Part shown: piece after piece, positions 1-64,000 of the stretch
Numbering within the stretch: position 1 is the first letter of the stretch
How the letters are laid out: each line of letters opens with the position of its first letter
Source: an uncultured Anaerolineaceae bacterium
GTDB lineage: Bacteria > Chloroflexota > Anaerolineae > Anaerolineales > Villigracilaceae
Reading direction: 5' to 3'
DNA: 64,000 bases
NCBI GenBank assembly: GCA_964610295.1
Contig: CAZSVR010000012.1
Span: 4,246 to 68,245 of the forward strand
The notes under the pieces: generated by a model
Seen by the model: only the letters and a program-made list of their open reading frames with translations
Databases searched by the model: none
What the model was told of the DNA's origin: nothing
Made by a program: the position numbers and the translations under genes

Positions 1-65
1 CCGAAGCGGTCTCCATTAAAAATGATTGGTATCCAATGACAGGTTGGTTTTCGACTATGATTCGA

Positions 66-262
66 TCACTGATCGGCGATCAGCCTTAAGAAGGCTTCCA
101 CAACTTGTGGGTCGAAATATTTTCCGGATTGTTCCTTGATGTACTCCAGACCTTTCTCTTTGGTCCAGGCTGGGCGGTAGGGGCGGTCACTGGTCACCGC
201 GTCCCATACATCCACTACGGCAAAGATGCGCGCCAACCGGTACGGGCCTTGATTTTTTTCTA
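66..262 (-). pseudogene. 3' remnant of an HD-GYP phosphodiesterase domain
   Basis: ARIFAVVDVWDAVTSDRPYR...FDPQVVEAFL is the HD-GYP C-terminus; the HD and HHE motifs are missing; the SD-preceded ATG near 309 is in a different frame. Confidence 0.7.
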
Positions 263-393
263 ACGACCCCCGTCGTATTCTTCTTGCGGATGGTTTGCTT
301 TGTGGACATGGCCTTCTCCTTAACTCACCAGACCAGCGATTGGTACGGGCCTCTATTCTCAAATTTGACGAAGAGAAGCACCCGACTCGCGTT

Positions 394-414
394 TATACTG
401 ATAAAAACAGTATA
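394..414. promoter_or_regulatory. Operator-like palindrome TATACTG-N7-CAGTATA upstream of the original hutH start
   Basis: Perfect 7-bp inverted repeat in the divergent intergenic region; cognate regulator unknown. Confidence 0.3.
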
Positions 415-470
415 GCACTTTCCATTATTAACGGGATTACAATACCCCCATTCTTTTTAAGGAGAACCCT

Positions 471-542
471 ATGCGTATGAGCCTCGACGGTTCGTCTCTT
501 ACGACACAGACTTCCGAAGTCTGGCAGACTTCGGAAGTCTAG
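471..542 (+). pseudogene. hutH: Orphaned 5' stump of hutH (MRMSLDGSSLT) running into a REP (TQTSEVWQTSEV*)
   Basis: SD AAGGAG at 459-464; 471-503 matches hutH 1239-1271 at 28/33 nt. Confidence 0.75.
508..540. repeat. REP doublet AGACTTCCGAAGTCT-ggc-AGACTTCGGAAGTCT (left flank of RAYT)
   Basis: Perfect 15-bp inverted repeat with 3-nt loop; twin at 1194-1226. Confidence 0.9.
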
Positions 543-554
543 AGAGGTGACACC

Positions 555-1238
555 ATGCCACGGAGATTAACTCCCTTTGCGCCCGATATGTATTACCACT
601 TTTATAATCGTGGTAACAACCGCCAGGCGGTTTTCTTCGAGTCCGATAATTATCTGTATTTCTTGAAAGGGATTGAGAAATACCTGACCTCCACTATGAA
701 TATTATTGCCTATTGTTTAATGCCGACCCATTATCATCTTTTGGTGAGGGTTAAACCCCAGACTTCTGAAGCGCCAAAGAACGGCGAAACTTCGAAAGTC
801 TCGTTGCAAGTCTCTCGTGCCATGCAAAAATTCCTGATTTCCTACACCAAAGCCATCAACAAGCGATTTCAGCGCGTTGGTTCGTTGTTTCAGGGACAAT
901 TCCAAGCCAAGCCTATTCAGAACTACCCTCATTTGCTCAACTTATGTGTCTATATTCATGCCAATCCCGTGAAAGATGGACTGGTCACTACACCCGAAGA
1001 TTGGATATACTCGAACTATCTCGAATGGCTGGGTCAACGTGACGGCACGCTGGTTGACCGCGAATTTATTCAAGAAAATTTTGGTTCACCATCGGAGTAT
1101 CAGACATTTGTAATGGATTATGTCAAGACGCGTTATTTGCCCGAAGATGTGAGAAAATATTTGCAATCATTGGAAGATTTAATCTTATCCCCCAGACTTC
1201 CGAAGTCTCTGAGACTTCGGAAGTCTATAGGAGTCTAA
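555..1238 (+). mobile_element. REP-associated tyrosine transposase (RAYT/TnpA-REP, Y1 HUH family)
   Basis: YHFYNRGNNRQ, AYCLMPTHYHLL (HUH), GSLFQGQF, YIHANPV...PEDWIYSNY motifs; REP doublets on both sides. Confidence 0.92.
1194..1226. repeat. REP doublet AGACTTCCGAAGTCT-ctg-AGACTTCGGAAGTCT (right flank, overlaps RAYT 3' end)
   Basis: Same arms as 508-540; read as RLPKSLRLRKS in the RAYT tail. Confidence 0.9.
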
Positions 1239-2762
1239 ATGCCCATCAGCCTCGACGGTTCGTCCCTTTCGATTGAAAAACTTGTTGCGATTGCGCGCGG
1301 TAATGAAAGAGTGGAATTAGTCCCTGCCGCGCTGGGACGCATCAAGATCTGCCGCGCCATGCTGGAGGAGAAACTTGCCAATAAAGAGATCATGTATGGC
1401 ACGAACACGGGTATCGGTGAATTCTCTGAGAAGATTTTGAACGATGATCAGGTAAAGGAATTCCAGAGATATCTGATCTACAACCACGCGGCGGGGATCG
1501 GCGACTCCGCGCCGATCGAGCACGTGCGCGCGGCACTGGCAGGGCGCATCAACGTCCATGCGCACGGGAATTCGGGTTGCAGACCCGAGATCACTTTAAC
1601 ACTGGTGGAGATGCTCAACAAAGGCGTCACGCCAGTTGTTTGCCAGAAGGGGTCAGTCGGCGCGAGCGGTGACCTTGCGCCGATGGCACAAGCCGCGTTG
1701 CTCCTTATGGGTGAAGGCGAGGCTTTCTATAAAGGTGAGCAGTTATCAGGTGCGGAAGCGATGCGGCGGGCAGGCATCGAAATCCCCGGCTTGCAGGCGC
1801 GTGACGGCCTGGCCGCGATCAATGGATCAAATCTATTAACTGGAATGTCCGCGTTGCACATTTATGATATGGAAAGATTCTTGAAACAAGCAGAGATCGC
1901 GGCGGCGATGTCGATTGAAGCATTGCTTGGCAACCTGAAACCATACAACACCAAGATACATGAATTACGCGGCTTTCATGGCGCGATCACCTCTGCAAAA
2001 AATATTATGAAAGTGGTTGAAGGCTCTGATCTAACAACCGGCAAGATGAAAACAAAAGTGCAGGATGCGTATTCGATGCGATCCACACCCCAGGTGATCG
2101 GGGCGGCGCGTGACGCTTTGGCCTACGCGCGTTCACAGGTTGAAATTGAATTGAACGGCGTGGGGGATAATCCGATCTTCGTGCCTGAGTTGAAGTTGAC
2201 TTTGACCGGCGCAAATTTTCAAGGCACGCCGGTTTCCCTGCCGATGGATATGGCCGGCATCGCCATCACGATGGTCTCTGTTTTATCAGAACGCAGACTC
2301 AACCGTCTGACCAACCCCGCTCTTTCCCAGGGACTGCCTGATTTCCTTGCCCATGAACCGGGTTTCTACTCTGGATTAATGCTCAGCCAATACACGGCCG
2401 ATCATTTGATCGTGGAACAAAGGATTTTATCCGCGCCTGCGAGCATACAATCCATCCCGGCCGCAGCCGATCAGGAGGATTTTGTTTCCATGGGTATGAA
2501 TACCGCTTTGAAGAATGGACAGATTTTAGATAATGCCTATGGCGTTTTGGGAATTGAATTCATGGCCGCCGCGCAGGCATTGGACTTCCGCGAGTTCACA
2601 CCCGGCAAGGGGACGAACAAGGCACGTGAAGTGATCCGTAAATATGTGAAGCACCTTGAAGTTGACCGCCCGTTGTATCCCGACCACAACGCAATGAAGG
2701 CACTGGTGAAATCGGGTGAGATATTGAAGGAAGTGGAGAAGACAGTAGGGTTGCTCGGCTGA
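1239..2762 (+). CDS. hutH: Histidine ammonia-lyase (aromatic amino acid lyase family)
   Basis: MIO-forming GSVGASGDLAP, YGTNTGIG, QDAYSMRSTPQV, QEDFVSMG. Confidence 0.88.
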   Translation: MPISLDGSSLSIEKLVAIARGNERVELVPAALGRIKICRAMLEEKLANKEIMYGTNTGIGEFSEKILNDDQVKEFQRYLIYNHAAGIGDSAPIEHVRAALAGRINVHAHGNSGCRPEITLTLVEMLNKGVTPVVCQKGSVGASGDLAPMAQAALLLMGEGEAFYKGEQLSGAEAMRRAGIEIPGLQARDGLAAINGSNLLTGMSALHIYDMERFLKQAEIAAAMSIEALLGNLKPYNTKIHELRGFHGAITSAKNIMKVVEGSDLTTGKMKTKVQDAYSMRSTPQVIGAARDALAYARSQVEIELNGVGDNPIFVPELKLTLTGANFQGTPVSLPMDMAGIAITMVSVLSERRLNRLTNPALSQGLPDFLAHEPGFYSGLMLSQYTADHLIVEQRILSAPASIQSIPAAADQEDFVSMGMNTALKNGQILDNAYGVLGIEFMAAAQALDFREFTPGKGTNKAREVIRKYVKHLEVDRPLYPDHNAMKALVKSGEILKEVEKTVGLLG

Positions 2763-2819
2763 CCAAGGACTGAGGACCGAGGCTCAAATATATTGGTCCT
2801 CTGTCATTTGTCCTTCGTC
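2762..2819. repeat. Palindromic intergenic element (GACCAAGGAC...GTCCTTCGTC type)
   Basis: Imperfect inverted arms after the hutH stop. Confidence 0.45.
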
Positions 2820-2839
2820 TTTTACCCTACAGGTGAACC

Positions 2840-3931
2840 TTGAAAAAATTTCTTCTCTCTTCCCTTCGACGTTGCTCAGGGCAGGCTTTCCTTTTTCTTT
2901 TCGCTCTTTCGGCCTGTCTTCCCACAACGACCACGCCGATCATTCCTACTCATGCTCTGCCTACAGAGATTCCGATGACATCCACAACTCAACCTGAATC
3001 CACTCCACCTCTCGGTCGCGGCGTGAACATGGGCAACATGCTCGAAGCGCCGAACGAAGGCGAGTGGGGGCTGTATGTTGAAGAGGAATATTTTGACCGG
3101 ATCAAAGAGGCAGGCTTTGACTTTATCCGTTTGCCGGTTAATTGGAAGGCACATACCAAATATTTAGGACATGATGACGGAGATACTGCCTACTATATTG
3201 ATCCAACTCTCTTTGCTCGTGTCGACGAAGTGGTCAATTGGGCTTTGAAACGCAACCTCCCGATCATCATTGATTTTCATAATTATGAAGAACTTATGTC
3301 TGAACCGAATCTCAATCAATTTGTCTTTTTGTGGGAACAAATCGCCGAGCATTACAAAGATTACCCACCACAGGTTTTGTTTGAATTGCTCAACGAACCT
3401 CACGATCAATTGGATGCCGCATTGTGGAACATTTACGTTGTTGATGCATTGAAGGTGGTGCGCGAGACAAATCCCACACGCGATGTAATTATCGGCCCGG
3501 CAAATTGGAACGCCTACGATTAGGTTTCCACACTCAATATCCCTGATGATCCACATCTCATTGTGACGTTTCATTACTATCTGCCATTCGAGTTCACGCA
3601 TCAAGGCGCGGAGTGGATCGGAGATGAAAGCAACGCATGGCTTGGCACAACCTGGGATGGGACCGACGAACAAAAAGCCGAGATCACGCGCAACTTTGAT
3701 TCCATTGCGGAGTGGGCGAAGGGACATAACGTCCGCATATTACTTGGAGAGTTTGGCGCCTATTCAAAGGCAGACCCGAACTCCCGCGTCCGCTGGACAG
3801 ATTTCGTGGCGCGTGAAGCGGAGCGTCACAACTTTGCATGGGCTTATTGGGAGTTTGGATCGGGCTTTGGGGTGTACGATCCGTTTGCAAAAGGCTGGCG
3901 TGAAGAATTATTGAAGGCGTTGATCCCATAA
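2840..3931 (+). pseudogene. GH5 endoglucanase lipoprotein interrupted by one in-frame TAG at 3521-3523
   Basis: RGVNMGN, ELLNEP (acid/base), FHYYLPFEFTHQG, LGEFG (nucleophile); the two ORFs are in the same frame; lipobox LSAC. Confidence 0.85.
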
Positions 3932-3964
3932 AAACGTCGGGACACGATATGTGTCCCGACGTTT
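3932..3964. terminator. Hairpin between convergent genes (bidirectional terminator or REP)
   Basis: 14-bp perfect stem AAACGTCGGGACAC/GTGTCCCGACGTTT. Confidence 0.75.
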
Positions 3965-4031
3965 GATTGCACAAAGACTTTAAGCAATGGAGGATTTTCA
4001 GCGCAAATGTTTCGACATCATTTCCAGTTAA

Positions 4032-5078
4032 TTATTGCTCCACACTCACCACACCACCCACCGCGTTCAGCTTCAACGTCCACGTGCTTCCAATTTGAAA
4101 TTGCTGGAATTCACTGACCGACCCCGGCGAATACGTTTCCTGCCCGTCATCTGTGTTGAAGTAAACCGTTAGTTGTTCCGAGGCATCCCCCGCGCGCTGG
4201 TCGCTTGAGATGCTTGGGTTTTCATAGACAGGATTCAAATCATTTCCGCTCAAGTCATATGTCTGGACGGTCGTCCATTCATCCACTGTGTAAGAGCAAA
4301 AATCCTCCGACTCAGTATGACACTCCTCCACTTTTTCAGCATATCCATTTCCCTGATCAACCATCTTCTCTTCACAAACCTCCTGGCTTTCGGTATGACA
4401 GGAAACATTATACGCATCTGAAGGCGGGCTGCCGCGTTCGTTGTTGTAATCCACGGCCCTCACTTCCTGTACTGGCACAGAGGTTTGCCATTCCACATTA
4501 GTAACTGTCCCCTGCACGGAACGCGAGGGGAATACGAACAGCATCAAGATCGCTGCGCAGCACAATACGAGAAATGAGCCGATGCCGCCAAGCAACAGCC
4601 AGTTCGGTTTTTTCTTTTGGGCAGCTAATGCCGGTGATGCTACCGCCTCGGCATGCGGCACCACCACGCGCGGTAATGGTGAGCCGCATTTCGAGCAAGT
4701 CCGTTCACTGCCCGGGTTTTCGGTGCCGCAATTTTTGCATGTGATAGTTTTCGGGATCACCGGACCTGCTTGCAGGATCTGCCCGGCCTGGCGCGCCTTG
4801 CCTTCCTTTATATCCCCGCCGCACTGCGAGCATGTCATTGCACTCGCCGGGTTGCGCGTACCGCAGAATCCGCAGTGGATATCCGCGCCTGCCTTGGCCG
4901 CCTCCACTGATTTCTCATCCGTAACGAGCTTCTCTTCAGTAGCACGTTGGAATTGCACATTTTCCGGCTGTGGCGCGCCGCAGTTCTCGCAGGTCTTCTT
5001 TGAGCCCTTGTTCCTGCTATTGCAATTAGGACAGACCCATTCAAGTTCGACAAAGCCTTTACTTTCCCTTCTCGACAT
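4032..5078 (-). CDS. Multi zinc-ribbon single-pass membrane protein
   Basis: Six CxxC pairs at the N-terminus (three ribbons), one TM segment, Cys-containing outer domain. Confidence 0.8.
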   Translation of the reverse strand: MSRRESKGFVELEWVCPNCNSRNKGSKKTCENCGAPQPENVQFQRATEEKLVTDEKSVEAAKAGADIHCGFCGTRNPASAMTCSQCGGDIKEGKARQAGQILQAGPVIPKTITCKNCGTENPGSERTCSKCGSPLPRVVVPHAEAVASPALAAQKKKPNWLLLGGIGSFLVLCCAAILMLFVFPSRSVQGTVTNVEWQTSVPVQEVRAVDYNNERGSPPSDAYNVSCHTESQEVCEEKMVDQGNGYAEKVEECHTESEDFCSYTVDEWTTVQTYDLSGNDLNPVYENPSISSDQRAGDASEQLTVYFNTDDGQETYSPGSVSEFQQFQIGSTWTLKLNAVGGVVSVEQ

Positions 5079-5095
5079 CTCTCACTCCTTAGTCA

Positions 5096-6100
5096 TTAAA
5101 TACCGTTCCACTTGCGGACTTCGGCAATGCGCGACTCATGGTCTGGATCCGCGTGCGGACACGTATCGCCCGCATCTTTCATGGACCCGGAAGCTGTCAG
5201 CGCAGCAAAGACAGCCGCGGCACCGTTCGCGACGTTCAGCGGTTCATAGCCGCCTTCCAAAACGAAGACGATCTTTCCTTTGCAGTATTCTTCTGCAAGT
5301 CCGACGAGTTTCTTCGAGATGTTGAAATATCCTTTGGTGGATAGACCCAGCGTGGTGATCGGGTCATTCCAATGCGCGTCGAACCCGGCCGAGACGAACA
5401 ACATCTGCGGACGAAATTTCTCCACAACGGGCTTGAAGATTTCATCTGCAATACGTGAAAATGTTTGATCCCCCGCGTACGCATGCAAAGGGACATTGAC
5501 CACGCGTCCCTTCGCGTGCGGCGCGTCTTCGATCCAACCAGTGCCGGGATAAATTCCCCATTGATGGGTTGAGATGAATCCGACGCGTTCCTCATTCAGG
5601 AAGACGGCCTGCGTACCATTCCCGTGATGCGCGTCGTAGTCAATGACCATGACGCGTTCCATTCCATTTGCCAGTGCTTCATGCGTGGCGATGGCGATAT
5701 TGTTGAAAATACAAAATCCCATGGCACGCTCCGGCTCTGCATGATGTCCGGGCGGACGCACGATCGCAAAGGCGTTCTGCGCTTCGCCGTTCAAGACCGC
5801 GCGCGTACACTCGATCAGACCGCCCGCGGCCAGCAGGGCATCTTCGTAGGATGTCTGTGTCACGTAGGTGGGAGCCTGATCAATAACCCCCGGTCCCTGT
5901 TTGCAAACTTCTTCGATCCCTCGCATCATCCCGGATTGATGCACACGCGTCACCTGTTCAGGCGTTGCTTGCTTTACTTCCACGCGCTCCACCCGGAATG
6001 AATCAAGTTGCGGCTCGAGCAATTCCAGTCTGCCGGGTCTTTCGGGGTGGCCGGGAAACTCATGCCCACGCGAAGGGACAAATGCATAAGCTGTTTGCAT
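5096..6100 (-). CDS. Histone deacetylase family (AcuC/AphA-like) protein
   Basis: HPERPGRL, RPPGHHA, GFCIFNN, DYDAHHGNGTQ, SAGFDAH, LEGGY; start moved to MQTAY at 6100. Confidence 0.92.
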   Translation of the reverse strand: MQTAYAFVPSRGHEFPGHPERPGRLELLEPQLDSFRVERVEVKQATPEQVTRVHQSGMMRGIEEVCKQGPGVIDQAPTYVTQTSYEDALLAAGGLIECTRAVLNGEAQNAFAIVRPPGHHAEPERAMGFCIFNNIAIATHEALANGMERVMVIDYDAHHGNGTQAVFLNEERVGFISTHQWGIYPGTGWIEDAPHAKGRVVNVPLHAYAGDQTFSRIADEIFKPVVEKFRPQMLFVSAGFDAHWNDPITTLGLSTKGYFNISKKLVGLAEEYCKGKIVFVLEGGYEPLNVANGAAAVFAALTASGSMKDAGDTCPHADPDHESRIAEVRKWNGI

Positions 6101-6137
6101 GTGCAAATTATAGCCTTTCTTGGTATCATTTCTGATT

Positions 6138-7010
6138 ATGAAAACAAGTGTCGCGATCCTTTTGCTTTTGCCTGCCATGCTTGCGTGCCGTTTTTCGATA
6201 CCGGCAATTCCGAGCGATGACGAAAACATATTAAGCGAGGACCAGATCATCTCTGGCGGCGTGACGCGGCATTTCCTGCTGCATGTGCCGCCATCATATA
6301 ACGGAAATCCGATCTCACTGCTCATTAACTTTCACGGATACGGATCCAATTCAAAAGAGGAGCAGGCCCTGACGGGCATGTCCCTCAAAGCAGACGAAGC
6401 AGGCTTCATTGTGGTCTATCCCGATGGAATTGAATCAACCTGGTATACCGGCCCGATCACGCAGGGCGAAGCGGACCGGCAGTTCATCCGCGATCTGATC
6501 GCGCGCCTTGAAACCCTATACACGATTGACCCAAAACGGATCTATGCAACCGGCATCTCAAACGGCGGCGGTATGACGAACCGACTTGCCTGCGACATGG
6601 CCGATCTGATCGCCGCCATCGCACCCGATTCAGGCGCGTACAACTTCTGGCAGGACTGCGATCCTGCGAGGCCGGTCCCTGTGCTGGCCTTCCATGGGCT
6701 GGATGATAACGTCGTGCCCTATGAGGGCAGTAACCCACGCGCGATCACGCCTCCGATCGAAGACTGGGCGGAGGCCTGGGCTGTACGAAATGGATGTTCA
6801 TCCACGCCCAACGTCACGACACCAGTTGAGACAGTCACGGTACGGACCTGGTCGAGTTGCAAGGAGAATGCCGATGTTATGCTCTACACATTGGCCAATC
6901 ATGGACATTCCTGGCCGGGCTCGCCCAGCATGCCAAACGCCATCACATCACAGGCTGTGAATGCAACCGATGTGATGTGGGAATTTTTCCTGGCACATCC
7001 AATGCCGTGA
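6138..7010 (+). CDS. PHB depolymerase/LpqC-like esterase lipoprotein
   Basis: Lipobox MLAC, FHGYG, GISNGG nucleophile elbow, FHGLDD, GHSWPG. Confidence 0.85.
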   Translation: MKTSVAILLLLPAMLACRFSIPAIPSDDENILSEDQIISGGVTRHFLLHVPPSYNGNPISLLINFHGYGSNSKEEQALTGMSLKADEAGFIVVYPDGIESTWYTGPITQGEADRQFIRDLIARLETLYTIDPKRIYATGISNGGGMTNRLACDMADLIAAIAPDSGAYNFWQDCDPARPVPVLAFHGLDDNVVPYEGSNPRAITPPIEDWAEAWAVRNGCSSTPNVTTPVETVTVRTWSSCKENADVMLYTLANHGHSWPGSPSMPNAITSQAVNATDVMWEFFLAHPMP

Positions 7011-7039
7011 TTAGCAAAGAGAAAGGATGAGGTTAATTC

Positions 7040-7708
7040 ATGTTCATTAAACGACTTGAATTATTGGCAGGTGATCTGGTCCCCCAGCGGGATTTTTACG
7101 CCACTGTGCTGGACTTGCCCGTTCATCTCGATACCGATTCCCTGATCGTGCAGGCCGGCAAAACGGAGTTGATCTTCGCGCAGGCTCCTCCGAATTGGAA
7201 GGGCGAATATCATTTTTGCTTCAACATTCCCGTAAACCAGTTCGTCCATGCAAAGGCGTGGCTGTCTGCCAGAATCCCGCTTTTGAAGGACGAAGAGGGA
7301 AACGATCAGTTTGAGAGCGAATCGTGGAATTCCGCTTCGCTTTACTTCAAAGATACGGCGGGAAATATCCTTGAATTGATCGCCCGCTACGAGCTGAAAA
7401 ATACGGTGCCTGCACCATTTAGCAGCGAACAGATCCTGCAGGTAAGCGAGATCGGCCTGCCTTCGCAAGATGTTATTTCATTTGCCAATGATCTGTGCAC
7501 AAGGTTGGGAATATCCATTTACAAACAGGCAGCCAACGAGACCTTTACACCAATCGGAGATGAGGAAGGGCTGTTCATACTGCCGGTTGAAAAGCGGATC
7601 TGGTATCCGAATACTGGCGTCGCGGCACAGAGGCTGCCTGTAAAAGTAAAAGTTGAAGTAAATGGGAAAGAGTTTAATCTGCGCGGCGTGCCCTATGAGG
7701 TGTCCTAA
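7040..7708 (+). CDS. Glyoxalase/VOC family protein
   Basis: RDFYATVLDL, YHFCFNIP, LYFKDTAGNILELI. Confidence 0.75.
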   Translation: MFIKRLELLAGDLVPQRDFYATVLDLPVHLDTDSLIVQAGKTELIFAQAPPNWKGEYHFCFNIPVNQFVHAKAWLSARIPLLKDEEGNDQFESESWNSASLYFKDTAGNILELIARYELKNTVPAPFSSEQILQVSEIGLPSQDVISFANDLCTRLGISIYKQAANETFTPIGDEEGLFILPVEKRIWYPNTGVAAQRLPVKVKVEVNGKEFNLRGVPYEVS

Positions 7709-7736
7709 TTTGCAGGTGCGAGGATCCTGCCGTTCT

Positions 7737-8123
7737 TTATGCATCCTCCATCAGCCATGCCATGGCCTCACCAATATCTTTGAACGTACGATACGGCAGG
7801 TTGCGATTGCGAGCCGCGATTTCAAAGAATGCCATATCGTCTTTCATCTTTTTGTCCGTTGACGGATAGACCACCGCGGTCTTTGCGCTTTTCCTCCCAA
7901 ATCCCCCTCGTTGTTGGCGTAGTTCCTGCGCGCGTTCAAAGATTTGGATGATGGGTAGATCAAAGTGAAGCTCTCGAATATCCATCAGGACTTTTGTGCT
8001 TCCGGAGGTATCCACCGCTTCCATGATCTCGCGCACCATGGCGTTATCTGTGGCTTGATCCCATTCCCCCGAGGCTGTTGCAATGATCATGTTCCCGCTT
8101 GCGTGCTGGATGCTACATTCCAT
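7737..8123 (-). CDS. STAS/SpoIIAA-like small protein
   Basis: KVLMDIRE, KTAVV, RTFKDIGEAMAWL pattern. Confidence 0.6.
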   Translation of the reverse strand: MECSIQHASGNMIIATASGEWDQATDNAMVREIMEAVDTSGSTKVLMDIRELHFDLPIIQIFERAQELRQQRGGFGRKSAKTAVVYPSTDKKMKDDMAFFEIAARNRNLPYRTFKDIGEAMAWLMEDA

Positions 8124-8207
8124 AAAATCACCGTTCCATGTCTTTCCCTGGAAAATCCCGGTTAAAGCATCGCAATGTTCATTCTGTAACAGCGCGCTGT
8201 TCAGGTG

Positions 8208-8669
8208 TTATTGCGAATCTCCCTTTCTCCTTCTATTGAACATGGACGTGTTAAAGACGGCTGTGGGACGTTGCCCGGGACCAACCAATGACCCCGAACC
8301 ATCTCCCCTGCGGTTCATCAGCCGCGTATCCTGCGTGAAAACCAGATTGACGCCCGCCAGGGAAATGAGGTCGCCCGGGTAGAGCAATCCCTGGCCAGTG
8401 CGCAGGCCGTTAACGAAGGTACCGCCCGAGGAATTCAGGTCGAAGAGCACAAAGTGGTCACGGATGACGCGGATCTCCGCGTGATGACGCGAGATGCGTG
8501 GATCGTCCAGCACCAGTGTATTGTCGTGACTGCGACCGATACTGAAAACGAGCTGATCCAGTGGCACGGCTTTGCTGCCTTCCAGTACTAAAAAGACATT
8601 GTGAGGGACCGAATTGTCCATCCCGGAATTTTCATTGTTTTCTGTGGGTTTATTCTGAGCGTCATCCAT
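8208..8669 (-). CDS. FHA domain protein
   Basis: IGRSHDN...ISRHHAEI...DLNSSGGTFVNG. Confidence 0.9.
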   Translation of the reverse strand: MDDAQNKPTENNENSGMDNSVPHNVFLVLEGSKAVPLDQLVFSIGRSHDNTLVLDDPRISRHHAEIRVIRDHFVLFDLNSSGGTFVNGLRTGQGLLYPGDLISLAGVNLVFTQDTRLMNRRGDGSGSLVGPGQRPTAVFNTSMFNRRRKGDSQ

Positions 8670-8780
8670 TTTCTAATAGAGGCGTATCCCGCCTACTCCT
8701 TGGGAATACTATATAACAATTCTTGCAAGATTGCAAGGCCCAACTAGGGAGAACACTACTTTTCTATGAGGGATGCGCAC

Positions 8781-9250
8781 CTACCCCCGCCGTCCTTCAC
8801 CCTTGGGGTACTTCGCCGACACCTTCGCAAAGCATACCCGCATCGTCCTCGATGGGGAAAGGGTGCCCCCAAACCCAATGGACTTGCCGTCTCGCATCAG
8901 CGGAGCGATCCTGTGGATAAGCGAAGCAATCCTGTGGATAAGCGAAGCACCGTCCGTGCCGCGAAGTACGACGGCACGTCGGTACGAGACGGCAATCCTG
9001 CGGACCGCCCTGGCGCTGCTCGCGGCATAAGCGAAGCACCGTCCGTGCCGCGAAGTACGACGGCACGTCGGTACGAGACGGCAATCCTGTGGATCAGCGT
9101 AGCCACCCTGTGGGTCAGCGACACTTGCGCCGCACCCCCACTTCGCTGCGCTACGGGGACTTCGTGCGTTCGTTGCAGTGCAGGTGAGCGATCCTGTGGA
9201 CGAACGGGGGTGGCCCACAGGGTGCTTCGCGAAGGCAGCAAGGGGTACTA
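8781..9250. repeat. Composite nested palindromic repeat region (21-mer units, exact 63-bp direct repeat, embedded hairpin elements)
   Basis: AATCCTGTGGATAAGCGAAGC-like units; 8938-9000 = 9027-9089; CACTTG...CAGGTG element at 9122-9186. Confidence 0.85.
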
Positions 9251-9366
9251 TGCCATGCGAAAAATCGCACCTGAGTTGGGGCTGGCAGAGAACGTTCCAG
9301 AGTGAAAGTGATTTCGGTGTCCACGATTCATTGGGCGCAAGGATGTAGCGTGTCTCTTTTTAATAC

Positions 9367-9395
9367 TTGACTCGAACCCTTCATCGTTATACACT
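9367..9395 (+). promoter_or_regulatory. Sigma70-type promoter TTGACT-N17-TACACT
   Basis: Near-consensus boxes with 17-bp spacer upstream of 9458. Confidence 0.7.
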
Positions 9396-9457
9396 CAACC
9401 TAACAACAGGAACAAGACTGCCTAAATCTGGCTCACCTTATCGGTAAAGGAGCGACC

Positions 9458-10078
9458 ATGTCAGAGGAACGATTTGTCTCACGCGGTTTTGTCGGCAAGC
9501 GGCGCGCAGGGGAGAAAAAGGATCGCATCCCGCCTGGTCAATATCTCACAAATGATTTCCCTGTGCTCTCAGCGGGACCAACCCCTTATACGCCCCTCGA
9601 TAAATGGACCTTCAGCATTGATGGTCTTGTCAAAGAAAAGGTTTCATGGACATGGCAGGAGTTCCTCAAACTCCCCATGCAGAAATATGTGGTGGATATT
9701 TCCTGCGTCACCAAATGGACGCATCTCGACATGAAGTGGGAGGGCGTCAGCCTCGATACGCTCCTCGAACATGTTGAACTCGACCGCAAAGCCATGTTCG
9801 TCACGGCGCATAGCGATGGCGGCTACACCACCAACCTGCCGCTCACCGACATCATAAACGGTCAATCCTTCATAGCTTTGAAATACGATGATAAACCTTT
9901 AGCCCCCGAACACGGCGGTCCCGCGCGCATGGTTGTGCCGCATCTGTATTTCTGGAAGAGCGCCAAGTGGGCGCGCGGTGTCCACTTCATTGAAAAAGAC
10001 AAGCCCGGCTTCTGGGAATCGGCTGGATATCACAACCATGCCGACCCGTGGAAAGAACAGCGGTATTGGAATGACTGA
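9458..10078 (+). CDS. Sulfite oxidase-like molybdopterin oxidoreductase
   Basis: RIPPGQ, DISCVTKWT, EHGGPAR, YFWKSAKW, GFWESAGYH. Confidence 0.9.
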   Translation: MSEERFVSRGFVGKRRAGEKKDRIPPGQYLTNDFPVLSAGPTPYTPLDKWTFSIDGLVKEKVSWTWQEFLKLPMQKYVVDISCVTKWTHLDMKWEGVSLDTLLEHVELDRKAMFVTAHSDGGYTTNLPLTDIINGQSFIALKYDDKPLAPEHGGPARMVVPHLYFWKSAKWARGVHFIEKDKPGFWESAGYHNHADPWKEQRYWND

Positions 10079-10083
10079 TGTAT

Positions 10084-10275
10084 GTCATGCTGAGGAGCGA
10101 CACTTGCACCGCACTCCCACTCCGCTGCGCTACGCCCACTCGCTGCGCTCGGGACTGCCGCTTTGCGGCGTGCGCGAGGGACTTCGTGCGTTTGGTGCAG
10201 TGCAGGTGAGCGACGAAGCAATCTCGCACATCGCGAGGGGATTGCTTCGGTGGAAGAACGCCACCTCGCAATGAC
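10084..10275. repeat. GTC..GCGAG/CGAAGCAATC/CTCGCAATGAC-type REP interrupted by a 108-bp CACTTG...CAGGTG element
   Basis: AGCGA duplicated at 10096-10100 and 10209-10213; uninterrupted relatives at 51557 and 57347. Confidence 0.85.
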
Positions 10276-10289
10276 GGTTCGGAGAGCTT

Positions 10290-11030
10290 ATGAAACAAAC
10301 ACTGGACTGGCAAATCGCTTCGGTCACGGACATCAAGCCTGAAACCCCTAAAGTGAAATCGTTGACGCTGAGACTCCCAGCGTGGATGCGTCACCGCGCG
10401 GGACAGCATTACGACCTGCGCCTCACCGCCCAAGATGGCTATCAAACCCAACGCAGTTACTCCATCGCATCAGAACCAGAGCGCGCAGGGGAGGTTGACA
10501 TCACGGTGGAGCGTATCAACGATGGTGAAGTCTCGACCTACTTGCATGATGTGCTTGTCAAGGGAGACCGCCTCGAAATGCGCGGACCGATCGGCGGCTA
10601 CTTCGTCTGGGAGGCGAAAATTACCGATCCGTTGTTGTTGATCGCGGGTGGGTCAGGCGTTGTGCCATTGATGTCCATGCTTCGTCATCGCGCCGCGGCT
10701 GGAGGAAAGCATCCGGCCAGTCTACTATATAGTTCACGCAACTTTGAAGACATCATCTACTTCAACGAACTCGAAAAACTGCGCGGGGCAATTAACGGCG
10801 TGCAGGTTCTTCACACGCTTACACGCTCCCAACCCGCGGGTTGGAAGGGATATGCGCGGCGCATTGATCAGGAGATGTTGAAGGAAGTCGCGCAGCCTTT
10901 GGGTAAATCTGTTCAAGTTTTCATTTGTGGACCGACGCTTTTGGTTGAATCCACTGCCAATGCCCTGGTCAAAATTGGTGTTCGCGTGGACAACATTCGC
11001 ACGGAAAGATTCGGTCCATCAGGAGGATGA
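10290..11030 (+). CDS. Ferredoxin-NADP reductase-like FAD/NAD-binding oxidoreductase
   Basis: RSYSIAS, GEVSTYL, RGPIG, IAGGSGVVP, ICGP, ERFG. Confidence 0.9.
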   Translation: MKQTLDWQIASVTDIKPETPKVKSLTLRLPAWMRHRAGQHYDLRLTAQDGYQTQRSYSIASEPERAGEVDITVERINDGEVSTYLHDVLVKGDRLEMRGPIGGYFVWEAKITDPLLLIAGGSGVVPLMSMLRHRAAAGGKHPASLLYSSRNFEDIIYFNELEKLRGAINGVQVLHTLTRSQPAGWKGYARRIDQEMLKEVAQPLGKSVQVFICGPTLLVESTANALVKIGVRVDNIRTERFGPSGG

Positions 11031-11033
11031 GCC

Positions 11034-11321
11034 ATGCAAGAGACAACAGATATTAACCGTGAACTTATGCTGGATGCGAACGCGACCGCAGGTCTGCTTT
11101 ACGAAATCTTTGGCACGGAAATGACCGCCGCGCCGACCGAATGTGCCAATTGTGGCAATGAAGCAGAGATCGGCACGTTGCTGGCTTTCACGCACGGACC
11201 GGGGATCGTATTGCGCTGTTCCGCCTGTGAGCAGGTGGTCTTGCGCATCACACAAACCCCCACGGAAATATTACTCGATGCGCGCGGCGCGGTGTATTTG
11301 AGGTTGGCAAGAATAAAATAA
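11034..11321 (+). CDS. DUF6510-like small Cys protein
   Basis: LDANATAGLL, CANC and CSAC pairs. Confidence 0.65.
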   Translation: MQETTDINRELMLDANATAGLLYEIFGTEMTAAPTECANCGNEAEIGTLLAFTHGPGIVLRCSACEQVVLRITQTPTEILLDARGAVYLRLARIK

Positions 11322-11336
11322 AGGGTCCAAGGTTAC

Positions 11337-11449
11337 CTACCCCCACCGTCCTGTCCCCTTCGGGCACCTCCCCCAAATCCGCAATTCATTCTCCAAATAA
11401 TTATGCTGAGGTTTTATTGCGTATTTGGGGGAGGCTCGGGAAGGGGTAG
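11337..11449. repeat. Inverted-repeat element (CCTCCCCCAAAT arms)
   Basis: 11367-11385 vs 11416-11434 match 18/19 as inverted repeats; outer CTACCCC/GGGGTAG. Confidence 0.7.
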
Positions 11450-11577
11450 CAAAAGATGCGTTCGCACATCCTAGGCACATCCTTCGTACTTCTTTGTAAA
11501 TGGTTCCTACTGGATGTATCCACTATATAGTAGCAACGGTACATCGCCAAAAGTGCGACTTCCTGAAAGAAGCAATC

Positions 11578-11608
11578 AAAAAATCCTAGCCAATGGCTAG
11601 GATTTTTT
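11578..11608. terminator. Bidirectional intrinsic terminator
   Basis: A6-TCCTAGCC-aat-GGCTAGGA-T6. Confidence 0.85.
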
Positions 11609-12129
11609 CTTTTTCTTTTTCCTTCTAGTTGATTTTTTCATAGGAATTGGCATTGGATGTTGAGGTTGTTTTTCTCTCTCCCTTCCAACCCGAATAAAAT
11701 TCACTATTCCGCCAAGAAATCCTCCAAGCAATACTGAATAGCCTTGAACATTCTTCCCAACCCAAAGTAAACCAATACCACCCAAAGAGAGAATTCCAAA
11801 AAGAACGAAACCTAATTTCAGCCCTAGATCAGCGCGACGAACATCACCTTGTATACACTGTTTTCTAATCCAAAACGATGTTCTTGTTGCTTCTCGGCCA
11901 TACGGAAAATTCGCTTTGGAGCATCTGGCATCACTGCCTTATACTGTGCAAATATTTTTGGATGAGGCAGTGGGCCAGAAAAAGATTCAAAGTAAGAGAA
12001 TATTCTTCGAACATTCTCTTTCCCCCCGGCCTTTTCGATTATTTCGTCGGGGATTCTTATCTCGTTGCCTGGCTCTGCCTTGGCTTTATTCCCTTTATTA
12101 GCAGGGAAGATTTCCTTTCCCTCAGCCAT
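11597..12129 (-). pseudogene. DUF2335-like membrane protein with a single-base frameshift near 11854
   Basis: FSGPLPHP...APKRIFRMAEKQQEHR; adding one A restores NSVIQGDVRRADLGLKLGFVLFG into the 11597-11785 ORF. Confidence 0.75.
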
Positions 12130-12355
12130 CCTGTTCCTCTAAATGCTCTAATGGATGTTCCTCGGCAAATATTCGAATCGCTTTACGAATGTCATTACCA
12201 ACAAATTGCCAATCAGATTCTATTGAACGAAAATCTGCCTCATTATTTGAGCGCGAAAAGTTATATTTATTCAAGCGTCCTCTAAAGTCGAACAGTCTAG
12301 CAATTCCCTCAAAGAATGAGGGGCGTGAGTATAAGCGATAAATCTCTTTGCCCAT
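12122..12355 (-). CDS. Small conserved-looking protein upstream of DUF2335
   Basis: SFFEGIARLFD...AD..IESDWQFVGNDI pattern; overlaps the DUF2335 start. Confidence 0.7.
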   Translation of the reverse strand: MGKEIYRLYSRPSFFEGIARLFDFRGRLNKYNFSRSNNEADFRSIESDWQFVGNDIRKAIRIFAEEHPLEHLEEQDG

Positions 12356-12516
12356 TCTTAGATTTATTCCTTTCTTTTGTTCTTTTTATTTCTTAGAATT
12401 TGACTGTATATGAAGTTTTCGCAGACACGAACAGGTGAGCTATAAACCCTTATTAGGATAACTGATGATTATAATTAGCACATTAGCTAATTGCAATATC
12501 ATTATACCGCTTTTGA

Positions 12517-15129
12517 TTATTTCTTTTTCCTCTTAGCAGGCTTTGAAGCCTTCTTTGGTAAGGCTTTCTTCATTGCTTTCTTTGTTTTCTTAGCCGGTTT
12601 TGCTTTCTTTCCCTTCGGGGACGATGTCGCAGCGGCTTTGGTCTTCTTTCCTTCCTTCTTCTTTACTTCCTCCACCTTCTTTACCGGAATAAATCTCTCC
12701 AACGCCCAGCCCACGGCCACAGCCACCACTTCCTCGCCGGGCTTCACTTCCACGACAACGTCGCCTTTGCTCGCGGCGCGTTTACGTATGGCCGCCAGAT
12801 CCAAGCGTGCGGATTTCGCCGCGCCTTTGCTCAAATGAACCGTCGCTACGGTATTCGGCTTGCCTGAAACCACACCAGCGATTTTCACATTCCTAGCTAG
12901 ATCCCAAACGGTCACCCCTTTGCCGTAACGTCCCTGCACGGGGAATTCCCTTTGGTCTACGCGCTTGGCTTTGCCATCAGACGTGAGCAGGAAGATCTCG
13001 CCCTCGGCAGGCAAAATTTCCATGCCGCTTACTTCGTCTTTATCTTCCAGCTTGATGCCGTTCACACCCGCGGCGACGAGTCCCATCGCGCGCACATCGT
13101 CTTCCTTAAATCGTATCGCCATGCCTTGCGATGTAACCAGCAGAACATGCTTCTTTTTGCCATCGGTCAGCCCAACCCAGCCGAGTCTATCGCCTTCGTT
13201 GACGCGCGCCAAAGCGAACGTCTGCGAGGAGGGACCGGGCAATTCACCGATCAATGTCTTCTTGACCATGCCAAAGCGCGTGGTCGTGATCACGCACGCT
13301 TCTGCGGTCAGGTCACTCTTACGCGCGGGTAATGCAAACACAGCCGCGAGCGGGTCGCTTTCAGTTAATGGCGAGACTTTATAGTACATCGAGCCGTTGC
13401 TTAATTTATCTGACTCAGGCAGCAAGTGTGCGGCCACCGCGGCGGTTTTACCCAACTTGCTCACGAAATAGATCGTGTCCGTTGTGGAAGCCTTCACCAA
13501 AAAGCGCGGCGCGTCGTTGCCCGAGTGTTTCGGCTGCTTGTCATCGTGTGTGCGCGAGACCATCCCGCCATCGGTCACACCCACCCACACAACCTGATCA
13601 GGCAGCAGGTCATTGGCGGTTAATGTCTTCCCGCCTGTTCCGGTTTTCGAACTGACGATCTGCGTGCGGCGGCGGTCTGCATACGCGGCTTTTACTTTCA
13701 ATAATTCTTCGGCCATCACACCACGCAATTTCTTCGGGGATTTCAACAGATCGTTCAGGCCCTTGATCAGCGCGGTCATTTCCTTGTATTCGGTTTCGAT
13801 CTTCTTGCGTTCGAGTGCGGCCAGCCTGCGCAACTGCATATCCAGGATGGCGGTCGCCTGTAACTCCGTCAGCTTGTAGCGCTTCATCAGTTTGGCACGC
13901 GCAGTTTCAACGTCCGGCGCGGCGCGGATGATCCCGATCAATTCATCCAGGTTCTTCAAGGCGATCATATATCCCTCAAGGATATGCGCGCGCGCTTTGG
14001 CCTTTTCCAGGTCGAATTCAGCGCGTCTTTTAATGACCGTCAGCCTGTGCTCAATATACACCCGCAGTGCCTGCTTCAGGGTCAGGGTGTGCGGCTCGTT
14101 GTCGACTAAGGCCAGCAGGTTGATGCTGAAAGTGGTCTGCATGGGTGTGCGTTTGTAGAGCTCGCGCAAAACGAAATCGGGATTCGCGTTCTTGGTCATT
14201 TCCAGGACGATGCGCATGCCCTGGCGATCGGATTCATCGCGCAGGTCGGATAATCCCTCGAGATGCCCATCGCGCGCCAGTTCGGCAATGCGCTCGATCA
14301 GGCTGGACTTGTTGACCATGTACGGCAATTCGGACACAATGATGCGGCTCTTGCCGCGTTCCATCTCCTCCACATGCGCCTTGGCCTGCACAGTGACGCG
14401 CCCGCGCCCGGAACCATACGCGGACTCGATCCCCTCTTCACCCTTCTCCTGAATGATCAGGCCGCCTGTGGGAAAATCCGGACCTTTCACAAATTTCATC
14501 AATTGCTCAACATCGATGTCGTCGAGTTTCTCCCAGCGATCAAGCATGTAGATGATGGCATCGATGATCTCGCCCAAATTATGCGGCGGGATCGAAGTTG
14601 CCATACCCACCGCGATACCCGTCGCACCGTTGACCAGTAAGTTCGGCAGCGCGGCGGGCAGGACATCCGGCTCTGCAAGTGTGTCGTCAAAGTTCGGTTT
14701 GAAATTAACCGTGTTCTTGTTGATATCGGTCAACATCTCCATGGCAGGGCTGGCAAGACGCGCTTCTGTATAACGCATGGCCGCAGGCGGGTCGCCATCC
14801 ACAGAACCGAAGTTACCCTGTCCATCCACGAGCATGGTGCGCATCGAAAAATCCTGCGCGAGGCGCGCCATGGCTTCATACACGGATGAGTCGCCGTGCG
14901 GATGATATTTACCGAGCACTTCACCCACGATACGAGCGGATTTCTTGTAGGCTGTGTCTGCGCGAATGCCCATGTCGTACATCGCATACAAGATGCGGCG
15001 TTGCACAGGCTTCATGCCGTCGCGCGCGTCAGGCAATGCACGCGCCACGATCACGCTCATCGCATAATCGAGATACGACTGTTGCATTTCCTGGTCAATG
15101 TCTATTTTTTTAATTAAGCCAAGGTCCAT
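12517..15129 (-). CDS. parC: Type IIA topoisomerase A subunit, ParC-like (no GyrA box), with Lys/Ala-rich tail
   Basis: [29 protein letters not shown]; first CTD blade lacks QRRGGKG. Confidence 0.75.
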
Positions 15130-15146
15130 ATGAAATCCTTTTTTTT

Positions 15147-15265
15147 GCCGTCTCGCACCGACGTGCCATCGAGGTTCGCGGCACGAACGATGAACCGCGA
15201 AGCACGCTAAGTGCGCTAAGAAAAACCTTATGGGCTTCTTCGCGTTCTTCGCGCTCTTAGCGGTT
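15147..15265. repeat. Two palindromic elements in the topoisomerase 5' UTR
   Basis: 15147-15190 is an inverted relative of the 44-bp hairpin at 8950-8993; 15193-15265 has AACCGCGAAG...CTTAGCGGTT arms. Confidence 0.75.
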
Positions 15266-15306
15266 AAAGATCTTTTGCAGTGAATGTATGTTCTATTGCG
15301 GGGCTT

Positions 15307-15335
15307 ATCTTACGGGGAAAGGGAAAAGGCGTCAA
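15307..15335 (-). promoter_or_regulatory. Promoter TTGACG-N17-TAAGAT for the topoisomerase gene
   Basis: Reverse strand; 17-bp spacer. Confidence 0.65.
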
Positions 15336-15398
15336 GGTAGATGGCTTCTTGCATATAACAAGTTTATGATATCGCGAACATTCCTCTTGAGGTGTACC

Positions 15399-15476
15399 AT
15401 GGATGAGACCACCAAATTGATCATCACAACCCGCGTGCCCATTCTCCTGGCAATCGTCGGATATCTGGCCATGTAG
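15399..15476 (+). pseudogene. 25-codon hydrophobic gene stump (possibly a transporter N-terminus)
   Basis: SD GAGGTG; MDETTKLIITTRVPILLAIVGYLAM*. Confidence 0.35.
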
Positions 15477-15591
15477 CTTTATAATCAGTATACAAAAAGG
15501 TCCTTTGAAATCTTAAAAGCGGAACAGGATAGATTGCCTGGAAAAAGTTAGGGCTCGACCGTCTTAATAGCTTACATCGTTGAGGTGACCT

Positions 15592-16008
15592 GTGAAACTT
15601 AATACTGCCAAGGAAGTATGGATCGCGCGTATGATCGCCTGGCTTGTGATCGGGGCGCTTTCCTGTGGGATCATTTTTATGACCACATTCACGCTCGGAC
15701 CCACTTTGTTCGGTGGTTCCAACATGACCGACAGGATCGCACTGGCAATGTATTGCCCCGGCGCGGAATCATCCACTTTACAGGAAGGCGCCTCGACGCC
15801 CACCACTTCAGACCCAACCGGCACGTATGGTCACACAGTGGAGGTCACCTGCTATTTCGCGGATGGAAGCACGCAGATCATCCGGAACGAGCAGTACGCG
15901 CTGGCATCCATCGGGGGCATGTTCGGCATCGGCGGGTTGATCGGCGTGGTGATCTCCATTCCCATTTTTCTTCTACCTTTCTTCCTGATCAGGAAAAAGA
16001 AACAATAA
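15592..16008 (+). CDS. Hypothetical two-TM membrane protein
   Basis: SD GAGGTG; hydrophobic ends around a Thr-rich loop with two Cys. Confidence 0.65.
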   Translation: MKLNTAKEVWIARMIAWLVIGALSCGIIFMTTFTLGPTLFGGSNMTDRIALAMYCPGAESSTLQEGASTPTTSDPTGTYGHTVEVTCYFADGSTQIIRNEQYALASIGGMFGIGGLIGVVISIPIFLLPFFLIRKKKQ

Positions 16009-16075
16009 TTTCAGATTAAGTCCCTTTCGGTCACTTGTTGTTGTAAAATAAAAGGAAAATTTTCAGGAGGATAAA

Positions 16076-16630
16076 ATGGCTTCTTCAATTGACGATCTGG
16101 TCTCCATGGGTGATATAGAGTCACTGTATGAGATCCTGGTGGAGGAGGACGACTGGATGATGCAACTCGACGCCGCCGAGGGACTCGCCAAACTTCGCGA
16201 CAGACGCGGCCTTGAATTCCTGATCAGCGCGGAGCAAAGCGATGACGAGGAAGTTAAGGAAGTTGCCAAAGAGATCCTGGATACGCCGGAGATCAAGCGC
16301 AGGCTGGAGGATCTCAAGGCGGATGAAGAAGAACAACGCAGGGAAAGGATCGGGGTCGCCAGGAAACGCCTGCAAAAAGGAAAGAAGGTCTTTCGTTACA
16401 AAATGGTCTACATGCCCGCAGGCGATATCCTGAATGAAGATCCATTGAGTCAGGGATTCGAGATCCCCGCGTTGGATGAATTCGGATTTGAAGGCTGGGA
16501 GGTGATCAACTTCATCCCGCGCCGCAGACAGGTGCTGGCTGGTTCAGTGGACGAACACTTCAGCGGCGCGTACTTCCTGCTCAAGCGCGAGGTTGCGGCG
16601 GATGAATCCGCAGAGCTGGATGAGACATAA
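16076..16630 (+). CDS. HEAT-like repeat plus DUF4177-like domain protein
   Basis: DAAEGLAKL helix pair; FRYKMV...LDEFGFEGWEVI...YFLLKRE. Confidence 0.6.
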   Translation: MASSIDDLVSMGDIESLYEILVEEDDWMMQLDAAEGLAKLRDRRGLEFLISAEQSDDEEVKEVAKEILDTPEIKRRLEDLKADEEEQRRERIGVARKRLQKGKKVFRYKMVYMPAGDILNEDPLSQGFEIPALDEFGFEGWEVINFIPRRRQVLAGSVDEHFSGAYFLLKREVAADESAELDET

Positions 16631-16746
16631 GTTCCATTAATTATGAAGGGACAGGTTCAACACGCGTCCCCTTTTGATCAAGGAATGAACTCGATCTTCT
16701 TTTTGGTACACAAGCCTCTCTGACCCCTGGATGAAAAGGAGGCGCT

Positions 16747-17598
16747 ATGCAATTTAATATTGAAAAAGATCTGCTCAAGTCCCTGCTGGTCATGACGGAC
16801 GTGATCGAAGCGCGCGATACCTATACGGGCGGTCACGTCTGGCGCGTTTCCCAACTTGCCAAATTGCTCGCGCTCGAGCTCGGCCTTTCGTCTGACGCAG
16901 CCATCCACGCCAGCATCGGTGGTTACCTGCACGATCTCGGAAAGATCGGCATCCCAGACTCCATCCTGCGTAAAGCGGATAAACTCACCGACGCGGAATT
17001 TGACACGATCAAGACACATCCGCAGATCGGAGCAAACTTATTGAGCGAACACCCGCTCGGGAACCTGGTGCTCGACGTCGTGCTGCATCATCACGAGCGG
17101 CTGGACGGCAGGGGCTATCCGCTTGGATTGGATGGAGACAGGCTTTCGCTGAACGCGCAGATCATCGGCCTCATGGACGCGTTCGATGCACTTACGAGTT
17201 CGCGCCCTTACCGCAAAGGGACGAAGGTCGAGGCTGCGCTTTCCATTTTGATGAAGGACAGCGGTTCACACTTTCACCCAAAACTGCTCGCGGCCCTGGA
17301 AGCCTTGAGCCGCGGCCCGGACCTGCTTCACGTCGTCGGCCACAGCGATGAAGGCCTTCCACTGATCGACTGTCCTGCATGCGGTGCGATCTTCGCGATC
17401 GTGCGGCGGACTCATGACGGAGATATCGCCTACTGCCGAACCTGCACAGGCAAAATGGTGATGCATAAAAAAGCAGATCTTTTCGAGCCTGAGTTTACAG
17501 GAACCACCGGCGCGCCGCGCGACCTGCAGCCCGAACCAAACATGGATGTGATCACGGACCTCATCAAGCGGATCCCCAACTCTTTGGATGTCCGTTGA
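16747..17598 (+). CDS. HD-GYP domain protein with C-terminal zinc ribbon
   Basis: HDLGKIG, HHHERLDGRGYP, DAFDALTSSRPY; CPAC/CRTC. Confidence 0.88.
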   Translation: MQFNIEKDLLKSLLVMTDVIEARDTYTGGHVWRVSQLAKLLALELGLSSDAAIHASIGGYLHDLGKIGIPDSILRKADKLTDAEFDTIKTHPQIGANLLSEHPLGNLVLDVVLHHHERLDGRGYPLGLDGDRLSLNAQIIGLMDAFDALTSSRPYRKGTKVEAALSILMKDSGSHFHPKLLAALEALSRGPDLLHVVGHSDEGLPLIDCPACGAIFAIVRRTHDGDIAYCRTCTGKMVMHKKADLFEPEFTGTTGAPRDLQPEPNMDVITDLIKRIPNSLDVR

Positions 17599-17607
17599 AC
17601 CTCTATT

Positions 17608-17641
17608 AAAAACAGAGCGGCCTTGCGGCCGCTCTGTTTTT
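17608..17641. terminator. Bidirectional terminator between HD-GYP gene and rpoC
   Basis: AAAAACAGAGCGGCC-ttgc-GGCCGCTCTGTTTTT. Confidence 0.88.
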
Positions 17642-17652
17642 AATAACTGATG

Positions 17653-17938
17653 TTACGCACCGTCCCGAAGGTTTGATCGGCTAAACAGGGTTTTTCACCG
17701 TTCGTCCGCAGGATCGCTTCGCTGATGCCGCGATCAGCGGCAGCCCGAACGGGGTGCGAGACGGCAAGGAAACCTTCAGGACGTTCTCCCGAAAGACACA
17801 CCTGCACCCCTGGCACTTGCACCCAGGACAAGTGTGCAACAAACGCACGAAGTCCCTCGCGCAGCATCCCGAGCGCAGCGAGTGGGCCTAGCGCAGCGGA
17901 GTGGGAGTGCGGCGCAAGTGTCGGGACGATGTGCGTAA
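17653..17938. repeat. Composite nested palindromic element
   Basis: Outer TTACGCAC..CGTCCCGA inverted arms; 17698-17768 is an inverted relative of the 8.9-kb unit; CACTTG...CAGGTG element inverted at 17799-17920. Confidence 0.8.
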
Positions 17939-17955
17939 GGTGAGTTGTTAATGAT

Positions 17956-20900
17956 CTATTCTACAACTGTTGCATCTGTAGGCTCCGCAGCGGAATCCCC
18001 TTTTTCCAATTCTGCAAAGCGGCCATGGATGAAACCGGTTCCCGCCGGGATGAGCTTGCCGATGATCACATTCTCTTTCAGGCCGAAGAGCGGATCGGTG
18101 GTGGAGCCGATGGCCGCGCTCGCCAGCACTTTGATGGTGTGCTGGAACGAGGAAGCCGAGAGGAACGAGTCGGTGCTAAGTGAGGCCTTCGTCACGCCGA
18201 GCAGGATCTCGCCAAAGCGCGCGGGTTGCTTGCCTTCCGCCAGCAAGGCCTCATTGATCTTGCGGATCTCGAGGCGGTCCACCGCGTCGCCGGGCAGATA
18301 CTTGGTATCGCCAGGGCGTGTGACCTGCACCTTGCTGATCATCTTACGAATGATGACCTCGAAATGCTTGTCGTGAATGTTCTGGCCTTGTGAACGATAC
18401 ACTTTCTGCACTTCGTTCAGGAGGTACATCTGACAGGCTTCGCGTCCCTGGATCTTCAATACACGATGCGGGTTGAGCGAGCCTTCAGTGAGCGGCTGGC
18501 CGGCTTCCACATGCGCGCCGTCCTTGACCAGCAAACGGGAACTGGTCGGGATGTCTTCGATGTTCTCTTCGCGCTGTTCATAAGAGACAACGATCTTGCG
18601 ATCTTTCTTTTCCACGGCCACGCGTCCGCTGTGCTGGGCGGTAATGGTGGCTTTGTCCTTGGTCGCGAGCACTTCGCCGACCTGCACTTCGTCTTCGTCC
18701 TTGGCGGTGAATTTCCAATCTTCAGGGATGACATATTCGTCGTGCACCATTTCAACATGTTGGATGCGGATCTCACGCATATCGGCATATTTTTCAGATT
18801 GGTTGATGTGGACCACGCCTCCGATCTCGGCGACAACTGCTTCGCCTTTCGGTTGCTTGCGCGCCTCGAAGAGTTCTTCCACGCGCGGGAGACCGGTCGT
18901 AATGTCTGCGCTGGTGGCGGCCACACCACCTGTGTGGAAGGTACGGAGCGTAAGCTGTGTACCCGGTTCGCCAATGGACTGCGCGGCCACAATCCCAACT
19001 GCGGAACCAAGCTCGACCATTTCACCGCGGCCCAGATCGATGCCATAGCATTTCGCGCAGATACCATGCGTTAACTCGCAGGTATGCGGCGAGCGGACTT
19101 TCACTTCAGCGACGCCTGCGTTCGCGATTTTGCGCGCCAAGTCATGCGTGATGACGTCGTTGTACTCGGCGAGGACTTCACCGCTCTTGGAATCAATGAC
19201 GCGCTCTGCGAACAGGCGGCTGTACATGCGGCTCGCCATGGATTGGCCGGCTACATCATCCGATTTGCGGATGAAGATACCGTCATGGGTACCGCAGTCG
19301 TATTCGTTAATAATGATGTCTTGCGCGATGTCCACAAGGCGGCGGGTAAGATAACCGGCGTCCGCGGTGCGAAGGGCGGTATCTGCAAGGCCTTTGCGCG
19401 CGCCGTGTGTAGAAATGAAATATTCCTGCGCAGTCAGTCCTTCACGGAAGTTGGACCGGATCGGCATGGGAATGATGCGACCGGAGGGATCAGCCATCAA
19501 TCCACGCATACCGGCCAATTGAGAGATCGTGGAGAAACCACCTTTGGTCGCGCCGGAGGTCGCCATGGTGGAAAGATTTCCATCGGGATCCATGTGTTTT
19601 TTCACGGCTTCGCCCACCTTTTCAGTGGTGTCCTGCCAGATCTGGATCTCACGTTCATTCTTTTCCTGCTCAGTAAGTAAACCGCGGCGGAAGTCACGCA
19701 GAACCACTTCCACCTGCTTGAGGGAATCCTCAATAATGCCCTTGCGTTCGGGCGGGATGGAAATATCGGCGACCGCGAGCGTAATGCCGGATTTCATTGC
19801 GTATTCAAAGCCGATGGTCTTTACCTGGTCGGCTACATTGGTGGTCACTTCCTGACCGCACAGTTCGTATACTTCGGCGATCAGATCCTTCACGCCGCCT
19901 TTATCGAGCTTTTCGTTCACAAACTGCACCTGTTCGGGCAGAACGCGATTGAAGAGCACCCGGCCGACGGTCGTATCAATGATGCGAGTTTCGGGCTCAG
20001 GCAGGCGGTCGCCTTTGTCGTCATACCACGTCCTGGTTTGCAGCTTGATCTCGCTGTGAACGTCCAGTTGATCGAGGCCATACGCGAGCTCAACTTCGTC
20101 GATATCGGCGAAGGCGCGTCCATCACCGCGATGGGCAGCTTTCTGTGCCATCGTCAGGTAATACACGCCAAGCACCATGTCTTTGGACGGTGAAATGATC
20201 GGTTCGCCATCGGCCGGCTTGAGCAGGTTCTTGGAAGCGAGCATGAGTTCACGCGCTTCTTTCACGGCCTTCTGTGAAAGCGGAACGTGCACAGCCATCT
20301 GGTCGCCGTCGAAATCCGCGTTGAAGGCGGTGGTGACGAGCGGATGTAATTGAATGGCGGAACCTTCGATCAGGATCGGCTCAAAAGCCTGAATACCGAG
20401 GCGATGCAAGGTGGGCGCACGGTTCAACAAAACGGGACGTTCACCGATCACACCTTCAAGCGCTTCCCAGACCTCAGGCCTGTTGCGCTCGATCAAGCGC
20501 CGCGCACCTTTGACATTCGCAGCGTAACCGTTCAGCACGAGGCGTGCGATCACGAACGGACGATACAGCTCGAGCGCCATGCTCTTGGGCAGGCCGCATT
20601 GATTCAATTTCAACTGCGGGCCCACCACGATCACGGAACGGCCGGAGTAATCCACGCGCTTACCCAAAAGGTTGCGGCGGAAACGTCCCTTCTTACCCTT
20701 GAGCATATCGCTCAAGGATTTGAGTTCACGGCGACCGCGACGAGAGAGCGCCTTGCCGCGCTGACTATTATCGATGAGGCTGTCGACCGCTTCCTGCAAC
20801 ATGCGTTTCTCATTGCGGATGATGACATCCGGCGCGCCGAGTTCAAGCAAACGCTTGAGACGGTTGTTGCGGTTGATCACGCGGCGGTACAGGTCGTTCA

Positions 20901-22194
20901 GGTCGGAGGTCGCAAAACGGCCGCCATCCAACTGCACCATTGGGCGCAGGTCGGGAGGGATGACCGGCAATACGGTCAGGATCATCCACTCGGGGCGGTT
21001 ACCGGAGCGGCGGAAGGCCTCCACAACTTTCAAGCGCGTTGTGGATTTTTTGCGCTTCTGCTTGCTCTTGGTTGTGCGCACCTCGTGCCACAGTTCTTCA
21101 GAGAGTTTATCCAGGTCGAGACGGCCGAGAATATCGAAAAAGGCTTCGGCGCCCATGTCTGCGCGAAAGACCTGTCCCCAACGTTGTTTGAGTTCGCGGT
21201 AGCGGATCTCGCTGATAAATGTAAAGGGGCGAAGCTCCACAAGTTCATCACGCAGGCGTGAAGACTGATTTGATGAAGCGGAGCTCTGATTCTCAAGTTC
21301 GCCGCGCAGGGCTTCCATTTCCTGGTCGGCTTGTGCCTTGAGCAGCGCGGCCTGGGTCTTGCTATCTTCGAGTTCGCGCTGCTTCTTGCCCTTTAATTCG
21401 TTCTCGAGCGCTTCCAGTTTCTTCTGGACAGTTTTCTGCACAATGGTGATGTGCTTGCTCGCCACCTTGTCACCCGCGTCGAGGATCTTCTCGCCTGTGG
21501 ATTCAAAGAGAATGGCTTTTTTGGCGTGTTCACCCATTTGATCTTGAAGCAATTTTTCAAGCTGCTGACCTTCTTTGATGATCGGATCGAGTTGCTCGGC
21601 GATGTTCTCATCGTAGCCCTGGTCGAGTGAAGTCTGCTTCTGTTTGAGTTCGTTGAGTTTGTGATCGCGCTTGGTCTTGATCTCGGCGATCTTGGCGTTC
21701 ACGCCCGCGGCCTGCTCGCGCTCAGAAACGGAGATTTCGTCCTCTAACCGCTTGAGGGCCTTATTGCGCGCTTCCTCGTCCACATAGGTGACTATGTATT
21801 GCGCGAAGTATAGAACGCGGTCCAGGTTGCGGCGGGAAACATCCAACAGCATGCCCATCTGTGATGGGATGCGGCGCGTATACCAAATGTGTGCGACGGG
21901 GGTTGCCAGAGTGATATGCCCCATGCGTTCGCGGCGCACCGCGGCGCGCGTTACTTCCACACCACATTTGTCGCAGGTGATGCCTTTGTAACGAGGGTTC
22001 TTGTATTTGCCGCAATAGCATTGCCAGTCACGAGTAGGGCCAAATATGGCCTCACAGAACAACCCGTCTTTCTCCGGGCGCAAGCGGCGATAGTTGATGG
22101 TTTCGGGTTTGAGCACCTCACCATACGACCATGACATGATCGTCTGAGGTGAGGCAAGGCTGATGCGGAGCGCGGTCAGTCCCTTGGTTTCCAC
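17956..22194 (-). CDS. rpoC: RNA polymerase beta' subunit
   Basis: KPETINYR, N-terminal Zn Cys, [17 protein letters not shown]; long coiled-coil lineage insertion. Confidence 0.99.
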
Positions 22195-22232
22195 GGGATC
22201 CTCTCCTAAGAAATAGTGTGCAGTTCAAGTCT

Positions 22233-22310
22233 TCTCTGCATAGCGTGTAGTCGGCCTATGCAAGAGACAAACAAAGGCAAGCGCTTTGAGGATTTTCCTC
22301 AAGCGCTTGC
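22233..22310 (-). promoter_or_regulatory. Two hairpins in the rpoC leader; the first is terminator-like
   Basis: GCAAGCGCTTGAGG-aaaat-CCTCAAAGCGCTTGC followed by CTTTGTTTGT on the minus strand. Confidence 0.55.
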
Positions 22311-22346
22311 TAGGATTAACTAGGTTATTTACATCCAACGCGGGAG

Positions 22347-22375
22347 ATTATATCCGCGCGCGTCCCGCGCGTCAA
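22347..22375 (-). promoter_or_regulatory. Promoter TTGACG-N17-TATAAT for rpoC
   Basis: Near-perfect sigma70 consensus on the reverse strand. Confidence 0.85.
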
Positions 22376-22384
22376 GGGCATCAA

Positions 22385-25381
22385 CTAAGGCGAAAACGGG
22401 GTCGGCGTTTCTGTGGGAGTCTCCATCGGGATCGGCGTATCGGATGGAATGATGGTCGCCGGCAGCGGAGTCTCTGTCACGGTTGAAGTGGGGACCGGCG
22501 TGTTAGGAGCCGGCAGGTTGAGGTTAAACGAGACGCGTTTTTCCACCTGCGTTTTATCGCCGAACACAGTGAGGCGTAAGGTGACGATCCCATTTGAGCC
22601 GTAGGAAAGATTCCATAAATAAAGCGTTGCATTTTTTACAGGACTATCGCTGGCGCTCAATGTGGACCATGAGCCCGGGTCCGCACCCTGACCATATTCC
22701 AACTTCCAATTTTTGAATCCGGCATCCGCCGCGGCCGAACCCTTGATCTCCAATGTTGGGGTTGTAATGACCTGCCCATCGTCGAGGTTGATCTCGATGA
22801 CAGGCTGCGGATCGCTCGCGTTACATTCACGTTCCGGCGCATACTGTGGATTGGTTGGCAAACCATGGCTATCTAGCCAATCGCGGCCCGCGCCGGTATC
22901 AAACCATTGGCGTGCCCACTTATCGGTGACGTTCAAGAACATTTCTTCCTCGCTCGGACCTTTGCAAACGTCTGAAGCCTGGTAACCGGTCCACAGGTCA
23001 AATTTGACCCGGCGCGCAAGGTCCTTGCCTGGCGGCAATGGAAGTTGATCGAACGCGAAGATCTCGGTATATTGACTGTCACACCAATTGGATGGCTCTG
23101 TACCGGAGAGTCTGCACACGATTTCGTCCACGATCCCTGAAGGGCGGTTGAACGGTGTGGGGTTTCCATTAGTGAGGTATGGAACTGCGAACTCCATGAA
23201 TTGCGACCAGATCGGCGCTGCGCCGCTCAAGCCTGATGAGTTGACCATCGGTGTGTAATCTGCATTTCCGATCCACACGCCAGTGACCAGGTCCGGTGTG
23301 TAACCAAGAGTCCAATTGTCGCGGATATCATTGGTAGTACCTGTCTTCGCCGCAACCTGGAAGGATAGATTAAGCGGCGAGTTGGGACCGAACATCAAGG
23401 AGCGCGCGTTATTATCAGAAAGAATGGATGAAATCAGGTAAGCATGTTCAGGGCGGATGACTTGTTCGCCAGCCTGCGGTTTATACTCGTAAATGATGTT
23501 ACCTGCAAAGTCGGTGATCTTGAGAATGGCGACGGGTGCCACGCGTTGACCGCCGTTCGCGAAGACGGAATATGCGGAGGTCAGGTCGATTAAGCTGACG
23601 TCGCCACCGCCTAGCGTGAGGGACAGGCCGTAATCATCGCGCGTGAACGATGTGATGCCAAGCCTTTGAGCCATGGCGATCATGCCCTCTTTTTCCGGTG
23701 TATTCGGGTCGTCGTAAATGCCGACAAATTCCAGTGTTTTGACGGCGGGTATATTGAACGAATTCGAAAGCGCGGTTCGCACCGTCATCCCGCCGTGAAA
23801 TTTCCCATCGTAATTTCTGGGTTCATACGGCGGATTGGTGCCATCTGGGAATTGTGTGGGCACATCCCAGATCCAGGTCGAAGGAGTCCAGCCTTTTTCA
23901 AACGCAGCAACGTATGTGATCGGTTTAATCGACGAGCCCGGTTGGCGTGTGGGACTATCTGTCATGTTGATCTGGCCCGAGATCTCCACATTGTTGAAAT
24001 CCGGCGAGCCGACCATGGCAAGGATCTCCCCTGTCGATGGGCGGATGGCGACCAGCGCGCCGTTATGTGCGCTGCTGTTCACCAACGCGGCAACCTGGTC
24101 TGTAACCAGTTGTTGCGCCTCATCCTGCATGAGCGGGTCGAGTGTGGTGTATACCACAAAGCCTGATCGATAAATGGTCTGCGCATCGTATTGTGCTTCG
24201 AGCTGTGCACGTACAAAGTTCACCCAATGTGGATACTTCGAATCAAATGAAAGCGGTTTGAATGGATAGACTTTCATCGCGTCCGCGGCTTGCGTTGCAA
24301 CGAGAGGGTCCACACAAATGGGCGCGGGACTGTTACTGACTCGAATACAGCCCTGTTCTTTGCTCGCTTCGAACATCAACACCAGCACGTGTTGCTGGCG
24401 GATGAGAGTCGCTTCCGGGTTGGTGTAAATGTCATAGATCGCCGGGGATTGCGGCAGCCCGGCGAGAAAGGCGGCTTCACCGATCGTCAAGTCTTTTGCA
24501 GATTTCCCAAAATAGGTCTCTGCCGCGGCTTCGACTCCATAAGCCAGATTGCCGTAATAAATTTCATTGATATACAACTCGAGGATCTCGTCTTTTGTGT
24601 AGCGCCGCGTAATTTCCGCCGCCAGGATGATCTCGCGCGTTTTACGCGTGTAGGTCTGTTCAACGCGTTCTTCCGGGGACAACAAAAGCGCGCGCGCCAG
24701 TTGTTGCGTGATGGTGGAGGCGCCCGAGACCGTCCCACCGCTCCGATAGTTCTGCCACAACGCGCGGACCATCGCCAACAGGTCAAAGCCCGGGTGGCTG
24801 TAGAATTCCTTGTCTTCGGTCGCAATTGTCGCCGCGATCAGGTTTGGGGAGATCTCTTTAATTGGAATGTAGGTACGGCGTCCCGCAGTGGGATCGAGGA
24901 TCTCATAAAGGACCTGTCCGTTGCGGTCTAATATACGCGTGGTCTCGAATTGTGAGGCGCGCTCCCGTAAATCCCCGATCTCGGGCAGGCTGCGTGCAAT
25001 ACGGTAATACTGGTAAAGCAGGTACGAACCCGTGCACAAACCAAACACAAGCCCTGCAAACACGAAGATAATCACCCCACGCAGGAAACATCCCATGTTG
25101 CTGCGCCAGTTGAAATTCAGACGCGCTGGTCGTGTGGCGCGGGTCTGTGAATGCATATGACCGCTGGTCGGTTCGTAGGCCGCGCGCGTCACGCGCGTAC
25201 CCTCCACGTCGATCTCATCCACGCGGCGCGGCAGAGGCATGTTATCTTTATCCAATGCGGGACGCGAGACAAAAGGCGTGGTGGTCGATCGGGGCGGGAG
25301 CGGCGCGGGCTTATATTCCCCCTGAGTATTCTCTTCGGAATTTATCAATCGCCGTGATCGGTCGTTGTCTTCGTTGCTCAT
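22385..25381 (-). CDS. Class A penicillin-binding protein (transglycosylase/transpeptidase) with C-terminal Ig-like and P/T-rich tail
   Basis: TEDKEFYSHPG, GASTITQQL, RKTREI, SSIK (SxxK), SFN, KTGT. Confidence 0.93.
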   Translation of the reverse strand: MSNEDNDRSRRLINSEENTQGEYKPAPLPPRSTTTPFVSRPALDKDNMPLPRRVDEIDVEGTRVTRAAYEPTSGHMHSQTRATRPARLNFNWRSNMGCFLRGVIIFVFAGLVFGLCTGSYLLYQYYRIARSLPEIGDLRERASQFETTRILDRNGQVLYEILDPTAGRRTYIPIKEISPNLIAATIATEDKEFYSHPGFDLLAMVRALWQNYRSGGTVSGASTITQQLARALLLSPEERVEQTYTRKTREIILAAEITRRYTKDEILELYINEIYYGNLAYGVEAAAETYFGKSAKDLTIGEAAFLAGLPQSPAIYDIYTNPEATLIRQQHVLVLMFEASKEQGCIRVSNSPAPICVDPLVATQAADAMKVYPFKPLSFDSKYPHWVNFVRAQLEAQYDAQTIYRSGFVVYTTLDPLMQDEAQQLVTDQVAALVNSSAHNGALVAIRPSTGEILAMVGSPDFNNVEISGQINMTDSPTRQPGSSIKPITYVAAFEKGWTPSTWIWDVPTQFPDGTNPPYEPRNYDGKFHGGMTVRTALSNSFNIPAVKTLEFVGIYDDPNTPEKEGMIAMAQRLGITSFTRDDYGLSLTLGGGDVSLIDLTSAYSVFANGGQRVAPVAILKITDFAGNIIYEYKPQAGEQVIRPEHAYLISSILSDNNARSLMFGPNSPLNLSFQVAAKTGTTNDIRDNWTLGYTPDLVTGVWIGNADYTPMVNSSGLSGAAPIWSQFMEFAVPYLTNGNPTPFNRPSGIVDEIVCRLSGTEPSNWCDSQYTEIFAFDQLPLPPGKDLARRVKFDLWTGYQASDVCKGPSEEEMFLNVTDKWARQWFDTGAGRDWLDSHGLPTNPQYAPERECNASDPQPVIEINLDDGQVITTPTLEIKGSAAADAGFKNWKLEYGQGADPGSWSTLSASDSPVKNATLYLWNLSYGSNGIVTLRLTVFGDKTQVEKRVSFNLNLPAPNTPVPTSTVTETPLPATIIPSDTPIPMETPTETPTPFSP

Positions 25382-25401
25382 TGTTTAACCATCATCGATA
25401 C

Positions 25402-25465
25402 ATCCACAGATATCATGGATTGGGCTGATTTTTTCAAATCTGTTAAATCTGCGTAATCTGTGGAT
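25402..25465. repeat. ATCCACAGAT...ATCTGTGGAT palindromic element
   Basis: 10-bp inverted arms plus AATCTG repeats. Confidence 0.6.
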
Positions 25466-25481
25466 CGAACCATCTCTCGTT

Positions 25482-25931
25482 TTATTTCGGCTTGCTCAAC
25501 ACGAGCAGATTTAAACTGCCGCGCTGGCAAATTTCATCGGTTTGATTCTTAACCACCACTGCCGCCGTAATCGACCCGCCTCCAATGCGCGGCAGGGGCT
25601 TGGTCTCCGTAACGCTTAACTCTGCAGAAACCGTATCGCCAATGAAAAACGGTTTGATGAATTTCCACTCATTGATCTCGCGAAATGCAAGCACGGTGCC
25701 TTCCAGGAACCCGCTCCGCATGATGAGTCCCGTGGCAACCGAGAGGCCTAAGAGTCCGTGCGCGATGCGCCGGCCGAACTGCGTCTTTTTGCTGAATTCA
25801 GCATTGGTGTGGATTTCGTTGAAATCGCCTGTCAGGCCCGCGAATGTGAAGATGGCGTCTTCACTGATGGTGCGCCCAACCGTACCGATTTTTTGCCCAA
25901 CAAAAAATTCTTCGAAGTAAAGTCCAGCCAT
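25482..25931 (-). CDS. MaoC/PaaZ-like dehydratase
   Basis: FAGLTGDFNEIH, RIAHGLLGL, KPFFIGDT. Confidence 0.9.
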   Translation of the reverse strand: MAGLYFEEFFVGQKIGTVGRTISEDAIFTFAGLTGDFNEIHTNAEFSKKTQFGRRIAHGLLGLSVATGLIMRSGFLEGTVLAFREINEWKFIKPFFIGDTVSAELSVTETKPLPRIGGGSITAAVVVKNQTDEICQRGSLNLLVLSKPK

Positions 25932-26060
25932 AGATTAGTCTCCTAGTCTGAGTGGTCGAAACGGCTTTAGTCGTTGAAGCAGTCCAAGGGGTCATTTGCG
26001 CAACTGGTTAGACCAGTAAGACCAGTTGGACCTGCGGACCAATGAATAAATTATACCCGT

Positions 26061-26089
26061 TTGACCTCTGCCCGTTTCGCCCGTACAAT
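26061..26089 (+). promoter_or_regulatory. Promoter TTGACC-N17-TACAAT, 7 nt before ATG 26097 (leaderless)
   Basis: Consensus boxes; no SD before the ATG. Confidence 0.75.
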
Positions 26090-26096
26090 AGGCGCC

Positions 26097-28475
26097 ATGC
26101 GCGATTGGTCTCTCGGCCCCGACGACCCGCTCCACCTTACCCTCGCGGCGGACGCCCGCCTGTGCAAACCTGACTACGTCAACGATCATATCTGGGAAGT
26201 CGAACTTGGCACCTCCGACCCGCCAGCAATTTCACTTTATACCACTTTCGGTTTACGGGCGCGTTCCATGCGCCTGTTTTTACGTTTTACTGAAAACAAC
26301 AGCACAGTTACGGACCCCAATACCTTTGTTTCAAAACCGTCCCTGCGCCGCTTCTATCCAAACTTCCTGACGCTCGATTTTGTTCCCATCGAAAACCTTT
26401 TTGTCACCGCCGAATTCTGGGTTCCGGAATCTCATGCCGTCGCGGGTCGCGTGCTGCTCACCAACAAAAGCAACAGCATGCGTCAACTCAAAATGGAAGT
26501 ATGTGCCACGCTCGCGCCATTGGACGGCCAATCCATCATCCCCACCCAACAACAATTAGTGAACATCCTGGCCGGACAGACCAGCGGGATCGCACCGGTG
26601 GTCTTTATGACCGGCGGCCCAAAGCATGGACCCGGCCCGCATGCCTCGCTCCTGCTGGACCTCGAACTGGGTCCCGGCTCGACGCGCCAACTCAGCTTTG
26701 CAGAGGCCGCCTTGGATACAGTTGCCGCATCCTTTGAACTGGCGCGTCACAGCGCGGCGCGTTCATGGGAAGCCGAACGCACGCGCATCGAAATGTTCGA
26801 CGCCTCACAAGTATTAGACATCCGCACAGGCGACCCGGATTGGGACGCAGCGCTGGCATTCAGCCAGAAAGCCGCGCACGCCTTGTTCTTCAACGGCAAT
26901 GAACATTTGCCAAAGCCATCCTTCGTGCAGGCACGCCATGCAGATCATGGCTTCTCGCATAAAGGGGATGGCACGGATCATGCTCCCACCTGGAATGGAC
27001 AATCGCCACTGGAAAGTTACTATCTTTCCAATATTTTGCCCGGCGCGCCGCACGTGACAAAAAATCTGCTGCTCAATTTTCTATCCGCGCAAAACGAAGA
27101 TGGCGAAGTGGATGGCAAGCCCGGTCTCGCCGCGCAACGCGGCAAATTACTGGCCGCTCCAATGCTCGCCAGCCTTGCCTGGAAGTATTATCAAATCACA
27201 CAGGACGAAGACTTCCTGGCCGAGGTCTTCCCAAAATTATTGAAATTCTTCTGGGCCTGGTTCTCCTCCGCACATGACCGCAACCGCGACGGCGTCCCCG
27301 AATGGGATCACATCCTGCAAACCGGCTTCGAGGATAATCCCATCTTTGATGTCTGGCATCCCTGGTCACAAGGGCTGGACATATCGCTGGTCCACAGCCC
27401 GTCGTTGGAAGCCATGCTATATCGCGAAGCACAGTCTCTCGCGAAGATCGCAAAGAGACTCAACAAGCCCGACGAAGAGACCGCACTGGTGCTGGCACAG
27501 GCTGAAAAGATCAAGTCATCCATTGAAGAAAGTTGGAATGCACGTAATAGTTTCTATTCGTATCGTGACCGCGAAACGGGATTGACCTCCACAGGCAAGA
27601 CGATCGCAAAGAAAAAAGGGGATGGCAACATGCGTCCGAAATTCGAGTCCGAGACGCCGATCCGCTTGCTGATCGAGATCCAGACCAAAAGTCCCGCGGC
27701 AAAGCGGCCTGAAGTTGAGATCAGTGAATATTTCGCGAAGACAAAAGGCGAAGTCGAAACGATATTAGGTCATCAATTCCAATGGCGCACGGGCGGCCTG
27801 GTGGCGACGAGTCAAAAGCTCTACTCACGTGTTGGGCGGGTGACGGTGCGCGGCCTGGATGAAAAAGATAGGATCAATGTAAGGATCATTGACACCACCG
27901 GCGAGGACATCACCCTGGCCCTGCCGATCTGGGCGGGCGTTCCCGATAAACAAAAGGTCAACGCGCTGATCGGGCGCAATGTGTTGACTGCCGATCGATT
28001 CGACCGGCCCTTTGGCATGCCCTGCCTGCCGCTCTCCCCCGACCCGCAAGCTGAACCAGTTTCGATGAGCGTGTACTTCCCGTGGAATCAATTGATCGGT
28101 GAAGGAATGCTTGCGTATGGATTTTGCGCCGAGGCTACGCGCCTCACCGCGCATCTGATGAACGCGGTGATCCAGAACTTAAAACAGAACCGCGCCTTCT
28201 ATCAACGTTATCACGCGGAAAAAGGCACAGGCATAGGCGAGCGCAATTCATTGCACGGCTTCGCGCCCGTTGGTTTGTTCATGCAGGCATTGGGAGTGAC
28301 CATCCTCTCCTCCACACGGGTAAAACTCGCGGGTAGAAATCTTTTTCCATGGCCGGTGACCATTAAATACAAAGGCCTCACCATCGTGCGCGGCATGGAC
28401 CAGACGGTTGTGACCTTCGTAAACGGCGAAAGCGCCATCCTCAAAGACGAACGAGCTTGTACCATTGAAATATAA
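26097..28475 (+). CDS. GH63/MGH1-like (amylo-alpha-1,6-glucosidase-like) (alpha/alpha)6 hydrolase family protein
   Basis: DRNRDGVPEW..QTGFED, YSYRD, FYQRYHAEKG pattern; family assignment is approximate. Confidence 0.55.
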   Translation: MRDWSLGPDDPLHLTLAADARLCKPDYVNDHIWEVELGTSDPPAISLYTTFGLRARSMRLFLRFTENNSTVTDPNTFVSKPSLRRFYPNFLTLDFVPIENLFVTAEFWVPESHAVAGRVLLTNKSNSMRQLKMEVCATLAPLDGQSIIPTQQQLVNILAGQTSGIAPVVFMTGGPKHGPGPHASLLLDLELGPGSTRQLSFAEAALDTVAASFELARHSAARSWEAERTRIEMFDASQVLDIRTGDPDWDAALAFSQKAAHALFFNGNEHLPKPSFVQARHADHGFSHKGDGTDHAPTWNGQSPLESYYLSNILPGAPHVTKNLLLNFLSAQNEDGEVDGKPGLAAQRGKLLAAPMLASLAWKYYQITQDEDFLAEVFPKLLKFFWAWFSSAHDRNRDGVPEWDHILQTGFEDNPIFDVWHPWSQGLDISLVHSPSLEAMLYREAQSLAKIAKRLNKPDEETALVLAQAEKIKSSIEESWNARNSFYSYRDRETGLTSTGKTIAKKKGDGNMRPKFESETPIRLLIEIQTKSPAAKRPEVEISEYFAKTKGEVETILGHQFQWRTGGLVATSQKLYSRVGRVTVRGLDEKDRINVRIIDTTGEDITLALPIWAGVPDKQKVNALIGRNVLTADRFDRPFGMPCLPLSPDPQAEPVSMSVYFPWNQLIGEGMLAYGFCAEATRLTAHLMNAVIQNLKQNRAFYQRYHAEKGTGIGERNSLHGFAPVGLFMQALGVTILSSTRVKLAGRNLFPWPVTIKYKGLTIVRGMDQTVVTFVNGESAILKDERACTIEI

Positions 28476-28613
28476 TTCCTTTTTGGACCGTCTGAATATT
28501 ATTTGTGGGGTTGCCGCGAATTAATCTTAATTCGAGTCCCTTATGGTATAAAACTTTTTGGGTTATTTCATCGCCACACCGCGGGGGAGGAAACAAAATA
28601 TAAGGAGGCCGGC

Positions 28614-29831
28614 ACGAAAATCATTCTTCTGCATTATTCAATCCCGCCGGTTGTCGGTGGAGTGGAAAGCGTACTGGAACAACATGCCCGCTTGATGGCA
28701 GATGACGGACATCAGCTGCAGGTCATGGCGGGACGTGGCGCACAATTCGACACGCGTATTCCATTTTTAAATGTACCCCTGATTGATTCGCGTCACGCGG
28801 ATATTCTGGCTGTAAAACGGGAACTGGATGCCGCAAAGGTAACCCAAAGTTTCCATGCTCTGGCCACCCGGATCGAAACACAACTTCTTGAACTCACCTC
28901 CAATACGGATATTTTGATCGCTCATAATGTTTGTTCATTAAATAAAAACCTGCCACTCACCGCTGCGCTTTATAAGATCTCAAAACAATACAAAACACCG
29001 CGCTTGATCCTCTGGCATCACGATCTCGCCTGGACAACGCCGCGCTATCAAAACGAATTGCATGCAGGCTATCCATGGGACTTATTAAGATCCGCATGGC
29101 CGGATGTACAGCAAATCACCATCTCTGACATGCGGCAGGCTGAACTTTCCGAGTTGACGAAGATGGACAAGTCCCGCATCGCGGTCATTCCCCATGGCGT
29201 GGACGTGGAGAGGTTTTATAAACTGGAAAAGCAAACACAGGAATATGTAAAGAAACTTGACTTGTTACAAGCCAGTCCCCTTTTGTTGCTTCCCGTCCGC
29301 ATTACGCCGCGCAAGAACATCGAATTTGCCTTGCGGGTTCTCGCTTCATTACATGCGCGATTTCCTTCTGCACAAATCGTGGTGACCGGCCCCCTTGGCC
29401 CCCATAACCCTGCAAACGTTAAGTACTTTGACCGTTTGCGCGCCCTGCGGACGGAGCTCGGGCTATCCAACGCAGCGCATTTCCTGGCTGAACTGACCGA
29501 CGAATACATTCCGGACAGCCTGATCTCGGATTTTTATAAACTCGCAGACGCGCTGCTCTTCCCAAGTTTTGAAGAGGGATTTGGTATTCCAATTCTGGAA
29601 GCAGGCTTTGCAGGCCTGCCGGTCTTTTGCTCGGATATCCCGCCCTTGCGTAAACTTGGCGGTGAATTCGCCACCTATTTTTCGCCGCAGGAGAATCCCG
29701 AATCCATAGCAAAAATGATCGCGGATCATTTTTCAGCCAGCGCAGTATTTGGCTTGCGCTCCAGTGTTCGAGCGCATTACACTTGGGAACGTATCTATAC
29801 AACGATGATCGCGCCATTATTTCAGGCATGA
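28614..29831 (+). CDS. GT4 glycosyltransferase; best start position is an ACG after a perfect SD
   Basis: KIILLHYSIPPVVGGVE, WHHDLAW, RKNIE, PSFEEGFGIPILEAG; open frame extends up to 28503. Confidence 0.85.
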   Translation, partial: TKIILLHYSIPPVVGGVESVLEQHARLMADDGHQLQVMAGRGAQFDTRIPFLNVPLIDSRHADILAVKRELDAAKVTQSFHALATRIETQLLELTSNTDILIAHNVCSLNKNLPLTAALYKISKQYKTPRLILWHHDLAWTTPRYQNELHAGYPWDLLRSAWPDVQQITISDMRQAELSELTKMDKSRIAVIPHGVDVERFYKLEKQTQEYVKKLDLLQASPLLLLPVRITPRKNIEFALRVLASLHARFPSAQIVVTGPLGPHNPANVKYFDRLRALRTELGLSNAAHFLAELTDEYIPDSLISDFYKLADALLFPSFEEGFGIPILEAGFAGLPVFCSDIPPLRKLGGEFATYFSPQENPESIAKMIADHFSASAVFGLRSSVRAHYTWERIYTTMIAPLFQA

Positions 29832-29854
29832 TCTTGGTCCGGTAAGGAGACACA

Positions 29855-31666
29855 ATGTATCCCATTCCACGGAATGTTTTCATTCCAAAAGTCCTTGTGC
29901 CTGTTTTGCATGGCTGCGAGCAAAGGTCCGCGATCCACGCCGCGCACGCCGTTGCAGGCGATCAAAACGTTCTGCTTGCGGGATTTATTTATGTCCCTGA
30001 ACGCGAATCCTTAAGCACCGCGGCTGTCAGCGCCCGTGAACTGAGAAAAACACTCAAACAACTATATAAGGTGAAAAGAGGCGATAAATGGGCCCAGGTG
30101 CATGTCTCGCATAACCTGTGGGGGGAATTGACCAAGGTGGTATTACGCGAAAACATCGATCTTTTACTGCTTGAATGGCCCTGCCAATTTGAATCGCTGC
30201 AAATATCAATTGAGAAGGTCCTCTCGCAGGCACCCTGTAATATTGCGATCGTCAACCAGCATATCGGTTCAAGCATCAAGAACATGCTACTTGCCATTCG
30301 TGGCGGCCCCTATGTGGAGCTGGCCTTGCGCATCGCGTTATCGATCCACAACTCGAACGGCACAAAAATATCCTCGCTTCATCTTTCTCCGCAAAACATC
30401 AACCGGGAACAGGACCTGGCTTTCAGAGGTGTGGAGCGTGTGTTGAGGGGCCTGCCCGAGATCCAGCGCGAAGAGATCGTTACCGACGACCCGGTCAATG
30501 CGATCTTCGACGCTGCAAAGAAATACGACCTGTTGATTATGGGTGCCTCCGCGCGGCCCATGGCTGAATTCCCCTCGATCGGGCCGGTCGCTGAAAAGAT
30601 CATGCAGGAAAGCCAGCGCGGCGTGATCGTGGTAAAAACAAAACTGCCTTACGCGGTCAACCCGGCCAGCGAAGAGGCAGGTCAAACCGCCATCTCGGTG
30701 CTGGTGGACAAATGGTTCGCAGAAAACACATTTCATGCAGATGAGTTCAATGACCTGAAATATTTGCTTTCACTAAAAAAGAAGCAAAACCTTTCGATCA
30801 GCCTGGCGCTTCCGGCACTGAACGAGGAAGAGACGGTTGGCAAAGTCATAAAAACCATCAAGAACGCCCTGATGAAGCGCATCCCCCTGTTGGATGAGAT
30901 CATGTTGATCGATTCGAACTCGACCGATCGCACACGTCAGATCGTGGAAAAAATGGGCGTGCCGATTTATATCCACCAAAACATCCTGCCCAAATACGGC
31001 GCGCGCAACGGTAAAGGCGAAGCATTGTGGAAGAGCCTGTATTGTACGCGCGGCGAGATCATCATCTGGGTCGATACGGATATTGTCAACATTCACCCGC
31101 GCTTTATCTACGGATTGATCGGGCCGCTGCTACTCAGACCCGAAATTGATTTCGTCAAAGGGTTTTACCGCCGCCCGTTGAAAGTAGGGAACAAAATGCA
31201 GGCTGGCGGAGGCGGCCGCGTTACCGAGTTGACCGCACGTCCGCTACTCAATCTGTTTTACCCCGAACTCTCCGGCATGGTGCAGCCGCTCTCTGGCGAA
31301 TATGGCGGCAGGCGCAAGGCGCTGGAACAATTTTCCTTTTTTTCAGGCTATGGCGTTGAGATCGGCCTGTTGATCGATATGCTTGAAAGATCCGGATTGA
31401 AGTCCATCGCGCAGGTGGATCTGCAGGAACGCGTCCACCACAACCAGCCGCTTGAAGCCCTGGGTAAAATGTCTTTTGCGATCATTCAGGCTGTGATTCG
31501 AAAACTGGAAGTCAGATACGGACAGAATATTTTGGAAAACGTCAACCGGACCATGAAAATGATCCGTTATGAGCAGGAGAGATTCTTTCTCGATATCGAA
31601 GAGATCGCCGAGGGCGAACGCCCGCCCATGATCGAGATCCCGGAATATCGATCCAGAAAAGGATGA
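29855..31666 (+). CDS. gpgS: Tandem USP-like domains fused to glucosyl-3-phosphoglycerate synthase
   Basis: LPALNEEETV, GKGEALWKSL, DTD, GGRVTELTARP, QPLSGEY, GYGVEIGLLID. Confidence 0.85.
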   Translation: MYPIPRNVFIPKVLVPVLHGCEQRSAIHAAHAVAGDQNVLLAGFIYVPERESLSTAAVSARELRKTLKQLYKVKRGDKWAQVHVSHNLWGELTKVVLRENIDLLLLEWPCQFESLQISIEKVLSQAPCNIAIVNQHIGSSIKNMLLAIRGGPYVELALRIALSIHNSNGTKISSLHLSPQNINREQDLAFRGVERVLRGLPEIQREEIVTDDPVNAIFDAAKKYDLLIMGASARPMAEFPSIGPVAEKIMQESQRGVIVVKTKLPYAVNPASEEAGQTAISVLVDKWFAENTFHADEFNDLKYLLSLKKKQNLSISLALPALNEEETVGKVIKTIKNALMKRIPLLDEIMLIDSNSTDRTRQIVEKMGVPIYIHQNILPKYGARNGKGEALWKSLYCTRGEIIIWVDTDIVNIHPRFIYGLIGPLLLRPEIDFVKGFYRRPLKVGNKMQAGGGGRVTELTARPLLNLFYPELSGMVQPLSGEYGGRRKALEQFSFFSGYGVEIGLLIDMLERSGLKSIAQVDLQERVHHNQPLEALGKMSFAIIQAVIRKLEVRYGQNILENVNRTMKMIRYEQERFFLDIEEIAEGERPPMIEIPEYRSRKG

Positions 31667-31730
31667 TCTTCTTCCTGCTCTGCTAATTCAGCTTTTCTTC
31701 AGGTTACATTCTCAGGAATTTTGTTCAAGC

Positions 31731-33284
31731 ATGACAACTGAAACCATCATCTTTATTGAAGAAATCATCGTGATCATGCTCCTGATCGCGTCGGGGGTTG
31801 CCATCGCGGCGCGTCGATTCCGCGTCCCTTACACGGTAGGATTGGTAATCATCGGGCTGATCCTCACCTTGCTCAATCCGCAACAGGTGGAAATTACACC
31901 GCAGATCATTATGCTATTGCTGGTCCCGCCTTTGGTCTTTGAGGCCGCGTTTCACATCCGCTTTGATGACCTGCGTCGCGATTTTTGGCTGGTCCTTTTA
32001 TTGGCCGTACCGGGCGTGGTGCTGACGACATTATTGGTGGGCTGGCTGGTCTCATGGGGAACTGGGCTTGCCTTGCAAGCCGCGCTGGTGTTTGGTGCGC
32101 TGGTCGCCGCAACAGACCCGGTCGCGGTCGTGGCATTATTCCGCAGGCTGGGCGCACCGCGTCGTTTGCAGGTCCTGCTTGAATCGGAGAGTCTCTTGAA
32201 CGATGGAACCGCGATCGTGATGTTCGGCCTGATGATCACCACCGCGCTTCAAGGCAGGTTTGACCTGAGACAAAGCGCCTCGCAATTCATCACAGTATCG
32301 GGCGGTGGTGTGGTGGTGGGATTGATCTTCGGCCTGAGCATTTCGCAGTTCGTCAAGCGAATTGACGACGCACTTGTTGAAACCACGCTGACCACGGTCC
32401 TGGCATTCGGCTCCTATTTACTGGCAGAAACCTTACATGTGAGCGGTGTACTGGCCGTGGTGACGGCAGGCATCGTGAGCGGGAATACAAGCCATCGATA
32501 TATGTCTGCAACCACGCGCATTGTGGTGTTTAATTTTTGGGAATATGCGGCCTTCATCGCCAACTCATTCATCTTTCTGTTAATTGGCCTCGCCATAGAC
32601 TTGAGGCTGCTCGTGGAGAACTGGCAGGCCATCGGCTGGGCGATCCTTGCCGCGCAGGTGGCGCGCCTCGCCAGCATCTACGGCTTTTCATTATTCGGGC
32701 GTGAGATCTCCTTCAAGTGGAAGCATGTTTTGTTTTGGGGCGGCTTGCGCGGCGCAATTACGCTCGCACTGGCCCTGGGCCTGCCTCGGGAAGGGATCTT
32801 TGTAGCCGAGCGCGGTCGCTTGCAGGCCATGGCGTTCGGGCTCACCCTGTTCTCACTGCTCGTACAGGGCCTTTCCATGGATTGGTTGATCAAGCGATTA
32901 AAACTGATCGTGCGTTCGCCCGCGCAGGCTGAATATGAACTTCGTCACGCGCGCTTTGTAGCGGCACGCGCAGGCCATGATCATCTCCGCCGGCGCAGTC
33001 AGGAAGGCATCATTTCCGAGCATACCTGGCAGAAATTGTCATCCCTTTTTAAACAAAAGAGTGATGCTTTGATGGACGAGGTCAAACAGGTGATGACCTC
33101 CGAACCGGATGTGGAAGCGGAGGAACTCGATATCGCCTATCGCGAAGCTTTACGCGCCCAACGTGCCGCGTTGGCCGGCCTTCTGCGTGACGGGGTCATC
33201 TCGGAGGAGGCCTACTCACAACTGGTCGGTGAAGTGGACGAGGCGCTTATGAATGAGAATCCATCTGCACAGCTATTTGAATGA
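31731..33284 (+). CDS. CPA1/NhaP-type Na+(K+)/H+ antiporter
   Basis: ATDPVAV, ESLLNDG, WGGLRGAI; about 12 TM segments and a cytoplasmic tail. Confidence 0.9.
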   Translation: MTTETIIFIEEIIVIMLLIASGVAIAARRFRVPYTVGLVIIGLILTLLNPQQVEITPQIIMLLLVPPLVFEAAFHIRFDDLRRDFWLVLLLAVPGVVLTTLLVGWLVSWGTGLALQAALVFGALVAATDPVAVVALFRRLGAPRRLQVLLESESLLNDGTAIVMFGLMITTALQGRFDLRQSASQFITVSGGGVVVGLIFGLSISQFVKRIDDALVETTLTTVLAFGSYLLAETLHVSGVLAVVTAGIVSGNTSHRYMSATTRIVVFNFWEYAAFIANSFIFLLIGLAIDLRLLVENWQAIGWAILAAQVARLASIYGFSLFGREISFKWKHVLFWGGLRGAITLALALGLPREGIFVAERGRLQAMAFGLTLFSLLVQGLSMDWLIKRLKLIVRSPAQAEYELRHARFVAARAGHDHLRRRSQEGIISEHTWQKLSSLFKQKSDALMDEVKQVMTSEPDVEAEELDIAYREALRAQRAALAGLLRDGVISEEAYSQLVGEVDEALMNENPSAQLFE

Positions 33285-33403
33285 TCCTGTAAGGTTGAAT
33301 CATCCCCGCACATCTGATAATATTAAGTGAGAGAAGCCTCCTCGATACAGTCATCAGATGATCGATCCCGTATGAAGCGTTTATCTTTAAAAGGAGAATC
33401 CAA

Positions 33404-33739
33404 ATGGAAACCCCAGTCCATTTATTATTGGTGGCAGTTGTTCAAGATCAAGACCTTGAGACCGCAACCAAAGCCTTGCAGGGAATTGGCGCATCGCTTA
33501 CCTATCTTTCCAGCGCGGGCGGATTCCTTGGCCGCCGCAACGCCACGCTTCTGATCGGCTTGCCCGCTGAAAGAGAAAAGGAAGCGCTGGAGGCATTGCG
33601 AGAGGCCTGCCGCCAACGAATTGAATATATGACCCTTCCTCTGGAAGGCTCGCCGATGCCCATGCCCGCGCCTGTGCCTGTCACAGTGGGCGGTGCAACC
33701 GTGTTCGCTTTGCCTGTGGAACGCTTTGAACAAATTTAA
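33404..33739 (+). CDS. Cyclic-di-AMP receptor (PstA/DarA, PII-like), paralogue 1
   Basis: VVQDQD, SSAGGFLGRRNATLLIG, VGGATVF. Confidence 0.85.
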   Translation: METPVHLLLVAVVQDQDLETATKALQGIGASLTYLSSAGGFLGRRNATLLIGLPAEREKEALEALREACRQRIEYMTLPLEGSPMPMPAPVPVTVGGATVFALPVERFEQI

Positions 33740-33745
33740 TTTATG

Positions 33746-33800
33746 GCTCTTGCCGCCGTCCTCGGCGGCAAACTCCAGCGCCGAGGACGGCGCTGGGAGC
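33746..33800. repeat. CGCCGTCCTCGGCG...CGCCGAGGACGGCG palindromic element
   Basis: 14-bp inverted arms; relative inside the APH-like CDS at 54379-54441. Confidence 0.75.
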
Positions 33801-33816
33801 ACCTGGAGAATTCGCC

Positions 33817-34077
33817 ATGAAAATGATCATTGTCATTGTACAAGATAATGACGCCGATAGCCTCACACAGGCGCTCACTGCGGGCAGTTTCCGCGTGACG
33901 CGCGTGGCCTCCACCGGAGGCTTCATGCGAAGCGGCGTCGTCACCATGTTGTTGGGTGTGGAAGATACACAGGTGGACGCGGCCATTAAAGTGGTGCGCG
34001 ATTCTCTCCCGGCCACGGGCGATAAAAAACGCGCCACACTCTTTGTTGTGCCGATCCATCATTTTGAACAGGTTTAG
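33817..34077 (+). CDS. Cyclic-di-AMP receptor (PstA/DarA-like), shortened paralogue 2
   Basis: IVQDND, ASTGGFMRSG; lacks the long B-loop and the GGA motif. Confidence 0.8.
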   Translation: MKMIIVIVQDNDADSLTQALTAGSFRVTRVASTGGFMRSGVVTMLLGVEDTQVDAAIKVVRDSLPATGDKKRATLFVVPIHHFEQV

Positions 34078-34161
34078 CACATGCATAAAGTTCGCGCGTT
34101 CCCCCACCCTCCCCAAATGTACTTTCGTTTGTCGAGCAGTTGAACTGCTCGACAAACACTT

Positions 34162-34995
34162 TTACTCCAACACAAAATTATCGATCAGCCTTGTCTTTCC
34201 GAACAGCACCGCCATGGAAAGCAAGGTCTTTCCTTTAATAACATCCAACTCTTCAAGCGTGTCGTAATCTGCACAGGAAACGTATTGCATTTGCGCGCGC
34301 GGTTCAGAGGCAAGCACATCTTTGATGATCGTTCGTAACTTTTCGGCGTTGCGCTCGCCGTTCTCATACGCGTCCTTTGCGGCGCCCAAGGCACGAAACA
34401 AAACCGTCGCAGCTTTCCGGTCATCGCCTTCCAGATATTTATTTCGGCTGGACATTGCCAACCCATCGGCCTCGCGCACCGTCGGACAAACGATCACCTC
34501 GATAGGGAAATTCAGATCCCTCGTCATCTGGCGGATGACCGCAACTTGTTGCGCATCCTTTTGACCGAAATATGCCTTCTGTGGCTGAACTGCATTGAAT
34601 AACTTTGCCACGACTGTAGTCACGCCCTTGAAGTGACCCGGCCTAAGCGCGCCTTCGAGATCCTTCGGCAACTCCTCGACCTGCACCCAGGTCTGATACC
34701 CCTGCGGATACATGATCTCAGGCGTGGGAGTCCATACCAGGTCCACGCCTAAAGGACGGATCAAATCCAGGTCACGCTGAAGGTCACGCGGATATTTCGA
34801 GAGGTCTTCGTTTGGACCGAACTGCGCGGGGTTGACGAAGATGCTCACGACCACGCTTTTGCACTCGTCCTTTGCGCAGCGAATGAGGAAGAGATGCCCC
34901 TCGTGCAGGTAACCCATCGTTGGGACGAACCCAACCGAAGGGTCCAGAGAGAGGCGGGCGTTTCTTAATTCGTCTAGACTATTTACTTCCTTCAT
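34162..34995 (-). CDS. panC: Pantoate--beta-alanine ligase
   Basis: VPTMGYLHEGH, RPGHFKGV, FGQKDAQQ, AMSSRN, RLIDN. Confidence 0.97.
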   Translation of the reverse strand: MKEVNSLDELRNARLSLDPSVGFVPTMGYLHEGHLFLIRCAKDECKSVVVSIFVNPAQFGPNEDLSKYPRDLQRDLDLIRPLGVDLVWTPTPEIMYPQGYQTWVQVEELPKDLEGALRPGHFKGVTTVVAKLFNAVQPQKAYFGQKDAQQVAVIRQMTRDLNFPIEVIVCPTVREADGLAMSSRNKYLEGDDRKAATVLFRALGAAKDAYENGERNAEKLRTIIKDVLASEPRAQMQYVSCADYDTLEELDVIKGKTLLSMAVLFGKTRLIDNFVLE

Positions 34996-35030
34996 GACCT
35001 TTTTCCTACTCGTTCCCGTAGTTTGGGGAC

Positions 35031-35059
35031 TTGACAGGCTAGAAATTTTGTTCTACACT
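35031..35059 (+). promoter_or_regulatory. Promoter TTGACA-N17-TACACT
   Basis: Consensus -35 and 17-bp spacer upstream of 35090. Confidence 0.8.
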
Positions 35060-35089
35060 TTAGGCACCCATTAGAAAAAGGAGATAATT

Positions 35090-35305
35090 ATGGCCTACGG
35101 ATTTACCAACTCGAAAGGTAACACCTACTACCTGCATAACAAGAAGTCCATGACTTCCACCGGTAAGGAACGCACCCTGTTCTTCTTCTCGAAAGAGGTC
35201 AAGGATGGTGCGTTGGATGCCGTGCCTATGGGCTACGATGTCGTTGAAATGAAGACAGGCCTGCCTGTTCTCAAGAAGAAAGAAGCCGGCGTAGCCGCAG
35301 TATAA
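35090..35305 (+). CDS. Small hypothetical protein (71 aa)
   Basis: SD AGGAG; NSKGNTYYLH...FFFSK...P.GY.V.E..TGLPVLKK. Confidence 0.8.
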   Translation: MAYGFTNSKGNTYYLHNKKSMTSTGKERTLFFFSKEVKDGALDAVPMGYDVVEMKTGLPVLKKKEAGVAAV

Positions 35306-35452
35306 CCCTGACGAAGATGTCATGCCAGTACTGATCACTCTGGCATGTTGTCGAGTAAGACACAATCCAACCGTTCTTTTAGATAAAAAAAAGGAGACTA
35401 ATATGACACGTACACAAGCATCTAAAAGTTTAGCAAAGAAAGCGGGGAAGCC

Positions 35453-35836
35453 ATGCCTACTCTAAACCGCGTCCAATTGATCGGCCGTTTAGGCAAAGAA
35501 CCGGAATCCAAGTTCACCTCCACTGGCAAGAAGGTGGCCCACTTTAGCCTTGCTGTGAGCAATCGCTGGAAGGATAAAGGAGGCGAGAGCAAAGAATCCA
35601 CCGACTGGGTCAACATCGAGGCCTGGGGACGGCTTGGCGAGGTGTGCCAGGAATACCTCAAGAAAGGCAGTCTCGTCTATCTCGAAGGCCGCCTGAAGAC
35701 CGATAAGTATGAGGATAAAGGCGAGACGAAGTACTACACCAAGGTCATCGCACTCACCCTGCAGTTCCTCGATAAGAAACCCACAGAAGAACCCATAATC
35801 GCAGTGGAAGAAGATACAGGCGATTACGAGGCATAA
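35453..35836 (+). CDS. ssb: Single-stranded DNA-binding protein
   Basis: LNRVQLIGRLG, KGSLVYLEGRL; acidic tail. Confidence 0.95.
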   Translation: MPTLNRVQLIGRLGKEPESKFTSTGKKVAHFSLAVSNRWKDKGGESKESTDWVNIEAWGRLGEVCQEYLKKGSLVYLEGRLKTDKYEDKGETKYYTKVIALTLQFLDKKPTEEPIIAVEEDTGDYEA

Positions 35837-35955
35837 GTTAATAGAAAATAGCCCACAGGATAAAACATCTCTGTGGGCTATTTGTTAAGTTGAAACAAAT
35901 CTGTGCCTGAAATCAGGCGCAGATTTTATTTTGTGTGTCACCATGAGCAAAGCGA

Positions 35956-36030
35956 CACTTGCACCGCACTCCGCTGCGCTAGGCCCACTCGCTGCGCGAG
36001 GGACTTCGTGCGTTCGGTGCAGTTCAGGTG
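35956..36030 (+). repeat. CACTTG...CAGGTG element (75 bp)
   Basis: Shares ends and the GGGACTTCGTGCGTT core with 9122, 10101 and 17799. Confidence 0.85.
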
Positions 36031-36170
36031 AGGGTCTCAGGCACGCCATCCCCTGACAATATGTAAAATTGCACGCCCAAATATGATCAGGCCGATCAGG
36101 GGAATCAGAGTAACAATAACAAGGGAGAGCAATTCGCTGAGCTGATTCCTAGGGTTTGCTCACAATCCGT

Positions 36171-37691
36171 TCAACTAAAGATTCTTTGAGTTGGCGCCGA
36201 CCCACCAAGTGAGCCTCCAATAATTCCTCCCTCGGTTAATTTTCGTAAATCACCCAACGCGGCTTCGATCTCGGCCACGGTCACCGGCCGGTTTTCATCG
36301 CGATGTTTCAACACACCTGCACGCGCCTTTTCCAGTGCCAGCTCGCGAATGGAAGCGTCCAATGCCAGCGCTTCTTCTACCAGCGCGGCTCCCTGTGCAT
36401 ACCCGATGACAGGGTTTAGCGCGGTGACGATGATCGCATTCTTGGCCAGCCATCCCTCAGCTTTCTCGCGATTGGCCGTCACGCCTTTCACGGCCCGCTC
36501 GGTAAAGGCATTCACCGAGCCGATCACCACCTGCATCATCTCAAACAAATTGTGCGCCAGAATGGGCATCATCACGTTCAGTTCCAATTGTCCGGCCTGG
36601 GCCGCGAGAGCCACCGTCGTATCACAACCGATCACATGGAACATGGCCTGATCGAGCATCTCGGCCAGCACGGGGTTCACTTTGCCCGGCATGATGGATG
36701 AACCCGGCTGAACGGCAGGCAGGCGAATTTCGTCGAAACCAGTTGAAGGTCCAGAAGCAAGCAGGCGGAAATCGTTGGCGATGCGGATCAATGTCAAAGC
36801 GAGAGTCCGCAACGAGGCAGAAAAGTCTGCCGCGTCTGCCATCGATTGCATCGACTCAAATAAATTATCAGACTCGACCAGATGGAGTCCGGTCAATTCG
36901 GATAATTTCTTCACCATGCGCGCGTGATATTCTGGATGCGCGTTCAAACCGGACCCGACAGCTGTTCCGCCGATTCCGAGGCGAGTCAGCCCCTCAGCCG
37001 ATCTGCGGATTCGTTCCACGTCGCGTTCGACTGCCTTTGCATACGCGGAAAATTCCTGGCCTAATCGCACCGGCACCGCGTCCTGCAGGTGTGTGCGACC
37101 CGATTTAACGATCTTATCGAACTCGCGCGCCTTGACCTCCAACGCCATTTGCAAACCCTTCAGCGCGGCCAGCAATTCCTCCAGCCGCCACAACGCCCCG
37201 AGACGGATCGCGGTCGGGATCGTATCGTTGGTGGATTGGGCCATGTTGACGTGGTCGTTCGGGTTGACGTAATACCTGCCGAGTTCGCCGCCCAGGATCT
37301 GCGTGGCCCGGTTGGCGATCACTTCATTGGCATTCATGTTGTGACTCGTCCCCGCGCCTGCCTGAAAAGGATCCACAACGAACTGGTCGTCCCATTTGCC
37401 ATCCATCACTTCGTGCGCGGCTTGCGCGATGGAATCAGCCAGTTGCTTCGCAGTGAAATGTTTACCGTCTGCTGCGCGATCGCGGCCGTTGAATAGACCC
37501 AATTCAAAATTCACGAGCGCGGCGGCGCGTTTCACCGCCGCAATGGACCAGATAAAAGCGCGCCATGGACGCAATCCACTGATCGGAAAGTTTTCGACTG
37601 CACGCTGGGTCTGCGCACCGTACAAGGCCCGGGCTGGCACGTGCATCTCACCTAAAGAATCTTTTTCCACGCGAAAATCTTTAGAAGTCAT
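36171..37691 (-). CDS. aspA: Aspartate ammonia-lyase / class II fumarase family lyase
   Basis: GAGTSHNMNANE, QSTND, GRTHLQDA, GSSIMPGKVNP; the AspA vs FumC call is tentative. Confidence 0.75.
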   Translation of the reverse strand: MTSKDFRVEKDSLGEMHVPARALYGAQTQRAVENFPISGLRPWRAFIWSIAAVKRAAALVNFELGLFNGRDRAADGKHFTAKQLADSIAQAAHEVMDGKWDDQFVVDPFQAGAGTSHNMNANEVIANRATQILGGELGRYYVNPNDHVNMAQSTNDTIPTAIRLGALWRLEELLAALKGLQMALEVKAREFDKIVKSGRTHLQDAVPVRLGQEFSAYAKAVERDVERIRRSAEGLTRLGIGGTAVGSGLNAHPEYHARMVKKLSELTGLHLVESDNLFESMQSMADAADFSASLRTLALTLIRIANDFRLLASGPSTGFDEIRLPAVQPGSSIMPGKVNPVLAEMLDQAMFHVIGCDTTVALAAQAGQLELNVMMPILAHNLFEMMQVVIGSVNAFTERAVKGVTANREKAEGWLAKNAIIVTALNPVIGYAQGAALVEEALALDASIRELALEKARAGVLKHRDENRPVTVAEIEAALGDLRKLTEGGIIGGSLGGSAPTQRIFS

Positions 37692-37815
37692 TTCATCTCC
37701 AGATGGTTTGTATTTATGCTATTGTACACCGTTCGTCGCACAAACAATCTGGCTTTATCCTGGGCGCGTATCAATCGTACCGAATGCAAAAGGACTGATA
37801 TATAATCAAAATACG

Positions 37816-38430
37816 ATGTTCATTCGCCTGCGTCGTTTCGTGGCTTCACCCATTTTCGAGGACGAGGAAAAGACACGCGCTGCTCAATTCCTGAATACTT
37901 TCACGTGGATTGCCATTTGTAATCTGCTGGCGATGTTTATGATTCGCGTTGTTTTTTGGCGTGAAAATATAGGCTTTTCATTGAAAGTGATCGCCGGGCT
38001 GATCGGTATCCTGGGTGCGGTTCAATTCATCATTCGGCTTGGATATGTGCGAACCGCCAGCATTTTCCTGGTCACAAGCGCCTGGGCTGCGATGGTCTAT
38101 CAGGCATCGGTAGCGGATGGATTGCGCGATGTAACGGTGATCGCGTATCTGCTCGTTACCATGCTCGCCAGTCTCCTGCTGGGATGGCGTTTTGCAATCT
38201 TCATCGGCCTGCTGAGCATATCTTCAATTTGGTATTTCGGTATCCTGGAATATCGGGATCGGATTTTTGGTCTATTCAACAAATTGGACACGGATACAGA
38301 AGGCACCGGTATCGGGTTGACTCTTGTGAAGAGAATTGTTGAGGTACATCGCGGCAGGATCTGGGTCAAGAGCGCAGCGGGCAAAGGGTCGACATTCTTC
38401 TTCACACTTCAAAGGGAACCCGAAGCCTGA
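37816..38430 (+). pseudogene. Sensor histidine kinase with large in-frame internal deletion
   Basis: Multi-TM sensor joined at ILEY/RDRIF directly to the F and G2 boxes; no H, N or G1 box. Confidence 0.75.
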
Positions 38431-38474
38431 TTCGTGTTATAACTGGCATAAATTCATTTGAGGAGGATTTTTTT

Positions 38475-39380
38475 ATGAAACGAGCGGTCAGTGTAAGCCT
38501 TGGTTCATCCAAACGAAACAAAACTGTGGAAGTGACATTGCTTGGCGAAAAAGTCAGCATTGAACGCATCGGCACAGATGGCGATATGGAAGCCGCAGCA
38601 TTAAAATACAAGGAACTCGACGGCATGGTGGACGCCTTCGGTGTGGGTGGCGCAGACCTGGGCGCAATTGTTGAAGGAAAGTTCTTCCCTTTTCACTCGG
38701 TGCAAAAGATGGTGCGCTATATCAAAAAGACTCCTGTGGTGGATGGTGGCGGGTTAAAAAATACGCTTGAAAACCGGGCGCCTGCATTTTTAGACAGGAA
38801 AATCGGCGACTATATCAACGCAGGCGGCCGCAAAATGATGATGACCCTTGGGGTGGATCGTTGGGGACTCTCCAAATCGTTTGTGGAAGCGGGCTATGAA
38901 ACCGTCTTCTGTGATCTGATGTTCGCACTCGATATCCCCATTCCGATCCGTTCGATTGGCGGCGTAAAGACACTGGCCTCGCTGATGATCCCGATCGTCA
39001 CCCGCTTCCCTTTTGAATGGTTGTACCCCACAGGCGAAAAGCAGAATGAGCACAAACCCAAATGGGAAAAATGGTATCACTGGGCGACCGTGATCGCAGG
39101 CGATTGCCTTTATATCAAACGAAACATGCCACTCGATATGCAAGGCAAAATAGTCGTGACCAATACCACAACACCCGAAGATGTTGAGTTCTTTAAGAAA
39201 TGCGGGATTAAATATCTCGTCACCACCACACCCGTCATGGAGGGCCGCTCGTTCGGCACGAACATGATGGAAGCTGCGCTGGTGGCCATCTCGGGCAAGG
39301 GCCGCCCATTGAATTGGGATGAACTGAACGAAATGCTGGATCAACTTGGCTTCGAGCCACAACTGCAGGAGTTGAATTAA
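38475..39380 (+). CDS. Conserved hypothetical protein (family often labelled quinate 5-dehydrogenase)
   Basis: VSVSLGSS, GTDGD, DAFGVGG, VVDGGGLK, GRSFGTN; function unproven. Confidence 0.6.
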   Translation: MKRAVSVSLGSSKRNKTVEVTLLGEKVSIERIGTDGDMEAAALKYKELDGMVDAFGVGGADLGAIVEGKFFPFHSVQKMVRYIKKTPVVDGGGLKNTLENRAPAFLDRKIGDYINAGGRKMMMTLGVDRWGLSKSFVEAGYETVFCDLMFALDIPIPIRSIGGVKTLASLMIPIVTRFPFEWLYPTGEKQNEHKPKWEKWYHWATVIAGDCLYIKRNMPLDMQGKIVVTNTTTPEDVEFFKKCGIKYLVTTTPVMEGRSFGTNMMEAALVAISGKGRPLNWDELNEMLDQLGFEPQLQELN

Positions 39381-39383
39381 CCC

Positions 39384-40268
39384 ATGGACGCAATCGTAAC
39401 CGCAGGCGGAATCCCACAACCCGAAGACCCGTTATACGCATATTCCAACGGCAATTCCAAAGCACTGATCGATGTCGCCGGCAAGCCCATGATCCAATGG
39501 ATCCTGGACGCGCTCGGCAATGCGAAGAAGGTGGATAAAGTCATTATCATTGGCCTTGCCCCAAGGAATGAGCTCACCTGCAAGAAGCCTTTGTACTATA
39601 TTTCCAATCAGGGGCGCATGCTCTCAAACATAGTCGCGGGCGTGGACAAATCCATTGAGTTGAACAAGAAAAGCCAGTATGTCCTGCTCGTCTCTGCAGA
39701 TATCCCCACGCTCAAAAGCGAAATGGTGGATTGGCTGGTAAACACCGCCATGAAAACCAAAGACGATCTGTATTATGGCGTCTGTCCGCGCGAAGTGATG
39801 GAGAAGCGCTTCCCCAACTCAAAGCGTACTTACACCAAACTCAAAGATATGGAAGTGTGCGGCGCAGACATGAATCTGATCCACGTCAGCATGACCAGGG
39901 AACATCTTGAGACGTGGGAGGAATTGATCGGCAACCGCAAAAATACCTTTAGGCAGGCCGCCGTGATCGGTTTGGACACCTACTTCCAATTTTTAACGCG
40001 CCAATTCACATTGCAGGGATTGGCGCAACGCGCTTCAGAGAGGATCGGCATAAAAGCCCGCGCCATCATATGGTCCCAGGCTGAGCCGTGCATGGATGTC
40101 GACAAGCCTCATCAATTGGAACTTCTCCGTGCAGACCTGGCACGCCAGCAGCGCAAGGTCACTGCGCTCAAACGATCTGTACCCCGGAAGAAAACTGTTA
40201 AAGCAAAGGCTGTAAAAAAGGCGGCCACCCATAAAGCCAAAGCGAAGGCCAAGCCCAGGCGCAAATGA
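39384..40268 (+). CDS. MobA-like NTP transferase with basic tail
   Basis: IVTAGG, KALIDVAGKPMI, SADIP, DVDKP. Confidence 0.8.
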   Translation: MDAIVTAGGIPQPEDPLYAYSNGNSKALIDVAGKPMIQWILDALGNAKKVDKVIIIGLAPRNELTCKKPLYYISNQGRMLSNIVAGVDKSIELNKKSQYVLLVSADIPTLKSEMVDWLVNTAMKTKDDLYYGVCPREVMEKRFPNSKRTYTKLKDMEVCGADMNLIHVSMTREHLETWEELIGNRKNTFRQAAVIGLDTYFQFLTRQFTLQGLAQRASERIGIKARAIIWSQAEPCMDVDKPHQLELLRADLARQQRKVTALKRSVPRKKTVKAKAVKKAATHKAKAKAKPRRK

Positions 40269-40828
40269 ATTTTCGTTCATTCCTTGAATTCGATGCCCGA
40301 CTCTCCGACCAATTGCGTGTGGCCGAAAAGCCGGGTTTTTTGCGGAATATCGCTGTCCTTTTCGCGCTTTCAGGCGACTCATGGTTTTGGGCTGGCGCAC
40401 TGATACTCTCCTGGTTCTCCAGTAATTCTGCATGGAAACAATGGGAAGCGGTTGAATTCGTGGGCATCGCAGGGCTGGCCGGCGTCGTGCTCGCCATCAA
40501 ATTCATGGTCCGCAGGCAAAGGCCGCAAGGCGAATGGGGCGTGATCTATCGCAGCACGGATCCACATTCCTTTCCCTCCGGACATGCCGCCCGCGCATGC
40601 CTGATCGCCATCGTCGCCTCTGCTCTTGCACCCACGACGTGGCTGATCCTGCTTCTATGGATCTGGGCGCCGCTGGTAGGTCTTGCGCGCGTCGCAATGG
40701 GCGTGCACTACGTCTCAGATATCCTGGTGGGCGCGATCCTCGGCATCCTCGTGGCCTTGATCGGCTTGCAGTTTTACCAACCACTTCTGGCATGGTTCAA
40801 TTCCATCATCGGTTACCCATTGTGGTAA
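40265..40828 (+). CDS. PAP2 family phosphatase
   Basis: KFMVRRQRP, SFPSGH, ARVAMGVHYVSD. Confidence 0.92.
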   Translation: MNFRSFLEFDARLSDQLRVAEKPGFLRNIAVLFALSGDSWFWAGALILSWFSSNSAWKQWEAVEFVGIAGLAGVVLAIKFMVRRQRPQGEWGVIYRSTDPHSFPSGHAARACLIAIVASALAPTTWLILLLWIWAPLVGLARVAMGVHYVSDILVGAILGILVALIGLQFYQPLLAWFNSIIGYPLW

Positions 40829-40841
40829 TAATTTATCGATC

Positions 40842-42059
40842 ATGAAGATCCGCGCGATCACATATTTTCTGAATCCAGGCTGGCCTCTAGACGAGTCCAA
40901 ACTGGGCGCGGCGGGAGAATTTCTCGCGCGGGCCAAATCCGCATTTGAAGCTGCGGGCTACGAAGTCCAGACCACGCGCCTGGCGACGATCCCATTTCCT
41001 GAATTATTGAATGGCAGAGCAGCTGAAACGCCGCGGCTTGCGGAGAAAATGTCCGGGTTGTTGCCGCAGATCGGGGTGGCGTACGCATCACTCGGTCCCG
41101 CGTTGATCGAACATCCTGATGGCTACGCGGCCATTCCAGAAGCCATGCTTGCATCCGAAAATATTTTCTTGGGTGGCGAAATGGCTTCCAAAGAGAAAGG
41201 GATATCGCTTACAGCAGTAAAAGCATGCGCGCAAGTCATTCAAAAAGCATCCGCCATTACGCCGGATGGATTCGCCAATCTGCGTTTCGCTGCCCTGGCA
41301 AATGTAAAAGCCGGCGCGCCGTTCTTCCCCGCCGCATACCATGCAGGAGATGAACCCGCCTTCGCGGTCGCAATTGAATCTGCCGATCTTGCGGTAAATG
41401 CTTTCAGTGAACGACACACAATAGAGAGTGGGCGACGCGCCTTGGTCGCTGAAATTGAGAAGCATGGTCAGGCCATTGCCCGAATATCGAAGAACGAATT
41501 ATCGAGTACTCACTTTGGCGGCATTGATTTTTCGCTTGCGCCTTTCCCCGATGATGCACATTCGCTGGGCAACGCGGTAGAAAAAATGGGCGTGCCAAAG
41601 ATCGGCTTGCATGGCTCGCTTGCCGCGGCCGCCATCCTCACCGAGGCCGTTGACCGCGCTGATTTCCCTCACACGGGCTTCAGTGGATTCATGCAACCGG
41701 TGCTTGAAGATTCCATCCTTGCAAAGCGCGCGGCGGAAGGCACGTTGACCATAAAAGATGCCTTGCTGTATTCTGCTGTATGTGGAACGGGTCTGGATAC
41801 GATCCCGTTGCCAGGGGATACAAGTGCGGCACAGCTCGCGCCGCTCCTGCTGGACCTGTGTGCCTTATCTCTTCGATTGGACAAACCGCTCACCGCGCGG
41901 CTGATGCCTGTTCCCGGGAAAAAGGCAGGCGACGCCACGAGTTTTGACTTCGGGTTCTTCGCGAACAGCAAAGTAATGGCTTTGGACTCTGCGCTGCTTA
42001 ATCTGCCTCTCGGCGGAGATGAGAATTTTACTTTGCAAGTAAAACGTTCCAACGTTTAA
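40842..42059 (+). CDS. DUF711 (PFL-like) family protein
   Basis: NLRFAALAN, PFFPAAYH, GFSGFMQPVLED, VCGTGLDTIP, KPLTARLMP. Confidence 0.85.
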   Translation: MKIRAITYFLNPGWPLDESKLGAAGEFLARAKSAFEAAGYEVQTTRLATIPFPELLNGRAAETPRLAEKMSGLLPQIGVAYASLGPALIEHPDGYAAIPEAMLASENIFLGGEMASKEKGISLTAVKACAQVIQKASAITPDGFANLRFAALANVKAGAPFFPAAYHAGDEPAFAVAIESADLAVNAFSERHTIESGRRALVAEIEKHGQAIARISKNELSSTHFGGIDFSLAPFPDDAHSLGNAVEKMGVPKIGLHGSLAAAAILTEAVDRADFPHTGFSGFMQPVLEDSILAKRAAEGTLTIKDALLYSAVCGTGLDTIPLPGDTSAAQLAPLLLDLCALSLRLDKPLTARLMPVPGKKAGDATSFDFGFFANSKVMALDSALLNLPLGGDENFTLQVKRSNV

Positions 42060-42073
42060 ACGTTGGAACGTTT
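42042..42073. repeat. Perfect 32-bp palindrome between convergent stop codons
   Basis: AAACGTTCCAACGTTT-AAACGTTGGAACGTTT. Confidence 0.85.
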
Positions 42074-42520
42074 CATGCGCGCCAGTAACTTCGTCCCCCG
42101 CCTTCGCGTTTCATTAATCCATAGCCAACGAGTTCGCGCCTCAAACTGGCTGTGTCTTCATAATAGCGGCCCAGTATTTCATTCACCTTTTTCTCGCTAT
42201 AGCGTTTATTCGGTTCAAAATCCCTGACGACGTAACGCAGGATCAATTCCAGTTTTTTACGCTGTGCCGGAATGGTTATCAAACTTCCATCTTTTCGTGA
42301 GTAATCCGCGATCACTTTGCGGTCATATGCGTCCGCATCCACATCTGCGACAGAGGCGGCCGGGCTCTCCTGCGAAAACAAACTACGCGCTCTATTCTGC
42401 AATGCTTTTTCGTTCAATTCATAAACATTGTAATAACCATCCGCACGCGCGTGGACCAGTCCCACTTGTGCCAGTTTTGCGAGGTGCTGTGAAACCGTGG
42501 AGGGCTTGAGCTCGAAGGCG
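42073..42520 (-). pseudogene. 5'-truncated ArsR-HTH/DUF2087 protein
   Basis: ELKPSTVSQHLAKL...YY HTH half, then IPAQRKK...LRRELV (DUF2087); the first ArsR helices and a start codon are absent. Confidence 0.7.
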
Positions 42521-42616
42521 CTGGCTGGTTGAACGCAAGGAGAGTGAAGCGAAGTGAATCGGTTATAATTCCTGCGTAAGAGAGTTTGTCCCATCCATTT
42601 CAACTTGGAGGTGCCT

Positions 42617-43534
42617 GTGGATCTCTCGAAGCACGCGTACTTTGAGGGAAAGATCGTCCCGCTTGCGGACGCTAAAATCAATATAGCTACTCATGGCTTT
42701 TTATATGGAACCGCCGTTTTCGGTGGTATGCGGGGATATTGGAATGAAGAGAAAAAACGTCTTTTCTTATTTCGACCTTATGACCATTTTCACCGCCTCT
42801 TAAATTCGGGGCGCATGTTGTCTATGGATGTGAAATATGATGAAGAAAGTCTGATCCAGCTCGCGCTGGACGTCTTGCGAATGGATGACTGGAAGCAGGA
42901 TGTTTACCTGCGCCCCACGATCTATAAAGCGGATCTGGGGATCGGTGTAAAACTGCATGATTTAAAAGATGAATTCTGCATGTTCGTTATGAAGTTCGAG
43001 AAGTATGTCGACAACGACACGAACGCGCATGTCACTTTTTCCTCGTGGCGGCGCATCGACGATAACGCCATCCCGGCACGCGGCAAGGTGGCAGGTGCAT
43101 ATGCAAATTCCGCGCTGATCAAGACCGATGCAAATCGCGCAGGCTTTGATGAGGCGCTTGTGCTTGACAATAACGGTCATGTCTCTGAAGGCTCGGCCAT
43201 GAACATCTTCATGCTGCGCGATGGAGTTTTGGTGACACCGCCTGTCACAGATAATATTCTGGAAGGCATTACGCGCCGCTCGGTGATTGAACTGGCTCGC
43301 AATGAAGTAGGCCTTCAGGTTATGGAACGCTCAATTGACCGCACGGAAGTTTTTATTGCTGAAGAAATGTTCATGACCGGAACGGCCGCGCAAGTGGTGG
43401 CGGTGACGAAGGTGGATCACCGCCCGATAGGTGCCGGTGCAATGGGGCCGATCACAACAAAATTACGCACCTTGTTCGATGACGTGGTGCGAGCGAAGAA
43501 TACAAAATATACCCAGTGGAACCTGGAAGTATAA
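42617..43534 (+). CDS. ilvE: Branched-chain amino acid aminotransferase
   Basis: GKVAGAYAN, EGSAMN, ILEGITR, GTAA; SD GGAGG before GTG 42617. Confidence 0.93.
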   Translation: MDLSKHAYFEGKIVPLADAKINIATHGFLYGTAVFGGMRGYWNEEKKRLFLFRPYDHFHRLLNSGRMLSMDVKYDEESLIQLALDVLRMDDWKQDVYLRPTIYKADLGIGVKLHDLKDEFCMFVMKFEKYVDNDTNAHVTFSSWRRIDDNAIPARGKVAGAYANSALIKTDANRAGFDEALVLDNNGHVSEGSAMNIFMLRDGVLVTPPVTDNILEGITRRSVIELARNEVGLQVMERSIDRTEVFIAEEMFMTGTAAQVVAVTKVDHRPIGAGAMGPITTKLRTLFDDVVRAKNTKYTQWNLEV

Positions 43535-43558
43535 ACAGGATAAAGAAGAGCAATTCAG

Positions 43559-44266
43559 TTATTTCAACAGGTCGGGGAATTCTGCAAAAGACTTGATGAC
43601 TGCGCAGTCTGCTTCGGGGAAGAGGCCGCGCGGGTCGATCAGCACAGGGGTAAGCCCGGCGCGACGCGAACCGACAATGTCTGCGAAATAATTATCACCC
43701 ACGTAGATCGATTGATGCGCAGCGGTCTCTGATAATTCCAGGGCGCGTTCAAAGATGAGTGTATCGGGCTTGAAGGATTTCACTTCGCCGCCCGCCAGCG
43801 CGAATTTGAAATAAGCATCGAGTTTCAAATCCTTTAATTCTTCGTGAAACGGGTCGTCGCGATTGGAGACCACACCCAGAACATATCCGCTTTCTTTAAG
43901 GGCTGTAAGTATGGCAAATACTTCATCAGGGATGTGCGATTGCGGCTTGTAATTCTCAGCCATGTAGGCGGAAGTTTTTGGAGCCAGTGTTTGCGCCTGC
44001 TCAGGGTCACAACCCAGCGCGACCAGTCGCCTGTAACTATAATTGATCCAGAACGCATCCCGGTCTTTGTATTCTTCCATATCCGCGCGAAGTTCAGGAG
44101 AGCTGGCAAAATAATAATGCTCCCAGCGCTGGCCCCGTTTTTCATCCTCCTTTGAAATATGCAAGCCAAGGCCAAGTGCATATTCTGCAAAAACCTGATC
44201 GCCGGTGGGAATGTTATAACGGAGCGTGCCGTCAAGATCGAAGAGAATGGCTTTGATGTTTTTCAT
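43559..44266 (-). CDS. HAD family hydrolase
   Basis: FDLDGTL, VSN, KP, VGDNYFADI. Confidence 0.9.
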   Translation of the reverse strand: MKNIKAILFDLDGTLRYNIPTGDQVFAEYALGLGLHISKEDEKRGQRWEHYYFASSPELRADMEEYKDRDAFWINYSYRRLVALGCDPEQAQTLAPKTSAYMAENYKPQSHIPDEVFAILTALKESGYVLGVVSNRDDPFHEELKDLKLDAYFKFALAGGEVKSFKPDTLIFERALELSETAAHQSIYVGDNYFADIVGSRRAGLTPVLIDPRGLFPEADCAVIKSFAEFPDLLK

Positions 44267-44319
44267 AACGATCGCGTATATATTGTCGCTTTGCAGTTCC
44301 ACTGCAAAACCAACAGAAC

Positions 44320-45324
44320 TTATCCGCCAATATGCGACATCTCCACCTTGGGTAAAGAGATCGTATTTTCAGATCGAATCTCCGAGTAACGATCGCCGCG
44401 TTTGCCCCACACGCGCGCGATCTCATTTGAAATTTCATCGTCCGTTGCGCCGCTGCGAAGCAGATCGCGAAAGTCGTGCCCTTTGATGGCGAACAGACAG
44501 GTGTAGAGCTTGCCTTCGGCGGAAATCCTGGCGCGATTGCAGTCGCGGCAAAACGCCTGAGTCACGGAGGCGACCACGCCGATCTCGCCGCTGCCATCTT
44601 TATATCGCCAGCGCCCGGCCACTTCGCCCCGATAATTCGGGTCTGCCGGCTCCAATGGCATTTCAGCATCGATCAGTTTGATGATTTCCGCGGCCGGAAC
44701 AACATCGTCCATTCGCCAGCCGTTGGAGTGACCGACATCCATGTATTCGATGAAGCGCAGAATAAAGCCCTTTTCCCGGAAGAAACGAGCCATCGGCAGG
44801 ATACTGGACTCGTTGAGACCGCGCTTGACCACCATGTTCACCTTGATCGGACCCAGGCCAACTCCGGCAGCGGCATCCATTCCCTCCAATACGGCTTCCA
44901 CCGGAAAATCCACATCGTTCATCGCTTTGAATATTTCGTCGTCTAGCGAGTCCAGGCTCACTGTGACACGTTTCAATCCGGCGTCCTGGAGGGCGCGGGC
45001 TTGTTTAACGAGCAGGGACCCGTTGGTAGTGAGAGTAAGATCGATATCAGGAATGGCGGCCAACATGGCGACCAAGAGGTGCAGATCGCGACGGACCAGG
45101 GGCTCACCGCCGGTCAGCCGAATCTTGCGAACGCCCTGCGCGACAAAAATTCGAGCCAGCCGCGTAATCTCTTCGAATGTCAAAATTTGATCGCGGTGCA
45201 GAAATTCATGATCCGATCCAAAGATCTCTTTTGGCATGCAATAAACACAGCGAAAGTTACACCGATCGGTGACGGATATTCGCAGGTCGCGCAAAGGGCG
45301 GTTAAGGGTGTCAGTGAGGGTCAC
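44320..45324 (-). CDS. moaA: GTP 3',8-cyclase
   Basis: [23 protein letters not shown]-terminal IGG; start uncertain. Confidence 0.95.
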
Positions 45325-45444
45325 TGTAGATTGCTCTGTAAAATAATCCTGTTCAAGGAGTACCCGGCAAGGGGATGTTTCGTCCAAAATGATCTTTAGC
45401 CATGGGAAGTGCATTATAACAATATTAGATGACCCATAGGGCAA

Positions 45445-45473
45445 TTGACGGTTAATCTTAGCCGTGCTATTAT
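45445..45473 (+). promoter_or_regulatory. Promoter TTGACG-N17-TATTAT
   Basis: 17-bp spacer with extended TG; upstream of the PIN/TRAM gene. Confidence 0.7.
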
Positions 45474-45518
45474 AAGTCTTGGTCTTATTTTGTTCTTTTT
45501 ATTATAAAGGAGTTATTA

Positions 45519-46592
45519 ATGAGTTTTGAATTTATTCTTCGTATTGTCGGCATGATCGTTCTCGCAATTGCAGGTGGATATTGGGGATTTGACCTCGGCA
45601 AGTTAAACCCGGAGCAGGCACTTCGCACCACTTTAACCTTTTCACTGGTCGGCGCCTTAGCCGGCCTGATCCTGACCCCATATATCACCACGCGTCCGGC
45701 ACGCGCTTTGCGTTCCATATTGGGACGGCTGTCTGCGGAGAGCCTGTTCGCAGGCATGACTGGCCTCGTAATGGGACTACTCATTGCGGCCTTGCTGGCG
45801 TTTCCACTTTCCCTGCTGCCCGAGCCGTTCAGCCAGGTGCTGCCTTTCATCGGTGTCCTGCTGTTCTCCTATTTTGGCGTTTCACTCTTTGTAATGCGTC
45901 AGGGCGACATCATGGGATTGCTCGGTGCATTGAGTGGACGTGGCGAGGGTGGCAGTTCTTCCTCGTGGACAAACCTCAATCGCACCATCCTGCTCGATAC
46001 CAGCGTCATTATTGACGGCCGGGTAGCCGACATCGCCAAAACCGGCTTCCTGCCCGGCACGCTTCTGATCCCGCGTTTTGTGTTGAACGAATTGCAATAT
46101 ATCGCAGACTCGCCAGACGGCATGCGCCGTCAACGCGGCCGCCGCGGTATGGAAGTGCTGGCCGAAATACAAAAACTCCCCAACATCCTCGTCCGCATTT
46201 CGGACATCAACGTGGATGGCGTGCGCGAAGTAGACGACAAGCTCATCGTGCTCGGCAAACAACTCAAGAGTCCCGTGCTGACCAACGATTACAACCTTAA
46301 CCGCATCGCTGAACTGCAAGGCGTGACCGTACTCAACATCAACGAACTGGCCAACGCCGTCAAATCCGTGGTATTGCCCGGTGAAGGCCTGCGCATCAAC
46401 GTCATTCAGGAAGGCAAGGAACACGGACAGGGCGTGGGCTACATGGATGATGGCACGATGGTGGTTGTTGAAAACGGCAAGGATTTCATCGGCGAATACA
46501 TGGAAGTGAATATCACCAAGGTGTTGCAAACCGCCGCCGGCCGCATGATCTTCGGCCGCGTGGATGAAGAGACCGCCAGAAAGAAGAAGTGA
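45519..46592 (+). CDS. Membrane PIN/TRAM domain protein (YacL-like)
   Basis: LDTSVIIDGR, VDDKL, TNDYNLN, GVGYMDDGTMVVV, QTAAGRMIF. Confidence 0.93.
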   Translation: MSFEFILRIVGMIVLAIAGGYWGFDLGKLNPEQALRTTLTFSLVGALAGLILTPYITTRPARALRSILGRLSAESLFAGMTGLVMGLLIAALLAFPLSLLPEPFSQVLPFIGVLLFSYFGVSLFVMRQGDIMGLLGALSGRGEGGSSSSWTNLNRTILLDTSVIIDGRVADIAKTGFLPGTLLIPRFVLNELQYIADSPDGMRRQRGRRGMEVLAEIQKLPNILVRISDINVDGVREVDDKLIVLGKQLKSPVLTNDYNLNRIAELQGVTVLNINELANAVKSVVLPGEGLRINVIQEGKEHGQGVGYMDDGTMVVVENGKDFIGEYMEVNITKVLQTAAGRMIFGRVDEETARKKK

Positions 46593-46607
46593 CCCGCCGA
46601 TGGCCCA

Positions 46608-47822
46608 TTATATGGATGAACGCGGAATATACCGGATAATTTTTTCGGGCACAATTAATGAGTATCCCACAACGAACATGATCAGGTAAACGATCGAAAA
46701 TTTCAGTGTGCCTGAACCAGCGAAGCTCAAACCGGCCAGCAGGGAAACGACCAGCGAAATAATTGACGGATAATATTGCTGAACAATATTATCTTTTTCC
46801 AAAATGCGGATAAGACAAAATATTGGGATCAATAAAAGAGTTAAGTCATGATAGTGGGCGTAGGGCAAAAGGAATATGGCTGCTATCGATATCAAGCCAA
46901 TGTGCTTTTCGCTGATCTCCCTGCTTTTGTACCACCACATGCAAAAACCTGCGACTCCCAGAACATAGCATATCCAGATCATGGTTTTTACCGGCTCTGG
47001 ATCGGTGATCCTAAAATTCCGTCTGACAATACCGGAAATTGTTGGCATATCGAAAGAGTGCGGTTCGTGCCAGATGGTATTCTCAATATACCTGATACTT
47101 TCAATAAATTTATAGGCTCCGTCGATTTTTATCAGCGCCAGACTGATTCCAGCCAGTATCAAACTTCCAATGGCAAAGCCCCAAAAAACGTTCCGATGAC
47201 GGAACAGGAAAGGAATCGCCAGGATCAAGGCGATCTGTGGGCGGACCGTAGTCAGGCTTAATCCCAGGCCTGCCAGTAAATATTTTTTGGATAATGTTCC
47301 CGAGGCCCAGAGTATCGCCCCCAACAGTAATATTGCGGTATCCTGCCCGTTCATGAAACCGCTAAATGTTGGAAAAAACAAAAAAGCCCCCATGTACAAA
47401 ATAACAAGGTTCTCTTTTGTAAACCTGCTCATTTCCAACATCTTAACCAGAAGATGGACATTAAGCACATTAAGCAGCAGCAAAACGATCGCCCACCTTT
47501 TGAAGGAGTTTACATAATCCTCATCCACCAGGGCTGTTGCAAGCGGGGCGATAAAAGGCAGGTGTGTATAAAAAATGGGAACAACTTCATGACCGACAAC
47601 CTCTTGCTCGATCTTTTTTTGTTCCTCCATGTCGTGTATATATTGAAACCCCCTGGTCTGGGAAATTCTCCCGTATGCATAAAAACCGATAAAATCTGAA
47701 CCATTTCTTGTTTTCGGATCTGCGATCATCATCGCCCATAAAAATACATAGACCAGGGACAACGAAAATAAACCCGTAAAGGCAAAGATTCGACGATAGT
47801 TTAGATTTCCCATATATGTCAT
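46608..47822 (-). CDS. GT87/DUF2029-like membrane glycosyltransferase
   Basis: SDFIGFY, NGQDT, poly-TM; AT-richer than its neighbours. Confidence 0.7.
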   Translation of the reverse strand: MTYMGNLNYRRIFAFTGLFSLSLVYVFLWAMMIADPKTRNGSDFIGFYAYGRISQTRGFQYIHDMEEQKKIEQEVVGHEVVPIFYTHLPFIAPLATALVDEDYVNSFKRWAIVLLLLNVLNVHLLVKMLEMSRFTKENLVILYMGAFLFFPTFSGFMNGQDTAILLLGAILWASGTLSKKYLLAGLGLSLTTVRPQIALILAIPFLFRHRNVFWGFAIGSLILAGISLALIKIDGAYKFIESIRYIENTIWHEPHSFDMPTISGIVRRNFRITDPEPVKTMIWICYVLGVAGFCMWWYKSREISEKHIGLISIAAIFLLPYAHYHDLTLLLIPIFCLIRILEKDNIVQQYYPSIISLVVSLLAGLSFAGSGTLKFSIVYLIMFVVGYSLIVPEKIIRYIPRSSI

Positions 47823-47985
47823 TTATACCAGAATTATCAACTGAAATTATTCAGGTTCATCAACAAGGCGACGGCGCGGTTCACGGGAGCATGGGTGTAA
47901 AATAAAAGATGCGCAGAGCGTATCTGCTGGATCCATTCTGTGTTCGCATTGTATCCACAACAGTATCTGTGGTAAAAATGGCCTC

Positions 47986-49383
47986 ATGCTGCGAATTTAT
48001 AACACCCTCACCCGTAAGACAGAAGATTTTCAAACTCTCGAACCGAACCTCGTCAAGATGTACGTCTGCGGCGTCACGGTCTATAACGACGCGCATGTCG
48101 GTCACGCCATGTCCGCGCTGGTATTCGACATCATCCGCCGCTATCTTGAATATCGCGGTTACAAAGTCAAACATGTTATGAACTATACGGACGTGGACGA
48201 TAAGATCATCAATCGCGCGAAACAGCTCAACGAAGACCCGCTTAAACTCTCGCAACGATACATCGAAGATTATGCAAACGACCTGAATAATCTGAATGTA
48301 TTACCGGCCACATCGAATCCGCAAGTCAGCAAGACCATGCCGCTGATCATCAAGTTCATCGAGGGTTTGATTCAAAAAGAAGCTGCATACGCCGCGCCAA
48401 ATGGAGATGTATACTTCCGCGTCATCAGTGACGACGATTACGGAAAACTCTCGGGCCGCAAACTGGACGACATGCAGGCAGGCGCGCGCATCGAAGTGGA
48501 GGAAGCCAAAGATCATCCGATGGACTTCGCCCTTTGGAAAGCTGCAAAGCCCGGTGAAATATCCTGGGATAGTCCGTGGGGCAAAGGACGCCCCGGCTGG
48601 CACATCGAATGCTCGGCCATGAACCTCGCCGAGCTCGGCGAACAAATTGACATTCACGGCGGCGGCAACGACCTGATCTTCCCGCATCATGAGAACGAGA
48701 TCGCACAAACCGAAAGTTACACGGGCAAGGAATTCTCACGCTATTGGGTCCACAACGGCATGTTGCAACTCGGCGGCGAGAAAATGTCCAAGTCGCTGGG
48801 CAATATCGTCAGCATCAAGGAATTTTTATCGAAGCGATCCGCGGATGTGCTGCGCATGCTCGTTTTGAACGGGACCTATCGCGCGCCGCTATTGTTCAAC
48901 GACGAGACCCTGGACGCCGCCGAAAAGAATGTCGAACGGCTGAAATCCGGACTTCGGCCTGCCGCGCCCTCCTCAAAGGGAATCAATGCTGAGTCCGTTG
49001 CCCACCTCGCGGCCACGGCCGCATCTGCCAAGACCAACTTCACCGACGCCATGGACAACGACTTCAACACCGCGGGCGCGATCGCCGCGTTGTTCGAGAT
49101 CGTCAAAGCCATCAATATCGCGCGCGACAACGGCGCGACAGATGTGCAGCTCAAGCCCGCACAAGACCTCTTCCATGAATTCGCAAATGTGCTTGGCTTG
49201 AAACTCGAGGACAAACAAGGTTCCGGCGGCGCGGAGAAGTTCGTTGACCTGCTGATCGAAGTACGAAACGATGTGAGAAAGCAGAAGTTGTGGGCTTTAT
49301 CCGACCAGATCCGAGACAAATTGAAAGAACTTGGCGTGACGATGGAAGACAGCAAGGATGGAACGACCTGGCGATGGGGATAG
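47986..49383 (+). CDS. cysS: Cysteine--tRNA ligase
   Basis: CGVTVY, HVGH, DFALWK, GRPGWHIECS, KMSKS. Confidence 0.98.
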   Translation: MLRIYNTLTRKTEDFQTLEPNLVKMYVCGVTVYNDAHVGHAMSALVFDIIRRYLEYRGYKVKHVMNYTDVDDKIINRAKQLNEDPLKLSQRYIEDYANDLNNLNVLPATSNPQVSKTMPLIIKFIEGLIQKEAAYAAPNGDVYFRVISDDDYGKLSGRKLDDMQAGARIEVEEAKDHPMDFALWKAAKPGEISWDSPWGKGRPGWHIECSAMNLAELGEQIDIHGGGNDLIFPHHENEIAQTESYTGKEFSRYWVHNGMLQLGGEKMSKSLGNIVSIKEFLSKRSADVLRMLVLNGTYRAPLLFNDETLDAAEKNVERLKSGLRPAAPSSKGINAESVAHLAATAASAKTNFTDAMDNDFNTAGAIAALFEIVKAINIARDNGATDVQLKPAQDLFHEFANVLGLKLEDKQGSGGAEKFVDLLIEVRNDVRKQKLWALSDQIRDKLKELGVTMEDSKDGTTWRWG

Positions 49384-49423
49384 ATTAGTCTGATAGTTGG
49401 TTAGTCGAATAGTCTGATAATCG

Positions 49424-49456
49424 AAAACTTCCGAGGCCTAAACTCCCGGAAGTTTT
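49424..49456. repeat. AAAACTTCCG...CGGAAGTTTT hairpin (terminator or RAYT-REP relative)
   Basis: 10-bp stem sharing ACTTCCG/CGGAAGT with the REPs at 508 and 1194. Confidence 0.55.
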
Positions 49457-49480
49457 TATTTCTCAAGTAAAATCAACAGC

Positions 49481-49664
49481 ATGAAAGAATTCATCTACTC
49501 ACGCAACGCTGTCTATGAGACTTTGCGCGCCAGGCGCAGGGAGATTTTCGAGATCGAGATTGCCGATTCCGCGCAGGAAAAAGGAAAATTGGCCGAGATC
49601 ATAAAATTAGCCAATGAACGAAAAATAAAAGTGCACCGTGTGCAGCGCGCCAAGCTGGATAAAG
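49481..49664 (+). pseudogene. rlmB: Orphaned 5' stump (61 codons) of rlmB
   Basis: Colinear with 50827-51010, 47/61 aa identical; own TAAAAT 7 nt upstream. Confidence 0.9.
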
Positions 49665-49668
49665 ATTT

Positions 49669-50655
49669 CTACCGAATGGGGACATACCCGCTTTCTTTAA
49701 CTGTCTCCTGCCCTGCATCTGTGAGGAACCAATCGCGAAGCGCGATCGCAAAACTATCAGGCGGCATGTCAGCGCGCACGACAACATACACTTCTGTCGC
49801 AAGCGGATAGACGCCGCTGGCGATTGTCTCTGAATTCGGATGAACTCCTTCGACTCCAAGCAGTTTGATATTCTCGTCGGGAAGCATGAACGTGGCATAG
49901 TAATAAACGGAGTACCCGATTCCCAGTGTGTCATCGTGAATCGCGCTGATGGGTCCCATCATGCTTGGAAAGATCATGTTTGGCGCATCGGACATTGACC
50001 TGCCTTTCATGACCAGTTCTTCCATTAATTCCTGGCTCCCTGAATTCCTGTCGCGTTGATAGGCATTGATTTCGCCTGCGCCGCCCAGTTCCGACCAGTC
50101 TGCGATTTCCCCTGCGTAGATGCTTCTTATCTGTTCCAGCGTGAGGGAAGTTACAGGATTGTCTTTGTGCACAAGGAAAACAAAAGCATCCAGAGCCATG
50201 GGGCGCACCTCGAGGATCACATCTGCTTTGGCGGCTTCCTTTACTTCGTCATCGGATGGCAGGCGCGCGACGAGGATCAGGTCAGTTTCTTTCTGGATCA
50301 AATTCACATAGGCTTGGTGCGTTCCGCGGTGGAAGATGCTGAGTACAATGCCTCCAGTCTCAGTCAGAGAAGTGGCGAGATCGGGACCGATCCCGCGCTC
50401 TACGACGAACTCCGAAAATGAGGGAAGCGTCCAGGTGCATGCGACGTTCAGTAATTTGCAGGCTGTGAGTATCTGCAACGGATGGGTTGAGGTCGAGCCA
50501 TCCACGCGGGGATAGTTCTGCGCGATGCCTGAGACATCAGGCGTGGGGCCCGGCGTATACGCTCCCGAAGGTGTGATGACTACATCCGCCCTGGATGGCT
50601 GACAACCTGTCAACAGTGCCAGCGAGAAGATCAATACAAATTTTGAAACATTCAT
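49669..50655 (-). CDS. Orphan PstS-like substrate-binding lipoprotein
   Basis: Lipobox LTGC, VDGSTSTHPL, YQRDRNSGSQ, IGYSVYYY; no permease genes nearby. Confidence 0.8.
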   Translation of the reverse strand: MNVSKFVLIFSLALLTGCQPSRADVVITPSGAYTPGPTPDVSGIAQNYPRVDGSTSTHPLQILTACKLLNVACTWTLPSFSEFVVERGIGPDLATSLTETGGIVLSIFHRGTHQAYVNLIQKETDLILVARLPSDDEVKEAAKADVILEVRPMALDAFVFLVHKDNPVTSLTLEQIRSIYAGEIADWSELGGAGEINAYQRDRNSGSQELMEELVMKGRSMSDAPNMIFPSMMGPISAIHDDTLGIGYSVYYYATFMLPDENIKLLGVEGVHPNSETIASGVYPLATEVYVVVRADMPPDSFAIALRDWFLTDAGQETVKESGYVPIR

Positions 50656-50751
50656 TTTAGCCTCCAGATTCGGTAAGGCTCGCCATTTATATTATAGTCC
50701 GTTGATGGAAGACGCGCATGAGCCGTAAAGAACTGCGATATAAAATCTAGC

Positions 50752-50815
50752 AAGTGACAGTCACGTTGCTCCCCTATTTTCCTTCGGGAGTACTCCGCAA
50801 AGGTGACTGTCACTT
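50752..50815. repeat. AAGTGACAGTCAC...GTGACTGTCACTT palindromic element abutting the rlmB -10 box
   Basis: 13-bp inverted arms; TATAAT at 50815-50820. Confidence 0.8.
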
Positions 50816-50826
50816 ATAATCGGGGT

Positions 50827-51555
50827 ATGAAAGAACTCCTCTACTCCCGCAACGCCGTCTATGAAACCTTGCGCGCCGGGCGCAGGGAGATCTTCGCGAT
50901 CGAGATCGCCGATACCGCACAGGATAAAGGCCGCATCGTGGAGATCCTCAAATTGGCAAACGAACAAAAGATAAAAGTAAGCCGCGTACCGCGCGGGAAA
51001 CTGGATAAAGTCCATGAGGATCATCAGGGTGTGGTGGCTGAAGTCAGCAAATATCCGTATTCAGATGTGGTTGAGATCCTTGAGCAGGCAAAGGGAGAGT
51101 TGCCTTTTGTGCTCATCCTTGATTCTTTGCAAGACCCGCAGAACTTTGGCACGCTTTTGAGAACAGCCGAAGCCATCGGCGTGCATGGCGTGATCATTCC
51201 ATTGGCAAGGACCGTGGATGTGACTCCTGCGGTGGTCAACGCATCCTCTGGTGCAAGCGAGCACTTACTCATTGCACAGTCCAATCTCTCACAGGCAATC
51301 GACGCACTCAAAGATAATGATGTATGGATCGTGGGCCTTGACGAGGCCGGGGCGGAGATCGAAGCTGGCTCACGTCATCTGCGCGGCGCGGTGGGATTGG
51401 TCGTCGGCTCGGAGGGCGAAGGGCTGCACGAGCTCACACGCAAGAAATGCGATATCCTGATGAAACTTCCGATGCGCGGACAGATCGAATCATTGAACGC
51501 GGCCGTCGCCGGGTCGGTCGCGTTGTATCTCGCGTATCTGGCACACACAAAATAG
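50827..51555 (+). CDS. rlmB: 23S rRNA (G2251-2'-O)-methyltransferase
   Basis: HQGVVA, QDPQNFG, GSEGEG, SLNAAVA; leaderless start. Confidence 0.93.
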   Translation: MKELLYSRNAVYETLRAGRREIFAIEIADTAQDKGRIVEILKLANEQKIKVSRVPRGKLDKVHEDHQGVVAEVSKYPYSDVVEILEQAKGELPFVLILDSLQDPQNFGTLLRTAEAIGVHGVIIPLARTVDVTPAVVNASSGASEHLLIAQSNLSQAIDALKDNDVWIVGLDEAGAEIEAGSRHLRGAVGLVVGSEGEGLHELTRKKCDILMKLPMRGQIESLNAAVAGSVALYLAYLAHTK

Positions 51556-51556
51556 C

Positions 51557-51646
51557 ATGTCGTTGCGAGGGCGGCGCTCTTCCGCCCAAAGCAATCTCCC
51601 ACTTAGCGAGGAGACTGCTTCGCCAAGGAGCGGCTCGCAGCGACAT
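51557..51646. repeat. GTCGTTGCGAG/AAGCAATC/CTCGCAGCGAC REP-type element
   Basis: Nested inverted arms; relatives at 10084 and 57347. Confidence 0.8.
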
Positions 51647-51663
51647 AATCGACAGGAGAAATC

Positions 51664-53022
51664 ATGCCTCAGGCAACTTATCATTTTCCGAAGGGATTTT
51701 TGTGGGGAACGGCAACCGCGTCCCACCAGGTGGAAGGCAACAACACGAATAACAATTGGCACAAGTGGGAAGAAGAAGGTCATACAGTTCACAAATCCGG
51801 TCTCGCCTGTGATTGGTGGGGTGGACGCTGGCGAGAAGACTTCGACCGCGCCGCCGAATCAGGTCAGAACGCGCATCGTTTATCTGTGGAGTGGAGCCGC
51901 ATTCAACCCACGCCCGATACATGGAATGAGGACGCGCTCGAAAAATATCGAACTATGTTGCGCGGGCTACGCGAGCGCGGCATCACGCCGATGGTCACGC
52001 TTCATCACTTCACCGATCCGCTATGGCTTACCGAACGCGGCGCCCATTCGACACTCCCTTCGGTCGCAGGGCAAGCATGGGAGACGGAAGAGGTTGTGCC
52101 ATTGTTCGAGAAATTCACGCGCAAAGTAGTGGATGCGTTGAAGGAATATGTGACGTTGTGGTGCACGATCAACGAACCGAATGTATATGCGTTGAGTGGA
52201 TATGTAACAGGCGCGTTCCCACCGGGCAGGAAAAACATAAGATTATCCATGCGTGTGATCGCGAATATGCTGCGCGGTCACGCCGCGGCCTATCGCGCCA
52301 TTCATGAACTGCAACCCGAAGCGCGCGTCGGTTATGCCTTGCATTATCGCCCAATGGTGTCGCGTATAAGATGGTCGCCATTGGATCGGTGGATGAGAAA
52401 CATTCGATATAGCAGGATCAACATGGGCTTCCCCTCCGCGATATCCACTGGCGTGATGAGATCACCAGTCGGAAATCAAAGCATTCCCGAAGCAAAAGGT
52501 ACGCAGGATTACGTTGGACTCAATTATTACTCTGTGGACACTGTCTGGTTTGATATTTCAAAACCCGGCGAATTATTTTCAAATAGCGGCTATCCAAAAG
52601 ATGCTGATATGAGCGATAACAATTATCTCGCCAACATTCCCGAAGGGATCTTCGACTCTATAAAATGGATCGTCCGCACGTACCCGAACACACCCATCAT
52701 CATCACAGAGAACGGCGTGGAGGACGCAGACGATCACATGCGCCCGCGTTATCTTGCGCAACATCTTCATCAGGTATGGCGCGCAGTCAATTTCAATTGG
52801 CCGGTCAAGGGATATTTCCACTGGTCATTGGTGGATAACTTCGAATGGGAGCGCGGCTGGACCCAGCCTTTCGGCCTGTGGGGATTGGATATAGATACAC
52901 AAAAACGCATCAGACGCCCAAGCGTGGATTTGTATGCTGAGATCTGCAAAGAGAACGGGATCTCAAGCGAAATGGTGCAGAAGTATTGTCCCGAGGCGTT
53001 TGACAAGCTATTCCCTGTTTGA
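51664..53022 (+). CDS. GH1 beta-glucosidase with an 11-aa repeat-derived insertion
   Basis: ATASHQVEG, TLHHF, TINEP, ITENG, WSLVDNFEW. Confidence 0.92.
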   Translation: MPQATYHFPKGFLWGTATASHQVEGNNTNNNWHKWEEEGHTVHKSGLACDWWGGRWREDFDRAAESGQNAHRLSVEWSRIQPTPDTWNEDALEKYRTMLRGLRERGITPMVTLHHFTDPLWLTERGAHSTLPSVAGQAWETEEVVPLFEKFTRKVVDALKEYVTLWCTINEPNVYALSGYVTGAFPPGRKNIRLSMRVIANMLRGHAAAYRAIHELQPEARVGYALHYRPMVSRIRWSPLDRWMRNIRYSRINMGFPSAISTGVMRSPVGNQSIPEAKGTQDYVGLNYYSVDTVWFDISKPGELFSNSGYPKDADMSDNNYLANIPEGIFDSIKWIVRTYPNTPIIITENGVEDADDHMRPRYLAQHLHQVWRAVNFNWPVKGYFHWSLVDNFEWERGWTQPFGLWGLDIDTQKRIRRPSVDLYAEICKENGISSEMVQKYCPEAFDKLFPV

Positions 53023-53050
53023 TCGGAAAGAAAGTGAAGGAGAATTGGAC

Positions 53051-53857
53051 ATGGATCTCAAAATTCAACTTACAGGTTTGAACGAATTGCTATCCATTAT
53101 CTATGGGGACAAGCTGCAGTTGAGCACCTTGCTGCGCGAAATCGGATTTGAGGGTTCCCAGATCGAACACTTGCAAGAGCAGCATCTCGAGTCCATTGTC
53201 CCCCAGTTTTTGGAGGTCATCCACAAGCGCCTGACGAGCGATTCAGGTAAGGATACCTATTATCAGATCCTGAGCCGTCGTTATGGATTGGACGGCCAAC
53301 CACCCGAGCAACTTCCTGCGATCGCCGCCAAGGAAAATCACAGCCCGGAATATCTGCGTCAGTTATTCGAAGAGATCATTCAAAGATGCCAGAGCAAAAC
53401 ATGGCAGGCCGAACTCCGCAAGAGCCTGAAATATATTGCCGTTTCTCAACTGGAGAAAATGAATGAGCGCCCGACACGTGAGCACATTGCTGAAAAACTG
53501 GAACGCCTGACCAATTTACGCGGCGCGGCGGACGTGGCCCGCCTGGATTACGAAGCCAAACGCGCGGAGATCCTTAAGCAGATCCAGGCCGAGCTGGATG
53601 CGCTCGATTCCGAATACACGCCCATACTTGAAGCAGCCGACGAAAATATTGCCGCGCTGGAAAATGAGATCAAGACCGAGGTGCTTTTGCACGGTGAAAG
53701 TGTTTCAGGTGGGGTCTATCGCGCCACGTACACGCAGGGACGCGTCTCATGGGATAACGATGGCATGGCCAAGTATGCAGCTTCCCACCCAGACGTGGCC
53801 CAATTCCGCAAACAGGGACAACCCATCGTCTCTTTGCGCACGGTGAAACAAGATTGA
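53051..53857 (+). CDS. Hypothetical protein: sigma70 region-4-like HTH, coiled coil, phage Gam/Gp157-like C-terminus
   Basis: ILSRRYGLDG...YLRQL; GRVSWD...HPDVAQFRK; domain calls are pattern-based. Confidence 0.5.
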   Translation: MDLKIQLTGLNELLSIIYGDKLQLSTLLREIGFEGSQIEHLQEQHLESIVPQFLEVIHKRLTSDSGKDTYYQILSRRYGLDGQPPEQLPAIAAKENHSPEYLRQLFEEIIQRCQSKTWQAELRKSLKYIAVSQLEKMNERPTREHIAEKLERLTNLRGAADVARLDYEAKRAEILKQIQAELDALDSEYTPILEAADENIAALENEIKTEVLLHGESVSGGVYRATYTQGRVSWDNDGMAKYAASHPDVAQFRKQGQPIVSLRTVKQD

Positions 53858-54957
53858 ATTTGCCTCCCGATTTCATCCAAACCATCCAAAGCACGTCTGG
53901 AGAAGATGGAAAACAATTGATCGAAGATCTTCCCAATCTGATCGCAGAGGCATCAATCAGGTGGGGATTATCGAATATTGAACCGATCCCAAACCTATCC
54001 TTCAACTTTGTGGCGTTTGCAAAACAGGTCTCGATACGGCGGCGTTGGTCGAGTAGGACGAAGTCCGTATACTTGCGCCGCACTGCGTTTGTTGCAGTGC
54101 AGGTGTCGAGACCCGCCGCCTACTCGACCAACCAGCAGGACGTAGTACTGAAAATTGGGGTGCCACGCGATGAATCGATCAGCGAAATGGCCGCGTTGCG
54201 TCTCTTCAATGGCGATGGCGCGTGCCGTTTACTAGAATATGATGAGTCGCGCGGTTTTTTATTGCTGGAACGACTTCGGCCTGGGACGATGCTCTCGGAA
54301 TTGGAAGATGATGACGAACGCACTCACATCGCTGCGCAGGTGATGAGCAAGCTTTGGCGAGAAATTCCTGTAGACTCCGCTCAAGGCGGCGTCCCCGCCG
54401 CCGTCCCACAGGGATGCTTCGCGAAGGACGGCGGCTTGAGCATTGTTTCCAAATTTATTAAATTATCAGATTGGTTTGATGGGTTGAAGAGGATTCGTCC
54501 ACATTTCAATGGAGGAACCGGACCCTTCCCAAAAGAACTTTTGGAACAAGTGGACGCTTTTTTGCCAGAGTTGTTCGCGGATGAAAACGTAAATCTCATA
54601 CATGGGGATTTTCATCACTTCAATGTGTTGCTGTCAGACCGCGGCTGGCTGGCGATCGATCCCAAAGGCGTGATCGGCCCAGTGGGTTATGAGGTGGGTC
54701 CGTTCATGCTCAACCCGTGGAGCGGCATCTCGGACGCGCACCAGTTCAAGGCTTGTCCTGAGCGAAGTCGAAGGGTCCAGGCAGAGAGGCGGGTGAGTAT
54801 CCTTTCAGAGAGACTCGGCTGGGAGCGCGAAAAGATCATTCAGTGGGCAACCGCCCATGCCGTCTTATCTGCATGGTGGAGCATAGAAGATGGCGGGGAA
54901 GAAACGGGTTGGGAGTATTCGATGTGGTGTGCACAGATGTTTTCAGAGATTAAATAA
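53854..54957 (+). CDS. Aminoglycoside/hydroxyurea resistance kinase (APH(6)-like) with three repeat-derived in-frame insertions
   Basis: VVLKIG, LLLERL, HGDFHHFN, IDPKG. Confidence 0.85.
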   Translation: MNLPPDFIQTIQSTSGEDGKQLIEDLPNLIAEASIRWGLSNIEPIPNLSFNFVAFAKQVSIRRRWSSRTKSVYLRRTAFVAVQVSRPAAYSTNQQDVVLKIGVPRDESISEMAALRLFNGDGACRLLEYDESRGFLLLERLRPGTMLSELEDDDERTHIAAQVMSKLWREIPVDSAQGGVPAAVPQGCFAKDGGLSIVSKFIKLSDWFDGLKRIRPHFNGGTGPFPKELLEQVDAFLPELFADENVNLIHGDFHHFNVLLSDRGWLAIDPKGVIGPVGYEVGPFMLNPWSGISDAHQFKACPERSRRVQAERRVSILSERLGWEREKIIQWATAHAVLSAWWSIEDGGEETGWEYSMWCAQMFSEIK

Positions 54958-54989
54958 CACAACCTCCCGTTTGGGAGGTTGTGTTATTT
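54952..54989. terminator. Bidirectional terminator
   Basis: 17-bp perfect stem AAATAACACAACCTCCC/GGGAGGTTGTGTTATTT. Confidence 0.85.
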
Positions 54990-55000
54990 GGCGAAGTTAT

Positions 55001-55165
55001 TTATTTGCCGAACAACGCGGCAATGGCGTAGACCAGGGCCAGGATGCCAATAAGCATCGGCATAAAGGTCATGCTGGCAAAGACGCCAGGCAGGACACCG
55101 ACGAGGCCGGTCAGCAGGAAGAACAGCCACATGCACCAACCAGAAATCGTCTTAGGCATCATCAT
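55001..55165 (-). CDS. 54-aa two-TM small protein (absent from the ORF track)
   Basis: SD AAAGGAG; MMMPKTISGWCMWLFFLLTGLVGVLPGVFASMTFMPMLIGILALVYAIAALFGK*. Confidence 0.75.
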   Translation of the reverse strand: MMMPKTISGWCMWLFFLLTGLVGVLPGVFASMTFMPMLIGILALVYAIAALFGK

Positions 55166-55298
55166 TTTACACTCTCCTTTAGAGATAAATCTTGTTGTCT
55201 GGCAGAATTACCAGGTTGTCAGTAACAACACTTCCTCAAACCCAAAGTTCCGCATGAAAGAAAAGGGATATGCCAAAATCCTAGCAGGAAACTTCGCC

Positions 55299-55418
55299 AT
55301 GAAATCACGCTGGGTAACTCACAAGGGCGTTCGTGTGTTCATTTCTGATTTTTCAATTTATGGCAGCGACGCAGCCGCAATGCAGGAGGAAATGGATCGT
55401 TTGGTGAAGCAGGTTTAA
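55299..55418 (+). pseudogene. 39-codon gene stump (MKSRWVTHKGVRVFISDFS...)
   Basis: Looks like the N-terminus of a small STAS/SpoIIAA-like protein that stops early. Confidence 0.4.
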
Positions 55419-55531
55419 GCTGACAATTTTAGGACAGATTAAGGAGGAAACCTTTCGCATGAAGCGGAAGGTTCTTTATGTTGAGGTCGTCTATCAACTG
55501 CTTTCTTTATCCCAAATGGTACAATCTTATG

Positions 55532-57340
55532 ATGTCATTGATCAGCCTGCCTGCAGAATTTACATTGGAACGCAAGCATATTTACAACCGCACATCTGCA
55601 GTCCGCTGGATCTGGTCGCATGCGCGTGTTTACTGGTGGATCATCCTGATGATCTTCGCGGGCGCGATCGGCAACGCAGTACTGGCGGTGGTCGTGCCTG
55701 TGTTGACCGGCGACGCGTTCAATGCCATGTTGAAAACACCGCCGGATACTTCGGTGTTGTGGCCGCTGGCTTTCACGATTGGTATCTCACAAGTCATTCG
55801 AGGCGTGCTTCAACTGGGCCGCAACTTCGGCGCGGAACTCATGGCGCAAAAGATGGAGCGCGACATTCGCGATGAGTTGTATCTATCCCTGCTCGGCAAG
55901 AGTATGACCTTCCACAACCTTCAACCGGTGGGGGATACGATGGCGCGCACCACCAACGATGTACGTGAAGTGAACTATATGTTCAGCCCGGGCGTGAACC
56001 TGGTGGTTGGCTCGTTCATGTTCATCATGATGCCATTGATCTTCGCGCCGCGTTATCACATCTCGCTGATCATTACACCGGTCATATTCACGATCATCTA
56101 TTTCTTGGCCCTGGCGCGTTATCTCAAAACGCTGGCGCCCATTACAGATGAAGTGCGTGCTACATTCGGAAAGATGAACACGCATCTGTCAGAATCGCTT
56201 GACGGTGTGGAGATCATGAAAGGCGCGGCACAGGAAGGCGCGGAAGTGGAACGGTTCGTCACTAACGCGCGGCATGTGCGCAATGCCTTCGTGCAACAAG
56301 GTGACCTTGAAGCGCGCTATATCGCGAACCTGCTGCTCGGCCTGGCTTACGCGAGCGGACTGGTCCACGCCTTATTGCTCTTTCGCGCAGGCCTGATCGA
56401 CATCGGCGCGGTGATCGCGTACTTCGGTATTTTGCGTTTGCTTGAATTCCCCACTTTCACATCCACCTGGGCTTATTCGCAAATTTCACTTGGACTGTCC
56501 TCCGCGCGCCGCATCCTGGAACTGATCAATCGCGAAACGAAACTCGACCAAAACGCCTCCGGTCGGACCTCGGCCATGCGCGGCGAAATTGAATTTCGCG
56601 GCGTTTCATTCCACTATCCCTCTCCCGATGGGGCACCTAAAGGTGTGCTTCGCGAAGGGCAGGGTGAGGGAGAATCTGTTTTGCAGGATATTTCCTTCAA
56701 AGTCAAACCCGGTCAGACCGTTGCCATCGTCGGGCAAACCGGCGCGGGGAAGACCTCGCTGGTCAAATTGATCAACCGCACCTACGATTTAAAATCGGGG
56801 CAGGTCTTTATCGATGGTGTCGACGTGCGCGAATGGAACCTGGCCGCATTGCGTTCGCAAATATCCATTATTGAACAGGATATCTTTTTGTTCTCGCGTT
56901 CCTTAAGTGACAACATCGCCTTCGGAAAGCCCGGCGCAACCAAAGACGAGATCATGGCTGCCTCCATCGCGGCACAGGCACATGACTTCATCCTCGATTT
57001 TGATCGAACTTATGCGACCACCGTTGGCGAACGCGGTGTCATGCTTTCCGGCGGACAACGCCAGCGCATTGCGCTGGCGCGTGCATTCCTGACTGACCCG
57101 CGCATTCTCGTGCTGGACGACTCCACCTCTGCAATCGACTCGGCCACAGAAGATAAGATCCAACGCGCCATCTCCAACGCCGCGCGTGGACGTACCACCT
57201 TCATCATCACACATCGTCTCTCCCAGATCCGCTGGGCAGATGTCATCATCGTGCTCCGCAAGGGCAGGATCGTCGCGATCGGCTCGCACGCTGAGTTGAT
57301 GAAAACATCCGTAGCCTATTCAAGAATTTTCCGAGAATAA
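55532..57340 (+). CDS. ABC exporter (TMD+NBD) subunit 1 with a 16-aa repeat-derived insertion
   Basis: GQTGAGKT, LSGGQRQR, LVLDD; TACAAT 6 nt before the ATG. Confidence 0.92.
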   Translation: MSLISLPAEFTLERKHIYNRTSAVRWIWSHARVYWWIILMIFAGAIGNAVLAVVVPVLTGDAFNAMLKTPPDTSVLWPLAFTIGISQVIRGVLQLGRNFGAELMAQKMERDIRDELYLSLLGKSMTFHNLQPVGDTMARTTNDVREVNYMFSPGVNLVVGSFMFIMMPLIFAPRYHISLIITPVIFTIIYFLALARYLKTLAPITDEVRATFGKMNTHLSESLDGVEIMKGAAQEGAEVERFVTNARHVRNAFVQQGDLEARYIANLLLGLAYASGLVHALLLFRAGLIDIGAVIAYFGILRLLEFPTFTSTWAYSQISLGLSSARRILELINRETKLDQNASGRTSAMRGEIEFRGVSFHYPSPDGAPKGVLREGQGEGESVLQDISFKVKPGQTVAIVGQTGAGKTSLVKLINRTYDLKSGQVFIDGVDVREWNLAALRSQISIIEQDIFLFSRSLSDNIAFGKPGATKDEIMAASIAAQAHDFILDFDRTYATTVGERGVMLSGGQRQRIALARAFLTDPRILVLDDSTSAIDSATEDKIQRAISNAARGRTTFIITHRLSQIRWADVIIVLRKGRIVAIGSHAELMKTSVAYSRIFRE

Positions 57341-57346
57341 CTACAC

Positions 57347-57436
57347 ATGTCGTTGCGAGGACGATCCTCCTTCGTCCGAAGCAATCTCCAAATAAATCGG
57401 GGATTGCTTCGTCGCTATCGCTCCTCGCAATGACAT
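57347..57436. repeat. GTCGTTGCGAG/CGAAGCAATC/CTCGCAATGAC REP-type element
   Basis: Same family as 51557 and 10084. Confidence 0.8.
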
Positions 57437-57449
57437 AGAAGAGAGAATT

Positions 57450-59264
57450 ATGGGATTCTTTACCGGATTAAACGACGAAAAATATGACCGCCAGTATACA
57501 GACCGTGTACTGGTGCGTCGCATGATCGGTTATTTCAACACGCAAACCAGGAGATTGGGGTTTGCATCGATCGTCATTATGGTACTGGCAGTCATCGGCG
57601 CGTCTCTACCCGTCGTCGTCAGCCGTATGGTGGATCTACTGCGCGAACAGCCGTCGCTCACATCGATCGGATTGGTAGGCCTGGCATTGGTGATCGTGGG
57701 GGTTGGCCTGTGGGCATTGAACTGGTTACGGCGCGCCCTGATCGTACGCGCCGTTGGAGATGTGGTGCTGGATATGCGCGCACGCGCCTTCCGCGCGGCG
57801 GCCGAACATGACCTTTCCTTCTACGACCAATTCTCCTCGGGCCGCATCGTCTCACGCATCACATCAGACACAAATGATTTTGGGCAGCTCGTTGTGATTA
57901 TCACAGACGTGGTCGCTCAAATAATTCAAGCCATTTTAATTGCCATCGTACTCTTTCGCACCGAATGGCGGCTCGCACTACTTCTCATCGGATTCCTGCC
58001 CATCGTCTTTGGGATTGCATCAGGTTTTCGCGAGCTTGCCCGCCGCGTGACTAAACGCGGCATGCAGGCCATGTCCGACGTGAACGCGGCCATCAAGGAA
58101 ACCATCAGTGGGATCTCGATCGCCAAGAATTTCCGTCAGGAAGAAGGTATTTTTAAATCGTTCGACGAATCGAATCAACAATCGTATCATGTCAATGTGC
58201 GGCGCGGCTTCGTTCTTTCGCTCGTCTTCCCCACGCTCAACGCGGTGAGCGGCATCTTTGTGGGCGTGCTTATTTATGTGGGCGGCTTTAGCGCGGTGCA
58301 GGGCGCGGTCAGCATCGGTGCGTGGTATCTCTTCATCATGAGCCTCGACCAGTTCTTCTTCCCCATTTTGAATCTCACCTCATTCTGGGCGCAGATCCAG
58401 GGAGGTTTGTCGGCCGCAGAACGCGTGTTTGCCTTGATCGACGCGGATCCGAATGTCATTCAGCAGGAAAAGCAGGACGTACCGCGTCTCAAAGGAGAGA
58501 TCCGTTTTGAGAACATGTACTTCCGTTATTCGGATAAAGAACCGGTCCTGACGGACTTCAACCTGCTCGTTCAACCCGGAGAGACGCTCGCCCTGGTCGG
58601 TCACACCGGCGCGGGGAAATCGTCGATCGCAAAGTTGATCGCGCGCTTTTATGAATATCAACAGGGGCGTCTGCTGATCGACGGACGCGATATCCGCACC
58701 TTTGACCTGAGTCAATATCGCAGGCAACTTGGCATTGTGTCACAAGTCCCATTTTTATTTTCAGGAACGATCGCAGAGAACATCCGTTACGCCGCGCCGG
58801 GAGTGCCCGAAGAAGAAATGCTCAAACTCTCAAGACGTATCGGTGACGGTGAATGGCTTGAGACCCTGCCGAAGGGATTACAGACCGAAGTCGGCGAGCG
58901 CGGCAACCGACTTTCGATGGGGCAACGTCAGCTCGTCGCGCTGATGCGCGTGCTTGTCCAAAACCCCGCCATTTTCATTTTGGATGAAGCCACCGCCAGC
59001 ATTGACCCATTTACCGAATGGCAGATCCAGCAGGCATTGAATCTAATTCTAAAGAATAGCACCAGCATCCTGATCGCACACCGCCTATCCACGGTCAAGG
59101 CCGCGGACCGCATCGTGGTCATGCAAAAGGGGACGATCATCGAGGAAGGCAGCCACGATGGATTGCTGAAACAGAACGGCCATTACGCAGAGTTGTACAA
59201 CACCTATTTCAGGCATCAGTCCCTTGCCTACGTGGAACAGATGAAGGAAATGATCAGCAAGTAA
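57450..59264 (+). CDS. ABC exporter subunit 2 (heterodimer partner)
   Basis: GHTGAGKS, LSMGQRQ, ILDEAT. Confidence 0.93.
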   Translation: MGFFTGLNDEKYDRQYTDRVLVRRMIGYFNTQTRRLGFASIVIMVLAVIGASLPVVVSRMVDLLREQPSLTSIGLVGLALVIVGVGLWALNWLRRALIVRAVGDVVLDMRARAFRAAAEHDLSFYDQFSSGRIVSRITSDTNDFGQLVVIITDVVAQIIQAILIAIVLFRTEWRLALLLIGFLPIVFGIASGFRELARRVTKRGMQAMSDVNAAIKETISGISIAKNFRQEEGIFKSFDESNQQSYHVNVRRGFVLSLVFPTLNAVSGIFVGVLIYVGGFSAVQGAVSIGAWYLFIMSLDQFFFPILNLTSFWAQIQGGLSAAERVFALIDADPNVIQQEKQDVPRLKGEIRFENMYFRYSDKEPVLTDFNLLVQPGETLALVGHTGAGKSSIAKLIARFYEYQQGRLLIDGRDIRTFDLSQYRRQLGIVSQVPFLFSGTIAENIRYAAPGVPEEEMLKLSRRIGDGEWLETLPKGLQTEVGERGNRLSMGQRQLVALMRVLVQNPAIFILDEATASIDPFTEWQIQQALNLILKNSTSILIAHRLSTVKAADRIVVMQKGTIIEEGSHDGLLKQNGHYAELYNTYFRHQSLAYVEQMKEMISK

Positions 59265-59300
59265 ACAATCATCGTTCCCGCCGGAAACATCGCCGAACAT

Positions 59301-61928
59301 CTAGGGCACAGGACTTGTTGTGGGTGTATTCGTAGTTATCGGCAATGGCGCAGCGGATAGGGAGTCAATGATGAACCGCGCCTGCGCGATCAAATCGTCT
59401 GCGGCTTCATCGCTGATGTTTCCATCTTTGTGATCGTGCCCTCCTTGATCGTTTTTACCACCGTTATTGTGATCGTTATCGTGGTGGTTCCCGTCGTCGT
59501 TGCCGTTATCGTCATGGTCGTCGTGCCCATCATTATGATCGTGATGGTTTCTGTCACGCTGGGCTTCCACCTCGTTAATAAAGGCTTGCAATTGATCAAT
59601 GGCCTTGGCGGGTTTTCCCTTCGCCAGGTTCTTTTCTGCAGCATCAATTTTGCTCAACAGGCTCTTTTGTAGTTTTGCGTCGATCTGGCGATCAGCTGCA
59701 TAATCCTTGACACTGGCCCGCAGATTGGCCAACAGATTGACAGGCAAAAGAGTGGGGGTGGATGTAATTTCTGGTGTGGATGTTTCCGTCTCGGTGGCGG
59801 TGGGTGTGGCAATCGGTGATTCCGTTGCGGTAGGCGCTGGGGTTTCAGTGGGTGTATTCGCGGGAGTGTAAGTTGCTGTTACGCTTGGCGTATCGGTCGG
59901 CATGGATGTGGGTGTGTCCGTAGGCGTGGCCGTGGAGGTGGGAGTGGATGCAGGCGCCTCTCCAAGGACGAGCGTGGCACTGGCAGCGGATGTGCCTCCA
60001 TCCTCGTCAGCCACAGTAAATGTCACTTGATACGTGCCGGCCAGTTCGTAGGTATGCGTCGCCTCCAGGCTTTGACCCGCCACCGGCCCCGAGCCATCCC
60101 CAAAGTCCCAGGTGATCGTATGTGTATCCAGTTCGCCGGGGTCATAGACTGAGCCTGTGAATGTGATCGTCTCGCCGGCATCCGGGTCGAATGGATTGTA
60201 ATAAAAATCCACACTTGGCGCGACGTTTTGAACGGTGATCGTGACCGAATCCGTGGCGCTCAGCCCGTGGATATCGGTGACAGTTAACCGGGCAGTGAAG
60301 GTGCCCTCGTCTTTGTAAATATGATCGACGAGAAGCGCAGTGCCAGGGGGAGTTCCATCGCCAAAATCCCAACTGTAAGTGTGGTCAAGCGGGCTGTCGG
60401 GATCAGTGACCTCCGCAGAGAGAACGAGATACTCTCCCTCGCTGGTAGTGAAGTCTTCCCCGACATTCACTTGTGGAGCCTGAGGCTGGATCGCCGTGAG
60501 GCGGAATGGGGCGGTGGGAGGAATACCAGCCGAACTGCCGACATGAATGCTATATGGATAATACGCGCCATCGATCATCAGGCGCACAGTTATTTCTGTC
60601 ACGGACGGATCTGGTTTGAAACTGACCTTATCTTCGCTATTCGATTCCGTTGCATCGATCACCAACGCATCTCCATCGGCGCTGACGGAATCGCCCGCTT
60701 CCAATCCAATTTGTTGAAGCACCGTAAAGGGAGCATCGGCTTTGATTTCGCCAGTGAAGGTGTGAGGCTCTCCATCAGCGGACCAGGCCAGGGTCCATTC
60801 GAAGGTATCCGGGTCCACCCACAGATAATATCCCTTGGAATGACCGGGCTGGTAATTCGGCGCTCCAGGCAGGTCGAATGGGAATTCGGGTGATTCAGCA
60901 GGAAGAGGACCGTAATATGCCAGGCCGGTATCATAAGCCGCCAGCCACAAGCCGCCTCCATCGTCCATAGCCACATCCAGCACGTCGTCTTCGGGCAGGG
61001 GAGAATTGGAGATGGTGTACGTTTGCCAGTCACTTAAATTCGCAGATAGCCGCGCGGCCCCGCCACCCAATGTGCCGAACCAATAATTGCCCTGTGGATC
61101 GACATAAACACGTTGTATGAAATTACTGGATATCCCAGAGTTGGACGTATCGTAGACGGTCCAGTTGGAATTGGACGCATCCAGCACGACCACGCCGGAA
61201 CCATCCGTGGCGAACCATTTGTTGCCGGCCGCGTCGATCGCAATATCTGTGACCGCCTGGTTGGGCTTGAACGCCCCGGTTTGCAGCGGATCGGGAATCT
61301 GCACTGGCAGGGTGTAGCTGACCCACGTATCGCCCTGTAAATTGGCTACGCCATACCCAACCGTACCGGCCCAGGGAGAACCGCCGTTTGAAGCAATGGC
61401 GTAGATATCGTCGTAAGGCAAATTCGAATTGGCCTTGTTATAAGTCGTCCAGCTGCCGCCGGAATAGCGCGAGACACCACCGCCCAACGTGGCCAGCCAC
61501 GCCTCACCGCCATTGAGGGAGAGGTCCCAGGCATTTTCGCCGGCAATGCCCGGGGGTGTGAGATCTGTAAAACTTGCACCATCGCTCGTGAGGTTAAGAC
61601 TGCCATCTTGAAGCGCCAACCACTTCTGCCCATCCCCATCCACCGCAATGGATAGGACATGATCCCCACCGAGGCCATCTGCCGTGGTATGGCTCGCTGA
61701 TTGGCCGGTTTCCAGGTTCCATTGGGTGAGACCGCCTTTGTAATGCCCGGCCCATAGTGCAGAACCATCCCAAGCCACACGCTGCACCGGGGTGCTTGTT
61801 TCCCATACCACCCAGCCGGTTTCCGATTGTTGGAACATGACCTTCAAGGCATAGGAAATAAATTGAGGCAAAAACGCAAGCGCGAGGATGACGGCAATTG
61901 AGGATGATTTGGCGGAGAATTTTTTCAT
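59301..61928 (-). CDS. Secreted beta-propeller/PKD/FIMAH-like protein with P/T linker and His/Asp-rich loop
   Basis: Signal peptide; D..G..WF.T.GG repeats; two SWDFGDG PKD motifs. Confidence 0.8.
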   Translation of the reverse strand: MKKFSAKSSSIAVILALAFLPQFISYALKVMFQQSETGWVVWETSTPVQRVAWDGSALWAGHYKGGLTQWNLETGQSASHTTADGLGGDHVLSIAVDGDGQKWLALQDGSLNLTSDGASFTDLTPPGIAGENAWDLSLNGGEAWLATLGGGVSRYSGGSWTTYNKANSNLPYDDIYAIASNGGSPWAGTVGYGVANLQGDTWVSYTLPVQIPDPLQTGAFKPNQAVTDIAIDAAGNKWFATDGSGVVVLDASNSNWTVYDTSNSGISSNFIQRVYVDPQGNYWFGTLGGGAARLSANLSDWQTYTISNSPLPEDDVLDVAMDDGGGLWLAAYDTGLAYYGPLPAESPEFPFDLPGAPNYQPGHSKGYYLWVDPDTFEWTLAWSADGEPHTFTGEIKADAPFTVLQQIGLEAGDSVSADGDALVIDATESNSEDKVSFKPDPSVTEITVRLMIDGAYYPYSIHVGSSAGIPPTAPFRLTAIQPQAPQVNVGEDFTTSEGEYLVLSAEVTDPDSPLDHTYSWDFGDGTPPGTALLVDHIYKDEGTFTARLTVTDIHGLSATDSVTITVQNVAPSVDFYYNPFDPDAGETITFTGSVYDPGELDTHTITWDFGDGSGPVAGQSLEATHTYELAGTYQVTFTVADEDGGTSAASATLVLGEAPASTPTSTATPTDTPTSMPTDTPSVTATYTPANTPTETPAPTATESPIATPTATETETSTPEITSTPTLLPVNLLANLRASVKDYAADRQIDAKLQKSLLSKIDAAEKNLAKGKPAKAIDQLQAFINEVEAQRDRNHHDHNDGHDDHDDNGNDDGNHHDNDHNNGGKNDQGGHDHKDGNISDEAADDLIAQARFIIDSLSAAPLPITTNTPTTSPVP

Positions 61929-61967
61929 GGCGAATTCCTTGCAGTTATAGCGACTTCGCTTCAATCA

Positions 61968-62540
61968 TTAGCAAATCTGATCTTGCGGAGGATAGCCGGA
62001 AAGTTTTGGTGATTTTGCGATCATATGATATTCTTCGATAAATCGAATATATTGTTCCCAGATATCTGTATAGCGCAGATCAAAGAGCTTAAACAGGCGC
62101 AGACTATAATGCTCCCAAATAGCCGCATGCATGCTTATCAGCCATTCAGGCTGATTATGTTCTAAGCTCTTTCCAAGTTCAGATTCCTTAAATTGTTCAG
62201 CCACATTTGGCCATTTTCCCAGATACAACTGATCCACGGCTTGTTGAGGAGATAACCCATCTAGGAAATTAAGCGCTCCTTTAATATCATGCCAACAATA
62301 GCATTCCATATCATGCAGAGTCATAACCCATTTATCGTTTGGTGCGTGCAACCTTCCGTAGTAAATTGAAATACTGTTTCCTGTATACATATCCCATCCC
62401 TGCCATACAAACTTTACCCGGCACCATTGTGAATTGTAAATAATGGTTAAATCTGTTTTTACGCTCTCGGTAAAGTTCCAATCCTGAAGCGGCAAAGAGC
62501 GCTGAATAAGATTTGTTAAGGCAGGAGTATTTAGTTTCAT
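61968..62540 (-). CDS. Putative immunity protein, paralogue 2
   Basis: Shares WCR, GWDMY, YYGRLHA, CYCWHDIK, QPEWLI and WEHY with 62559-63161; AT-rich. Confidence 0.55.
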   Translation of the reverse strand: MKLNTPALTNLIQRSLPLQDWNFTESVKTDLTIIYNSQWCRVKFVWQGWDMYTGNSISIYYGRLHAPNDKWVMTLHDMECYCWHDIKGALNFLDGLSPQQAVDQLYLGKWPNVAEQFKESELGKSLEHNQPEWLISMHAAIWEHYSLRLFKLFDLRYTDIWEQYIRFIEEYHMIAKSPKLSGYPPQDQIC

Positions 62541-62558
62541 TGGAAGAATCGTAATTTT

Positions 62559-63161
62559 TTAACAAGCTTTATAAAGAGGAGGATCAATAGGAATAGGGCC
62601 CTTATTAACTAGTCGGTGATATTTTTTAAGAAAATCAACATATTTTTCCCATAAATCAGGACGTCGCAGGTCAAACATTTCTAAAAAACGTTGTCCATAA
62701 TGCTCCCAGGCTACGGCATGCATTCTTATAAGCCACTCAGGTTGTTTATCAACCAAACTTTTTCCAACTTCTGATTCTTTGAATTCCTCCATCACTCGCG
62801 GCCACTGCCCATGCACATATAATTGTTCAAATGCTTCTTTGGGAGATAGCCCATCTAAAACATTAATTACCATTTTTATATCGTGCCAACAATAACATTC
62901 TTCACCCTTCCACTTCATTGTAAATTTATCGCTCACCGCATGCAACCTGCCATAGTAAACCATTACAGTATCACCTGCATACATATCCCACCCTTCCCAT
63001 AGAAGTTTTAGGCGACACCATTCAGAATCGTAAATCACAATTGGGTGAGGAGCAACCAAGCGGTCACTTTGCCGGAAGTCCCAGGAATTGAGAGGCAAGA
63101 ATTGTTCGGCGATTTCAATCATTTCATTGCATTTCAATTCATATTTTTCATTTCGATTCAT
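62559..63161 (-). CDS. Putative immunity protein, paralogue 1
   Basis: Directly after the toxin-like ORF; Trp/Cys-rich; AT-rich. Confidence 0.55.
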   Translation of the reverse strand: MNRNEKYELKCNEMIEIAEQFLPLNSWDFRQSDRLVAPHPIVIYDSEWCRLKLLWEGWDMYAGDTVMVYYGRLHAVSDKFTMKWKGEECYCWHDIKMVINVLDGLSPKEAFEQLYVHGQWPRVMEEFKESEVGKSLVDKQPEWLIRMHAVAWEHYGQRFLEMFDLRRPDLWEKYVDFLKKYHRLVNKGPIPIDPPLYKAC

Positions 63162-63175
63162 CTGTCCTCCAATAT

Positions 63176-64000
63176 CTAGGGGTTAATAAGTCTTAACGAA
63201 TTAGTACTGTTATTTGGGATTGGGAGCAATATTTGATATCCATTTGCACGAAGGAGCTTTAGTTCTTGCATGCGTCCAGGCATGTTACTTACTCCTAAGA
63301 GAGTTTTTATTGTATTATCGTCTGCACCAGCCCAAATCGCATTTATTGCGCTAATTTCTTTGGATTGATCAGGAACATCAAATAAGGAATACTCAAAAGG
63401 CATCCTACTATTTATAGGCGTGAGTAATGCTTGTTCATTTACAGACCATAATATCTTGCCGCGCTCAACCGAATCAGGAAAACGGTCTTGTAAGATATTA
63501 TATATCTCCGGATGAGATGAGTAAAATTTACTTCCTCCGCCGAAAACTTCGGTATACCTTGCGTATAGAATGTATCCACCATCATAGTCGTTGAATTTAC
63601 CTAAAATAAATCGGCCTCCGCTTCCGTTCGTGGAGTTTGCAGCTATTTCTCTAATTAGTCTCATTGCAGCAGGGTCATTTGCAAGATTATTGAAATCCAA
63701 TGGTCCTAGTCTTAATAATTCATCCAATTTCCCTAATGCGATCGCGTCTTTCCCTGCACGCTGAGCTAGCTCTTTAGCTATTGCATCATTGCGCAAAATA
63801 GGTCTTCCGGCACCATCTACTAGTGCCCCTCCCGGAAAATCAATGCCCCACCCTGCAAGAGAGCGTACTGCTTCCGGTCCTTTTTTCACTGCAACATCAA
63901 TTGCTTCTTTACTAACTGCTGCATCCCCCAAATTTTTGAAAATAATTCCCGTCAATTCGTCCGGAGTGTCTACATATCTCGTAACCAGTATTGCAAGATT
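63176..64000 (-). CDS. 3' end of a longer gene; putative polymorphic-toxin C-terminal domain
   Basis: Frame stays open to the window edge (NLAILVTRYVDTPDELTG...); AT-rich; followed by duplicated small genes. Confidence 0.5.
   Translation of the reverse strand, partial: NLAILVTRYVDTPDELTGIIFKNLGDAAVSKEAIDVAVKKGPEAVRSLAGWGIDFPGGALVDGAGRPILRNDAIAKELAQRAGKDAIALGKLDELLRLGPLDFNNLANDPAAMRLIREIAANSTNGSGGRFILGKFNDYDGGYILYARYTEVFGGGSKFYSSHPEIYNILQDRFPDSVERGKILWSVNEQALLTPINSRMPFEYSLFDVPDQSKEISAINAIWAGADDNTIKTLLGVSNMPGRMQELKLLRANGYQILLPIPNNSTNSLRLINP

Follow-up and report, generated by a model that had tools for sequence, protein, structure and literature searches.

The hutH-like ammonia-lyase gene described here has two starts. 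Between them lies a RAYT (REP-associated tyrosine transposase) gene, of the Y1 HUH type, with a REP doublet on either side. The window, meaning the whole 64,000-nucleotide stretch of DNA that was analysed, holds the complete arrangement (Table 1). The reading that we favor, with reasonable rather than high confidence, is that of an old insertion-duplication whose two copies have been homogenized by recombination, the upstream copy (the relic) now being a translated leader, and whose origin probably lies in homology-anchored recombination rather than in transposition by RAYT.

Table 1. Features of the hutH locus, in window coordinates
Feature	Position	Strand	Basis or detail
-10-like box TACAAT, native hutH promoter region	438-443	+	comparison with relatives
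Relic Shine-Dalgarno (SD) sequence AAGGAG, native to hutH	459-464	+	sequence; GGAG invariant in 15/15 relics, flanks variable
Relic hutH start, 23-codon leader ORF	471-542	+	MRMSLDGSSLT + TQTSEVWQTSEV*
Left REP doublet	508-540	+	two 15-nt cores, inverted, 3-nt spacer
RAYT (Y1 HUH) ORF	555-1238	+	Pfam Y1_Tnp
Degenerate REP doublet within RAYT coding sequence, just past the HUH motif	759-801	+	REP core scan
T-run, one T more than in all relatives	1178-1180	+	GAT TAA -> GAT TTA A
Right REP doublet	1194-1226	+	REP core scan
Second SD sequence AGGAG, for the functional hutH start	1229-1233	+	sequence and relatives
Intact HAL/PAL/TAL-family ammonia-lyase gene (hutH-like)	1239-2762	+	Lyase_aromatic E=8e-162

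The upstream copy of the direct repeat is the first 33 nt of the leader ORF (471-503), whose whole translation is MRMSLDGSSLTTQTSEVWQTSEV*, and the downstream copy is the first 33 nt of hutH (1239-1271); the two are identical at 28 of 33 positions. A preliminary description of this DNA had reported an SD sequence and ATG at 471, REP doublets around RAYT, and a second SD sequence and ATG at 1239, and had seen in them a REP-RAYT-REP cassette within the 5' end of hutH. All of these elements were found in place, the 28/33 match was reproduced by alignment, and the copy next to the cassette, at 1239, is indeed the working hutH start. The same description was right that no integrase is present: the 770-nt insert has no integrase or other recombinase besides RAYT, and of the ORFs between the repeats, only the Y1 transposase matches a family. 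Its statement that the RAYT stop abuts hutH is true of the window (TAA at 1236-1238, hutH ATG at 1239) but not of the relatives, in which RAYT stops earlier. In all occupied relatives (those with RAYT at hutH), an SD sequence and an ATG come after the right REP. A search for intrinsic terminators between RAYT and hutH found none. The hutH product scores 537.9 bits against NCBIfam NF006871 (cutoff, 524) and falls under the cutoff of the hutH equivalog TIGR01225.

The copy at 471 lies in the native promoter and SD context, with the order TACAAT, about 27 nt, AGGAG, ATG that is seen in RAYT-free relatives. In many of the latter, TACAAT and AGGAG precede a single hutH ATG, the box being about 27 to 35 nt away, and in occupied relatives the box is located 5' of the relic or directly 5' of the left REP. 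Relatives often show GGAGTACAAT at this position. A consensus promoter scan did not call the TACAAT at 438-443, because the -35 element is weak.

The RAYT product matches Pfam Y1_Tnp with 38.3 bits (cutoff, 23) and NCBIfam REP_Tyr_transpos (NF047646) with 64.7 bits, under the equivalog cutoff of 80. Judged from its sequence, it is a divergent member of the family and not of the proteobacterial type. Its HUH motif reads HYH (residues 59 to 61), the predicted catalytic Tyr133 lies in YIHANPV, and H59, Y60, H61, and Y133 are invariant among 19 homologues. A profile of the family matched only 4ER8 (Escherichia coli TnpA_REP, E=3e-4) in the PDB, and a direct phmmer search of the PDB with the single sequence gave no match. 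In every relative RAYT ends with ...GAAGATTAA ahead of the right REP; in the window the extra T at 1178-1180 removes this normal stop, so the frame runs on through the REP doublet, giving a 19-aa C-terminal extension that only this genome has. By tblastn against its own genome the gene is single copy (one match at 100% identity), with paralogues at 42%, 34%, and 28% identity. Those on contigs C26 and C7 bear REP families of their own, and the C7 paralogue carries its own REP at the same place inside the coding sequence as the degenerate doublet at 759-801. The latter resembles C30:41329-41371, and RAYT orthologues encode QTSEVFKTSEV at that place.

The REP cores, AGACTTCCGAAGTCT / AGACTTCGGAAGTCT, occupy 508-522 and 526-540 to the left of RAYT and 1194-1208 and 1212-1226 to its right, giving the gene inverted palindromic-repeat copies on both sides (508-540, 1194-1226). 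The window holds 5 core matches where 0.08 would be expected by chance. Genome-wide, there are 22 exact cores and, at up to 2 mismatches, 25 clusters that include about 13 doublets and are spread over more than 12 contigs. A second cassette with a gene start, of the kind that the preliminary description had suggested looking for, did not turn up in this genome. The left doublet folds as a hairpin of about 15 bp (fold z-score, -3.3). The leader has no match in Rfam and only the REP hairpin forms on folding; a structured RNA or riboswitch was rejected as its explanation.

How old is the cassette? Orthologous RAYT genes (58 to 90% amino acid identity) lie directly 5' of hutH in about 35 independent contigs from metagenomic and MAG relatives. 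At least 15 of these roughly 35 keep the relic start, trimmed to 25 to 37 nt and in the native TACAAT/SD context, and one NCBI MAG has a perfect 30-nt repeat. In the occupied loci that lack a relic, the left REP lies at varying distances past TACAAT, as deletions would give; the relic is therefore dispensable, a point against the favored reading. In the RAYT tree, whose deep nodes are weakly supported, the loci that keep a relic branch off deepest, and the hutH layout is probably ancestral for this RAYT clade. These comparisons indicate that the cassette at hutH is old and not recent in this genome. A recent or private event does not fit a layout common to many Anaerolineales.

Occupied and empty alleles are interleaved on the hutH tree, requiring at least 7 changes, and RAYT and hutH distances are weakly correlated (rho 0.16; Mantel p 0.2), a comparison judged to carry no information, because hutH synonymous sites are near saturation and the L145 contig is possibly chimeric. 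The hutH alignment proposed as a way to find the empty allele did uncover empty alleles, but the nearest has about 83% nucleotide identity and neither a near-isogenic pair nor a donor with its recipient emerged: the closest proteins, from L161 and L162 (93% amino acid identity), are encoded by empty alleles with only 82.5% nucleotide identity. A sliding window along hutH gave no donor-like 5' segment and no mosaic, the relatives being about 75 to 89% identical per window.

The relic has been trimmed in a particular manner. In 15 loci a single frame, open from the relic ATG across the left REP hairpin, closes ahead of the RAYT start at a TAG made by the REP end. The relic ATG is 37, 34, 31, 28, or 25 nt from the REP, in each case 1 mod 3, and the gaps in these 15 loci are only 3, 6, 9, or 12 nt. 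Gaps of 9 and 12 nt turn up in separate RAYT subclades, which implies at least 4 to 6 independent in-frame deletions; the chance that all would be in frame is at most (1/3)^4, or about 0.012. GGAG and the ATG are invariant in all relics, while adjoining bases vary. From the leader stop to the RAYT ATG there are 10 to 21 nt at most loci and 44 to 46 nt in a variant group.

The two copies of the hutH start within a genome proved closer than pairs between genomes, with 28 differences against a permuted mean of 44.9 (0 of 20,000 permutations reached the observed value; p<5e-5), and in 7 of 12 genomes no other copy comes as near to the relic as its own partner does. The two copies of the window are mutually nearest, with 5 differences between them and at least 7 to any other genome. 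Both have the rare Ser4 codon AGC, found elsewhere at one locus (L089). It follows that the second start of the window did not come from a distant relative; the mutual nearest match and the shared codon count against the import that the preliminary description had supposed. The relic (MRM...) has drifted off the family consensus MPIT..., whereas the downstream copy has not. Across hutH copies there are 15 synonymous and 13 nonsynonymous differences (P=0.005 against full neutrality).

The arrangement is not confined to hutH. A nested RAYT clade is bracketed by duplicated gyrA 3' ends, and copies of the ffh 3' end flank the C26 paralogue in the window's own genome, an arrangement also present in the relative L163. 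Flanking repeats reach lengths of 73 to about 245 nt. At hutH, gyrA, and ffh alike, the repeats lie no more than a few nucleotides from the REP boundaries. Between the two ffh copies there are 10 synonymous and 4 nonsynonymous changes (P=2e-5), and between the gyrA copies of L127 there are 5 and 0 (P=6e-4). Despite indels, the reading frame and stop codon are intact in the ffh and gyrA remnants, as is the lysine-rich tail in gyrA; this, with the mostly synonymous divergence, suggests that they evolved as working gene ends and not as dead copies. There are thus signs that the two copies at ffh and gyrA are allelic in origin. Around the C7 and C8 paralogues and L164 to L166, a search for host-gene repeats found none beyond the REPs. 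In the L145 contig, which may be a chimera, a gyrA-type RAYT is joined to hutH exactly at the shared REP doublet.

How might such a locus work and persist? The layout would have been inherited by this genome or recombined into it. Transcription from the hutH promoter may yield one RNA carrying leader, RAYT, and hutH. Ribosomes loading at the relic's binding site would translate the short leader across the left REP hairpin, and termination at the stop in the REP end could melt the hairpin and free the RAYT ribosome-binding site, while hutH would be translated from the second SD sequence. The repeat copies may be held alike in each lineage through gene conversion, or through excision and re-integration by way of the repeat; the repeats would also let the cassette leave cleanly, producing the RAYT-free alleles of relatives. 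As to the origin, about which we are less sure, DNA carrying the cassette and the adjoining gene terminus may have recombined with the resident hutH, entering by Campbell-type or homology-facilitated illegitimate recombination and not by RAYT-catalyzed transposition. The preliminary description had offered homology-facilitated entry anchored in hutH as one of its options. Recombination anchored in the host gene stands as the most plausible origin, given the mostly synonymous differences at ffh and gyrA, but the imported distant start does not.

A different origin, which we regard as unlikely yet deserving of attention, is that one insertion in the distant past itself generated the long target duplication, by way of staggered breaks or gap filling dependent on RAYT or on repair, followed by vertical inheritance, erosion from the REP side, and occasional gene conversion, with no foreign DNA. 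Repeats adjoining both REP boundaries are also what one would expect of a true insertion that duplicates its target, and at all three genes the inserted unit looks exactly REP to REP. The relics shorten stepwise from the REP-proximal side, and the synonymous bias at hutH is also compatible with duplication in situ, leaving a neutral relic beside a constrained gene. Set against this are repeats too long for a transposase stagger: we know of none near 73 to 245 nt, and Y1 enzymes of the IS200/IS605 type make no target duplication. The preserved frame, stop, and chiefly synonymous divergence of the ffh and gyrA remnants also speak against it. An origin by tandem duplication with later REP x REP deletion was rejected. 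A lone REP would then be expected outside the relic; there is none 5' of the hutH relic, and 3' of the gyrA remnants none is marked in L127, L131, and L142, with a single REP-like match in L134.

That RAYT mobilized a cassette containing a captured start of a host gene, its excision being one-ended or read-through, and inserted it into this hutH together with a relative's start is very unlikely, though the cassettes do have the REP hairpins that a Y1 enzyme needs, RAYT retains its predicted catalytic residues, and capture of neighboring sequence would explain why the repeat begins beside the REP. RAYT is single copy, however, the genome contains no other cassette that includes a gene start, many relatives have the same long-established layout, the window's copies are each other's nearest with the same rare AGC, and insertion at exactly the matching hutH codon would need chance. 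Nothing shows RAYT itself moving the cassette, as the preliminary description had envisaged. It had also allowed for a chimeric assembly join at 503 or 1271. An apparent duplication produced by misjoining at the REPs is extremely improbable: 33-nt REP doublets can mislead short-k assemblers, and L145 may be such a case, but the order relic, REP, RAYT, REP, hutH recurs in assemblies made independently from different samples, more than 15 in number and including the NCBI MAG with the perfect repeat, which effectively excludes such a join.

Homology-anchored recombination, our preferred reading, bears on how RAYT genes are viewed. One RAYT family and a same-genome paralogue sit in the termini of the conserved genes hutH, gyrA, and ffh, and the duplicated-terminus bracket looks like a general, undescribed way for "immobile" RAYT genes to settle beside host genes. 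Bracketed termini point to gain or exchange of RAYT loci by recombination, there are signs of recurrent loss and homogenization of the cassettes, and the conserved leader ORF would tie RAYT expression to a host promoter and ribosome-binding site. A wider proposal, possible if doubtful, is that cassettes spread and persist integrase-free with an adjoining gene terminus (hutH 5', gyrA 3', ffh 3') by recombining into the resident gene, which stays intact while the long direct repeats allow excision and re-entry, and that at hutH the relic was co-opted as a leader coupling RAYT to the host signals. RAYTs, regarded as domesticated genes, have been described as single copy, vertical, and extragenic, without evidence of self-movement. 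RAYT biology is inferred largely from Proteobacteria, and the hutH case comes from the Chloroflexota (Anaerolineales). Published work portrays RAYT genes as strictly vertical and immobile (bioRxiv 10.1101/2021.07.10.451892; PMC5581495). Duplicated host-gene termini are not mentioned in the RAYT literature that was searched.

Among known systems, the REP/REPIN-RAYT pairs, or REPtrons (E. coli TnpA_REP/YafM, PDB 4ER8; Pseudomonas RAYTs), share with this locus a Y1 HUH gene flanked by its own inverted palindromic repeats, one gene copy per repeat family, doublets dispersed in the genome, and the same position in many relatives. The present cassette differs in being nested in the 5' end of a gene and bracketed by a duplicated gene start instead of extragenic, in its RAYT being probably cotranscribed with hutH, in its small REPIN population, its REP doublet inside the RAYT coding sequence, and its sub-cutoff NCBIfam score, and in the patchy presence of RAYT on the hutH tree. 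IS200/IS605 elements likewise have a Y1 HUH transposase and subterminal hairpins, but they are multicopy and insert 3' of a short target with no target duplication; single copy and long flanking direct repeats rule out that identity here.

Integrase elements that supply a replacement gene terminus include SXT/R391 in the prfC 5' end, e14 and phage 21 in the icd 3' end, and islands in tRNA genes; at icd the differences between the displaced end and the one in use are chiefly synonymous. As in SXT/prfC and e14/icd, a second terminus copy on the element side keeps the host gene intact and a displaced remnant lies on the other side, with mainly synonymous differences in our case at ffh and gyrA. 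Unlike those islands, the cassette is a single-gene element without an integrase, its repeat length varies by lineage, and an island of that type is ruled out by the Y1 transposase being the only family-matched ORF between the repeats. Campbell-type single crossover and homology-facilitated illegitimate recombination in natural transformation have been described in Acinetobacter and Streptococcus pneumoniae. The insertion-duplications that they create also leave an insert between two directly repeated stretches of host DNA, which may have any length, with one side anchored in a conserved gene; the two stretches can be alleles of different lineages, and the repeats permit clean excision. Such events are known as laboratory or transformation outcomes, whereas at hutH, gyrA, and ffh the bracket is a standing architecture of a transposase family.

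In the window, a REP-RAYT-REP cassette stands between two starts of a hutH-like gene. The RAYT is a REP-associated tyrosine transposase (Y1 HUH); the cut-off upstream start is called here the relic, and the intact start the working copy. The preliminary description had given this layout as an SD and ATG, a REP doublet, the RAYT, a second REP doublet, and the hutH ATG, and all were found in the sequence and in the ORF list of positions 1-3000. Its match between the two starts was likewise obtained again, at 28 of 33 positions (471-503 versus 1239-1271). The window contains five REP cores, where chance would give 0.08, and twelve bases separate the stop of the relic frame from the RAYT ORF. The gene is named hutH-like because its product scores above the cutoff of the NCBIfam histidine-ammonia-lyase subfamily and below that of the hutH equivalog. 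Upstream, a 98-aa minus-strand ORF (66-362), probably a gene fragment because its HD_5 domain match is confined to the final 45 positions, sits between hutH and C12:3715-4060, the gene that adjoins hutH in the relatives L161 and L162.

Features of the bracketed loci (window positions unless a relative's locus, L, or a contig of the window's genome, C, is named)
Feature	Position	Detail	Basis
TACAAT box	438-443	upstream of ATG 471	sequence reading
AAGGAG	459-464	precedes ATG at 471	sequence reading
Relic frame	from ATG 471; stop TAG 540-542	MRMSLDGSSLT, then both left REP cores as TQTSEVWQTSEV	
Left REP	508-522, 526-540	two inverted 15-nt cores	sequence reading
RAYT ORF	555-1238	227 codons	Pfam Y1_Tnp above gathering score
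Right REP doublet	1194-1226	within 3' end of RAYT ORF	
AGGAG	1229-1233	ahead of ATG 1239	
TAA (RAYT ORF end)	1236-1238	abuts hutH ATG 1239	
hutH-like lyase	from ATG 1239	507 aa	Pfam Lyase_aromatic E=8e-162
gyrA 3'-end copies	L127:354-595 and 1301-1515		
gyrA 3'-end copies	L131:2268-2323 and 3174-3229		
gyrA 3'-end copies	L142:2301-2347 and 3182-3229		
RAYT and ffh bracket	C26: about 400-1500	reverse strand; outside window	

The locus has the defining features of a REP-RAYT system, because the HYH motif and the tyrosine of YIHANPV are kept (both invariant among the homologues compared), the sole PDB match of the RAYT family profile is E. coli TnpA_REP (4ER8), the REPs are dispersed (22 exact cores and about 13 doublets on more than 12 contigs), and the RAYT is single copy in the genome searched (163 contigs, 3.73 Mb, 52% GC). 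A single-sequence phmmer search of the PDB gave no match. The protein scores 64.7 bits against the NCBIfam REP_Tyr_transpos cutoff of 80 and is therefore a divergent RAYT. Its paralogues in the same genome are 42% (C26), 34% (C7), and 28% (C8) identical, and the first two each carry REP families of their own.

The RAYT gene itself contains REP sequence. A degenerate doublet (759-801) lies in frame just past the HUH motif, where orthologues encode QTSEVFKTSEV; the gyrA-associated clade has a perfect doublet, in the C7 paralogue this position is taken by a different REP of its own (aacctgacaggtct), and ffh-type paralogues have none. At the 3' end (1178-1238), one extra T in a T-run, which may be genuine or may be a sequencing error in the homopolymer, removes the normal stop. 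The window RAYT thus gains 19 residues from the right REP doublet, unlike all relatives, in which the stop precedes the right REP.

How old is this arrangement? The empty allele was sought among relatives, and 79 of 80 hutH loci from species-representative genomes carry no RAYT. Many of these show the surroundings of the window's upstream start: TACAAT, some 27-35 nt, AGGAG, and a single ATG. A GGAGTACAAT-like motif (window 434-443) is conserved in many Anaerolineales, some 30 nt before the hutH start, and is probably a -10 element or a regulator site. The metagenome-assembled genome (MAG) L016 has the window's layout, with a perfect 30-nt direct repeat (CAGGAGATTTCCATGCCCATCACCCTCGAC) flanking REP-RAYT-REP. 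A RAYT-based scan of metagenome contigs yielded 80 loci, about 35 of them with a RAYT orthologue (58-90% amino acid identity) directly upstream of hutH. At least 15 loci retain a relic upstream of the left REP (the window, L016, L081, L083, L084, L086, L090, L091, L093, L098, L100, L103, L108, L109, and L111); in others, the left REP comes straight after TACAAT, at variable distance. The right junction is uniform: REP, a few bases, SD, ATG. With a 44%-identical outgroup as root, the RAYT tree places relic-bearing loci on its deepest branches, where node support is modest, and also in the window's subclade (with L083, L081, and L084). We take the form with a relic to be the ancestral state, from which the forms without one arose by deletion.

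The best hutH relatives of the window are about 83% identical at the nucleotide level. A HAL-family protein 77-87% identical occurs in MAGs labelled Acidobacteriota, Pseudomonadota, Planctomycetota, Ignavibacteriota, Bacteroidota, and WOR-3 (L021, L025, L030, L035, L037, L039, L044, L051, L053, and others), an unusually high identity across phyla that suggests horizontal transfer or mis-binning. On C123, the window's genome also carries a paralogue at 40% identity.

The two hutH starts of a genome resemble each other more than chance pairing predicts. With repeat extents set by hand and pairings shuffled, relic and working copy differ at 28 sites in total against a permuted mean of 44.9, and 0 of 20,000 permutations were as low. 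In 7 of 12 genomes, no other copy is as close to the relic as its own partner, and the two copies share lineage-specific codons: AGC Ser4 (window), ACC Thr2 (L084), GCC Ala2 (L111), and ACT/TCT (L098). The window relic differs from its partner at 5 sites and from any other copy at 7 or more; because of this and the shared codons, the second start does not come from a distant relative. The copy that has drifted from the consensus MPIT... is, by comparison of the sequences, the relic (MRM...). Pooled over 12 genomes, the differences are 15 synonymous and 13 nonsynonymous, fewer nonsynonymous than full neutrality gives (P=0.005), and these counts fit a neutral relic beside a constrained gene. When the repeat columns are left out of the hutH tree, occupied alleles are scattered among empty ones, which requires at least 7 changes, and the window clusters with 8 empty alleles; RAYT and hutH distances correlate weakly. 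These observations fit gene conversion, or excision and reintegration through the repeat, with alleles also being exchanged between lineages.

Is hutH the only gene bracketed in this way? A RAYT clade nested within the hutH-associated RAYTs (57-63% identity) lies about 10 nt past the stop of gyrA, an assignment backed by Pfam DNA_topoisoIV and DNA_gyraseA_C, and a second gyrA 3' end of 48 to about 245 nt directly follows the right REP (L127, L130-132, L134, and L142-146). The L127 copies differ at 5 sites in 117 nt, all synonymous (P=6e-4); indels separate the lysine-rich tails, but each copy keeps its frame and ends KKKK*. On C26, the true ffh 3' end lies on one side of the paralogue and a 73-nt ffh remnant, with frame and stop retained, on the other; the REPIN family differs from the window's and is longer. 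Of the 14 differences between these copies, 10 are synonymous and 4 nonsynonymous (expected nonsynonymous fraction 0.82, P=2e-5). The ffh bracket is also present in the relative L163 (2302-2372 and 3189-3259). REP flanks alone, with no host-gene repeat, surround the C7 and C8 paralogues and the other ffh-type RAYTs, which neighbor acs or uvrD. Since the differences are mostly synonymous and frames and stops are kept, both ffh and gyrA copies appear to have evolved as working gene ends, and alleles of different lineages therefore met at these loci; they could have done so on cassette arrival or later, through replacement of the working copy. In L145 (2501-3784), gyrA and a gyrA-type RAYT (58% identity) run into hutH, and the junction falls precisely on a REP doublet that L124 has in identical form; at this point the sister contigs L142, L144, and L146 have a gyrA remnant. 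L145 is a recombinant formed through the REPs or else a chimeric assembly.

What produced the duplicated ends? The insertion process itself may have done so, since at either end of the cassette the repeats directly adjoin the REP boundaries. Against it, repeats of 73 to about 245 nt far exceed any known transposase stagger, and Y1 enzymes are not known to make one. Tandem duplication, which predicts a solo REP outside the relic, was rejected: none lies at the hutH relic or beyond the gyrA remnants, except for one REP-like match in L134. Recombination anchored in the conserved host gene is the origin we favor from these comparisons, and it might have run by Campbell-type integration of a circle bearing the cassette and a gene terminus or by homology-facilitated illegitimate recombination. 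The structure and the recombination idea of the preliminary description thus stand. Its RAYT-driven movement does not, nor does its recent import of the second start from a relative: the RAYT-hutH layout is old and widespread among relatives, and the window's copies are each other's nearest.

Why has the relic been kept? From its ATG to the first REP core is 37, 34, 31, 28, or 25 nt, 1 mod 3 in every case, so the leader always reads the REP as (Q/E)TSEV.... Its stop is a TAA or TAG formed by the REP end or, in a REP-sequence variant, a TAG formed by the REP start, and lies 10-21 nt (or 44-46 nt) ahead of the RAYT ATG; the other two frames, read from the window and L016, would carry ribosomes to or past the RAYT start. 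Relic gaps in a MAFFT alignment are exclusively 3, 6, 9, and 12 nt, and the 9- and 12-nt gaps fall in different RAYT subclades, which implies at least 4-6 independent in-frame deletions; the chance probability that all would be in frame is at most about 0.012. GGAG and ATG are invariant in 15 of 15 relics while neighboring bases vary. Folding predicts a hairpin of about 15 bp from the left REP doublet in the leader RNA, and searches between the parts of the locus returned no Rfam family and no terminator. We infer that the relic behaves like a translated leader. A single transcript would run from the hutH promoter, translation of the leader would melt the REP hairpin and finish just before the RAYT RBS, and hutH would be translated from the second SD.

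Integrase-driven elements that bear a replacement gene end are known, such as SXT in prfC and e14 or phage 21 in icd. The RAYT brackets share with them the anatomy of a duplicated gene terminus and, unlike them, have no integrase at the locus. The window locus belongs to the REP-RAYT systems. In the RAYT literature, these are single-copy, vertically inherited genes that keep the same extragenic space, self-transposition is not in evidence, and Group 4 members are common in Caldilineae (bioRxiv 10.1101/2021.07.10.451892; PMC5581495). The RAYT papers searched make no mention of duplicated host-gene termini. New beside these systems are a bracket at a 5' end whose leader ORF is conserved, evidence that the repeat copies evolve in concert, synonymous-biased divergence of the repeats, and three bracketed loci in one order, two of them within one genome.

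Follow-up and report, generated by a model that had tools for sequence, protein, structure and literature searches.

The 64,000-nt stretch of DNA from an uncultured Anaerolineaceae bacterium that we analysed (hereafter the window) carries a motif of about 25 nt three times, each time inside a gene and in frame. This raises the question of whether so short a sequence can be a mobile element and how it could come to lie in unrelated genes. The motif exceeds what base composition predicts, with two window matches to CCCTTCGAC-NNN-GCTCAGG compared to 0.03 expected from shuffles.

Empty-site comparisons and a conservation profile define the element as a unit of 24 nt. Its left box (CCCTTCGAC) is followed by a freely varying spacer of 2 to 3 nt and by the right box (GCTCAGGG), after which comes a weakly conserved tail of 4 to 5 nt. 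A 33-nt derivative is the same element with its left box repeated and forms a subfamily, with a 28-base core matched by 8 genome copies at up to 4 mismatches. Of the six frames in which the element can be read, five are open, so that genic copies are read as loops of 8 or 11 residues, most commonly as the peptide PSTGSGQA. The proposal that the element is a source of peptide insertions is supported by coding copies, which add 8 or 11 codons.

Three in-frame copies and their empty sites

Site A (2862..2887, plus strand) is a 24-nt copy with the spacer GTT that provides codons 8 to 15 in the lipoprotein signal peptide of a GH5 cellulase-family gene (2840..3931, plus strand), both halves of which are matched by PF00150. 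One in-frame stop at 3521-3523 limits the open reading frame to 2840-3523, and judging from this sequence feature the host gene may be a pseudogene. We found no close GH5 orthologue among the relatives, and the empty-site test was done with homologues from a database search in their place. A gap of 24 nt or 8 residues is present at site A in 13 of these 14 homologues, one of which (P0002) shows it cleanly at the DNA level, while another homologue (P0012) has a decayed element copy at this position. The junction is ambiguous by 2 nt. A copy with the same GTT spacer in the related genome G001 was considered as a syntenic counterpart and rejected, the two loci being unrelated.

Site B (about 52044..52077, plus strand) is a 33-nt variant, read as AHSTLPSVAGQ, in a GH1 beta-glucosidase-family gene (51664..53022, plus strand; PF00232). 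It is a true member of the 33-nt subfamily and not a degenerate copy. All 19 GH1 orthologues have a gap of 33 nt at this site, with a junction ambiguity of 1 nt. The AlphaFold model of the GH1 protein falls below a pLDDT of 50 only at residues 126-136, i.e., in the site B loop, which is predicted to be disordered.

Site C (54752..54775, minus strand) is a 24-nt copy with the spacer TTC in a gene of the APH(6)/hydroxyurea-kinase family (53854..54957, plus strand; PF04655), and its plus-strand reading is ACPERSRR. When the kinase orthologues were aligned as DNA, all 12 had a 24-nt gap at this site, where the junction is ambiguous by 2 nt. One orthologue (L024) has flanks identical to those of the window, for 7 or more bases preceding the junction (TTCAAGG) and 15 or more bases following it (starting with TCCAGG). 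The kinase gene has two further insertions at approximately residues 59-93 and 175-197, which occur in this form in no orthologue.

The sequences described for the GH5, GH1, and kinase genes are thus indeed present and in frame, and the apparent gains of 8, 11, and 8 codons are matched by exact gaps of 24, 33, and 24 bases in orthologues or homologues. Because the orthologues have empty sites, the copies are insertions, and the three probably belong to a single family of non-autonomous insertion elements of very small size. The initial annotation had spoken of a minimal mobile hairpin, of which the insertion part is supported but the hairpin is not. Folded with DNA parameters on either strand, neither the 24-mer nor the 33-mer forms a structure more stable than shuffled sequences (minimum free energies of −0.9 to −2.1 kcal/mol; z of +0.2 to +1.2), the left and right boxes agree at only 5 of 8 positions, and the element ends at the tested junctions show no terminal inverted repeats. 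Tandem sheared G.A pairs, which are outside the coverage of the energy model, might stabilise the minus strand, but this is speculative. No Rfam family matches the window at gathering score, and a search of 20 loci around intergenic copies gave one chance-level match only, with no family overlapping any copy.

Element copies across the genome, phyla, and viral contigs

A genome-wide motif scan retrieved 70 element copies compared to 0 in a reversed-genome control; according to the gene calls of a rough in-house caller, 36 of them are in confident genes, 6 in weak open reading frames, and 28 in intergenic regions. A location always inside coding sequence, as noted initially, therefore holds for the three copies of the window but not for the whole genome, where around 40% are intergenic. 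Confident coding sequence makes up 77% of the genome and genic copies reach only about half the number expected from random placement, consistent with partial purifying selection. The host genes include pheS, alaS, murE, guaA, mutS, pnp, and rsmH. Of the 36 genic copies, 27 are sense and 9 antisense, and together they use both strands and all five open frames but never the frame closed by TGA.

Eight of ten insertions compared with relatives are private to this genome (G000), though they need not be recent since the nearest compared genomes share only around 80% to 85% protein identity. Each tested private insertion adds exactly 24 or 33 nt, with a gain of 24 nt over empty sites in MurE, AlaS, GuaA, MutS, and GT4 and of 33 nt in RsmH. 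PheS and PNPase carry the element in G000 as well as in G001, each with diverged versions, and these two common insertions amount to net gains of 21 nt and 30 nt. They may or may not be inherited; a four-protein tree does not group G000 and G001 as sisters, but the relevant split has a support of only 67%. All ten lengths are multiples of three, which is necessarily true of open genes, and they were measured inside genes only. The survival at codon-multiple lengths put forward initially may reflect selective filtering or an intrinsic unit of 24 nt. Orthologue alignment, one of the checks suggested in the initial annotation, gave clean empty sites, and no target duplication was seen at any tested junction, the ambiguity of which is only 0 to 2 nt.

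The flanks of 56 unique copies are biased, with A at −1 in 35, C at +1 in 32, and T at +3 in 33 of them. The favoured insertion site is of the form GA^CCT and resembles the element's own 5' end, and AGG^TC was found at three independent targets. Across phyla, stems of at least 6 nt flank 7.2% of copies compared to 0.8% of controls, a weak signal for insertion into the centres of host palindromes, but this genome shows no such preference. Sites B and C are filled, with no indel variants, in metagenome contigs from four runs of two studies, and the insertion at site C is also present in contigs of a variant strain that is around 3% divergent. No filled/empty polymorphism was seen within populations in these contigs, which drop rare variants.

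Beyond this genome, the element is present in 64 of 301 Chloroflexota genomes. Copy numbers vary from 0 to 49 among congeners, with bursts of 50 to 82 copies in one Chloroflexota genus, and support a family that is dispersed and whose abundance is patchy and differs by lineage. At least 119 genome stretches, belonging to many phyla, contain the exact 24-mer, with nothing conserved outside of it, and the phyla that hold the letter-perfect element number more than a dozen. Its chance expectation is about 0.02 (for 22 fixed and 2 twofold-degenerate positions in 596 Gb, both strands). The exact 24-mer is also present on 32 viral contigs. In other phyla, element copies are nested inside element copies, and related elements contain a nested element of 45 nt at GCTCA^GGG.

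How the element could be copied

That the 24-mer is letter-perfect from phylum to phylum and is also found on viral contigs suggests horizontal spread, along with constraint from whatever recognises the boxes. New copies arise where relatives have empty sites, and they might be made in trans by a sequence-specific activity, a tentative view to which we give slightly less than an even chance. We found no mobilising gene for the element. The recent copies vary among themselves in spacer and tail, and in a non-systematic comparison we noticed no resident copy identical to any of them. This counts against simple copy-and-paste, which would predict identical donors.

The host's own machinery could also produce such insertions if a nascent strand switched to a resident copy during replication or repair by microhomology of 2 to 4 nt, copied it, and switched back, which would make a dedicated enzyme unnecessary. 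The small junction ambiguity and the absence of target duplications agree with this, as do targets that are similar to the element's 5' end (at the kinase, MurE, MutS, and GH5 sites, the junction is followed by CCTTG or CCTTC), the variable tails and spacers, the internally duplicated left box of the 33-nt form, and copy-rich genomes that carry about 60 copies but neither Y1_Tnp nor RVT_1. However, a passive process should not hold 22 positions letter-perfect over more than a dozen phyla and leaves the lineage-restricted bursts unexplained, and under simple microhomology the kinase site should have gained 23 bases rather than the 24 observed. We regard templated insertion as possible but on the whole doubtful.

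A bolder reading does without any element-encoded or accessory enzyme and takes the 24-mer as a pan-bacterial self-propagating module whose boxes are recognised and copied by a universal cellular machine. It would explain the letter-perfect 24-mer in more than a dozen phyla and in phages, but we consider it unlikely. If true, no smaller class of mobile DNA would be known, and the element would generally supply essential proteins with new surface loops.

Spread via RNA, with a transcript of the element converted back into DNA by reverse transcription, is improbable. Such an intermediate was reportedly proposed in 2008 by Elhai et al. for the cyanobacterial small dispersed repeats (SDRs), and two of five copy-rich genomes encode RVT_1 genes. 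Yet three copy-rich genomes (61, 58, and 14 copies; 97% to 100% complete) have no RVT_1 match, and none of the copies is overlapped by an Rfam family. A genome can thus be rich in copies without a reverse transcriptase, and we rejected the enzyme as a requirement because it is missing in these three near-complete genomes.

Even less credible is a REP-like element moved as a single-stranded hairpin by a RAYT or another Y1 HUH transposase of the IS200/IS605 type. Small size, an imperfect inverted repeat, and the lack of target duplications would suit such an element, and the genome has nine Y1_Tnp (PF01797) matches, including one in the window with its own flanking repeats. These repeats are of a different kind, built on AGACTTC..GAAGTCT, and none of the nine Y1_Tnp genes has an element copy within 900 nt; moreover, the hairpin is not significant and half of the copies are genic, unlike REPs. 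Co-occurrence fails as well: among the 17 genomes of family f40, 14 carry the element and only one carries Y1_Tnp, the element is found without Y1_Tnp in families f39 and f32 while f43, f36, and f28 have Y1_Tnp without the element, and five genomes with 12 to 68 copies show no Y1_Tnp match even at E <= 0.01. Neither adjacency nor co-occurrence over 301 genomes links the two, and we rejected this route; the copying activity is very unlikely to be a Y1 HUH transposase of the RAYT/IS200 kind.

A non-mobile motif, be it a convergently selected DNA or peptide signal or a chance recurrence, can practically be dismissed despite conserved boxes around a free spacer that recall a two-part binding site and despite the over-represented PSTGSGQA frame, given that clean orthologue gaps of 24 or 33 nt reflect insertion rather than change in place, that a reversed-pattern control gave 0 hits in 301 genomes, and that the use of all five open frames and both strands means that no single peptide is selected.

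Relation to known repeats and significance

The closest parallels to this probable family of insertion elements are the SDRs and the Rickettsia palindromic elements (RPEs). Elhai et al. reportedly described SDR1-8 of the heterocyst-forming cyanobacteria Nostoc and Anabaena in 2008 as dispersed repeats of 21 to 27 nt that differ in presence between relatives and insert into other small repeats, and they are said to have predicted a hairpin structure common to SDR4-6. We know of no transposase associated with SDRs and of no established mechanism for them. The 24-nt element is similarly small, dispersed, and without associated transposase, and it shares presence/absence differences between relatives (eight private insertions) and nesting in repeats. 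Different from SDRs, with which we compared it by description, it forms no stable secondary structure, and half of its copies are genic and, going by their reading frames, probably translated. SDRs were reported to be found in Nostocaceae only (PMC5861425), whereas the host here belongs to the Anaerolineales (Chloroflexota) and the 24-mer is found in many phyla and on viral contigs.

RPEs are selfish repeats found in frame in unrelated housekeeping genes, where the extra peptide is tolerated, but they are palindromic, around 100 to 150 bp long, and limited to Rickettsia (PMC10969869). Our element likewise inserts in frame into unrelated protein-coding genes, but with 24 or 33 nt, without a stable palindrome, across phyla, and with a peptide that depends on the frame, whereas RPEs encode a conserved one. 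REPs form hairpins outside genes, either flanking their cognate RAYT or co-occurring with it (PMC3116915); our element is comparably short, dispersed, and without target duplication, but it is no hairpin, is often genic, lies beside no RAYT, and is present in genomes without Y1_Tnp. This genome also has RAYT genes with REPs of their own. Bacterial MITEs such as Correia/NEMIS, ERIC, and BOX usually exceed 100 bp and have both terminal inverted repeats and target duplications (PMC10969869), both of which our element lacks, though it is equally non-autonomous and multi-copy and forms the in-frame fusions that are occasional in MITEs.

The element poses a mechanistic puzzle, namely how 24 bases are copied without a transposase. 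It is also of practical concern, as inserts can mislead alignments, gene calling, and assembly, with repeats breaking contigs and causing depth spikes. To our knowledge, a single cyanobacterial family is the only group for which mobile repeats of very small size have been described, selfish repeats in frame are known mainly from Rickettsia, and full-text searches found no report of the 24-mer string. A single 24-base module here combines the small size and mobility of SDRs with the in-frame insertion of RPEs, and the genes that host it include essential ones for aminoacyl-tRNA synthetases, MutS, MurE, PNPase, and GMP synthase. It represents a widespread route to short protein loops that is, as far as these searches show, previously unreported.

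Insertions in three genes of the window

The initial annotation had placed three related sequences inside genes, and we found all of them where it had placed them: at position 2862 of the forward strand within the lipoprotein signal peptide of a GH5 cellulase-family gene (site A), at ~52044-52077 of the same strand in a GH1 glycosidase gene (site B, in a 33-nt form), and at 54752-54775 of the reverse strand in an APH-family kinase gene (site C). As judged by sequence comparison, the copies at all three sites are insertions, and the proposed gains of 8 (GH5), 11 (GH1), and 8 (kinase) codons proved exact because homologues or orthologues lack precisely 24, 33, and 24 nt there. For GH1, these 33 nt are missing between the codons of ...ERG and WET... 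in 19 of 19 orthologues from the same genus and order, and none of the 12 orthologues in a DNA-level alignment has the kinase insertion, although one of them has flanks identical to those of the window (TTCAAGG before the junction, TCCAGG... after it). For GH5, we found no close orthologue among the relatives; exactly 8 residues are missing from an otherwise conserved signal peptide in 13 of 14 database homologues (60-72% identity), with a clean 24-nt gap in the DNA of one of these 13. A more distant homologue (P0012, 66% identical, locus L255) has a decayed copy, LRLCAGNA, at the same signal peptide position, which is empty in closer homologues; this copy means that insertion either recurred at a hot spot or was followed by loss in the other homologues. 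The GH5 gene has a single in-frame stop at 3521-3523 (...NWNAYD*VSTLN...) and, because Pfam PF00150 matches both halves around it, may be a pseudogene or else contain a sequencing error. In an AlphaFold model of the GH1 protein (20-sequence alignment, mean pLDDT 83), residues 126-136 are the sole segment with pLDDT below 50 and coincide exactly with the site B insert, which is predicted to be a disordered loop between two helices.

Metagenome contigs (four runs, two studies) contain the insertions at sites B and C, that at site C also in a strain ~3% divergent, and no indel variants were seen. Since metagenome contigs drop rare variants, this result shows presence and is compatible with polymorphism.

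The kinase gene contains two further insertions, at 54027-54133 (residues 59-93) and ~54376-54444 (residues 175-197), neither of which occurs in this form in any orthologue. At the first, a multi-copy nested palindrome, contig depth rises from ~9 to 231; the kinases of congeners G001 and G007 have shorter inserts of their own at this site, that of G001 (L022) being a different small insertion (...VTLSEAKGL...) from a sister element family containing GCGAAGC. The second matches peptides elsewhere in the genome, at C7:6380 and C34:39560.

The element family in the source genome

The source genome comprises 3.73 Mb in 163 contigs with 51.7% G+C, and the window lies on contig C12; the names given to its homologues in the databases place it in the Anaerolineales. 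The motif is more frequent than in control sequences at both scales: the core pattern matches twice in the window compared to 0.03 matches expected from shuffles, and a genome-wide scan allowing one mismatch per box found 70 copies compared to none in the reversed genome. Of these copies, 42 have a 2-nt and 20 a 3-nt spacer between the left and right boxes, while 8 are of the 33-nt form in which the left box is repeated. Conservation begins abruptly at the left box and declines ~five bases past the right box, and the unit is therefore 24 nt long. The proposal that this unit is a hairpin is unsupported, because the 24-mer and the 33-mer fold no better than shuffled sequence on either strand.

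With a rough in-house gene caller (3380 predicted genes covering 87% of the genome), 36 of the 70 copies fall in confident genes and 6 in weak ORFs, the other 28 being intergenic, so that a location always inside a CDS holds for the three window copies, all in ORFs, but not genome-wide. As confident genes make up 77% of the genome, copies in genes are ~1.5-fold under-represented; they are genic far more often than are classical extragenic repeats. Of the six reading frames through the element, five are open, and the closed one (CCC TGA) is never in use. Genic copies are read in sense 27 times and in antisense 9 times, most commonly in the frame giving PSTGSGQA.

Further host genes identified with Pfam encode PheS, AlaS, a Mur ligase (MurE-type), GMP synthase, MutS, PNPase, RsmH, a RodZ-like protein, a GT4 glycosyltransferase, two amine oxidases, a STAND-LuxR regulator, and an RHS protein. 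When compared with orthologues in five congeners (G001, G007, G009, G010, and G014), MurE, AlaS, GuaA, and MutS each have exactly 24 extra nt only in the source genome, and the insertions in GT4 (+24 net) and RsmH (+33) are likewise confined to it. PheS and PNPase, with net gains of 21 and 30 nt, contain diverged versions of the insertion in both the source genome and G001. These two genomes are not sisters in a four-protein tree, and inheritance and recurrent insertion are both possible because the relevant split has only 67% support. All ten insertion events have lengths divisible by three and a junction ambiguity of 0-2 nt. Of the two traces that the initial annotation had proposed to look for in orthologue alignments, empty sites were found but target duplications in none of the ten events. 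The MutS orthologue of G014 (L208) has a private 24-nt insertion, DPANPTRG, which lies four codons downstream of the site used in the source genome and originates from an unrelated small GC-rich element.

Target preference, nesting, and copying

The target AGG^TC (GA^CCT in element orientation) was used in three independent cases (kinase, MurE, and RsmH), and the bases past the junction in the kinase, MurE, MutS, and GH5 resemble the element's own start, CCTTG or CCTTC. Among 56 non-redundant copies, the flanks are biased to A at -1 (35 copies), C at +1 (32), and T at +3 (33). Host palindromes are centred on 7.2% of copies across phyla compared to 0.8% of controls, but on none in the source genome. 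Copies in other phyla can be nested, with the inner one interrupting the outer one between GAC and AG.

Other repeats accompany the family. A second-tier element of ~45 nt, CCGTTCGTGCCGCG…GAGACGGCA, has 33 copies on contigs of the source genome (e.g., C17:10656, C5:74058, and C1:148790) and sits precisely between GCTCA and GG(G) of 24-nt-family copies and of a sister family, CCCTTCGCT…GCTCAGGGTGAC; some of its copies contain a third nested layer. On three short contigs (C100, C127, and C131; L273-L275), the 24-mer occupies a fixed internal position in six occurrences of a ~150-180-nt composite repeat set among small co-oriented ORFs, in which integron attC features were not recognised. The RAYT gene of the window (459-1271) has paired repeats based on AGACTTC..GAAGTCT on its flanks, and these form a family distinct from the 24-nt element.

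Two explanations of the copying remain. A putative sequence-specific activity acting in trans is favoured by conservation that is letter-perfect, by copy-number bursts in certain lineages, by the bias in targets, and by the 45-nt element, whose 33 insertions into related elements lie precisely at GCTCA^GGG. In favour of microhomology-guided template switching by host polymerases are the form of the junctions, the variability of the tails, and the failure to find an enzyme. Neither explains easily why the boxes are intact although almost every copy has a different spacer, or why, in a non-systematic comparison, we noticed none of the private insertions in identical form among the resident copies. 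The leading textbook candidate, a Y1 HUH transposase of the RAYT/IS200 type (Y1_Tnp), was rejected on three counts: none of its nine genes in the source genome has a copy within 900 nt, the window RAYT being flanked by a different repeat; of the 17 genomes of one Chloroflexota family, 14 contain the element and 1 contains Y1_Tnp, while conversely Y1_Tnp is present in 26 and the element in none of the 38 genomes of three families; and Y1_Tnp is absent, even with a permissive cutoff, from five genomes that contain 12-68 copies. Three of these five (61, 58, and 14 copies) also lack the reverse transcriptase domain RVT_1, and the element matches no Rfam family. We are not aware of an earlier comparison with Y1_Tnp and RVT_1 on the scale of a phylum.

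Distribution and relation to known small repeats

Among 40 relatives, the exact core occurs 0-49 times per genome, and the reversed-pattern control gave no match throughout. The element is present in 64 of 301 Chloroflexota genomes (control 0), with 50-82 copies in each sampled genome of one genus and none in several large families. The exact 24-mer (R at two positions) was found in at least 119 genome stretches compared to ~0.02 calculated to occur by chance; the titles of the matches listed name Acidobacteriota, Chloroflexota, Pseudomonadota, Planctomycetota, Verrucomicrobiota, Bacteroidota, Actinomycetota, Myxococcota, Nitrospirota, Chlamydiota, Saccharibacteria, and others. No conservation extends beyond the 24 bases across these foreign loci, at which an ORF of at least 200 codons spans ~40% of copies compared to 82% of random sites. 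The exact 24-mer also occurs on 32 viral contigs, where such ORFs span 78% of copies compared to 85% of random sites.

A full-text literature search found no paper for the DNA string. The closest kinds of element are the small dispersed repeats of Nostocaceae and the Rickettsia palindromic elements. The former, reportedly described in their original paper as 21-27 nt long and nested, are similar in size and nesting, and we know of no enzyme for them. They were reported as confined to Nostocaceae (PMC5861425), whereas the 24-nt element reaches across phyla. Rickettsia palindromic elements (~150 bp) insert in frame into metabolic genes (PMC10969869), a behaviour that the 24-nt element shares, but its cross-phylum reach sets it apart from these as well. 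The observation made in the initial annotation is confirmed, and its interpretation as a minimal mobile hairpin supplying peptide insertions is partly supported: the 24-nt element belongs among the very small mobile repeats.

Follow-up and report, generated by a model that had tools for sequence, protein, structure and literature searches.

A family of very small, non-autonomous hairpin elements with base-exact insertion boundaries in an Anaerolineaceae genome

The repeat family with the ends CACTTGC...GCAGGTG (hereafter named X) is a genuine family of non-coding, non-autonomous mobile hairpin DNA elements of very small size. In behaviour it resembles REPs and the SDRs (small dispersed repeats) of cyanobacteria, but it does not pass the tests that define a REPIN, an IS200/IS605 derivative or a classical MITE. 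Taken as a whole, X is best read as a non-autonomous micro-element that is mobilised in trans at its hairpin feet by strand transfer of the HUH type, a reading to which we assign a probability of roughly 0.5.

RESULTS

Copies of X in the window

The window is the whole 64-kb stretch of DNA analysed from the present genome (G000). All five copies of X claimed in the original prediction are present, with the fifth shifted by one base (54070-54105, not 54071-54106), and no further copies were found in the 64 kb. Exact 14-nt left ends occur four times, with a fifth carrying one mismatch, whereas dinucleotide-preserving shuffles of the window gave a mean of only 1.3 left-end matches even with 2 mismatches allowed. 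The copies and the elements associated with them are given below (a caret marks an insertion point).

9122..9186, plus strand: X65 copy, a 36-nt core with a 29-nt addition inside, at GCAC^TGCG
10101..10208, plus strand: X108 copy, splitting a long palindromic host repeat at GAGGAGCGA^AGCGACGAAGCAATC, between two genes
17786..17798, minus strand: 3' half (TGTCTTTCGGGAG) of the host hairpin H1, cut off from the rest by the X122 copy
17799..17920, minus strand: X122 copy, the 95-nt form plus a further 27-nt element, Z
17808..17834, minus strand: Z, the 27-nt element CACTTGTCCTGGGTGCAAGTGCCAGGG, nested in the X122 copy between GTTGCA and GTGCAGGTG
17921..17933, minus strand: 5' half (CACATCGTCCCGA) of H1, on the other side of the X122 copy
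35956..36030, plus strand: X75 copy, right end degenerate (GCAGTTCAGGTG), flanks AAAGCGA^ and ^AGGGTCTC
54070..54105, plus strand: X36 copy, first base T for C, within a palindromic host repeat at GTA^TCGAGACC

At least four of the five copies sit within other repeat families, in line with the four that had been placed inside another palindromic element, and four follow CGA, also as described before, with GTA preceding the fifth. The host repeat around the X65 copy reads ...GTCAGCGA^AGCGATCCTGTGG, and its uninterrupted form, GCGGCATCAGCGAAGCGATCCTGCGG, was found 7 times. At the position orthologous to the X108 copy, the closest relative (G082) carries the host repeat without X, and the site was filled in 4/4 other assemblies of the same species, among which no strain-level polymorphism was therefore seen. 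The minus-strand flanks of the X122 copy are CACATCGTCCCGA^...^TGTCTTTCGGGAG; H1 is empty in 13 copies, which read CACATCGTCCCGA^TGTCCTTCGGGAG, and holds X in 9 others. Z has 10 copies in G000, all of which (10/10) lie at the same position within X, and 8/10 hold another nested repeat. The host repeat of the X36 copy sits inside the open frame 53854-54957, and the same site in this repeat is filled in G082 and empty in G000 C4 with exact boundaries.

Anatomy and internal growth

Genome-wide, approximately 104 paired copies of X were found in G000, and the most frequent 14-mers of this genome come from them. The core is a hairpin of 27 or 36 nt, the ends of which, CACTTGCRC and GTGCAGGTG, are imperfect 9-nt inverted repeats; they form a stem in which a T.G wobble is conserved. 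The near-inverted ends CACTTGC/GCAGGTG first described for the family were recovered. Among 131 copies, at least 95% start with CACTTGC and finish with GCAGGTG, and the pairing is strand-specific (T.G 109, T-A 8; G.T 80, A-T 34, G-C 13). An Rfam search with X gave zero matches, even at E<=1, and the orientation of X was not biased with respect to the genes beside it; an RNA reading of X was rejected on these two results.

The size classes in G000 are discrete (27, 36, 60, 65, 95, 108 and 122 nt), and the smallest amplified units measure 27 and 36 nt, each being one hairpin. The internal expansion noticed earlier is borne out, as the differences in length trace to additions at two points, GCAC^TGCG and ahead of the last GTGCAGGTG. 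The larger classes (65, 95, 108 and 122 nt) are subfamilies that gained extra sequence at these two internal positions and were then multiplied. The inner modules M1-M3 are confined to X, indicating that they were propagated within a composite. Of the 31 genomes covered by the DNA search, G000 alone yielded the 108-nt form; in G082, a CCGTAC variant is frequent. X nested in X also occurs.

Insertion boundaries and target

The inserted unit is exactly CACTTGC...GCAGGTG, with the target bases neither duplicated nor lost. Paralogous exact empty sites were found for 57/103 copies in G000, and the comparison with relatives proposed at the outset gave base-exact orthologous filled/empty pairs both ways, filled in G000 and empty in G082 and the reverse. 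The boundaries are unambiguous, as the bases at the ends of X are not those of the flanks. The X65 and X108 copies are indeed flanked by AGCGA on either side, as had been noted, but this is not the duplication for which it was taken: the uninterrupted host repeat of these two copies reads ...CAGCGA^AGCGATCC..., and empty host repeats hold AGCGAAGCGA before any insertion of X. Since both AGCGA motifs are already carried by uninterrupted host repeat copies, they are older than the insertion and do not represent a target-site duplication, and no such duplication was detected in any copy class.

Analysis of 110 left ends in G000 revealed A at position -1 in 108 and the flank CGA in 84. In 126 unique contexts from approximately 100 other genomes, position -1 was A in 120 and position +1 was A or T in 118. 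Thus A precedes 95-98% of copies, with CGA accounting for 76% in G000 versus 34% across the other genomes, and the target lies between A (usually CGA in G000) and A or T.

Flank 14-mers were repeated in 49% of X copies compared with 2.7% at random CGA sites. Together with the exact empty sites, this result sustains the earlier view of a non-autonomous mobile family favouring other repeats; of the two properties sought in the flanks genome-wide, the preference for repeats was found and the duplication was not. Flanks of the types AGCAATC and AGCGATC make up about half of the G000 copies, and at least 25 distinct flank classes were seen in addition to unique and coding sites. Many repeats carrying CGA^AG never contain X, which counts against the proposed explanation. 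X lies mostly within other palindromic repeats, and also in X itself and sometimes in frame within genes. In other genomes approximately 13% of copies are in frame within genes, 19/144 being deep in open frames; the lengths of 27 and 36 nt are divisible by three, and the genes with an in-frame X are probably still functional. In G000, a copy was present within 150 nt of 11/326 contig ends.

Distribution across genomes and phages

X is present in 54/95 genomes of the genus and in 23/301 genomes of the order (17/102 genera sampled), and it was found on over 100 MAG contigs of Chloroflexota. X is also carried by two complete DTR phage genomes, in one of which the copy lies within the structural module; the X-bearing phage records were screened for Y1 genes only, and none was found. 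Such phages may carry X from lineage to lineage.

Search for the mobiliser

The mobiliser had been reported as absent from the window, and we found none there or elsewhere in the genomes searched. The proposed search for IS or RAYT genes with matching ends was likewise negative, none of the Y1/RAYT, IS110 and IS91 genes having X on its flanks. About 60 Y1 genes were inspected across 11 genomes, and X flanked none of them (9 loci in G000 with 900-nt flanks, and 30 in five X-rich plus 12 in five more genomes with ~1.5-kb flanks). The sole copy near a Y1 gene sits within that RAYT's own REP, and each RAYT inspected has its own REPs, different from X. The Y1 set of G000 comprises five RAYT-like genes, one IS200-type TnpA and three apparently catalytically dead Y1-like ORFs; the intact proteins include the TnpA on C29 and RAYTs on C26, C12, C30 and C8. 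The flanks of the single IS200-type TnpA locus are unrelated to X, blastn-short of X against the TnpA loci returned chance 7-10-mers only, and the presence of IS200-type TnpA did not correlate with that of X; no TnpB was found in G000. Two X-bearing genomes that are 99% complete, G344 (11 strict copies, X-in-X included) and G176, have no catalytically intact Y1 gene, and their Y1-like domain has neither the two HUH histidines nor the tyrosine.

Other sources were considered as well. IS110 (two copies) and IS91 (one copy) were rejected, as their ends are unrelated to X. No longer element with X ends around a coding region was found in G000, and unpaired X ends, considered as termini of an autonomous element, were rejected as variants, contig edges or chance matches. 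At 125 X loci of other genomes the only gene families recurring beside X were ABC transporters and histidine kinases, and the lack of any other recurring family points to the non-autonomy of X.

Among high-quality genomes of the genus, a C26/C12-type RAYT was present in 12/13 X-rich versus 6/28 X-free genomes as raw counts. Across the order this genus-level link was gone (9/23 X-positive versus 72/278 X-negative genomes), and within the genus it may reflect nothing but shared ancestry. C8-type RAYT showed no correlation with X; of the three types tested, only the C26/C12 type did, and within the genus only. The orientation of X relative to local GC skew was 29:49 in G000 and, in the opposite sense, 52:36 at 88 loci of other genomes, in assemblies that included no complete many-copy genome.

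DISCUSSION

Proposed mechanism and alternatives

We propose that an enzyme supplied by the host or by a phage would move X in trans. It would recognise the folded single strand of X, and would cut and rejoin at both hairpin feet in an HUH-type strand transfer, such as the 'peel and paste' reaction of IS200/IS605 or RAYT. The HUH-type reading is suggested by the absence of target-site duplication, the specific short 5' flank and the hairpin; insertion of IS608 takes place 3' of a tetranucleotide (PMC5027513). As to the enzyme itself, a Y1 HUH protein is put forward tentatively, at clearly less than even odds. The genus-level link with C26/C12-type RAYT favours the proposed mechanism. Against it weigh the Y1 genes without X on their flanks, the lack of correlation with IS200-type TnpA, the loss of the RAYT link across the order, the genomes G344 and G176, the single hairpin of X and its inconsistent orientation. 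It is also conceivable, if on balance unlikely, that the mobiliser is of another or unknown kind, for instance a nuclease/ligase or a recombinase that escaped recognition and whose gene may lie on phages or plasmids missing from MAG bins. Nested, identical copies in genomes with no intact Y1 gene, the lack of any transposase linked to the 125 loci, the copies in complete phage genomes and the pairing of the 5'-CAC...GTG-3' ends to their very tips, unlike IS200/IS605 ends, would fit such an enzyme. However, the search turned up no candidate for it, the phage records, screened for Y1 alone, hold no Y1 gene, and the families known to make no duplication (IS110, IS607 and IS91) fit more poorly, as the ends of IS110 and IS91 are unrelated and the diversity of X targets argues against bridge-RNA targeting. 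A wider and more speculative suggestion, which we consider unlikely, is that X, H1 and Z belong to a guild of hairpin 'micro-transposons', each at most 36 nt long, that spans the phylum and is moved without a recognisable transposase. It draws on the fresh self-nested copies in near-complete genomes without an intact Y1 HUH gene and on the copies in complete phage genomes.

X could also be a true REP/REPIN kept by a cognate, vertically inherited RAYT, and the Y1 set of G000, the genus-level association with C26/C12-type RAYT and the conservation of the 36-mer across an order, which matches the long persistence of REPINs (bioRxiv 10.1101/2021.07.10.451892), speak for this. X, however, lacks the GT[AG]G foot and forms one hairpin, not a doublet of REPs; it borders none of the RAYTs inspected, each of which has other REPs; about 13% of copies elsewhere are intragenic, and the RAYT association breaks down at the order level, all of which makes this explanation improbable. 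It is still more doubtful that X is immobile alone and is spread by duplication or conversion of host repeats as a variable module of composites. A few host families do hold most copies, with two flank types accounting for about half, and M1-M3 evidently travelled as composite parts, but empty and filled copies occur in one and the same host family, their boundaries being exact to the base, and the many flank classes, the unique and coding sites, the 126 different contexts in other genomes and the nesting of X within X all argue against it. The last explanation takes X for a classical MITE, a shortened derivative of a DDE-type IS that makes a 5-bp AGCGA target duplication. The imperfect 9-nt terminal inverted repeats and the two window copies with AGCGA at either end speak for it. 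It is refuted by the empty sites, where AGCGAAGCGA already stands, and with duplication absent from every copy class, unambiguous boundaries and no longer element sharing the ends, we regard it as having next to no likelihood. Thus, of the original 'MITE- or REPIN-like' assignment, the classical MITE falls for want of a target-site duplication, and the REPIN for want of the GT[AG]G foot, the doublet and an X-flanked Y1 gene.

Significance

How very small palindromic repeats (REPs, SDRs and RPEs) spread is largely unsolved, and their exact junctions are rarely known. X supplies hundreds of base-exact junctions with an A^W target and no duplication, together with a 27-nt minimal unit, two internal sites at which additions are tolerated, naturally occurring pairs of filled and empty sites, copies in genes and phages, and genomes with and without candidate enzymes for comparison. 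Thus biochemical and comparative tests of the mechanism are straightforward. If the guild suggestion were true, X would be among the smallest mobile DNAs known and a tractable way into how SDR- and REP-like elements move. In practical terms, X elements break assemblies, and in Anaerolineae MAGs they give rise to spurious ORFs and to in-frame insertions in proteins.

Comparison with known systems

The SDR elements of Nostocaceae cyanobacteria were reportedly described by Elhai et al. in 2008. SDRs nest in other repeats. According to later sources, the insertion point of SDR5 lies between the 3rd and 4th base of HIP1 (PMC4390886, PMC5861425), and SDRs are reported only in Nostocaceae (PMC5861425). 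By these accounts, SDRs and X are alike in being very small, dispersed and mobile-like, with a base-precise short site and no known mobiliser (PMC4390886, PMC5861425). X differs in coming from another phylum (the two were compared by described properties, not sequence), in having CAC...GTG ends that pair mutually and a looser target, A^W, and in being conserved order-wide and carried by phages.

REP/BIME and REPIN-RAYT systems share with X the short high-copy hairpins with strand-specific mismatches (PMC3116915; bioRxiv 10.1101/2021.07.10.451892; PMC6006769; PMC3733652). REPs are known within other palindromes and within genes, as is X (PMC3733652, PMC6006769), and the CGTC-type REPs are, like X, without a dedicated transposase (PMC3733652). 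In contrast, the hairpin foot of X bears neither a GT[AG]G nor a CGTC tag, and X is a single 27-36-nt unit, whereas a REPIN consists of two inverted REPs plus a spacer (about 100 bp); the cognate single-copy RAYT is flanked by its repeat, whereas X flanks no RAYT. Unlike those of REPs, the boundaries of X are set by base-exact filled/empty sites.

Like X, the IS200/IS605 elements (IS608 and ISDra2; PMC5027513, PMC3597680) make no target duplication and depend on a hairpin with a strand-asymmetric structure. A conserved short sequence 5' of the left end is shared to some degree: theirs is an element-specific tetra- or pentanucleotide, that of X an A at position -1, preceded by CG in many copies. 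However, they have two subterminal hairpins and no terminal inverted repeats, whereas X forms one hairpin from both ends; no TnpA shares the ends of X. Their orientation is tied to the lagging-strand template, and that of X relative to GC skew went opposite ways in the two samples. Their transposase-less derivatives are several hundred nt long compared with 27-36 nt for X. Finally, the Rickettsia palindromic elements (RPEs) and intragenic REPs (PMC3733652) are, like X, small palindromes found in frame within genes, although RPEs are longer and bear no sequence relation to X, which is mostly intergenic and inserted in other repeats.

Copies of the family in the window and in the genome

The repeat (hereafter named X, with forms named by length in nt, e.g. 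X36) starts with CACTTGC(R)CCGCAC and ends with GCAGTGCAGGTG, as read at its five sites in the window. Four of the originally predicted positions were exact, but the fifth copy lies at 54070-54105, with T as its first base. A search of the 64-kb window found no copies beyond these five. The window features concerned are:

9122-9186: X, copy 1
10101-10208: X, copy 2
17799-17920: X, copy 3 (inverted)
17786-17798 and 17921-17933: two halves of the hairpin element H1, which hosts X copy 3
17808-17834, minus strand: element Z (27 nt), inside X copy 3
35956-36030: X, copy 4
54070-54105: X, copy 5 (X36)

The assembly that includes the window as contig C12:4246-68245 (G000; 3.73 Mb, 163 contigs, 51.7% G+C) contains ~104 paired X copies, which together occupy 7.6 kb (0.2%), and its commonest 14-mers come from this family. 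The size classes are discrete, with 36 nt (n=32), 65 nt (n=15), 108 nt (n=13) and 27 nt (n=6), and further classes of 60, 95 and 122 nt and longer. An X copy was present within 150 nt of 11 of the 326 contig ends.

The ends of X can pair as a 9-bp stem, CACTTGCRC with GTGCAGGTG, containing a conserved T.G wobble. Variation in this stem keeps pairing on one strand only: one pair is T.G in 109 cases and T-A in eight, and the second is G.T in 80, A-T in 34 and G-C in 13, the G-C class coming from one subfamily, so that covariation is weak. When the 27- and 36-nt forms were folded as DNA, the preferred structure was an alternative hairpin leaving CACTTG free at the 5' end. An Rfam search with X gave no matching family, and the orientation of X showed no relation to that of adjoining genes.

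The open frame at window 53854-54957 runs uninterrupted across three nested layers of repeat, the X36 copy among them, adding ~36 residues just before VVLKIG; judged by eye only, its product looks like an aminoglycoside-phosphotransferase-type kinase.

Insertion sites and boundaries

The sequences hosting X are repeat families themselves, with many members uninterrupted. Comparison of filled with empty members gave the base-exact junctions CACATCGTCCCGA/TGTCCTTCGGGAG, GCGGCATCAGCGA/AGCGATCCTGCGG, TTCCCGACGA/AGCAATC, GAAGGGAGTGA/AGAATCCC and GTA/TCGAGACC (slash, insertion point). These junctions can be placed in one way only: the 5' flank ends in A but the element in G, and the element opens with C but the flank resumes with A or T; thus no base was duplicated or lost. 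The direct AGCGA that flanks window copies 1 and 2 on either side, originally taken as a duplication, is AGCGAAGCGA of the intact host repeat.

The predicted preference for repeats and the existence of empty sites were both borne out. The joined 8+8 flank was present elsewhere in G000 as an uninterrupted exact 16-mer for 57 of 103 X copies, compared with an expectation of roughly 0.002 for a random 16-mer, estimated from genome size, and flank 14-mers occurring at least three times were found for 49% of X copies compared with 2.7% of random CGA sites. At 110 left ends in G000, representing at least 25 different flank contexts, the 5' flank had C in 93, G in 94 and A in 108, with CGA in 84. Among 126 unique contexts from ~100 other genomes, position -1 was A in 120, +1 was A or T in 118 and +2 was G in 77, whereas CGA was found in only 43. 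Since the A/W flanks were kept when CGA was not, the general, though incomplete, rule is insertion between A and W. Many repeat families of G000 with CGA/AG hold no X, including the REP of the window's RAYT.

This REP (AGACTTCCGAAGTCT) flanks its RAYT gene at window 459-1271; the palindrome has 44 strand-matches in the genome (~22 sites) and the favoured CGA/AG, yet is never occupied by X.

Mobility and distribution

We compared G000 with its closest relative, G082, in which the flanking genes are 80-87% identical. At the 10101 site the host repeat is present in G082 and X is absent, whereas G000 is filled. In the reverse case, a 36-nt copy in G082 lies at ...TCGTTCGTA/TCGAGACC, and G000 reads ...TCGTCCATA/TCGAGACC. 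Furthermore, 27- and 54-nt copies in apparent coding regions of G082 are absent from G000. Subfamilies of X are lineage-specific: of the 31 genomes covered by the DNA search, G000 alone had the 108-nt form, and in G082 a CCGTAC variant is frequent. A strain-level comparison at one locus showed X in four of four other assemblies.

The 54-nt intragenic copy of G082 (contig C30, locus L120) has TCGTAAATCA 4 nt upstream of its left end and directly after its right end, a possible 10-nt duplication at odds with the no-duplication rule seen everywhere else.

A strict pattern detected X in 54 of the 95 genomes examined in the genus (0-61 copies per genome). Sampling across the order showed it in 23 of 301 genomes (17 of 102 genera), often as the identical 36-mer. 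More than 100 Chloroflexota/Anaerolineae MAG contigs of the species collection carried X among the matches listed. Of 144 copies in other genomes, 19, mostly of the 27-nt form, were 80 codons or more inside open frames. X was also present in eight IMG/VR contigs, two of which, bearing direct terminal repeats, are complete genomes; in one of these two, a copy lies amid major-head, tail and tape-measure genes. IMGVR_UViG_3300026516_000003, a complete tailed-phage genome (48,263 bp, direct terminal repeats), has two 28-nt copies (L134:7887-7914 and L141:1616-1643), one of them between tail/adaptor genes of the structural module.

Internal growth and mutual nesting

The modules added to X in G000 (M1-M3) were found inside X only; thus the 65-, 95- and 108-nt classes are subfamilies that grew internally at GCAC/TGCG and then multiplied, in agreement with the predicted internal expansion. 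In other genomes, this position and the loop of X hold other small elements, including H1 and X itself. H1, a 24-nt hairpin (CATCGTCCCGA-loop-TCGGGA), is a favourite X host in G000, and in other genomes was itself inserted in X27 and X36, between CA and GTGC. Nesting is therefore mutual, each family inserting into the other. Z precedes the terminal GTGCAGGTG in ten X copies of G000, copy 3 of the window being one of them.

Z has complementary segments arranged A-B-A'-B' (CACTTG, TCCTGG, CAAGTG and CCAGGG), and in variants from other genomes A and A' change jointly (CACC...GGTG), a pattern that would preserve a pseudoknot-like fold.

Search for a mobiliser

X has no linked coding sequence. In G000, all nine Y1 (HUH-type) genes lacked flanking X copies (900-nt flanks), as did the 42 Y1 loci inspected in ten other X-bearing genomes (~1.5-kb flanks); the single copy near a RAYT had inserted into the REP belonging to that RAYT. 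TnpB was not found, and no gene family recurred beside X at 125 loci in other genomes. IS200-type TnpA was present in 61 of 95 genomes irrespective of X, and the two IS110 copies and one IS91 copy had ends unrelated to X.

The two IS110-family transposase genes of G000 are only 79% identical to one another, yet they share a ~50-nt 'Y' repeat (TTTGCCGTCTCGCATCGG...CGGCACGAACGGTGTGG) located at the same point within each gene's coding sequence:

L041:1823-1875 (G000 contig C100): 'Y' repeat
L040 (G000 contig C2), same position: 'Y' repeat

Among high-quality genomes of the genus, the RAYT family to which window 459-1271 belongs was carried by 12 of the 13 rich in X, by 9 of the 20 that are X-poor and by 6 of the 28 free of X, these genomes being relatives and so not independent of one another; across the order it was found in 9 of 23 X-positive compared with 72 of 278 X-negative genomes. 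Two X-bearing genomes, both 99% complete, G344 (11 strict copies, X-in-X cases among them) and G176 (three copies), had as their sole Y1-like match a ~500-aa protein whose Y1-like domain is without the HUH histidines and tyrosine. The orientation of X relative to GC skew was 29:49 in G000 and 52:36, in the opposite direction, elsewhere.

The Y1-like protein of G344 (L265:1426-2934) is conserved, with ~500-555 aa, a receiver-type N-terminus as judged by eye only, and a Y1-transposase-like C-terminal domain with other residues in place of the HUH histidines and the catalytic tyrosine (YFQW / QFI). Matches to this protein occurred in 10 of 10 other X-bearing genomes screened for Y1 genes, and short paralogues are present in G000 at C27:16289-16810 (L004:1369-1890), C62 and C46.

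Mode of movement and comparison with known systems

Taken together, the reading of X as a non-autonomous micro-element mobilised in trans, leaving no duplication, is well supported. The absence of a target-site duplication, the constrained 5' flank and the strand-asymmetric hairpin suggest that X may move by single-strand cut-and-rejoin chemistry of the HUH type (PMC5027513). We put the chance that a Y1 HUH enzyme carries out the strand-transfer step at about one in three, because linkage is missing and some X-bearing genomes are Y1-less.

The original prediction of a MITE- or REPIN-like parasite holds in that X is non-autonomous and mobile, but X lacks the defining features of REPIN-RAYT systems (bioRxiv 10.1101/2021.07.10.451892, PMC6006769) and of classical MITEs, as well as those of IS200/IS605 derivatives. 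In behaviour, X most resembles the Nostocaceae SDR elements, whose precise insertion into HIP1 is cited in PMC4390886, together with the transposase-less CGTC-type REPs (PMC3733652).

Follow-up and report, generated by a model that had tools for sequence, protein, structure and literature searches.

A PstS-like gene lodged between two divergent copies of the rlmB start in an uncultured Anaerolineaceae bacterium

How small flexible genes, toxin-antitoxin and defence modules above all, travel from one bacterial chromosome to another when no mobility gene is in sight is poorly understood. In transformable bacteria, a circle that integrates by one crossover (Campbell-type integration) leaves the homology duplicated on both sides of the insert. 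In homology-facilitated illegitimate recombination (HFIR), one homologous anchor and one illegitimate or microhomology joint put foreign DNA beside the anchor; de Vries and Wackernagel reportedly observed this in Acinetobacter in 2002, in laboratory events with high-identity anchors. Saunders and Snyder are said to have described, also in 2002, minimal mobile elements of Neisseria, which are alternative single-gene cassettes found at one site in different strains and exchanged by recombination in their flanks.

[quoted passage not shown] 2000, as cited in Furuta et al. 2010 (PMC2853133). As far as that account goes, the insertions lie between long direct repeats, which vary in length (30-420 bp) and in many cases overlap the end of a gene, and they occur in several phyla, mostly in naturally competent species. 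The repeats are given there as 94-100% alike and closer to each other than to the empty site, which makes them true duplications, and the proposed cycle starts with insertion, proceeds to amplification or loop-out by way of the repeats, and closes with release (PMC2853133). When prophage e14 or phage 21 integrates into the E. coli icd gene, the pseudogene icdC is left behind (Hill et al. 1989, as cited in PMC13626634).

We analyzed a window of 64,000 nt from an uncultured Anaerolineaceae bacterium (GCA_964610295.1, contig CAZSVR010000012.1, positions 4,246 to 68,245), in which a single gene stands between two copies of the start of rlmB. From the left come cysS with its terminator, the canonical rlmB -10 box and an rlmB stump; after 4 nt follow a PstS-like gene in minus orientation, a hairpin abutting TATAAT, and intact rlmB. 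The features are as follows, in window coordinates.

47986-49383, plus strand: cysS (Pfam tRNA-synt_1e, DALR_2 and CysS_C), the conserved left flank of the hotspot
49423-49462, plus strand: predicted intrinsic terminator hairpin of cysS with a T-run (hairpin 49423-49458, -15.4 kcal/mol, z -3.74)
49468-49473, plus strand: canonical rlmB -10-like box TAAAAT, 7 nt upstream of the ATG of the stump, whose start is probably leaderless
49481-49664, plus strand: rlmB 5' stump, 61 codons of SpoU_sub_bind (Pfam match), ATG intact, no stop or indel
49665-49668, no strand: junction ATTT, the 4 nt from the stump end to the cargo stop codon, read from the sequence
49669-50655, minus strand: cargo, an orphan PstS-like periplasmic-binding lipoprotein gene (328 aa, lipobox LTGC; Pfam PBP_like_2, 2.6e-21)
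50656-50751, no strand: 5' UTR and promoter region of the cargo, GC 46%; homology to other PBP loci covers no more than its first ~45 nt
50752-50815, no strand: hairpin AAGTGACAGTCAC - 38-nt loop - GTGACTGTCACTT, of a dispersed family (-30 kcal/mol, z -6.3)
50815-50820, plus strand: box TATAAT, arising at the hairpin's right arm; 6 nt separate it from the ATG of resident rlmB
50827-51010, plus strand: resident repeat copy, the 5' end of intact rlmB, in gapless alignment to the stump
50827-51555, plus strand: intact rlmB, for the 23S rRNA Gm2251 2'-O-methyltransferase (NCBIfam TIGR00186; Pfam SpoU_sub_bind and SpoU_methylase)

Through the insertion the locus was divided in two: a 184-nt stump with promoter stays beside cysS, and an intact rlmB stands behind the hairpin/TATAAT allele. 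The stretches 49481-49664 and 50827-51010 align without a gap over 184 nt at 79.9% nucleotide identity, and our alignment reproduced exactly what an earlier note had read from the sequence, namely colinear copies without an indel and with 37 nucleotide differences in 61 codons, 16 of them synonymous-only; a further 14 codons are non-synonymous. The pair was also recovered by self-BLASTN of the genome (E 4e-39), and 47 of 61 residues are identical by BLASTP (E 9e-32). Direct reading confirmed that both copies end, at a gene-internal boundary, in the same 10-nt run CTGGATAAAG, and that the stop codon of the cargo (TAG, minus strand, 49669-49671) follows 4 nt after the stump end at 49664. The longest identical run in the alignment lies elsewhere and measures 13 nt. 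The insert between the repeats is 1,162 nt, and the reading frame of the stump continues antisense across the 3' end of the cargo as far as 49810. Resident rlmB scores 189.7 bits against the RlmB equivalog model TIGR00186 (NCBIfam), above the cut-off of 160.15. Insertion of a transposon or IS was rejected as an explanation, given repeats of 184 nt at 80% identity with neither a transposase nor terminal inverted repeats.

Two rlmB starts in a row could also be produced by an assembly or binning artefact that concatenated the locus versions of two strains. The genome, a MAG of 163 contigs, has an estimated contamination of 3.4%, and the two copies are allelic in character, as such an artefact would have them. 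However, Logan contigs of two other runs (L041 and L042), assembled independently, are 99.95% identical to the window over 48661-54098, span both junctions, and run cysS-stump-cargo-rlmB-bgl. With only 10 nt identical at the junctions, there is no k-mer long enough to mislead an assembler, and the same footprint is found in many genomes, with a similar cysS-stump layout in JGI and GTDB contigs of other projects. The two-strain misassembly that the earlier note had named as fatal to its reading is contradicted by these run-level assemblies, and we regard an artefact as highly improbable.

The two copies differ from each other as orthologues do. Between them dN/dS is 0.17, compared with a median pN/pS of 0.20 for orthologue pairs, and the 37 differences are distributed 8/7/22 over the three codon positions. 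When only nt 61-183 are considered, pN/pS is 0.25 between the copies and 0.24 for the orthologue median. The ratio and the 22 of 37 differences at third positions agree with the earlier proposal that the copies evolved under selection in separate lineages. The resident copy is 87.5% identical to that of one close relative (L048) and ~91% to that of another (L051), and its N-terminus is 93-95% identical in amino acids to the closest relatives, a relation that holds in the rest of rlmB. The stump agrees with L048 at 77.7% of positions, with L051 at about 80% and with the resident copy at 80%. Because the copies differ like orthologues and are not each other's closest relatives, one of them most likely came from another lineage. 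Judged by these comparisons, the copies are different alleles of the gene pool of the genus and not a fresh target duplication.

An older event within the lineage would account for the layout if the rlmB start had undergone partial tandem duplication and unrelated cargo had then inserted, leaving the stump as a decaying paralogue. Both copies carry the clade-specific motifs REIF, IEIAD[ST]AQ and LANE, which are absent in the 20 genus relatives. The stump has the lower GC (47% vs 54% in the resident copy), its specific changes are AT-biased (12 GC-to-AT vs 4 AT-to-GC), and its branch holds 12 non-synonymous and 9 synonymous changes, as decay would predict. Yet the differences are concentrated at third codon positions, with pN/pS equal to that of orthologue pairs, and the 61 stump codons contain no stop or indel. 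In addition, none of the 21 stump-specific changes falls in nt 1-60 (P about 2e-4 under uniform decay), and the stump is absent in the closest relatives L048 and L051. Duplication in situ is further disfavored because synonymous changes are uneven between the branches (stump 9, resident 1) and because only one derived site is exclusive to both copies. We consider this history improbable.

Along its length the stump is a mosaic. Its nt 1-60 are typical of the clade, with three derived sites in common with the closest relative L051 in the first ~45 nt, and its nt 61-184 diverge from all sampled alleles, at ~75% identity. In the resident copy, nt 61-184 are 95% identical to L051. The L051-like segments are nt 1-45 of the stump and nt 61-184 of the resident copy, and the other two segments are not L051-like. 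Reciprocal chimeras of donor and recipient, as expected of single-crossover integration, would be compatible with this pattern; the sites are few, and later recombination patches would look alike. Labels of "native" and "foreign" for whole copies were rejected as a reading of the phylogeny, as 184 nt in a recombining gene pool give a mosaic signal. The suggestion that the copy next to cysS is the ancestral one stands for the flank, the terminator, the -10 box and the first ~45 nt, all of which are ancestral-like, but not for nt 61-184, which are ~75% identical to everything sampled. The intergenic region of the empty site in L048 is homologous to, and syntenic with, the region upstream of the stump. 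Among 120 database homologues, the best amino acid match to stump residues 21-61 reached only 80%. A degenerate-codon scan of JGI metagenome contigs found no stump allele, and a looser scan of them found only distant alleles of the genus (63-71% nucleotide identity). No donor with a stump-type allele, or with PBP gene, hairpin and rlmB in order without a stump, was found among the 20 genus relatives, the 120 homologues and the JGI contigs, and none of those 20 relatives has a PBP gene upstream of rlmB.

Each copy also has its own upstream region. As the earlier note had it, a -10-like box precedes each ATG, TAAAAT at 7 nt and TATAAT at 6 nt. In most of the 20 genus relatives, and in L048, L051, L052 and L053, the rlmB ATG is preceded at 6-8 nt by the motif caagTAAAATca, and the arrangement GTCACTTATAATc(g/a)g of the resident upstream region also occurs in G001 and G016. 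A sigma-70 consensus scan called no full promoter in 49300-51100, so conservation across relatives is the one support for the -10-like boxes. A palindrome does lie upstream of each copy, as had been observed, but the two are not alike: one is the cysS terminator and the other a hairpin of a dispersed family. We take the terminator to be an ancestral intergenic element; L048 has a homologue of the terminator hairpin in this position, and in L051 the homologue follows the cysS stump of that genome. The second hairpin belongs to a family with 9 paired copies in the genome, and its type is also found upstream of rlmB in G001, G016 and G022. Neither hairpin matched Rfam at E up to 1. A pattern scan suggested that the cargo is terminated by the antisense strand of the stump, a candidate that was rejected because its fold is no better than shuffles (z +1.1).

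The cargo scores 111 bits against the PstS family model TIGR02136 (NCBIfam), below its cut-off of 206.6, and pstCAB genes are adjacent neither here nor in five homologous loci. Because of this score and this neighborhood, we describe it as PstS-like only. The gene is single copy in the genome, and homologues of 76-86% identity occur in at least three other, unrelated contexts. Nucleotide homology to them is limited to 49669-50700, ending at the stop codon and ~45 nt upstream of the start. No compositional anomaly was detected in the cargo, with GC at 53% as in the flanks. Its homologues lie between uvrD and lpd in some relatives; as a clue to the donor this home locus was set aside, as it did not reveal one, and the lpd locus of our genome (C73) has neither a PBP gene nor uvrD alongside. 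The neighbors of the cargo are cysS, rlmB, a GH1 gene and a kinase-like gene. No recombinase was found in the cargo or in the neighboring genes, and the PBP_like_2 gene is the only gene between the repeats, in keeping with the earlier claim.

Comparison of the cysS-rlmB junction in relatives, which the earlier note had proposed, turned up both empty sites and other cargos. In G008, G022, G017 and L048, cysS adjoins rlmB with a gap of about 50-100 nt. Five lineages hold different cargo at the junction with gene-end stumps alongside, and in four related lineages the stumps are cysS 3' ends of about 45, 53, 125 and 133 nt, beside four different cargos. In L051, the ancestral downstream flank lies on the distal cysS stump and a new tail on the gene-attached copy, which suggests that a cargo arrives with its own gene end. 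By these comparisons the cysS-rlmB junction is a hypervariable hotspot in the genus.

The layout also recurs within the genome. Self-alignment identified at least 12 further cassettes with gene-end stumps, in addition to a 33-nt version of the layout at hutH, where a RAYT gene is the cargo; together with the four lineages at the junction, these cases bear out the expectation of recurrence and remove the possibility that hutH and rlmB are the only examples. Differences between cassette copies sum to 48/24/112 by codon position, a pattern that points to allelic copies in these cassettes too. Six or seven carry toxin-antitoxin-like cargo, and the cargos include MazE+PIN, PIN+Phd, BrnT, HicB and AbiEii-like proteins. 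Most of the stumps are 3' ends and the host genes are varied, which makes the earlier description of essential-gene starts as landing sites too narrow. The help from REP/RAYT nicking that had been suggested found no support: the REP motif GTCGTTGCGAG had 0 matches in the 16.7 kb of 13 cassettes, compared with 0.065 per kb genome-wide, and the GTGACAGTCAC hairpin occurs among the 13 only in the rlmB cassette, without enrichment. We therefore rejected a REP/RAYT-mediated event.

Several of these observations bear on whether the cassette is the remnant of a site-specific integrative element, of the type of e14 or phage 21 in icd or of a CIME, whose integrase is elsewhere or lost. An att core inside rlmB would have recombined, the element would have provided a replacement gene start, and the cargo with its att repeats would remain. 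The layout is formally attL - element - attR with an element-borne gene end, an identical 10-mer ends both copies at the gene-internal boundary, and some cassettes have long identical boundary runs (39 nt at gatB, 32 nt at C36); e14 with icd and icdC is a documented precedent, as recounted in PMC13626634. However, there is no integrase in the 1.16-kb insert or its neighborhood, the 10-nt run is unexceptional beside the 13-nt run elsewhere in the alignment, most cassettes lack an identical boundary core, and no junction motif common to the cassettes was seen. The four cysS stump lengths with four cargos argue against a fixed att site. We consider such a remnant unlikely.

Taken together, we lean towards homology-guided insertion of a relative's DNA at the rlmB start by host recombination, without a recombinase of its own. 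The donor would be a related Anaerolineales lineage, and its DNA would have been spliced into the rlmB start without a dedicated recombinase, bringing the single PstS-like lipoprotein gene together with the donor's rlmB upstream region (hairpin and TATAAT) and rlmB start. One crossover was probably guided by homology between donor and recipient gene ends, and illegitimate recombination probably made the second joint, 4 nt beyond the stop codon of the cargo. This second joint could have been made in the same event, which would be HFIR, or in an earlier circular molecule of gene end and cargo that then entered by single crossover. The mosaic would fit a crossover near nt 42-60 or later patches of ordinary recombination from relatives. 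The same process may act genome-wide, most visibly around toxin-antitoxin cargo, which, being addictive, would oppose loop-out between the repeats. Several findings count against insertion by host recombination. At 80% identity, with no identical run longer than 13 nt, the copies are ill suited to RecA-type recombination. Under simple HFIR the whole stump should be native, yet its nt 61-184 form the most divergent segment. A single crossover would have had to fall within about 50 nt at 88% identity, and the relatives, homologues and JGI contigs yielded no donor.

A bolder reading, which we entertain only tentatively, is that stump cassettes are self-propagating modules without a recombinase, circles of a diverged conserved gene end and a small cargo. 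A circle would loop out through recombination between stump and gene, pass to a relative, and re-enter the homologous gene end by single crossover. It would supply a working gene end, and here also a promoter, which would render the insertion harmless, and toxin-antitoxin cargo would block loss. If so, conserved gene ends would be portable, genus-wide landing pads.

As we read it, the locus shows that incoming DNA carries the donor's copy of the neighboring gene end. This imported end can include the promoter, so that the gene keeps an intact start with a -10-like box directly upstream. Within the genus the footprint is repeated at one junction, and a dozen further genes of a single genome have it too; the insertion route may be general and under-described. 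Its signature, allelic gene-end stumps that differ mainly at third codon positions, is countable and could measure recombination-driven gene gain in uncultivated lineages such as the Anaerolineales of activated sludge. For annotation, short "N-terminal fragment" ORFs beside housekeeping genes may be insertion scars.

Compared with the RM-complex insertions, as far as their published summary describes them, the rlmB cassette is alike in its small cargo without transposase or integrase and in its long flanking direct repeats, here 184 nt around a 1,162-nt insert, with empty sites in L048, G008, G017 and G022 that align to the repeat. It is unlike them in that the repeats are 79.9% alike and the resident copy is nearer to L048 (87.5%) and L051 (~91%) than to its partner; this closeness to relatives, with the orthologue-like difference, indicates that one copy was imported. 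The cargo also differs, as it is a binding protein here and toxin-antitoxin modules elsewhere in the genome, not restriction-modification. As in the e14/icd case, so far as its account extends, the insert brings a diverged gene end, the target stays intact, and the displaced native end is a stump on the far side. However, the 15-kb e14 encodes its own integrase, has a defined att core and replaces a 3' end, whereas the rlmB insert, of 1.16 kb, has a single gene, lacks a recombinase and replaces a 5' end plus promoter. A homology segment on both sides of the insert is shared with Campbell-type integration, but unlike laboratory HFIR or Campbell-type events, the cassettes are natural products with gene-end repeats that are 75-94% identical. 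Like the Neisseria minimal mobile elements, alternative cassettes occupy one site between two conserved genes, although the double-crossover exchange of those elements leaves no duplicated gene ends. We know of no description in Chloroflexota of natural insertions with 75-94% gene-end repeats that recur at a hotspot and are enriched for toxin-antitoxin cargo. We conclude that the rlmB cassette is a variant of a known, poorly understood route of gene gain.

The window covers C12:4246-68245 of the source MAG (G000; 3.7 Mb, 163 contigs), and the cysS-rlmB junction studied here lies within it. The closest named homologue comes from Candidatus Villigracilis, Anaerolineales. A 5' copy of rlmB (the stump) lies beside cysS and is separated from intact rlmB by a cargo gene.

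Features of the cysS-rlmB junction (window positions)
47986-49383, plus strand: cysS
49423-49462: hairpin terminator of cysS
49468-49473: TAAAAT box, 5' of the stump ATG
49481-49664: rlmB stump of 61 codons; its reading frame continues to 49810
Between stump end and cargo gene: junction of four bases
49669-50655, minus strand: cargo, a PBP_like_2 lipoprotein gene (328 aa)
Between cargo start and hairpin: spacer of ~100 nt
50752-50815: 64-nt hairpin of the family AAGTGACAGTCAC...GTGACTGTCACTT, its right arm adjoining TATAAT
50815-50820: TATAAT box, at the edge of the hairpin right arm
50827-51555, plus strand: intact rlmB, meeting the NCBIfam RlmB equivalog
After rlmB: GH1 glycosidase gene

The stump and the start of intact rlmB (the resident copy) align without gaps over 184 nt with 37 mismatches, and 47 of 61 residues are identical (E 4e-39 in a self-BLASTN of the genome). 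Sixteen codons differ only synonymously and 14 non-synonymously. All factual elements of an earlier note on this sequence, which had allowed for misassembly, hold. Separate assembly of runs SRR12685303 and SRR12685288 yielded Logan contigs of 5,424 and 4,202 nt, respectively, which match window 48661-54098 at 99.95% identity and cross the locus from cysS through stump, cargo and rlmB to the GH1 gene. Moreover, the junctions have only 10 identical bases in common, too few to misdirect a k-mer assembler. We conclude that misassembly does not explain the locus. A REP-like element with palindromic ends (CATGTCGTTGCGAG ... CTCGCAGCGACAT) occupies 51556-51655, in the gap from rlmB to the GH1 gene; its core motif has 243 matches in G000 allowing up to one mismatch.

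Differences between the two rlmB starts are distributed 8/7/22 over codon positions 1/2/3, with pS 0.487, pN 0.122 and dN/dS 0.17; the median pN/pS of orthologue pairs from 20 genus relatives is 0.20. Restricting the comparison to nt 61-183 gives a pN/pS of 0.25, where orthologues have a median of 0.24. We polarised the changes with the two closest relatives, both recovered from metagenomes: L048, which has an empty cysS-rlmB site, and L051. The stump branch carries 21 changes, nine of them synonymous, and the resident branch two, one synonymous; at a single site a change is common to the two copies alone. L048 and the resident copy are 87.5% identical, and L051 departs from the resident copy at 17 of 183 sites; for the stump, the count is 39-40 sites against either relative. 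A tandem duplication within the lineage predicts sister copies with equal synonymous change. That pattern is absent. Judged by these comparisons, the two starts are alleles from different lineages, neither a fresh nor a decaying duplicate.

That the cysS-adjacent copy is ancestral, as the earlier note had proposed, agrees with its flank, terminator, box and nt 21, 30 and 39, but not with nt 61-183, where the resident copy resembles L051. The DNA upstream of the stump is the ancestral intergenic region, with a terminator hairpin and 'ttctcaagTAAAAT' box that align with L048. This box also lies 5' of rlmB in L051 and two further related loci (L052, L053), and 6-8 nt 5' of the ATG in most of the 20 genus relatives. 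At three sites, nt 21, 30 and 39, derived states are common to the stump and L051, the closest relative by flanking genes (cysS pS 0.265), whereas the resident copy is ancestral at all three. Within nt 61-183, the resident copy differs from L051 at 6 of 123 sites and the stump at 31. Over the whole 183-nt segment, the resident copy stands at pS 0.247 and pN 0.030 from L051, in line with cysS, the remainder of rlmB, the GH1 gene and the ORF that follows (pS 0.27-0.44, pN 0.04-0.05); the stump stands at pS 0.541 and pN 0.128. All 21 stump-specific changes fall in nt 61-183 and none in nt 1-60 (P ~2e-4 if decay were uniform). Stump residues 21-61 had no match above 80% among the sampled alleles, and two degenerate-codon scans of JGI metagenome contigs returned no allele closer to the stump.

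The locus has four segments. Two are native-like: the stump flank together with stump nt 1-45, and all of the resident copy from nt 61 on. The other two, stump nt 61-184 and the hairpin/TATAAT plus resident nt 1-45, are foreign-like. Exactly this four-segment pattern is expected of a reciprocal single crossover near nt 42-60. It would also arise if the DNA on either side of the insert had later been patched by ordinary recombination with relatives. Because both would yield it, we assign neither copy as native.

Across the genus, a -10-like box (caagTAAAATca) is kept 6-8 nt 5' of the rlmB ATG (window 49461-49480 and 50803-50826; loci L021-L040), and a Shine-Dalgarno sequence is absent before rlmB here and in all relatives, which points to leaderless rlmB mRNA in the genus. 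In three lineages a hairpin-derived TATAAT takes the place of the conserved box. Here, the TATAAT box bordering the hairpin now seems to drive rlmB, whose mRNA is probably leaderless, since only 6-7 nt separate box and ATG and no Shine-Dalgarno sequence is present. The stump retains an intact -10 box and ATG, so its promoter may drive antisense transcription into the cargo 3' end. We also considered a cargo terminator on the rlmB antisense strand (codons ~47-57). A terminator-pattern match (short GC stem plus T-run) occurs on the minus strand of both copies (49632-49648 and 50982-50996), in the stump 20 nt past the cargo stop codon; it folds no better than shuffles and is probably incidental.

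The hairpin belongs to a dispersed family with nine paired copies in G000 (GTGACAGTCAC, a variable and sometimes structured loop of 7-46 nt, GTGACTGTCAC), located at C1:41874, C2:65417, C3:21450, C12:54999 (window 50754), C15:44192, C20:39537, C27:45380, C44:7113 and C55:17001. The same hairpin is the cysS terminator in the genus relative G022 and adjoins TATAAT before rlmB in G001 and G016. We prefer to see in this hairpin one component of an alternative intergenic allele.

The closest homologues of the cargo are 76-86% identical and lie between uvrD and lpd (L043-L045), beside a GH63-like gene (L046) or elsewhere (L047). At the nucleotide level, homology to these loci is confined to window 49669-50700, which runs from the stop codon to ~45 nt 5' of the start. 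The gene is single copy in G000, whose lpd locus is without it, and its GC content is that of the flanks. By this distribution, the cargo is a roaming single gene. Since its score is under the curated PstS cut-off and no pstCAB genes adjoin it, the protein is PstS-like only.

Among the 20 genus relatives, cysS and rlmB are adjacent in G008, G017 and G022 and 0.5-3 kb apart in six; the remainder have no full-length cysS within 8 kb upstream of rlmB. In four lineages a duplicated cysS 3' end flanks cargo.

Duplicated cysS 3' ends and their cargo (cargo named by eye without family search, except L051, from precomputed Pfam)
G019: 53 nt, 89% identical; nucleotidyltransferase-like pair
G001: 133 nt, 91% identical; Fic-motif protein
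G016: ~45-57 nt; AbiE-like genes and IS genes
L051: 125 nt, 94% identical; AbiEii/DUF6036 pair

Four repeat lengths and four cargos at one junction argue against a single att core. In L051 (a JGI 3300019790 contig; cysS end copies at 460-596 and 1517-1653), the ancestral stop-codon context is found at the distal stump, followed by ancestral sequence orthologous to the window's, and the copy attached to the gene ends in a new C-terminal tail (WRHS* instead of WRWG*). Thus, the L051 cargo clearly brought its own gene end, displacing the native one. The cysS-rlmB junction is a genus-wide hotspot. On the other side of cysS, between it and a PIN-TRAM gene, G000, L048 and L053 have a gene for a 404-aa membrane protein (46608-47822, minus strand; the L053 homologue is of family GT87). 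Twelve genus relatives lack it at that position, which marks another variable intergenic slot.

From the G000 self-BLASTN we kept direct repeats 45-450 nt long and 0.15-8 kb apart in which only one of the two copies ends a long ORF, and then curated them by hand. At least 12 further gene-end stump cassettes were found (46-167 nt, 75-93% identical), bearing out the suggestion that the layout recurs beyond hutH and rlmB.

Further stump cassettes in G000 (contig:copy/copy)
C4:19293/21002, C18:2997/3783, C18:49958/50631, C18:32374/33036
C29:94/970, C32:28706/29876, C34:7669/8308, C36:34300/34663
C92:430/1133, C161:291/1668, C43:27668/28439, C9:50564/50994

Host genes, named by eye from translations without family search, contribute 3' ends (ABC permease, gatB, histidine kinase, UvrD-like helicase, aminoacyl-tRNA-synthetase-like gene, membrane protein, ABC-F ATPase, malQ) or 5' ends (aldehyde dehydrogenase, secA); two more cassettes have no assigned host. 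Pfam identified as cargo MazE+PIN, PIN+Phd/YefM, BrnT, DUF6883+DUF4926, HicB-like (twice), UPF0175+DUF3368, an AbiEii-like nucleotidyltransferase, an aspartyl-protease-like protein, a DCC1-like protein and an amidohydrolase. Toxin-antitoxin-like cargo is present in six or seven of the 12 cassettes. Summed over 11 pairs, differences at codon positions 1/2/3 number 48/24/112 with two probable opposite-strand genes corrected (57/24/103 uncorrected, chi-square P 7e-12). By this third-position excess, stump and partner in G000 are, as a rule, alleles that diverged as working genes. At hutH, the companion case cited earlier, a duplicated start of 33 nt (~27-28 identical; window 459-1271) flanks a RAYT-like transposase ORF (227 aa, 555-1238) ending directly at the hutH ATG (1239). 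Help from REP/RAYT elements, which the earlier note had suggested, finds no support in the cassettes: the REP motif tested has 0 matches in their 16.7 kb, and the hairpin family occurs among them at this locus only.

No recombinase is present in or beside the insert; the repeats are allelic with variable boundaries, relatives have empty sites, and the cargo occurs in other contexts. We infer that host recombination inserted donor DNA consisting of the cargo and the donor's adjoining gene end. In homology-facilitated illegitimate recombination (HFIR), a homologous crossover downstream in rlmB would be paired with an illegitimate joint of the cargo end to recipient rlmB nt 184, which predicts a wholly native stump. 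In the second route, a circular molecule of gene end and cargo would enter by a single crossover, which predicts reciprocal chimeras. The mosaic fits the circular molecule, or HFIR followed by recombination patches. The weak point of both is low identity, which stands at 80% over the whole repeat and 88% over nt 1-60; no identical run exceeds 13 nt. Direct repeats would make such inserts liable to loop-out, a risk that would account for addictive toxin-antitoxin cargo dominating the surviving cassettes. Of the earlier interpretation, divergence of the copies in different lineages, lack of a recombinase and recurrence stand; the ancestral status of the cysS-adjacent copy is supported in part, and the REP/RAYT part is unsupported.

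The main value of these cassettes is a quantifiable signature of recombination-driven gene gain. HFIR and Campbell-type insertion-duplication, both laboratory events, are among the nearest described phenomena. Recombinase-free "insertion with long target duplication" of restriction-modification genes, as outlined in PMC2853133, has the same anatomy, but there the repeats are near-identical true duplications. In the integrase-mediated gene-end replacement of icd by e14, which leaves icdC, a gene end is likewise supplied and a stump displaced; however, e14, as outlined in PMC13626634, carries both an integrase and an att core. Particular to the present locus is that the part replaced is a 5' end with its promoter and not a 3' end. 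Also particular are the strongly allelic copies (20% apart) with mosaic segments, and the density of cassettes, at one junction across the genus and across one genome. This kind of insertion is known but poorly understood, and the locus is a new form of it.
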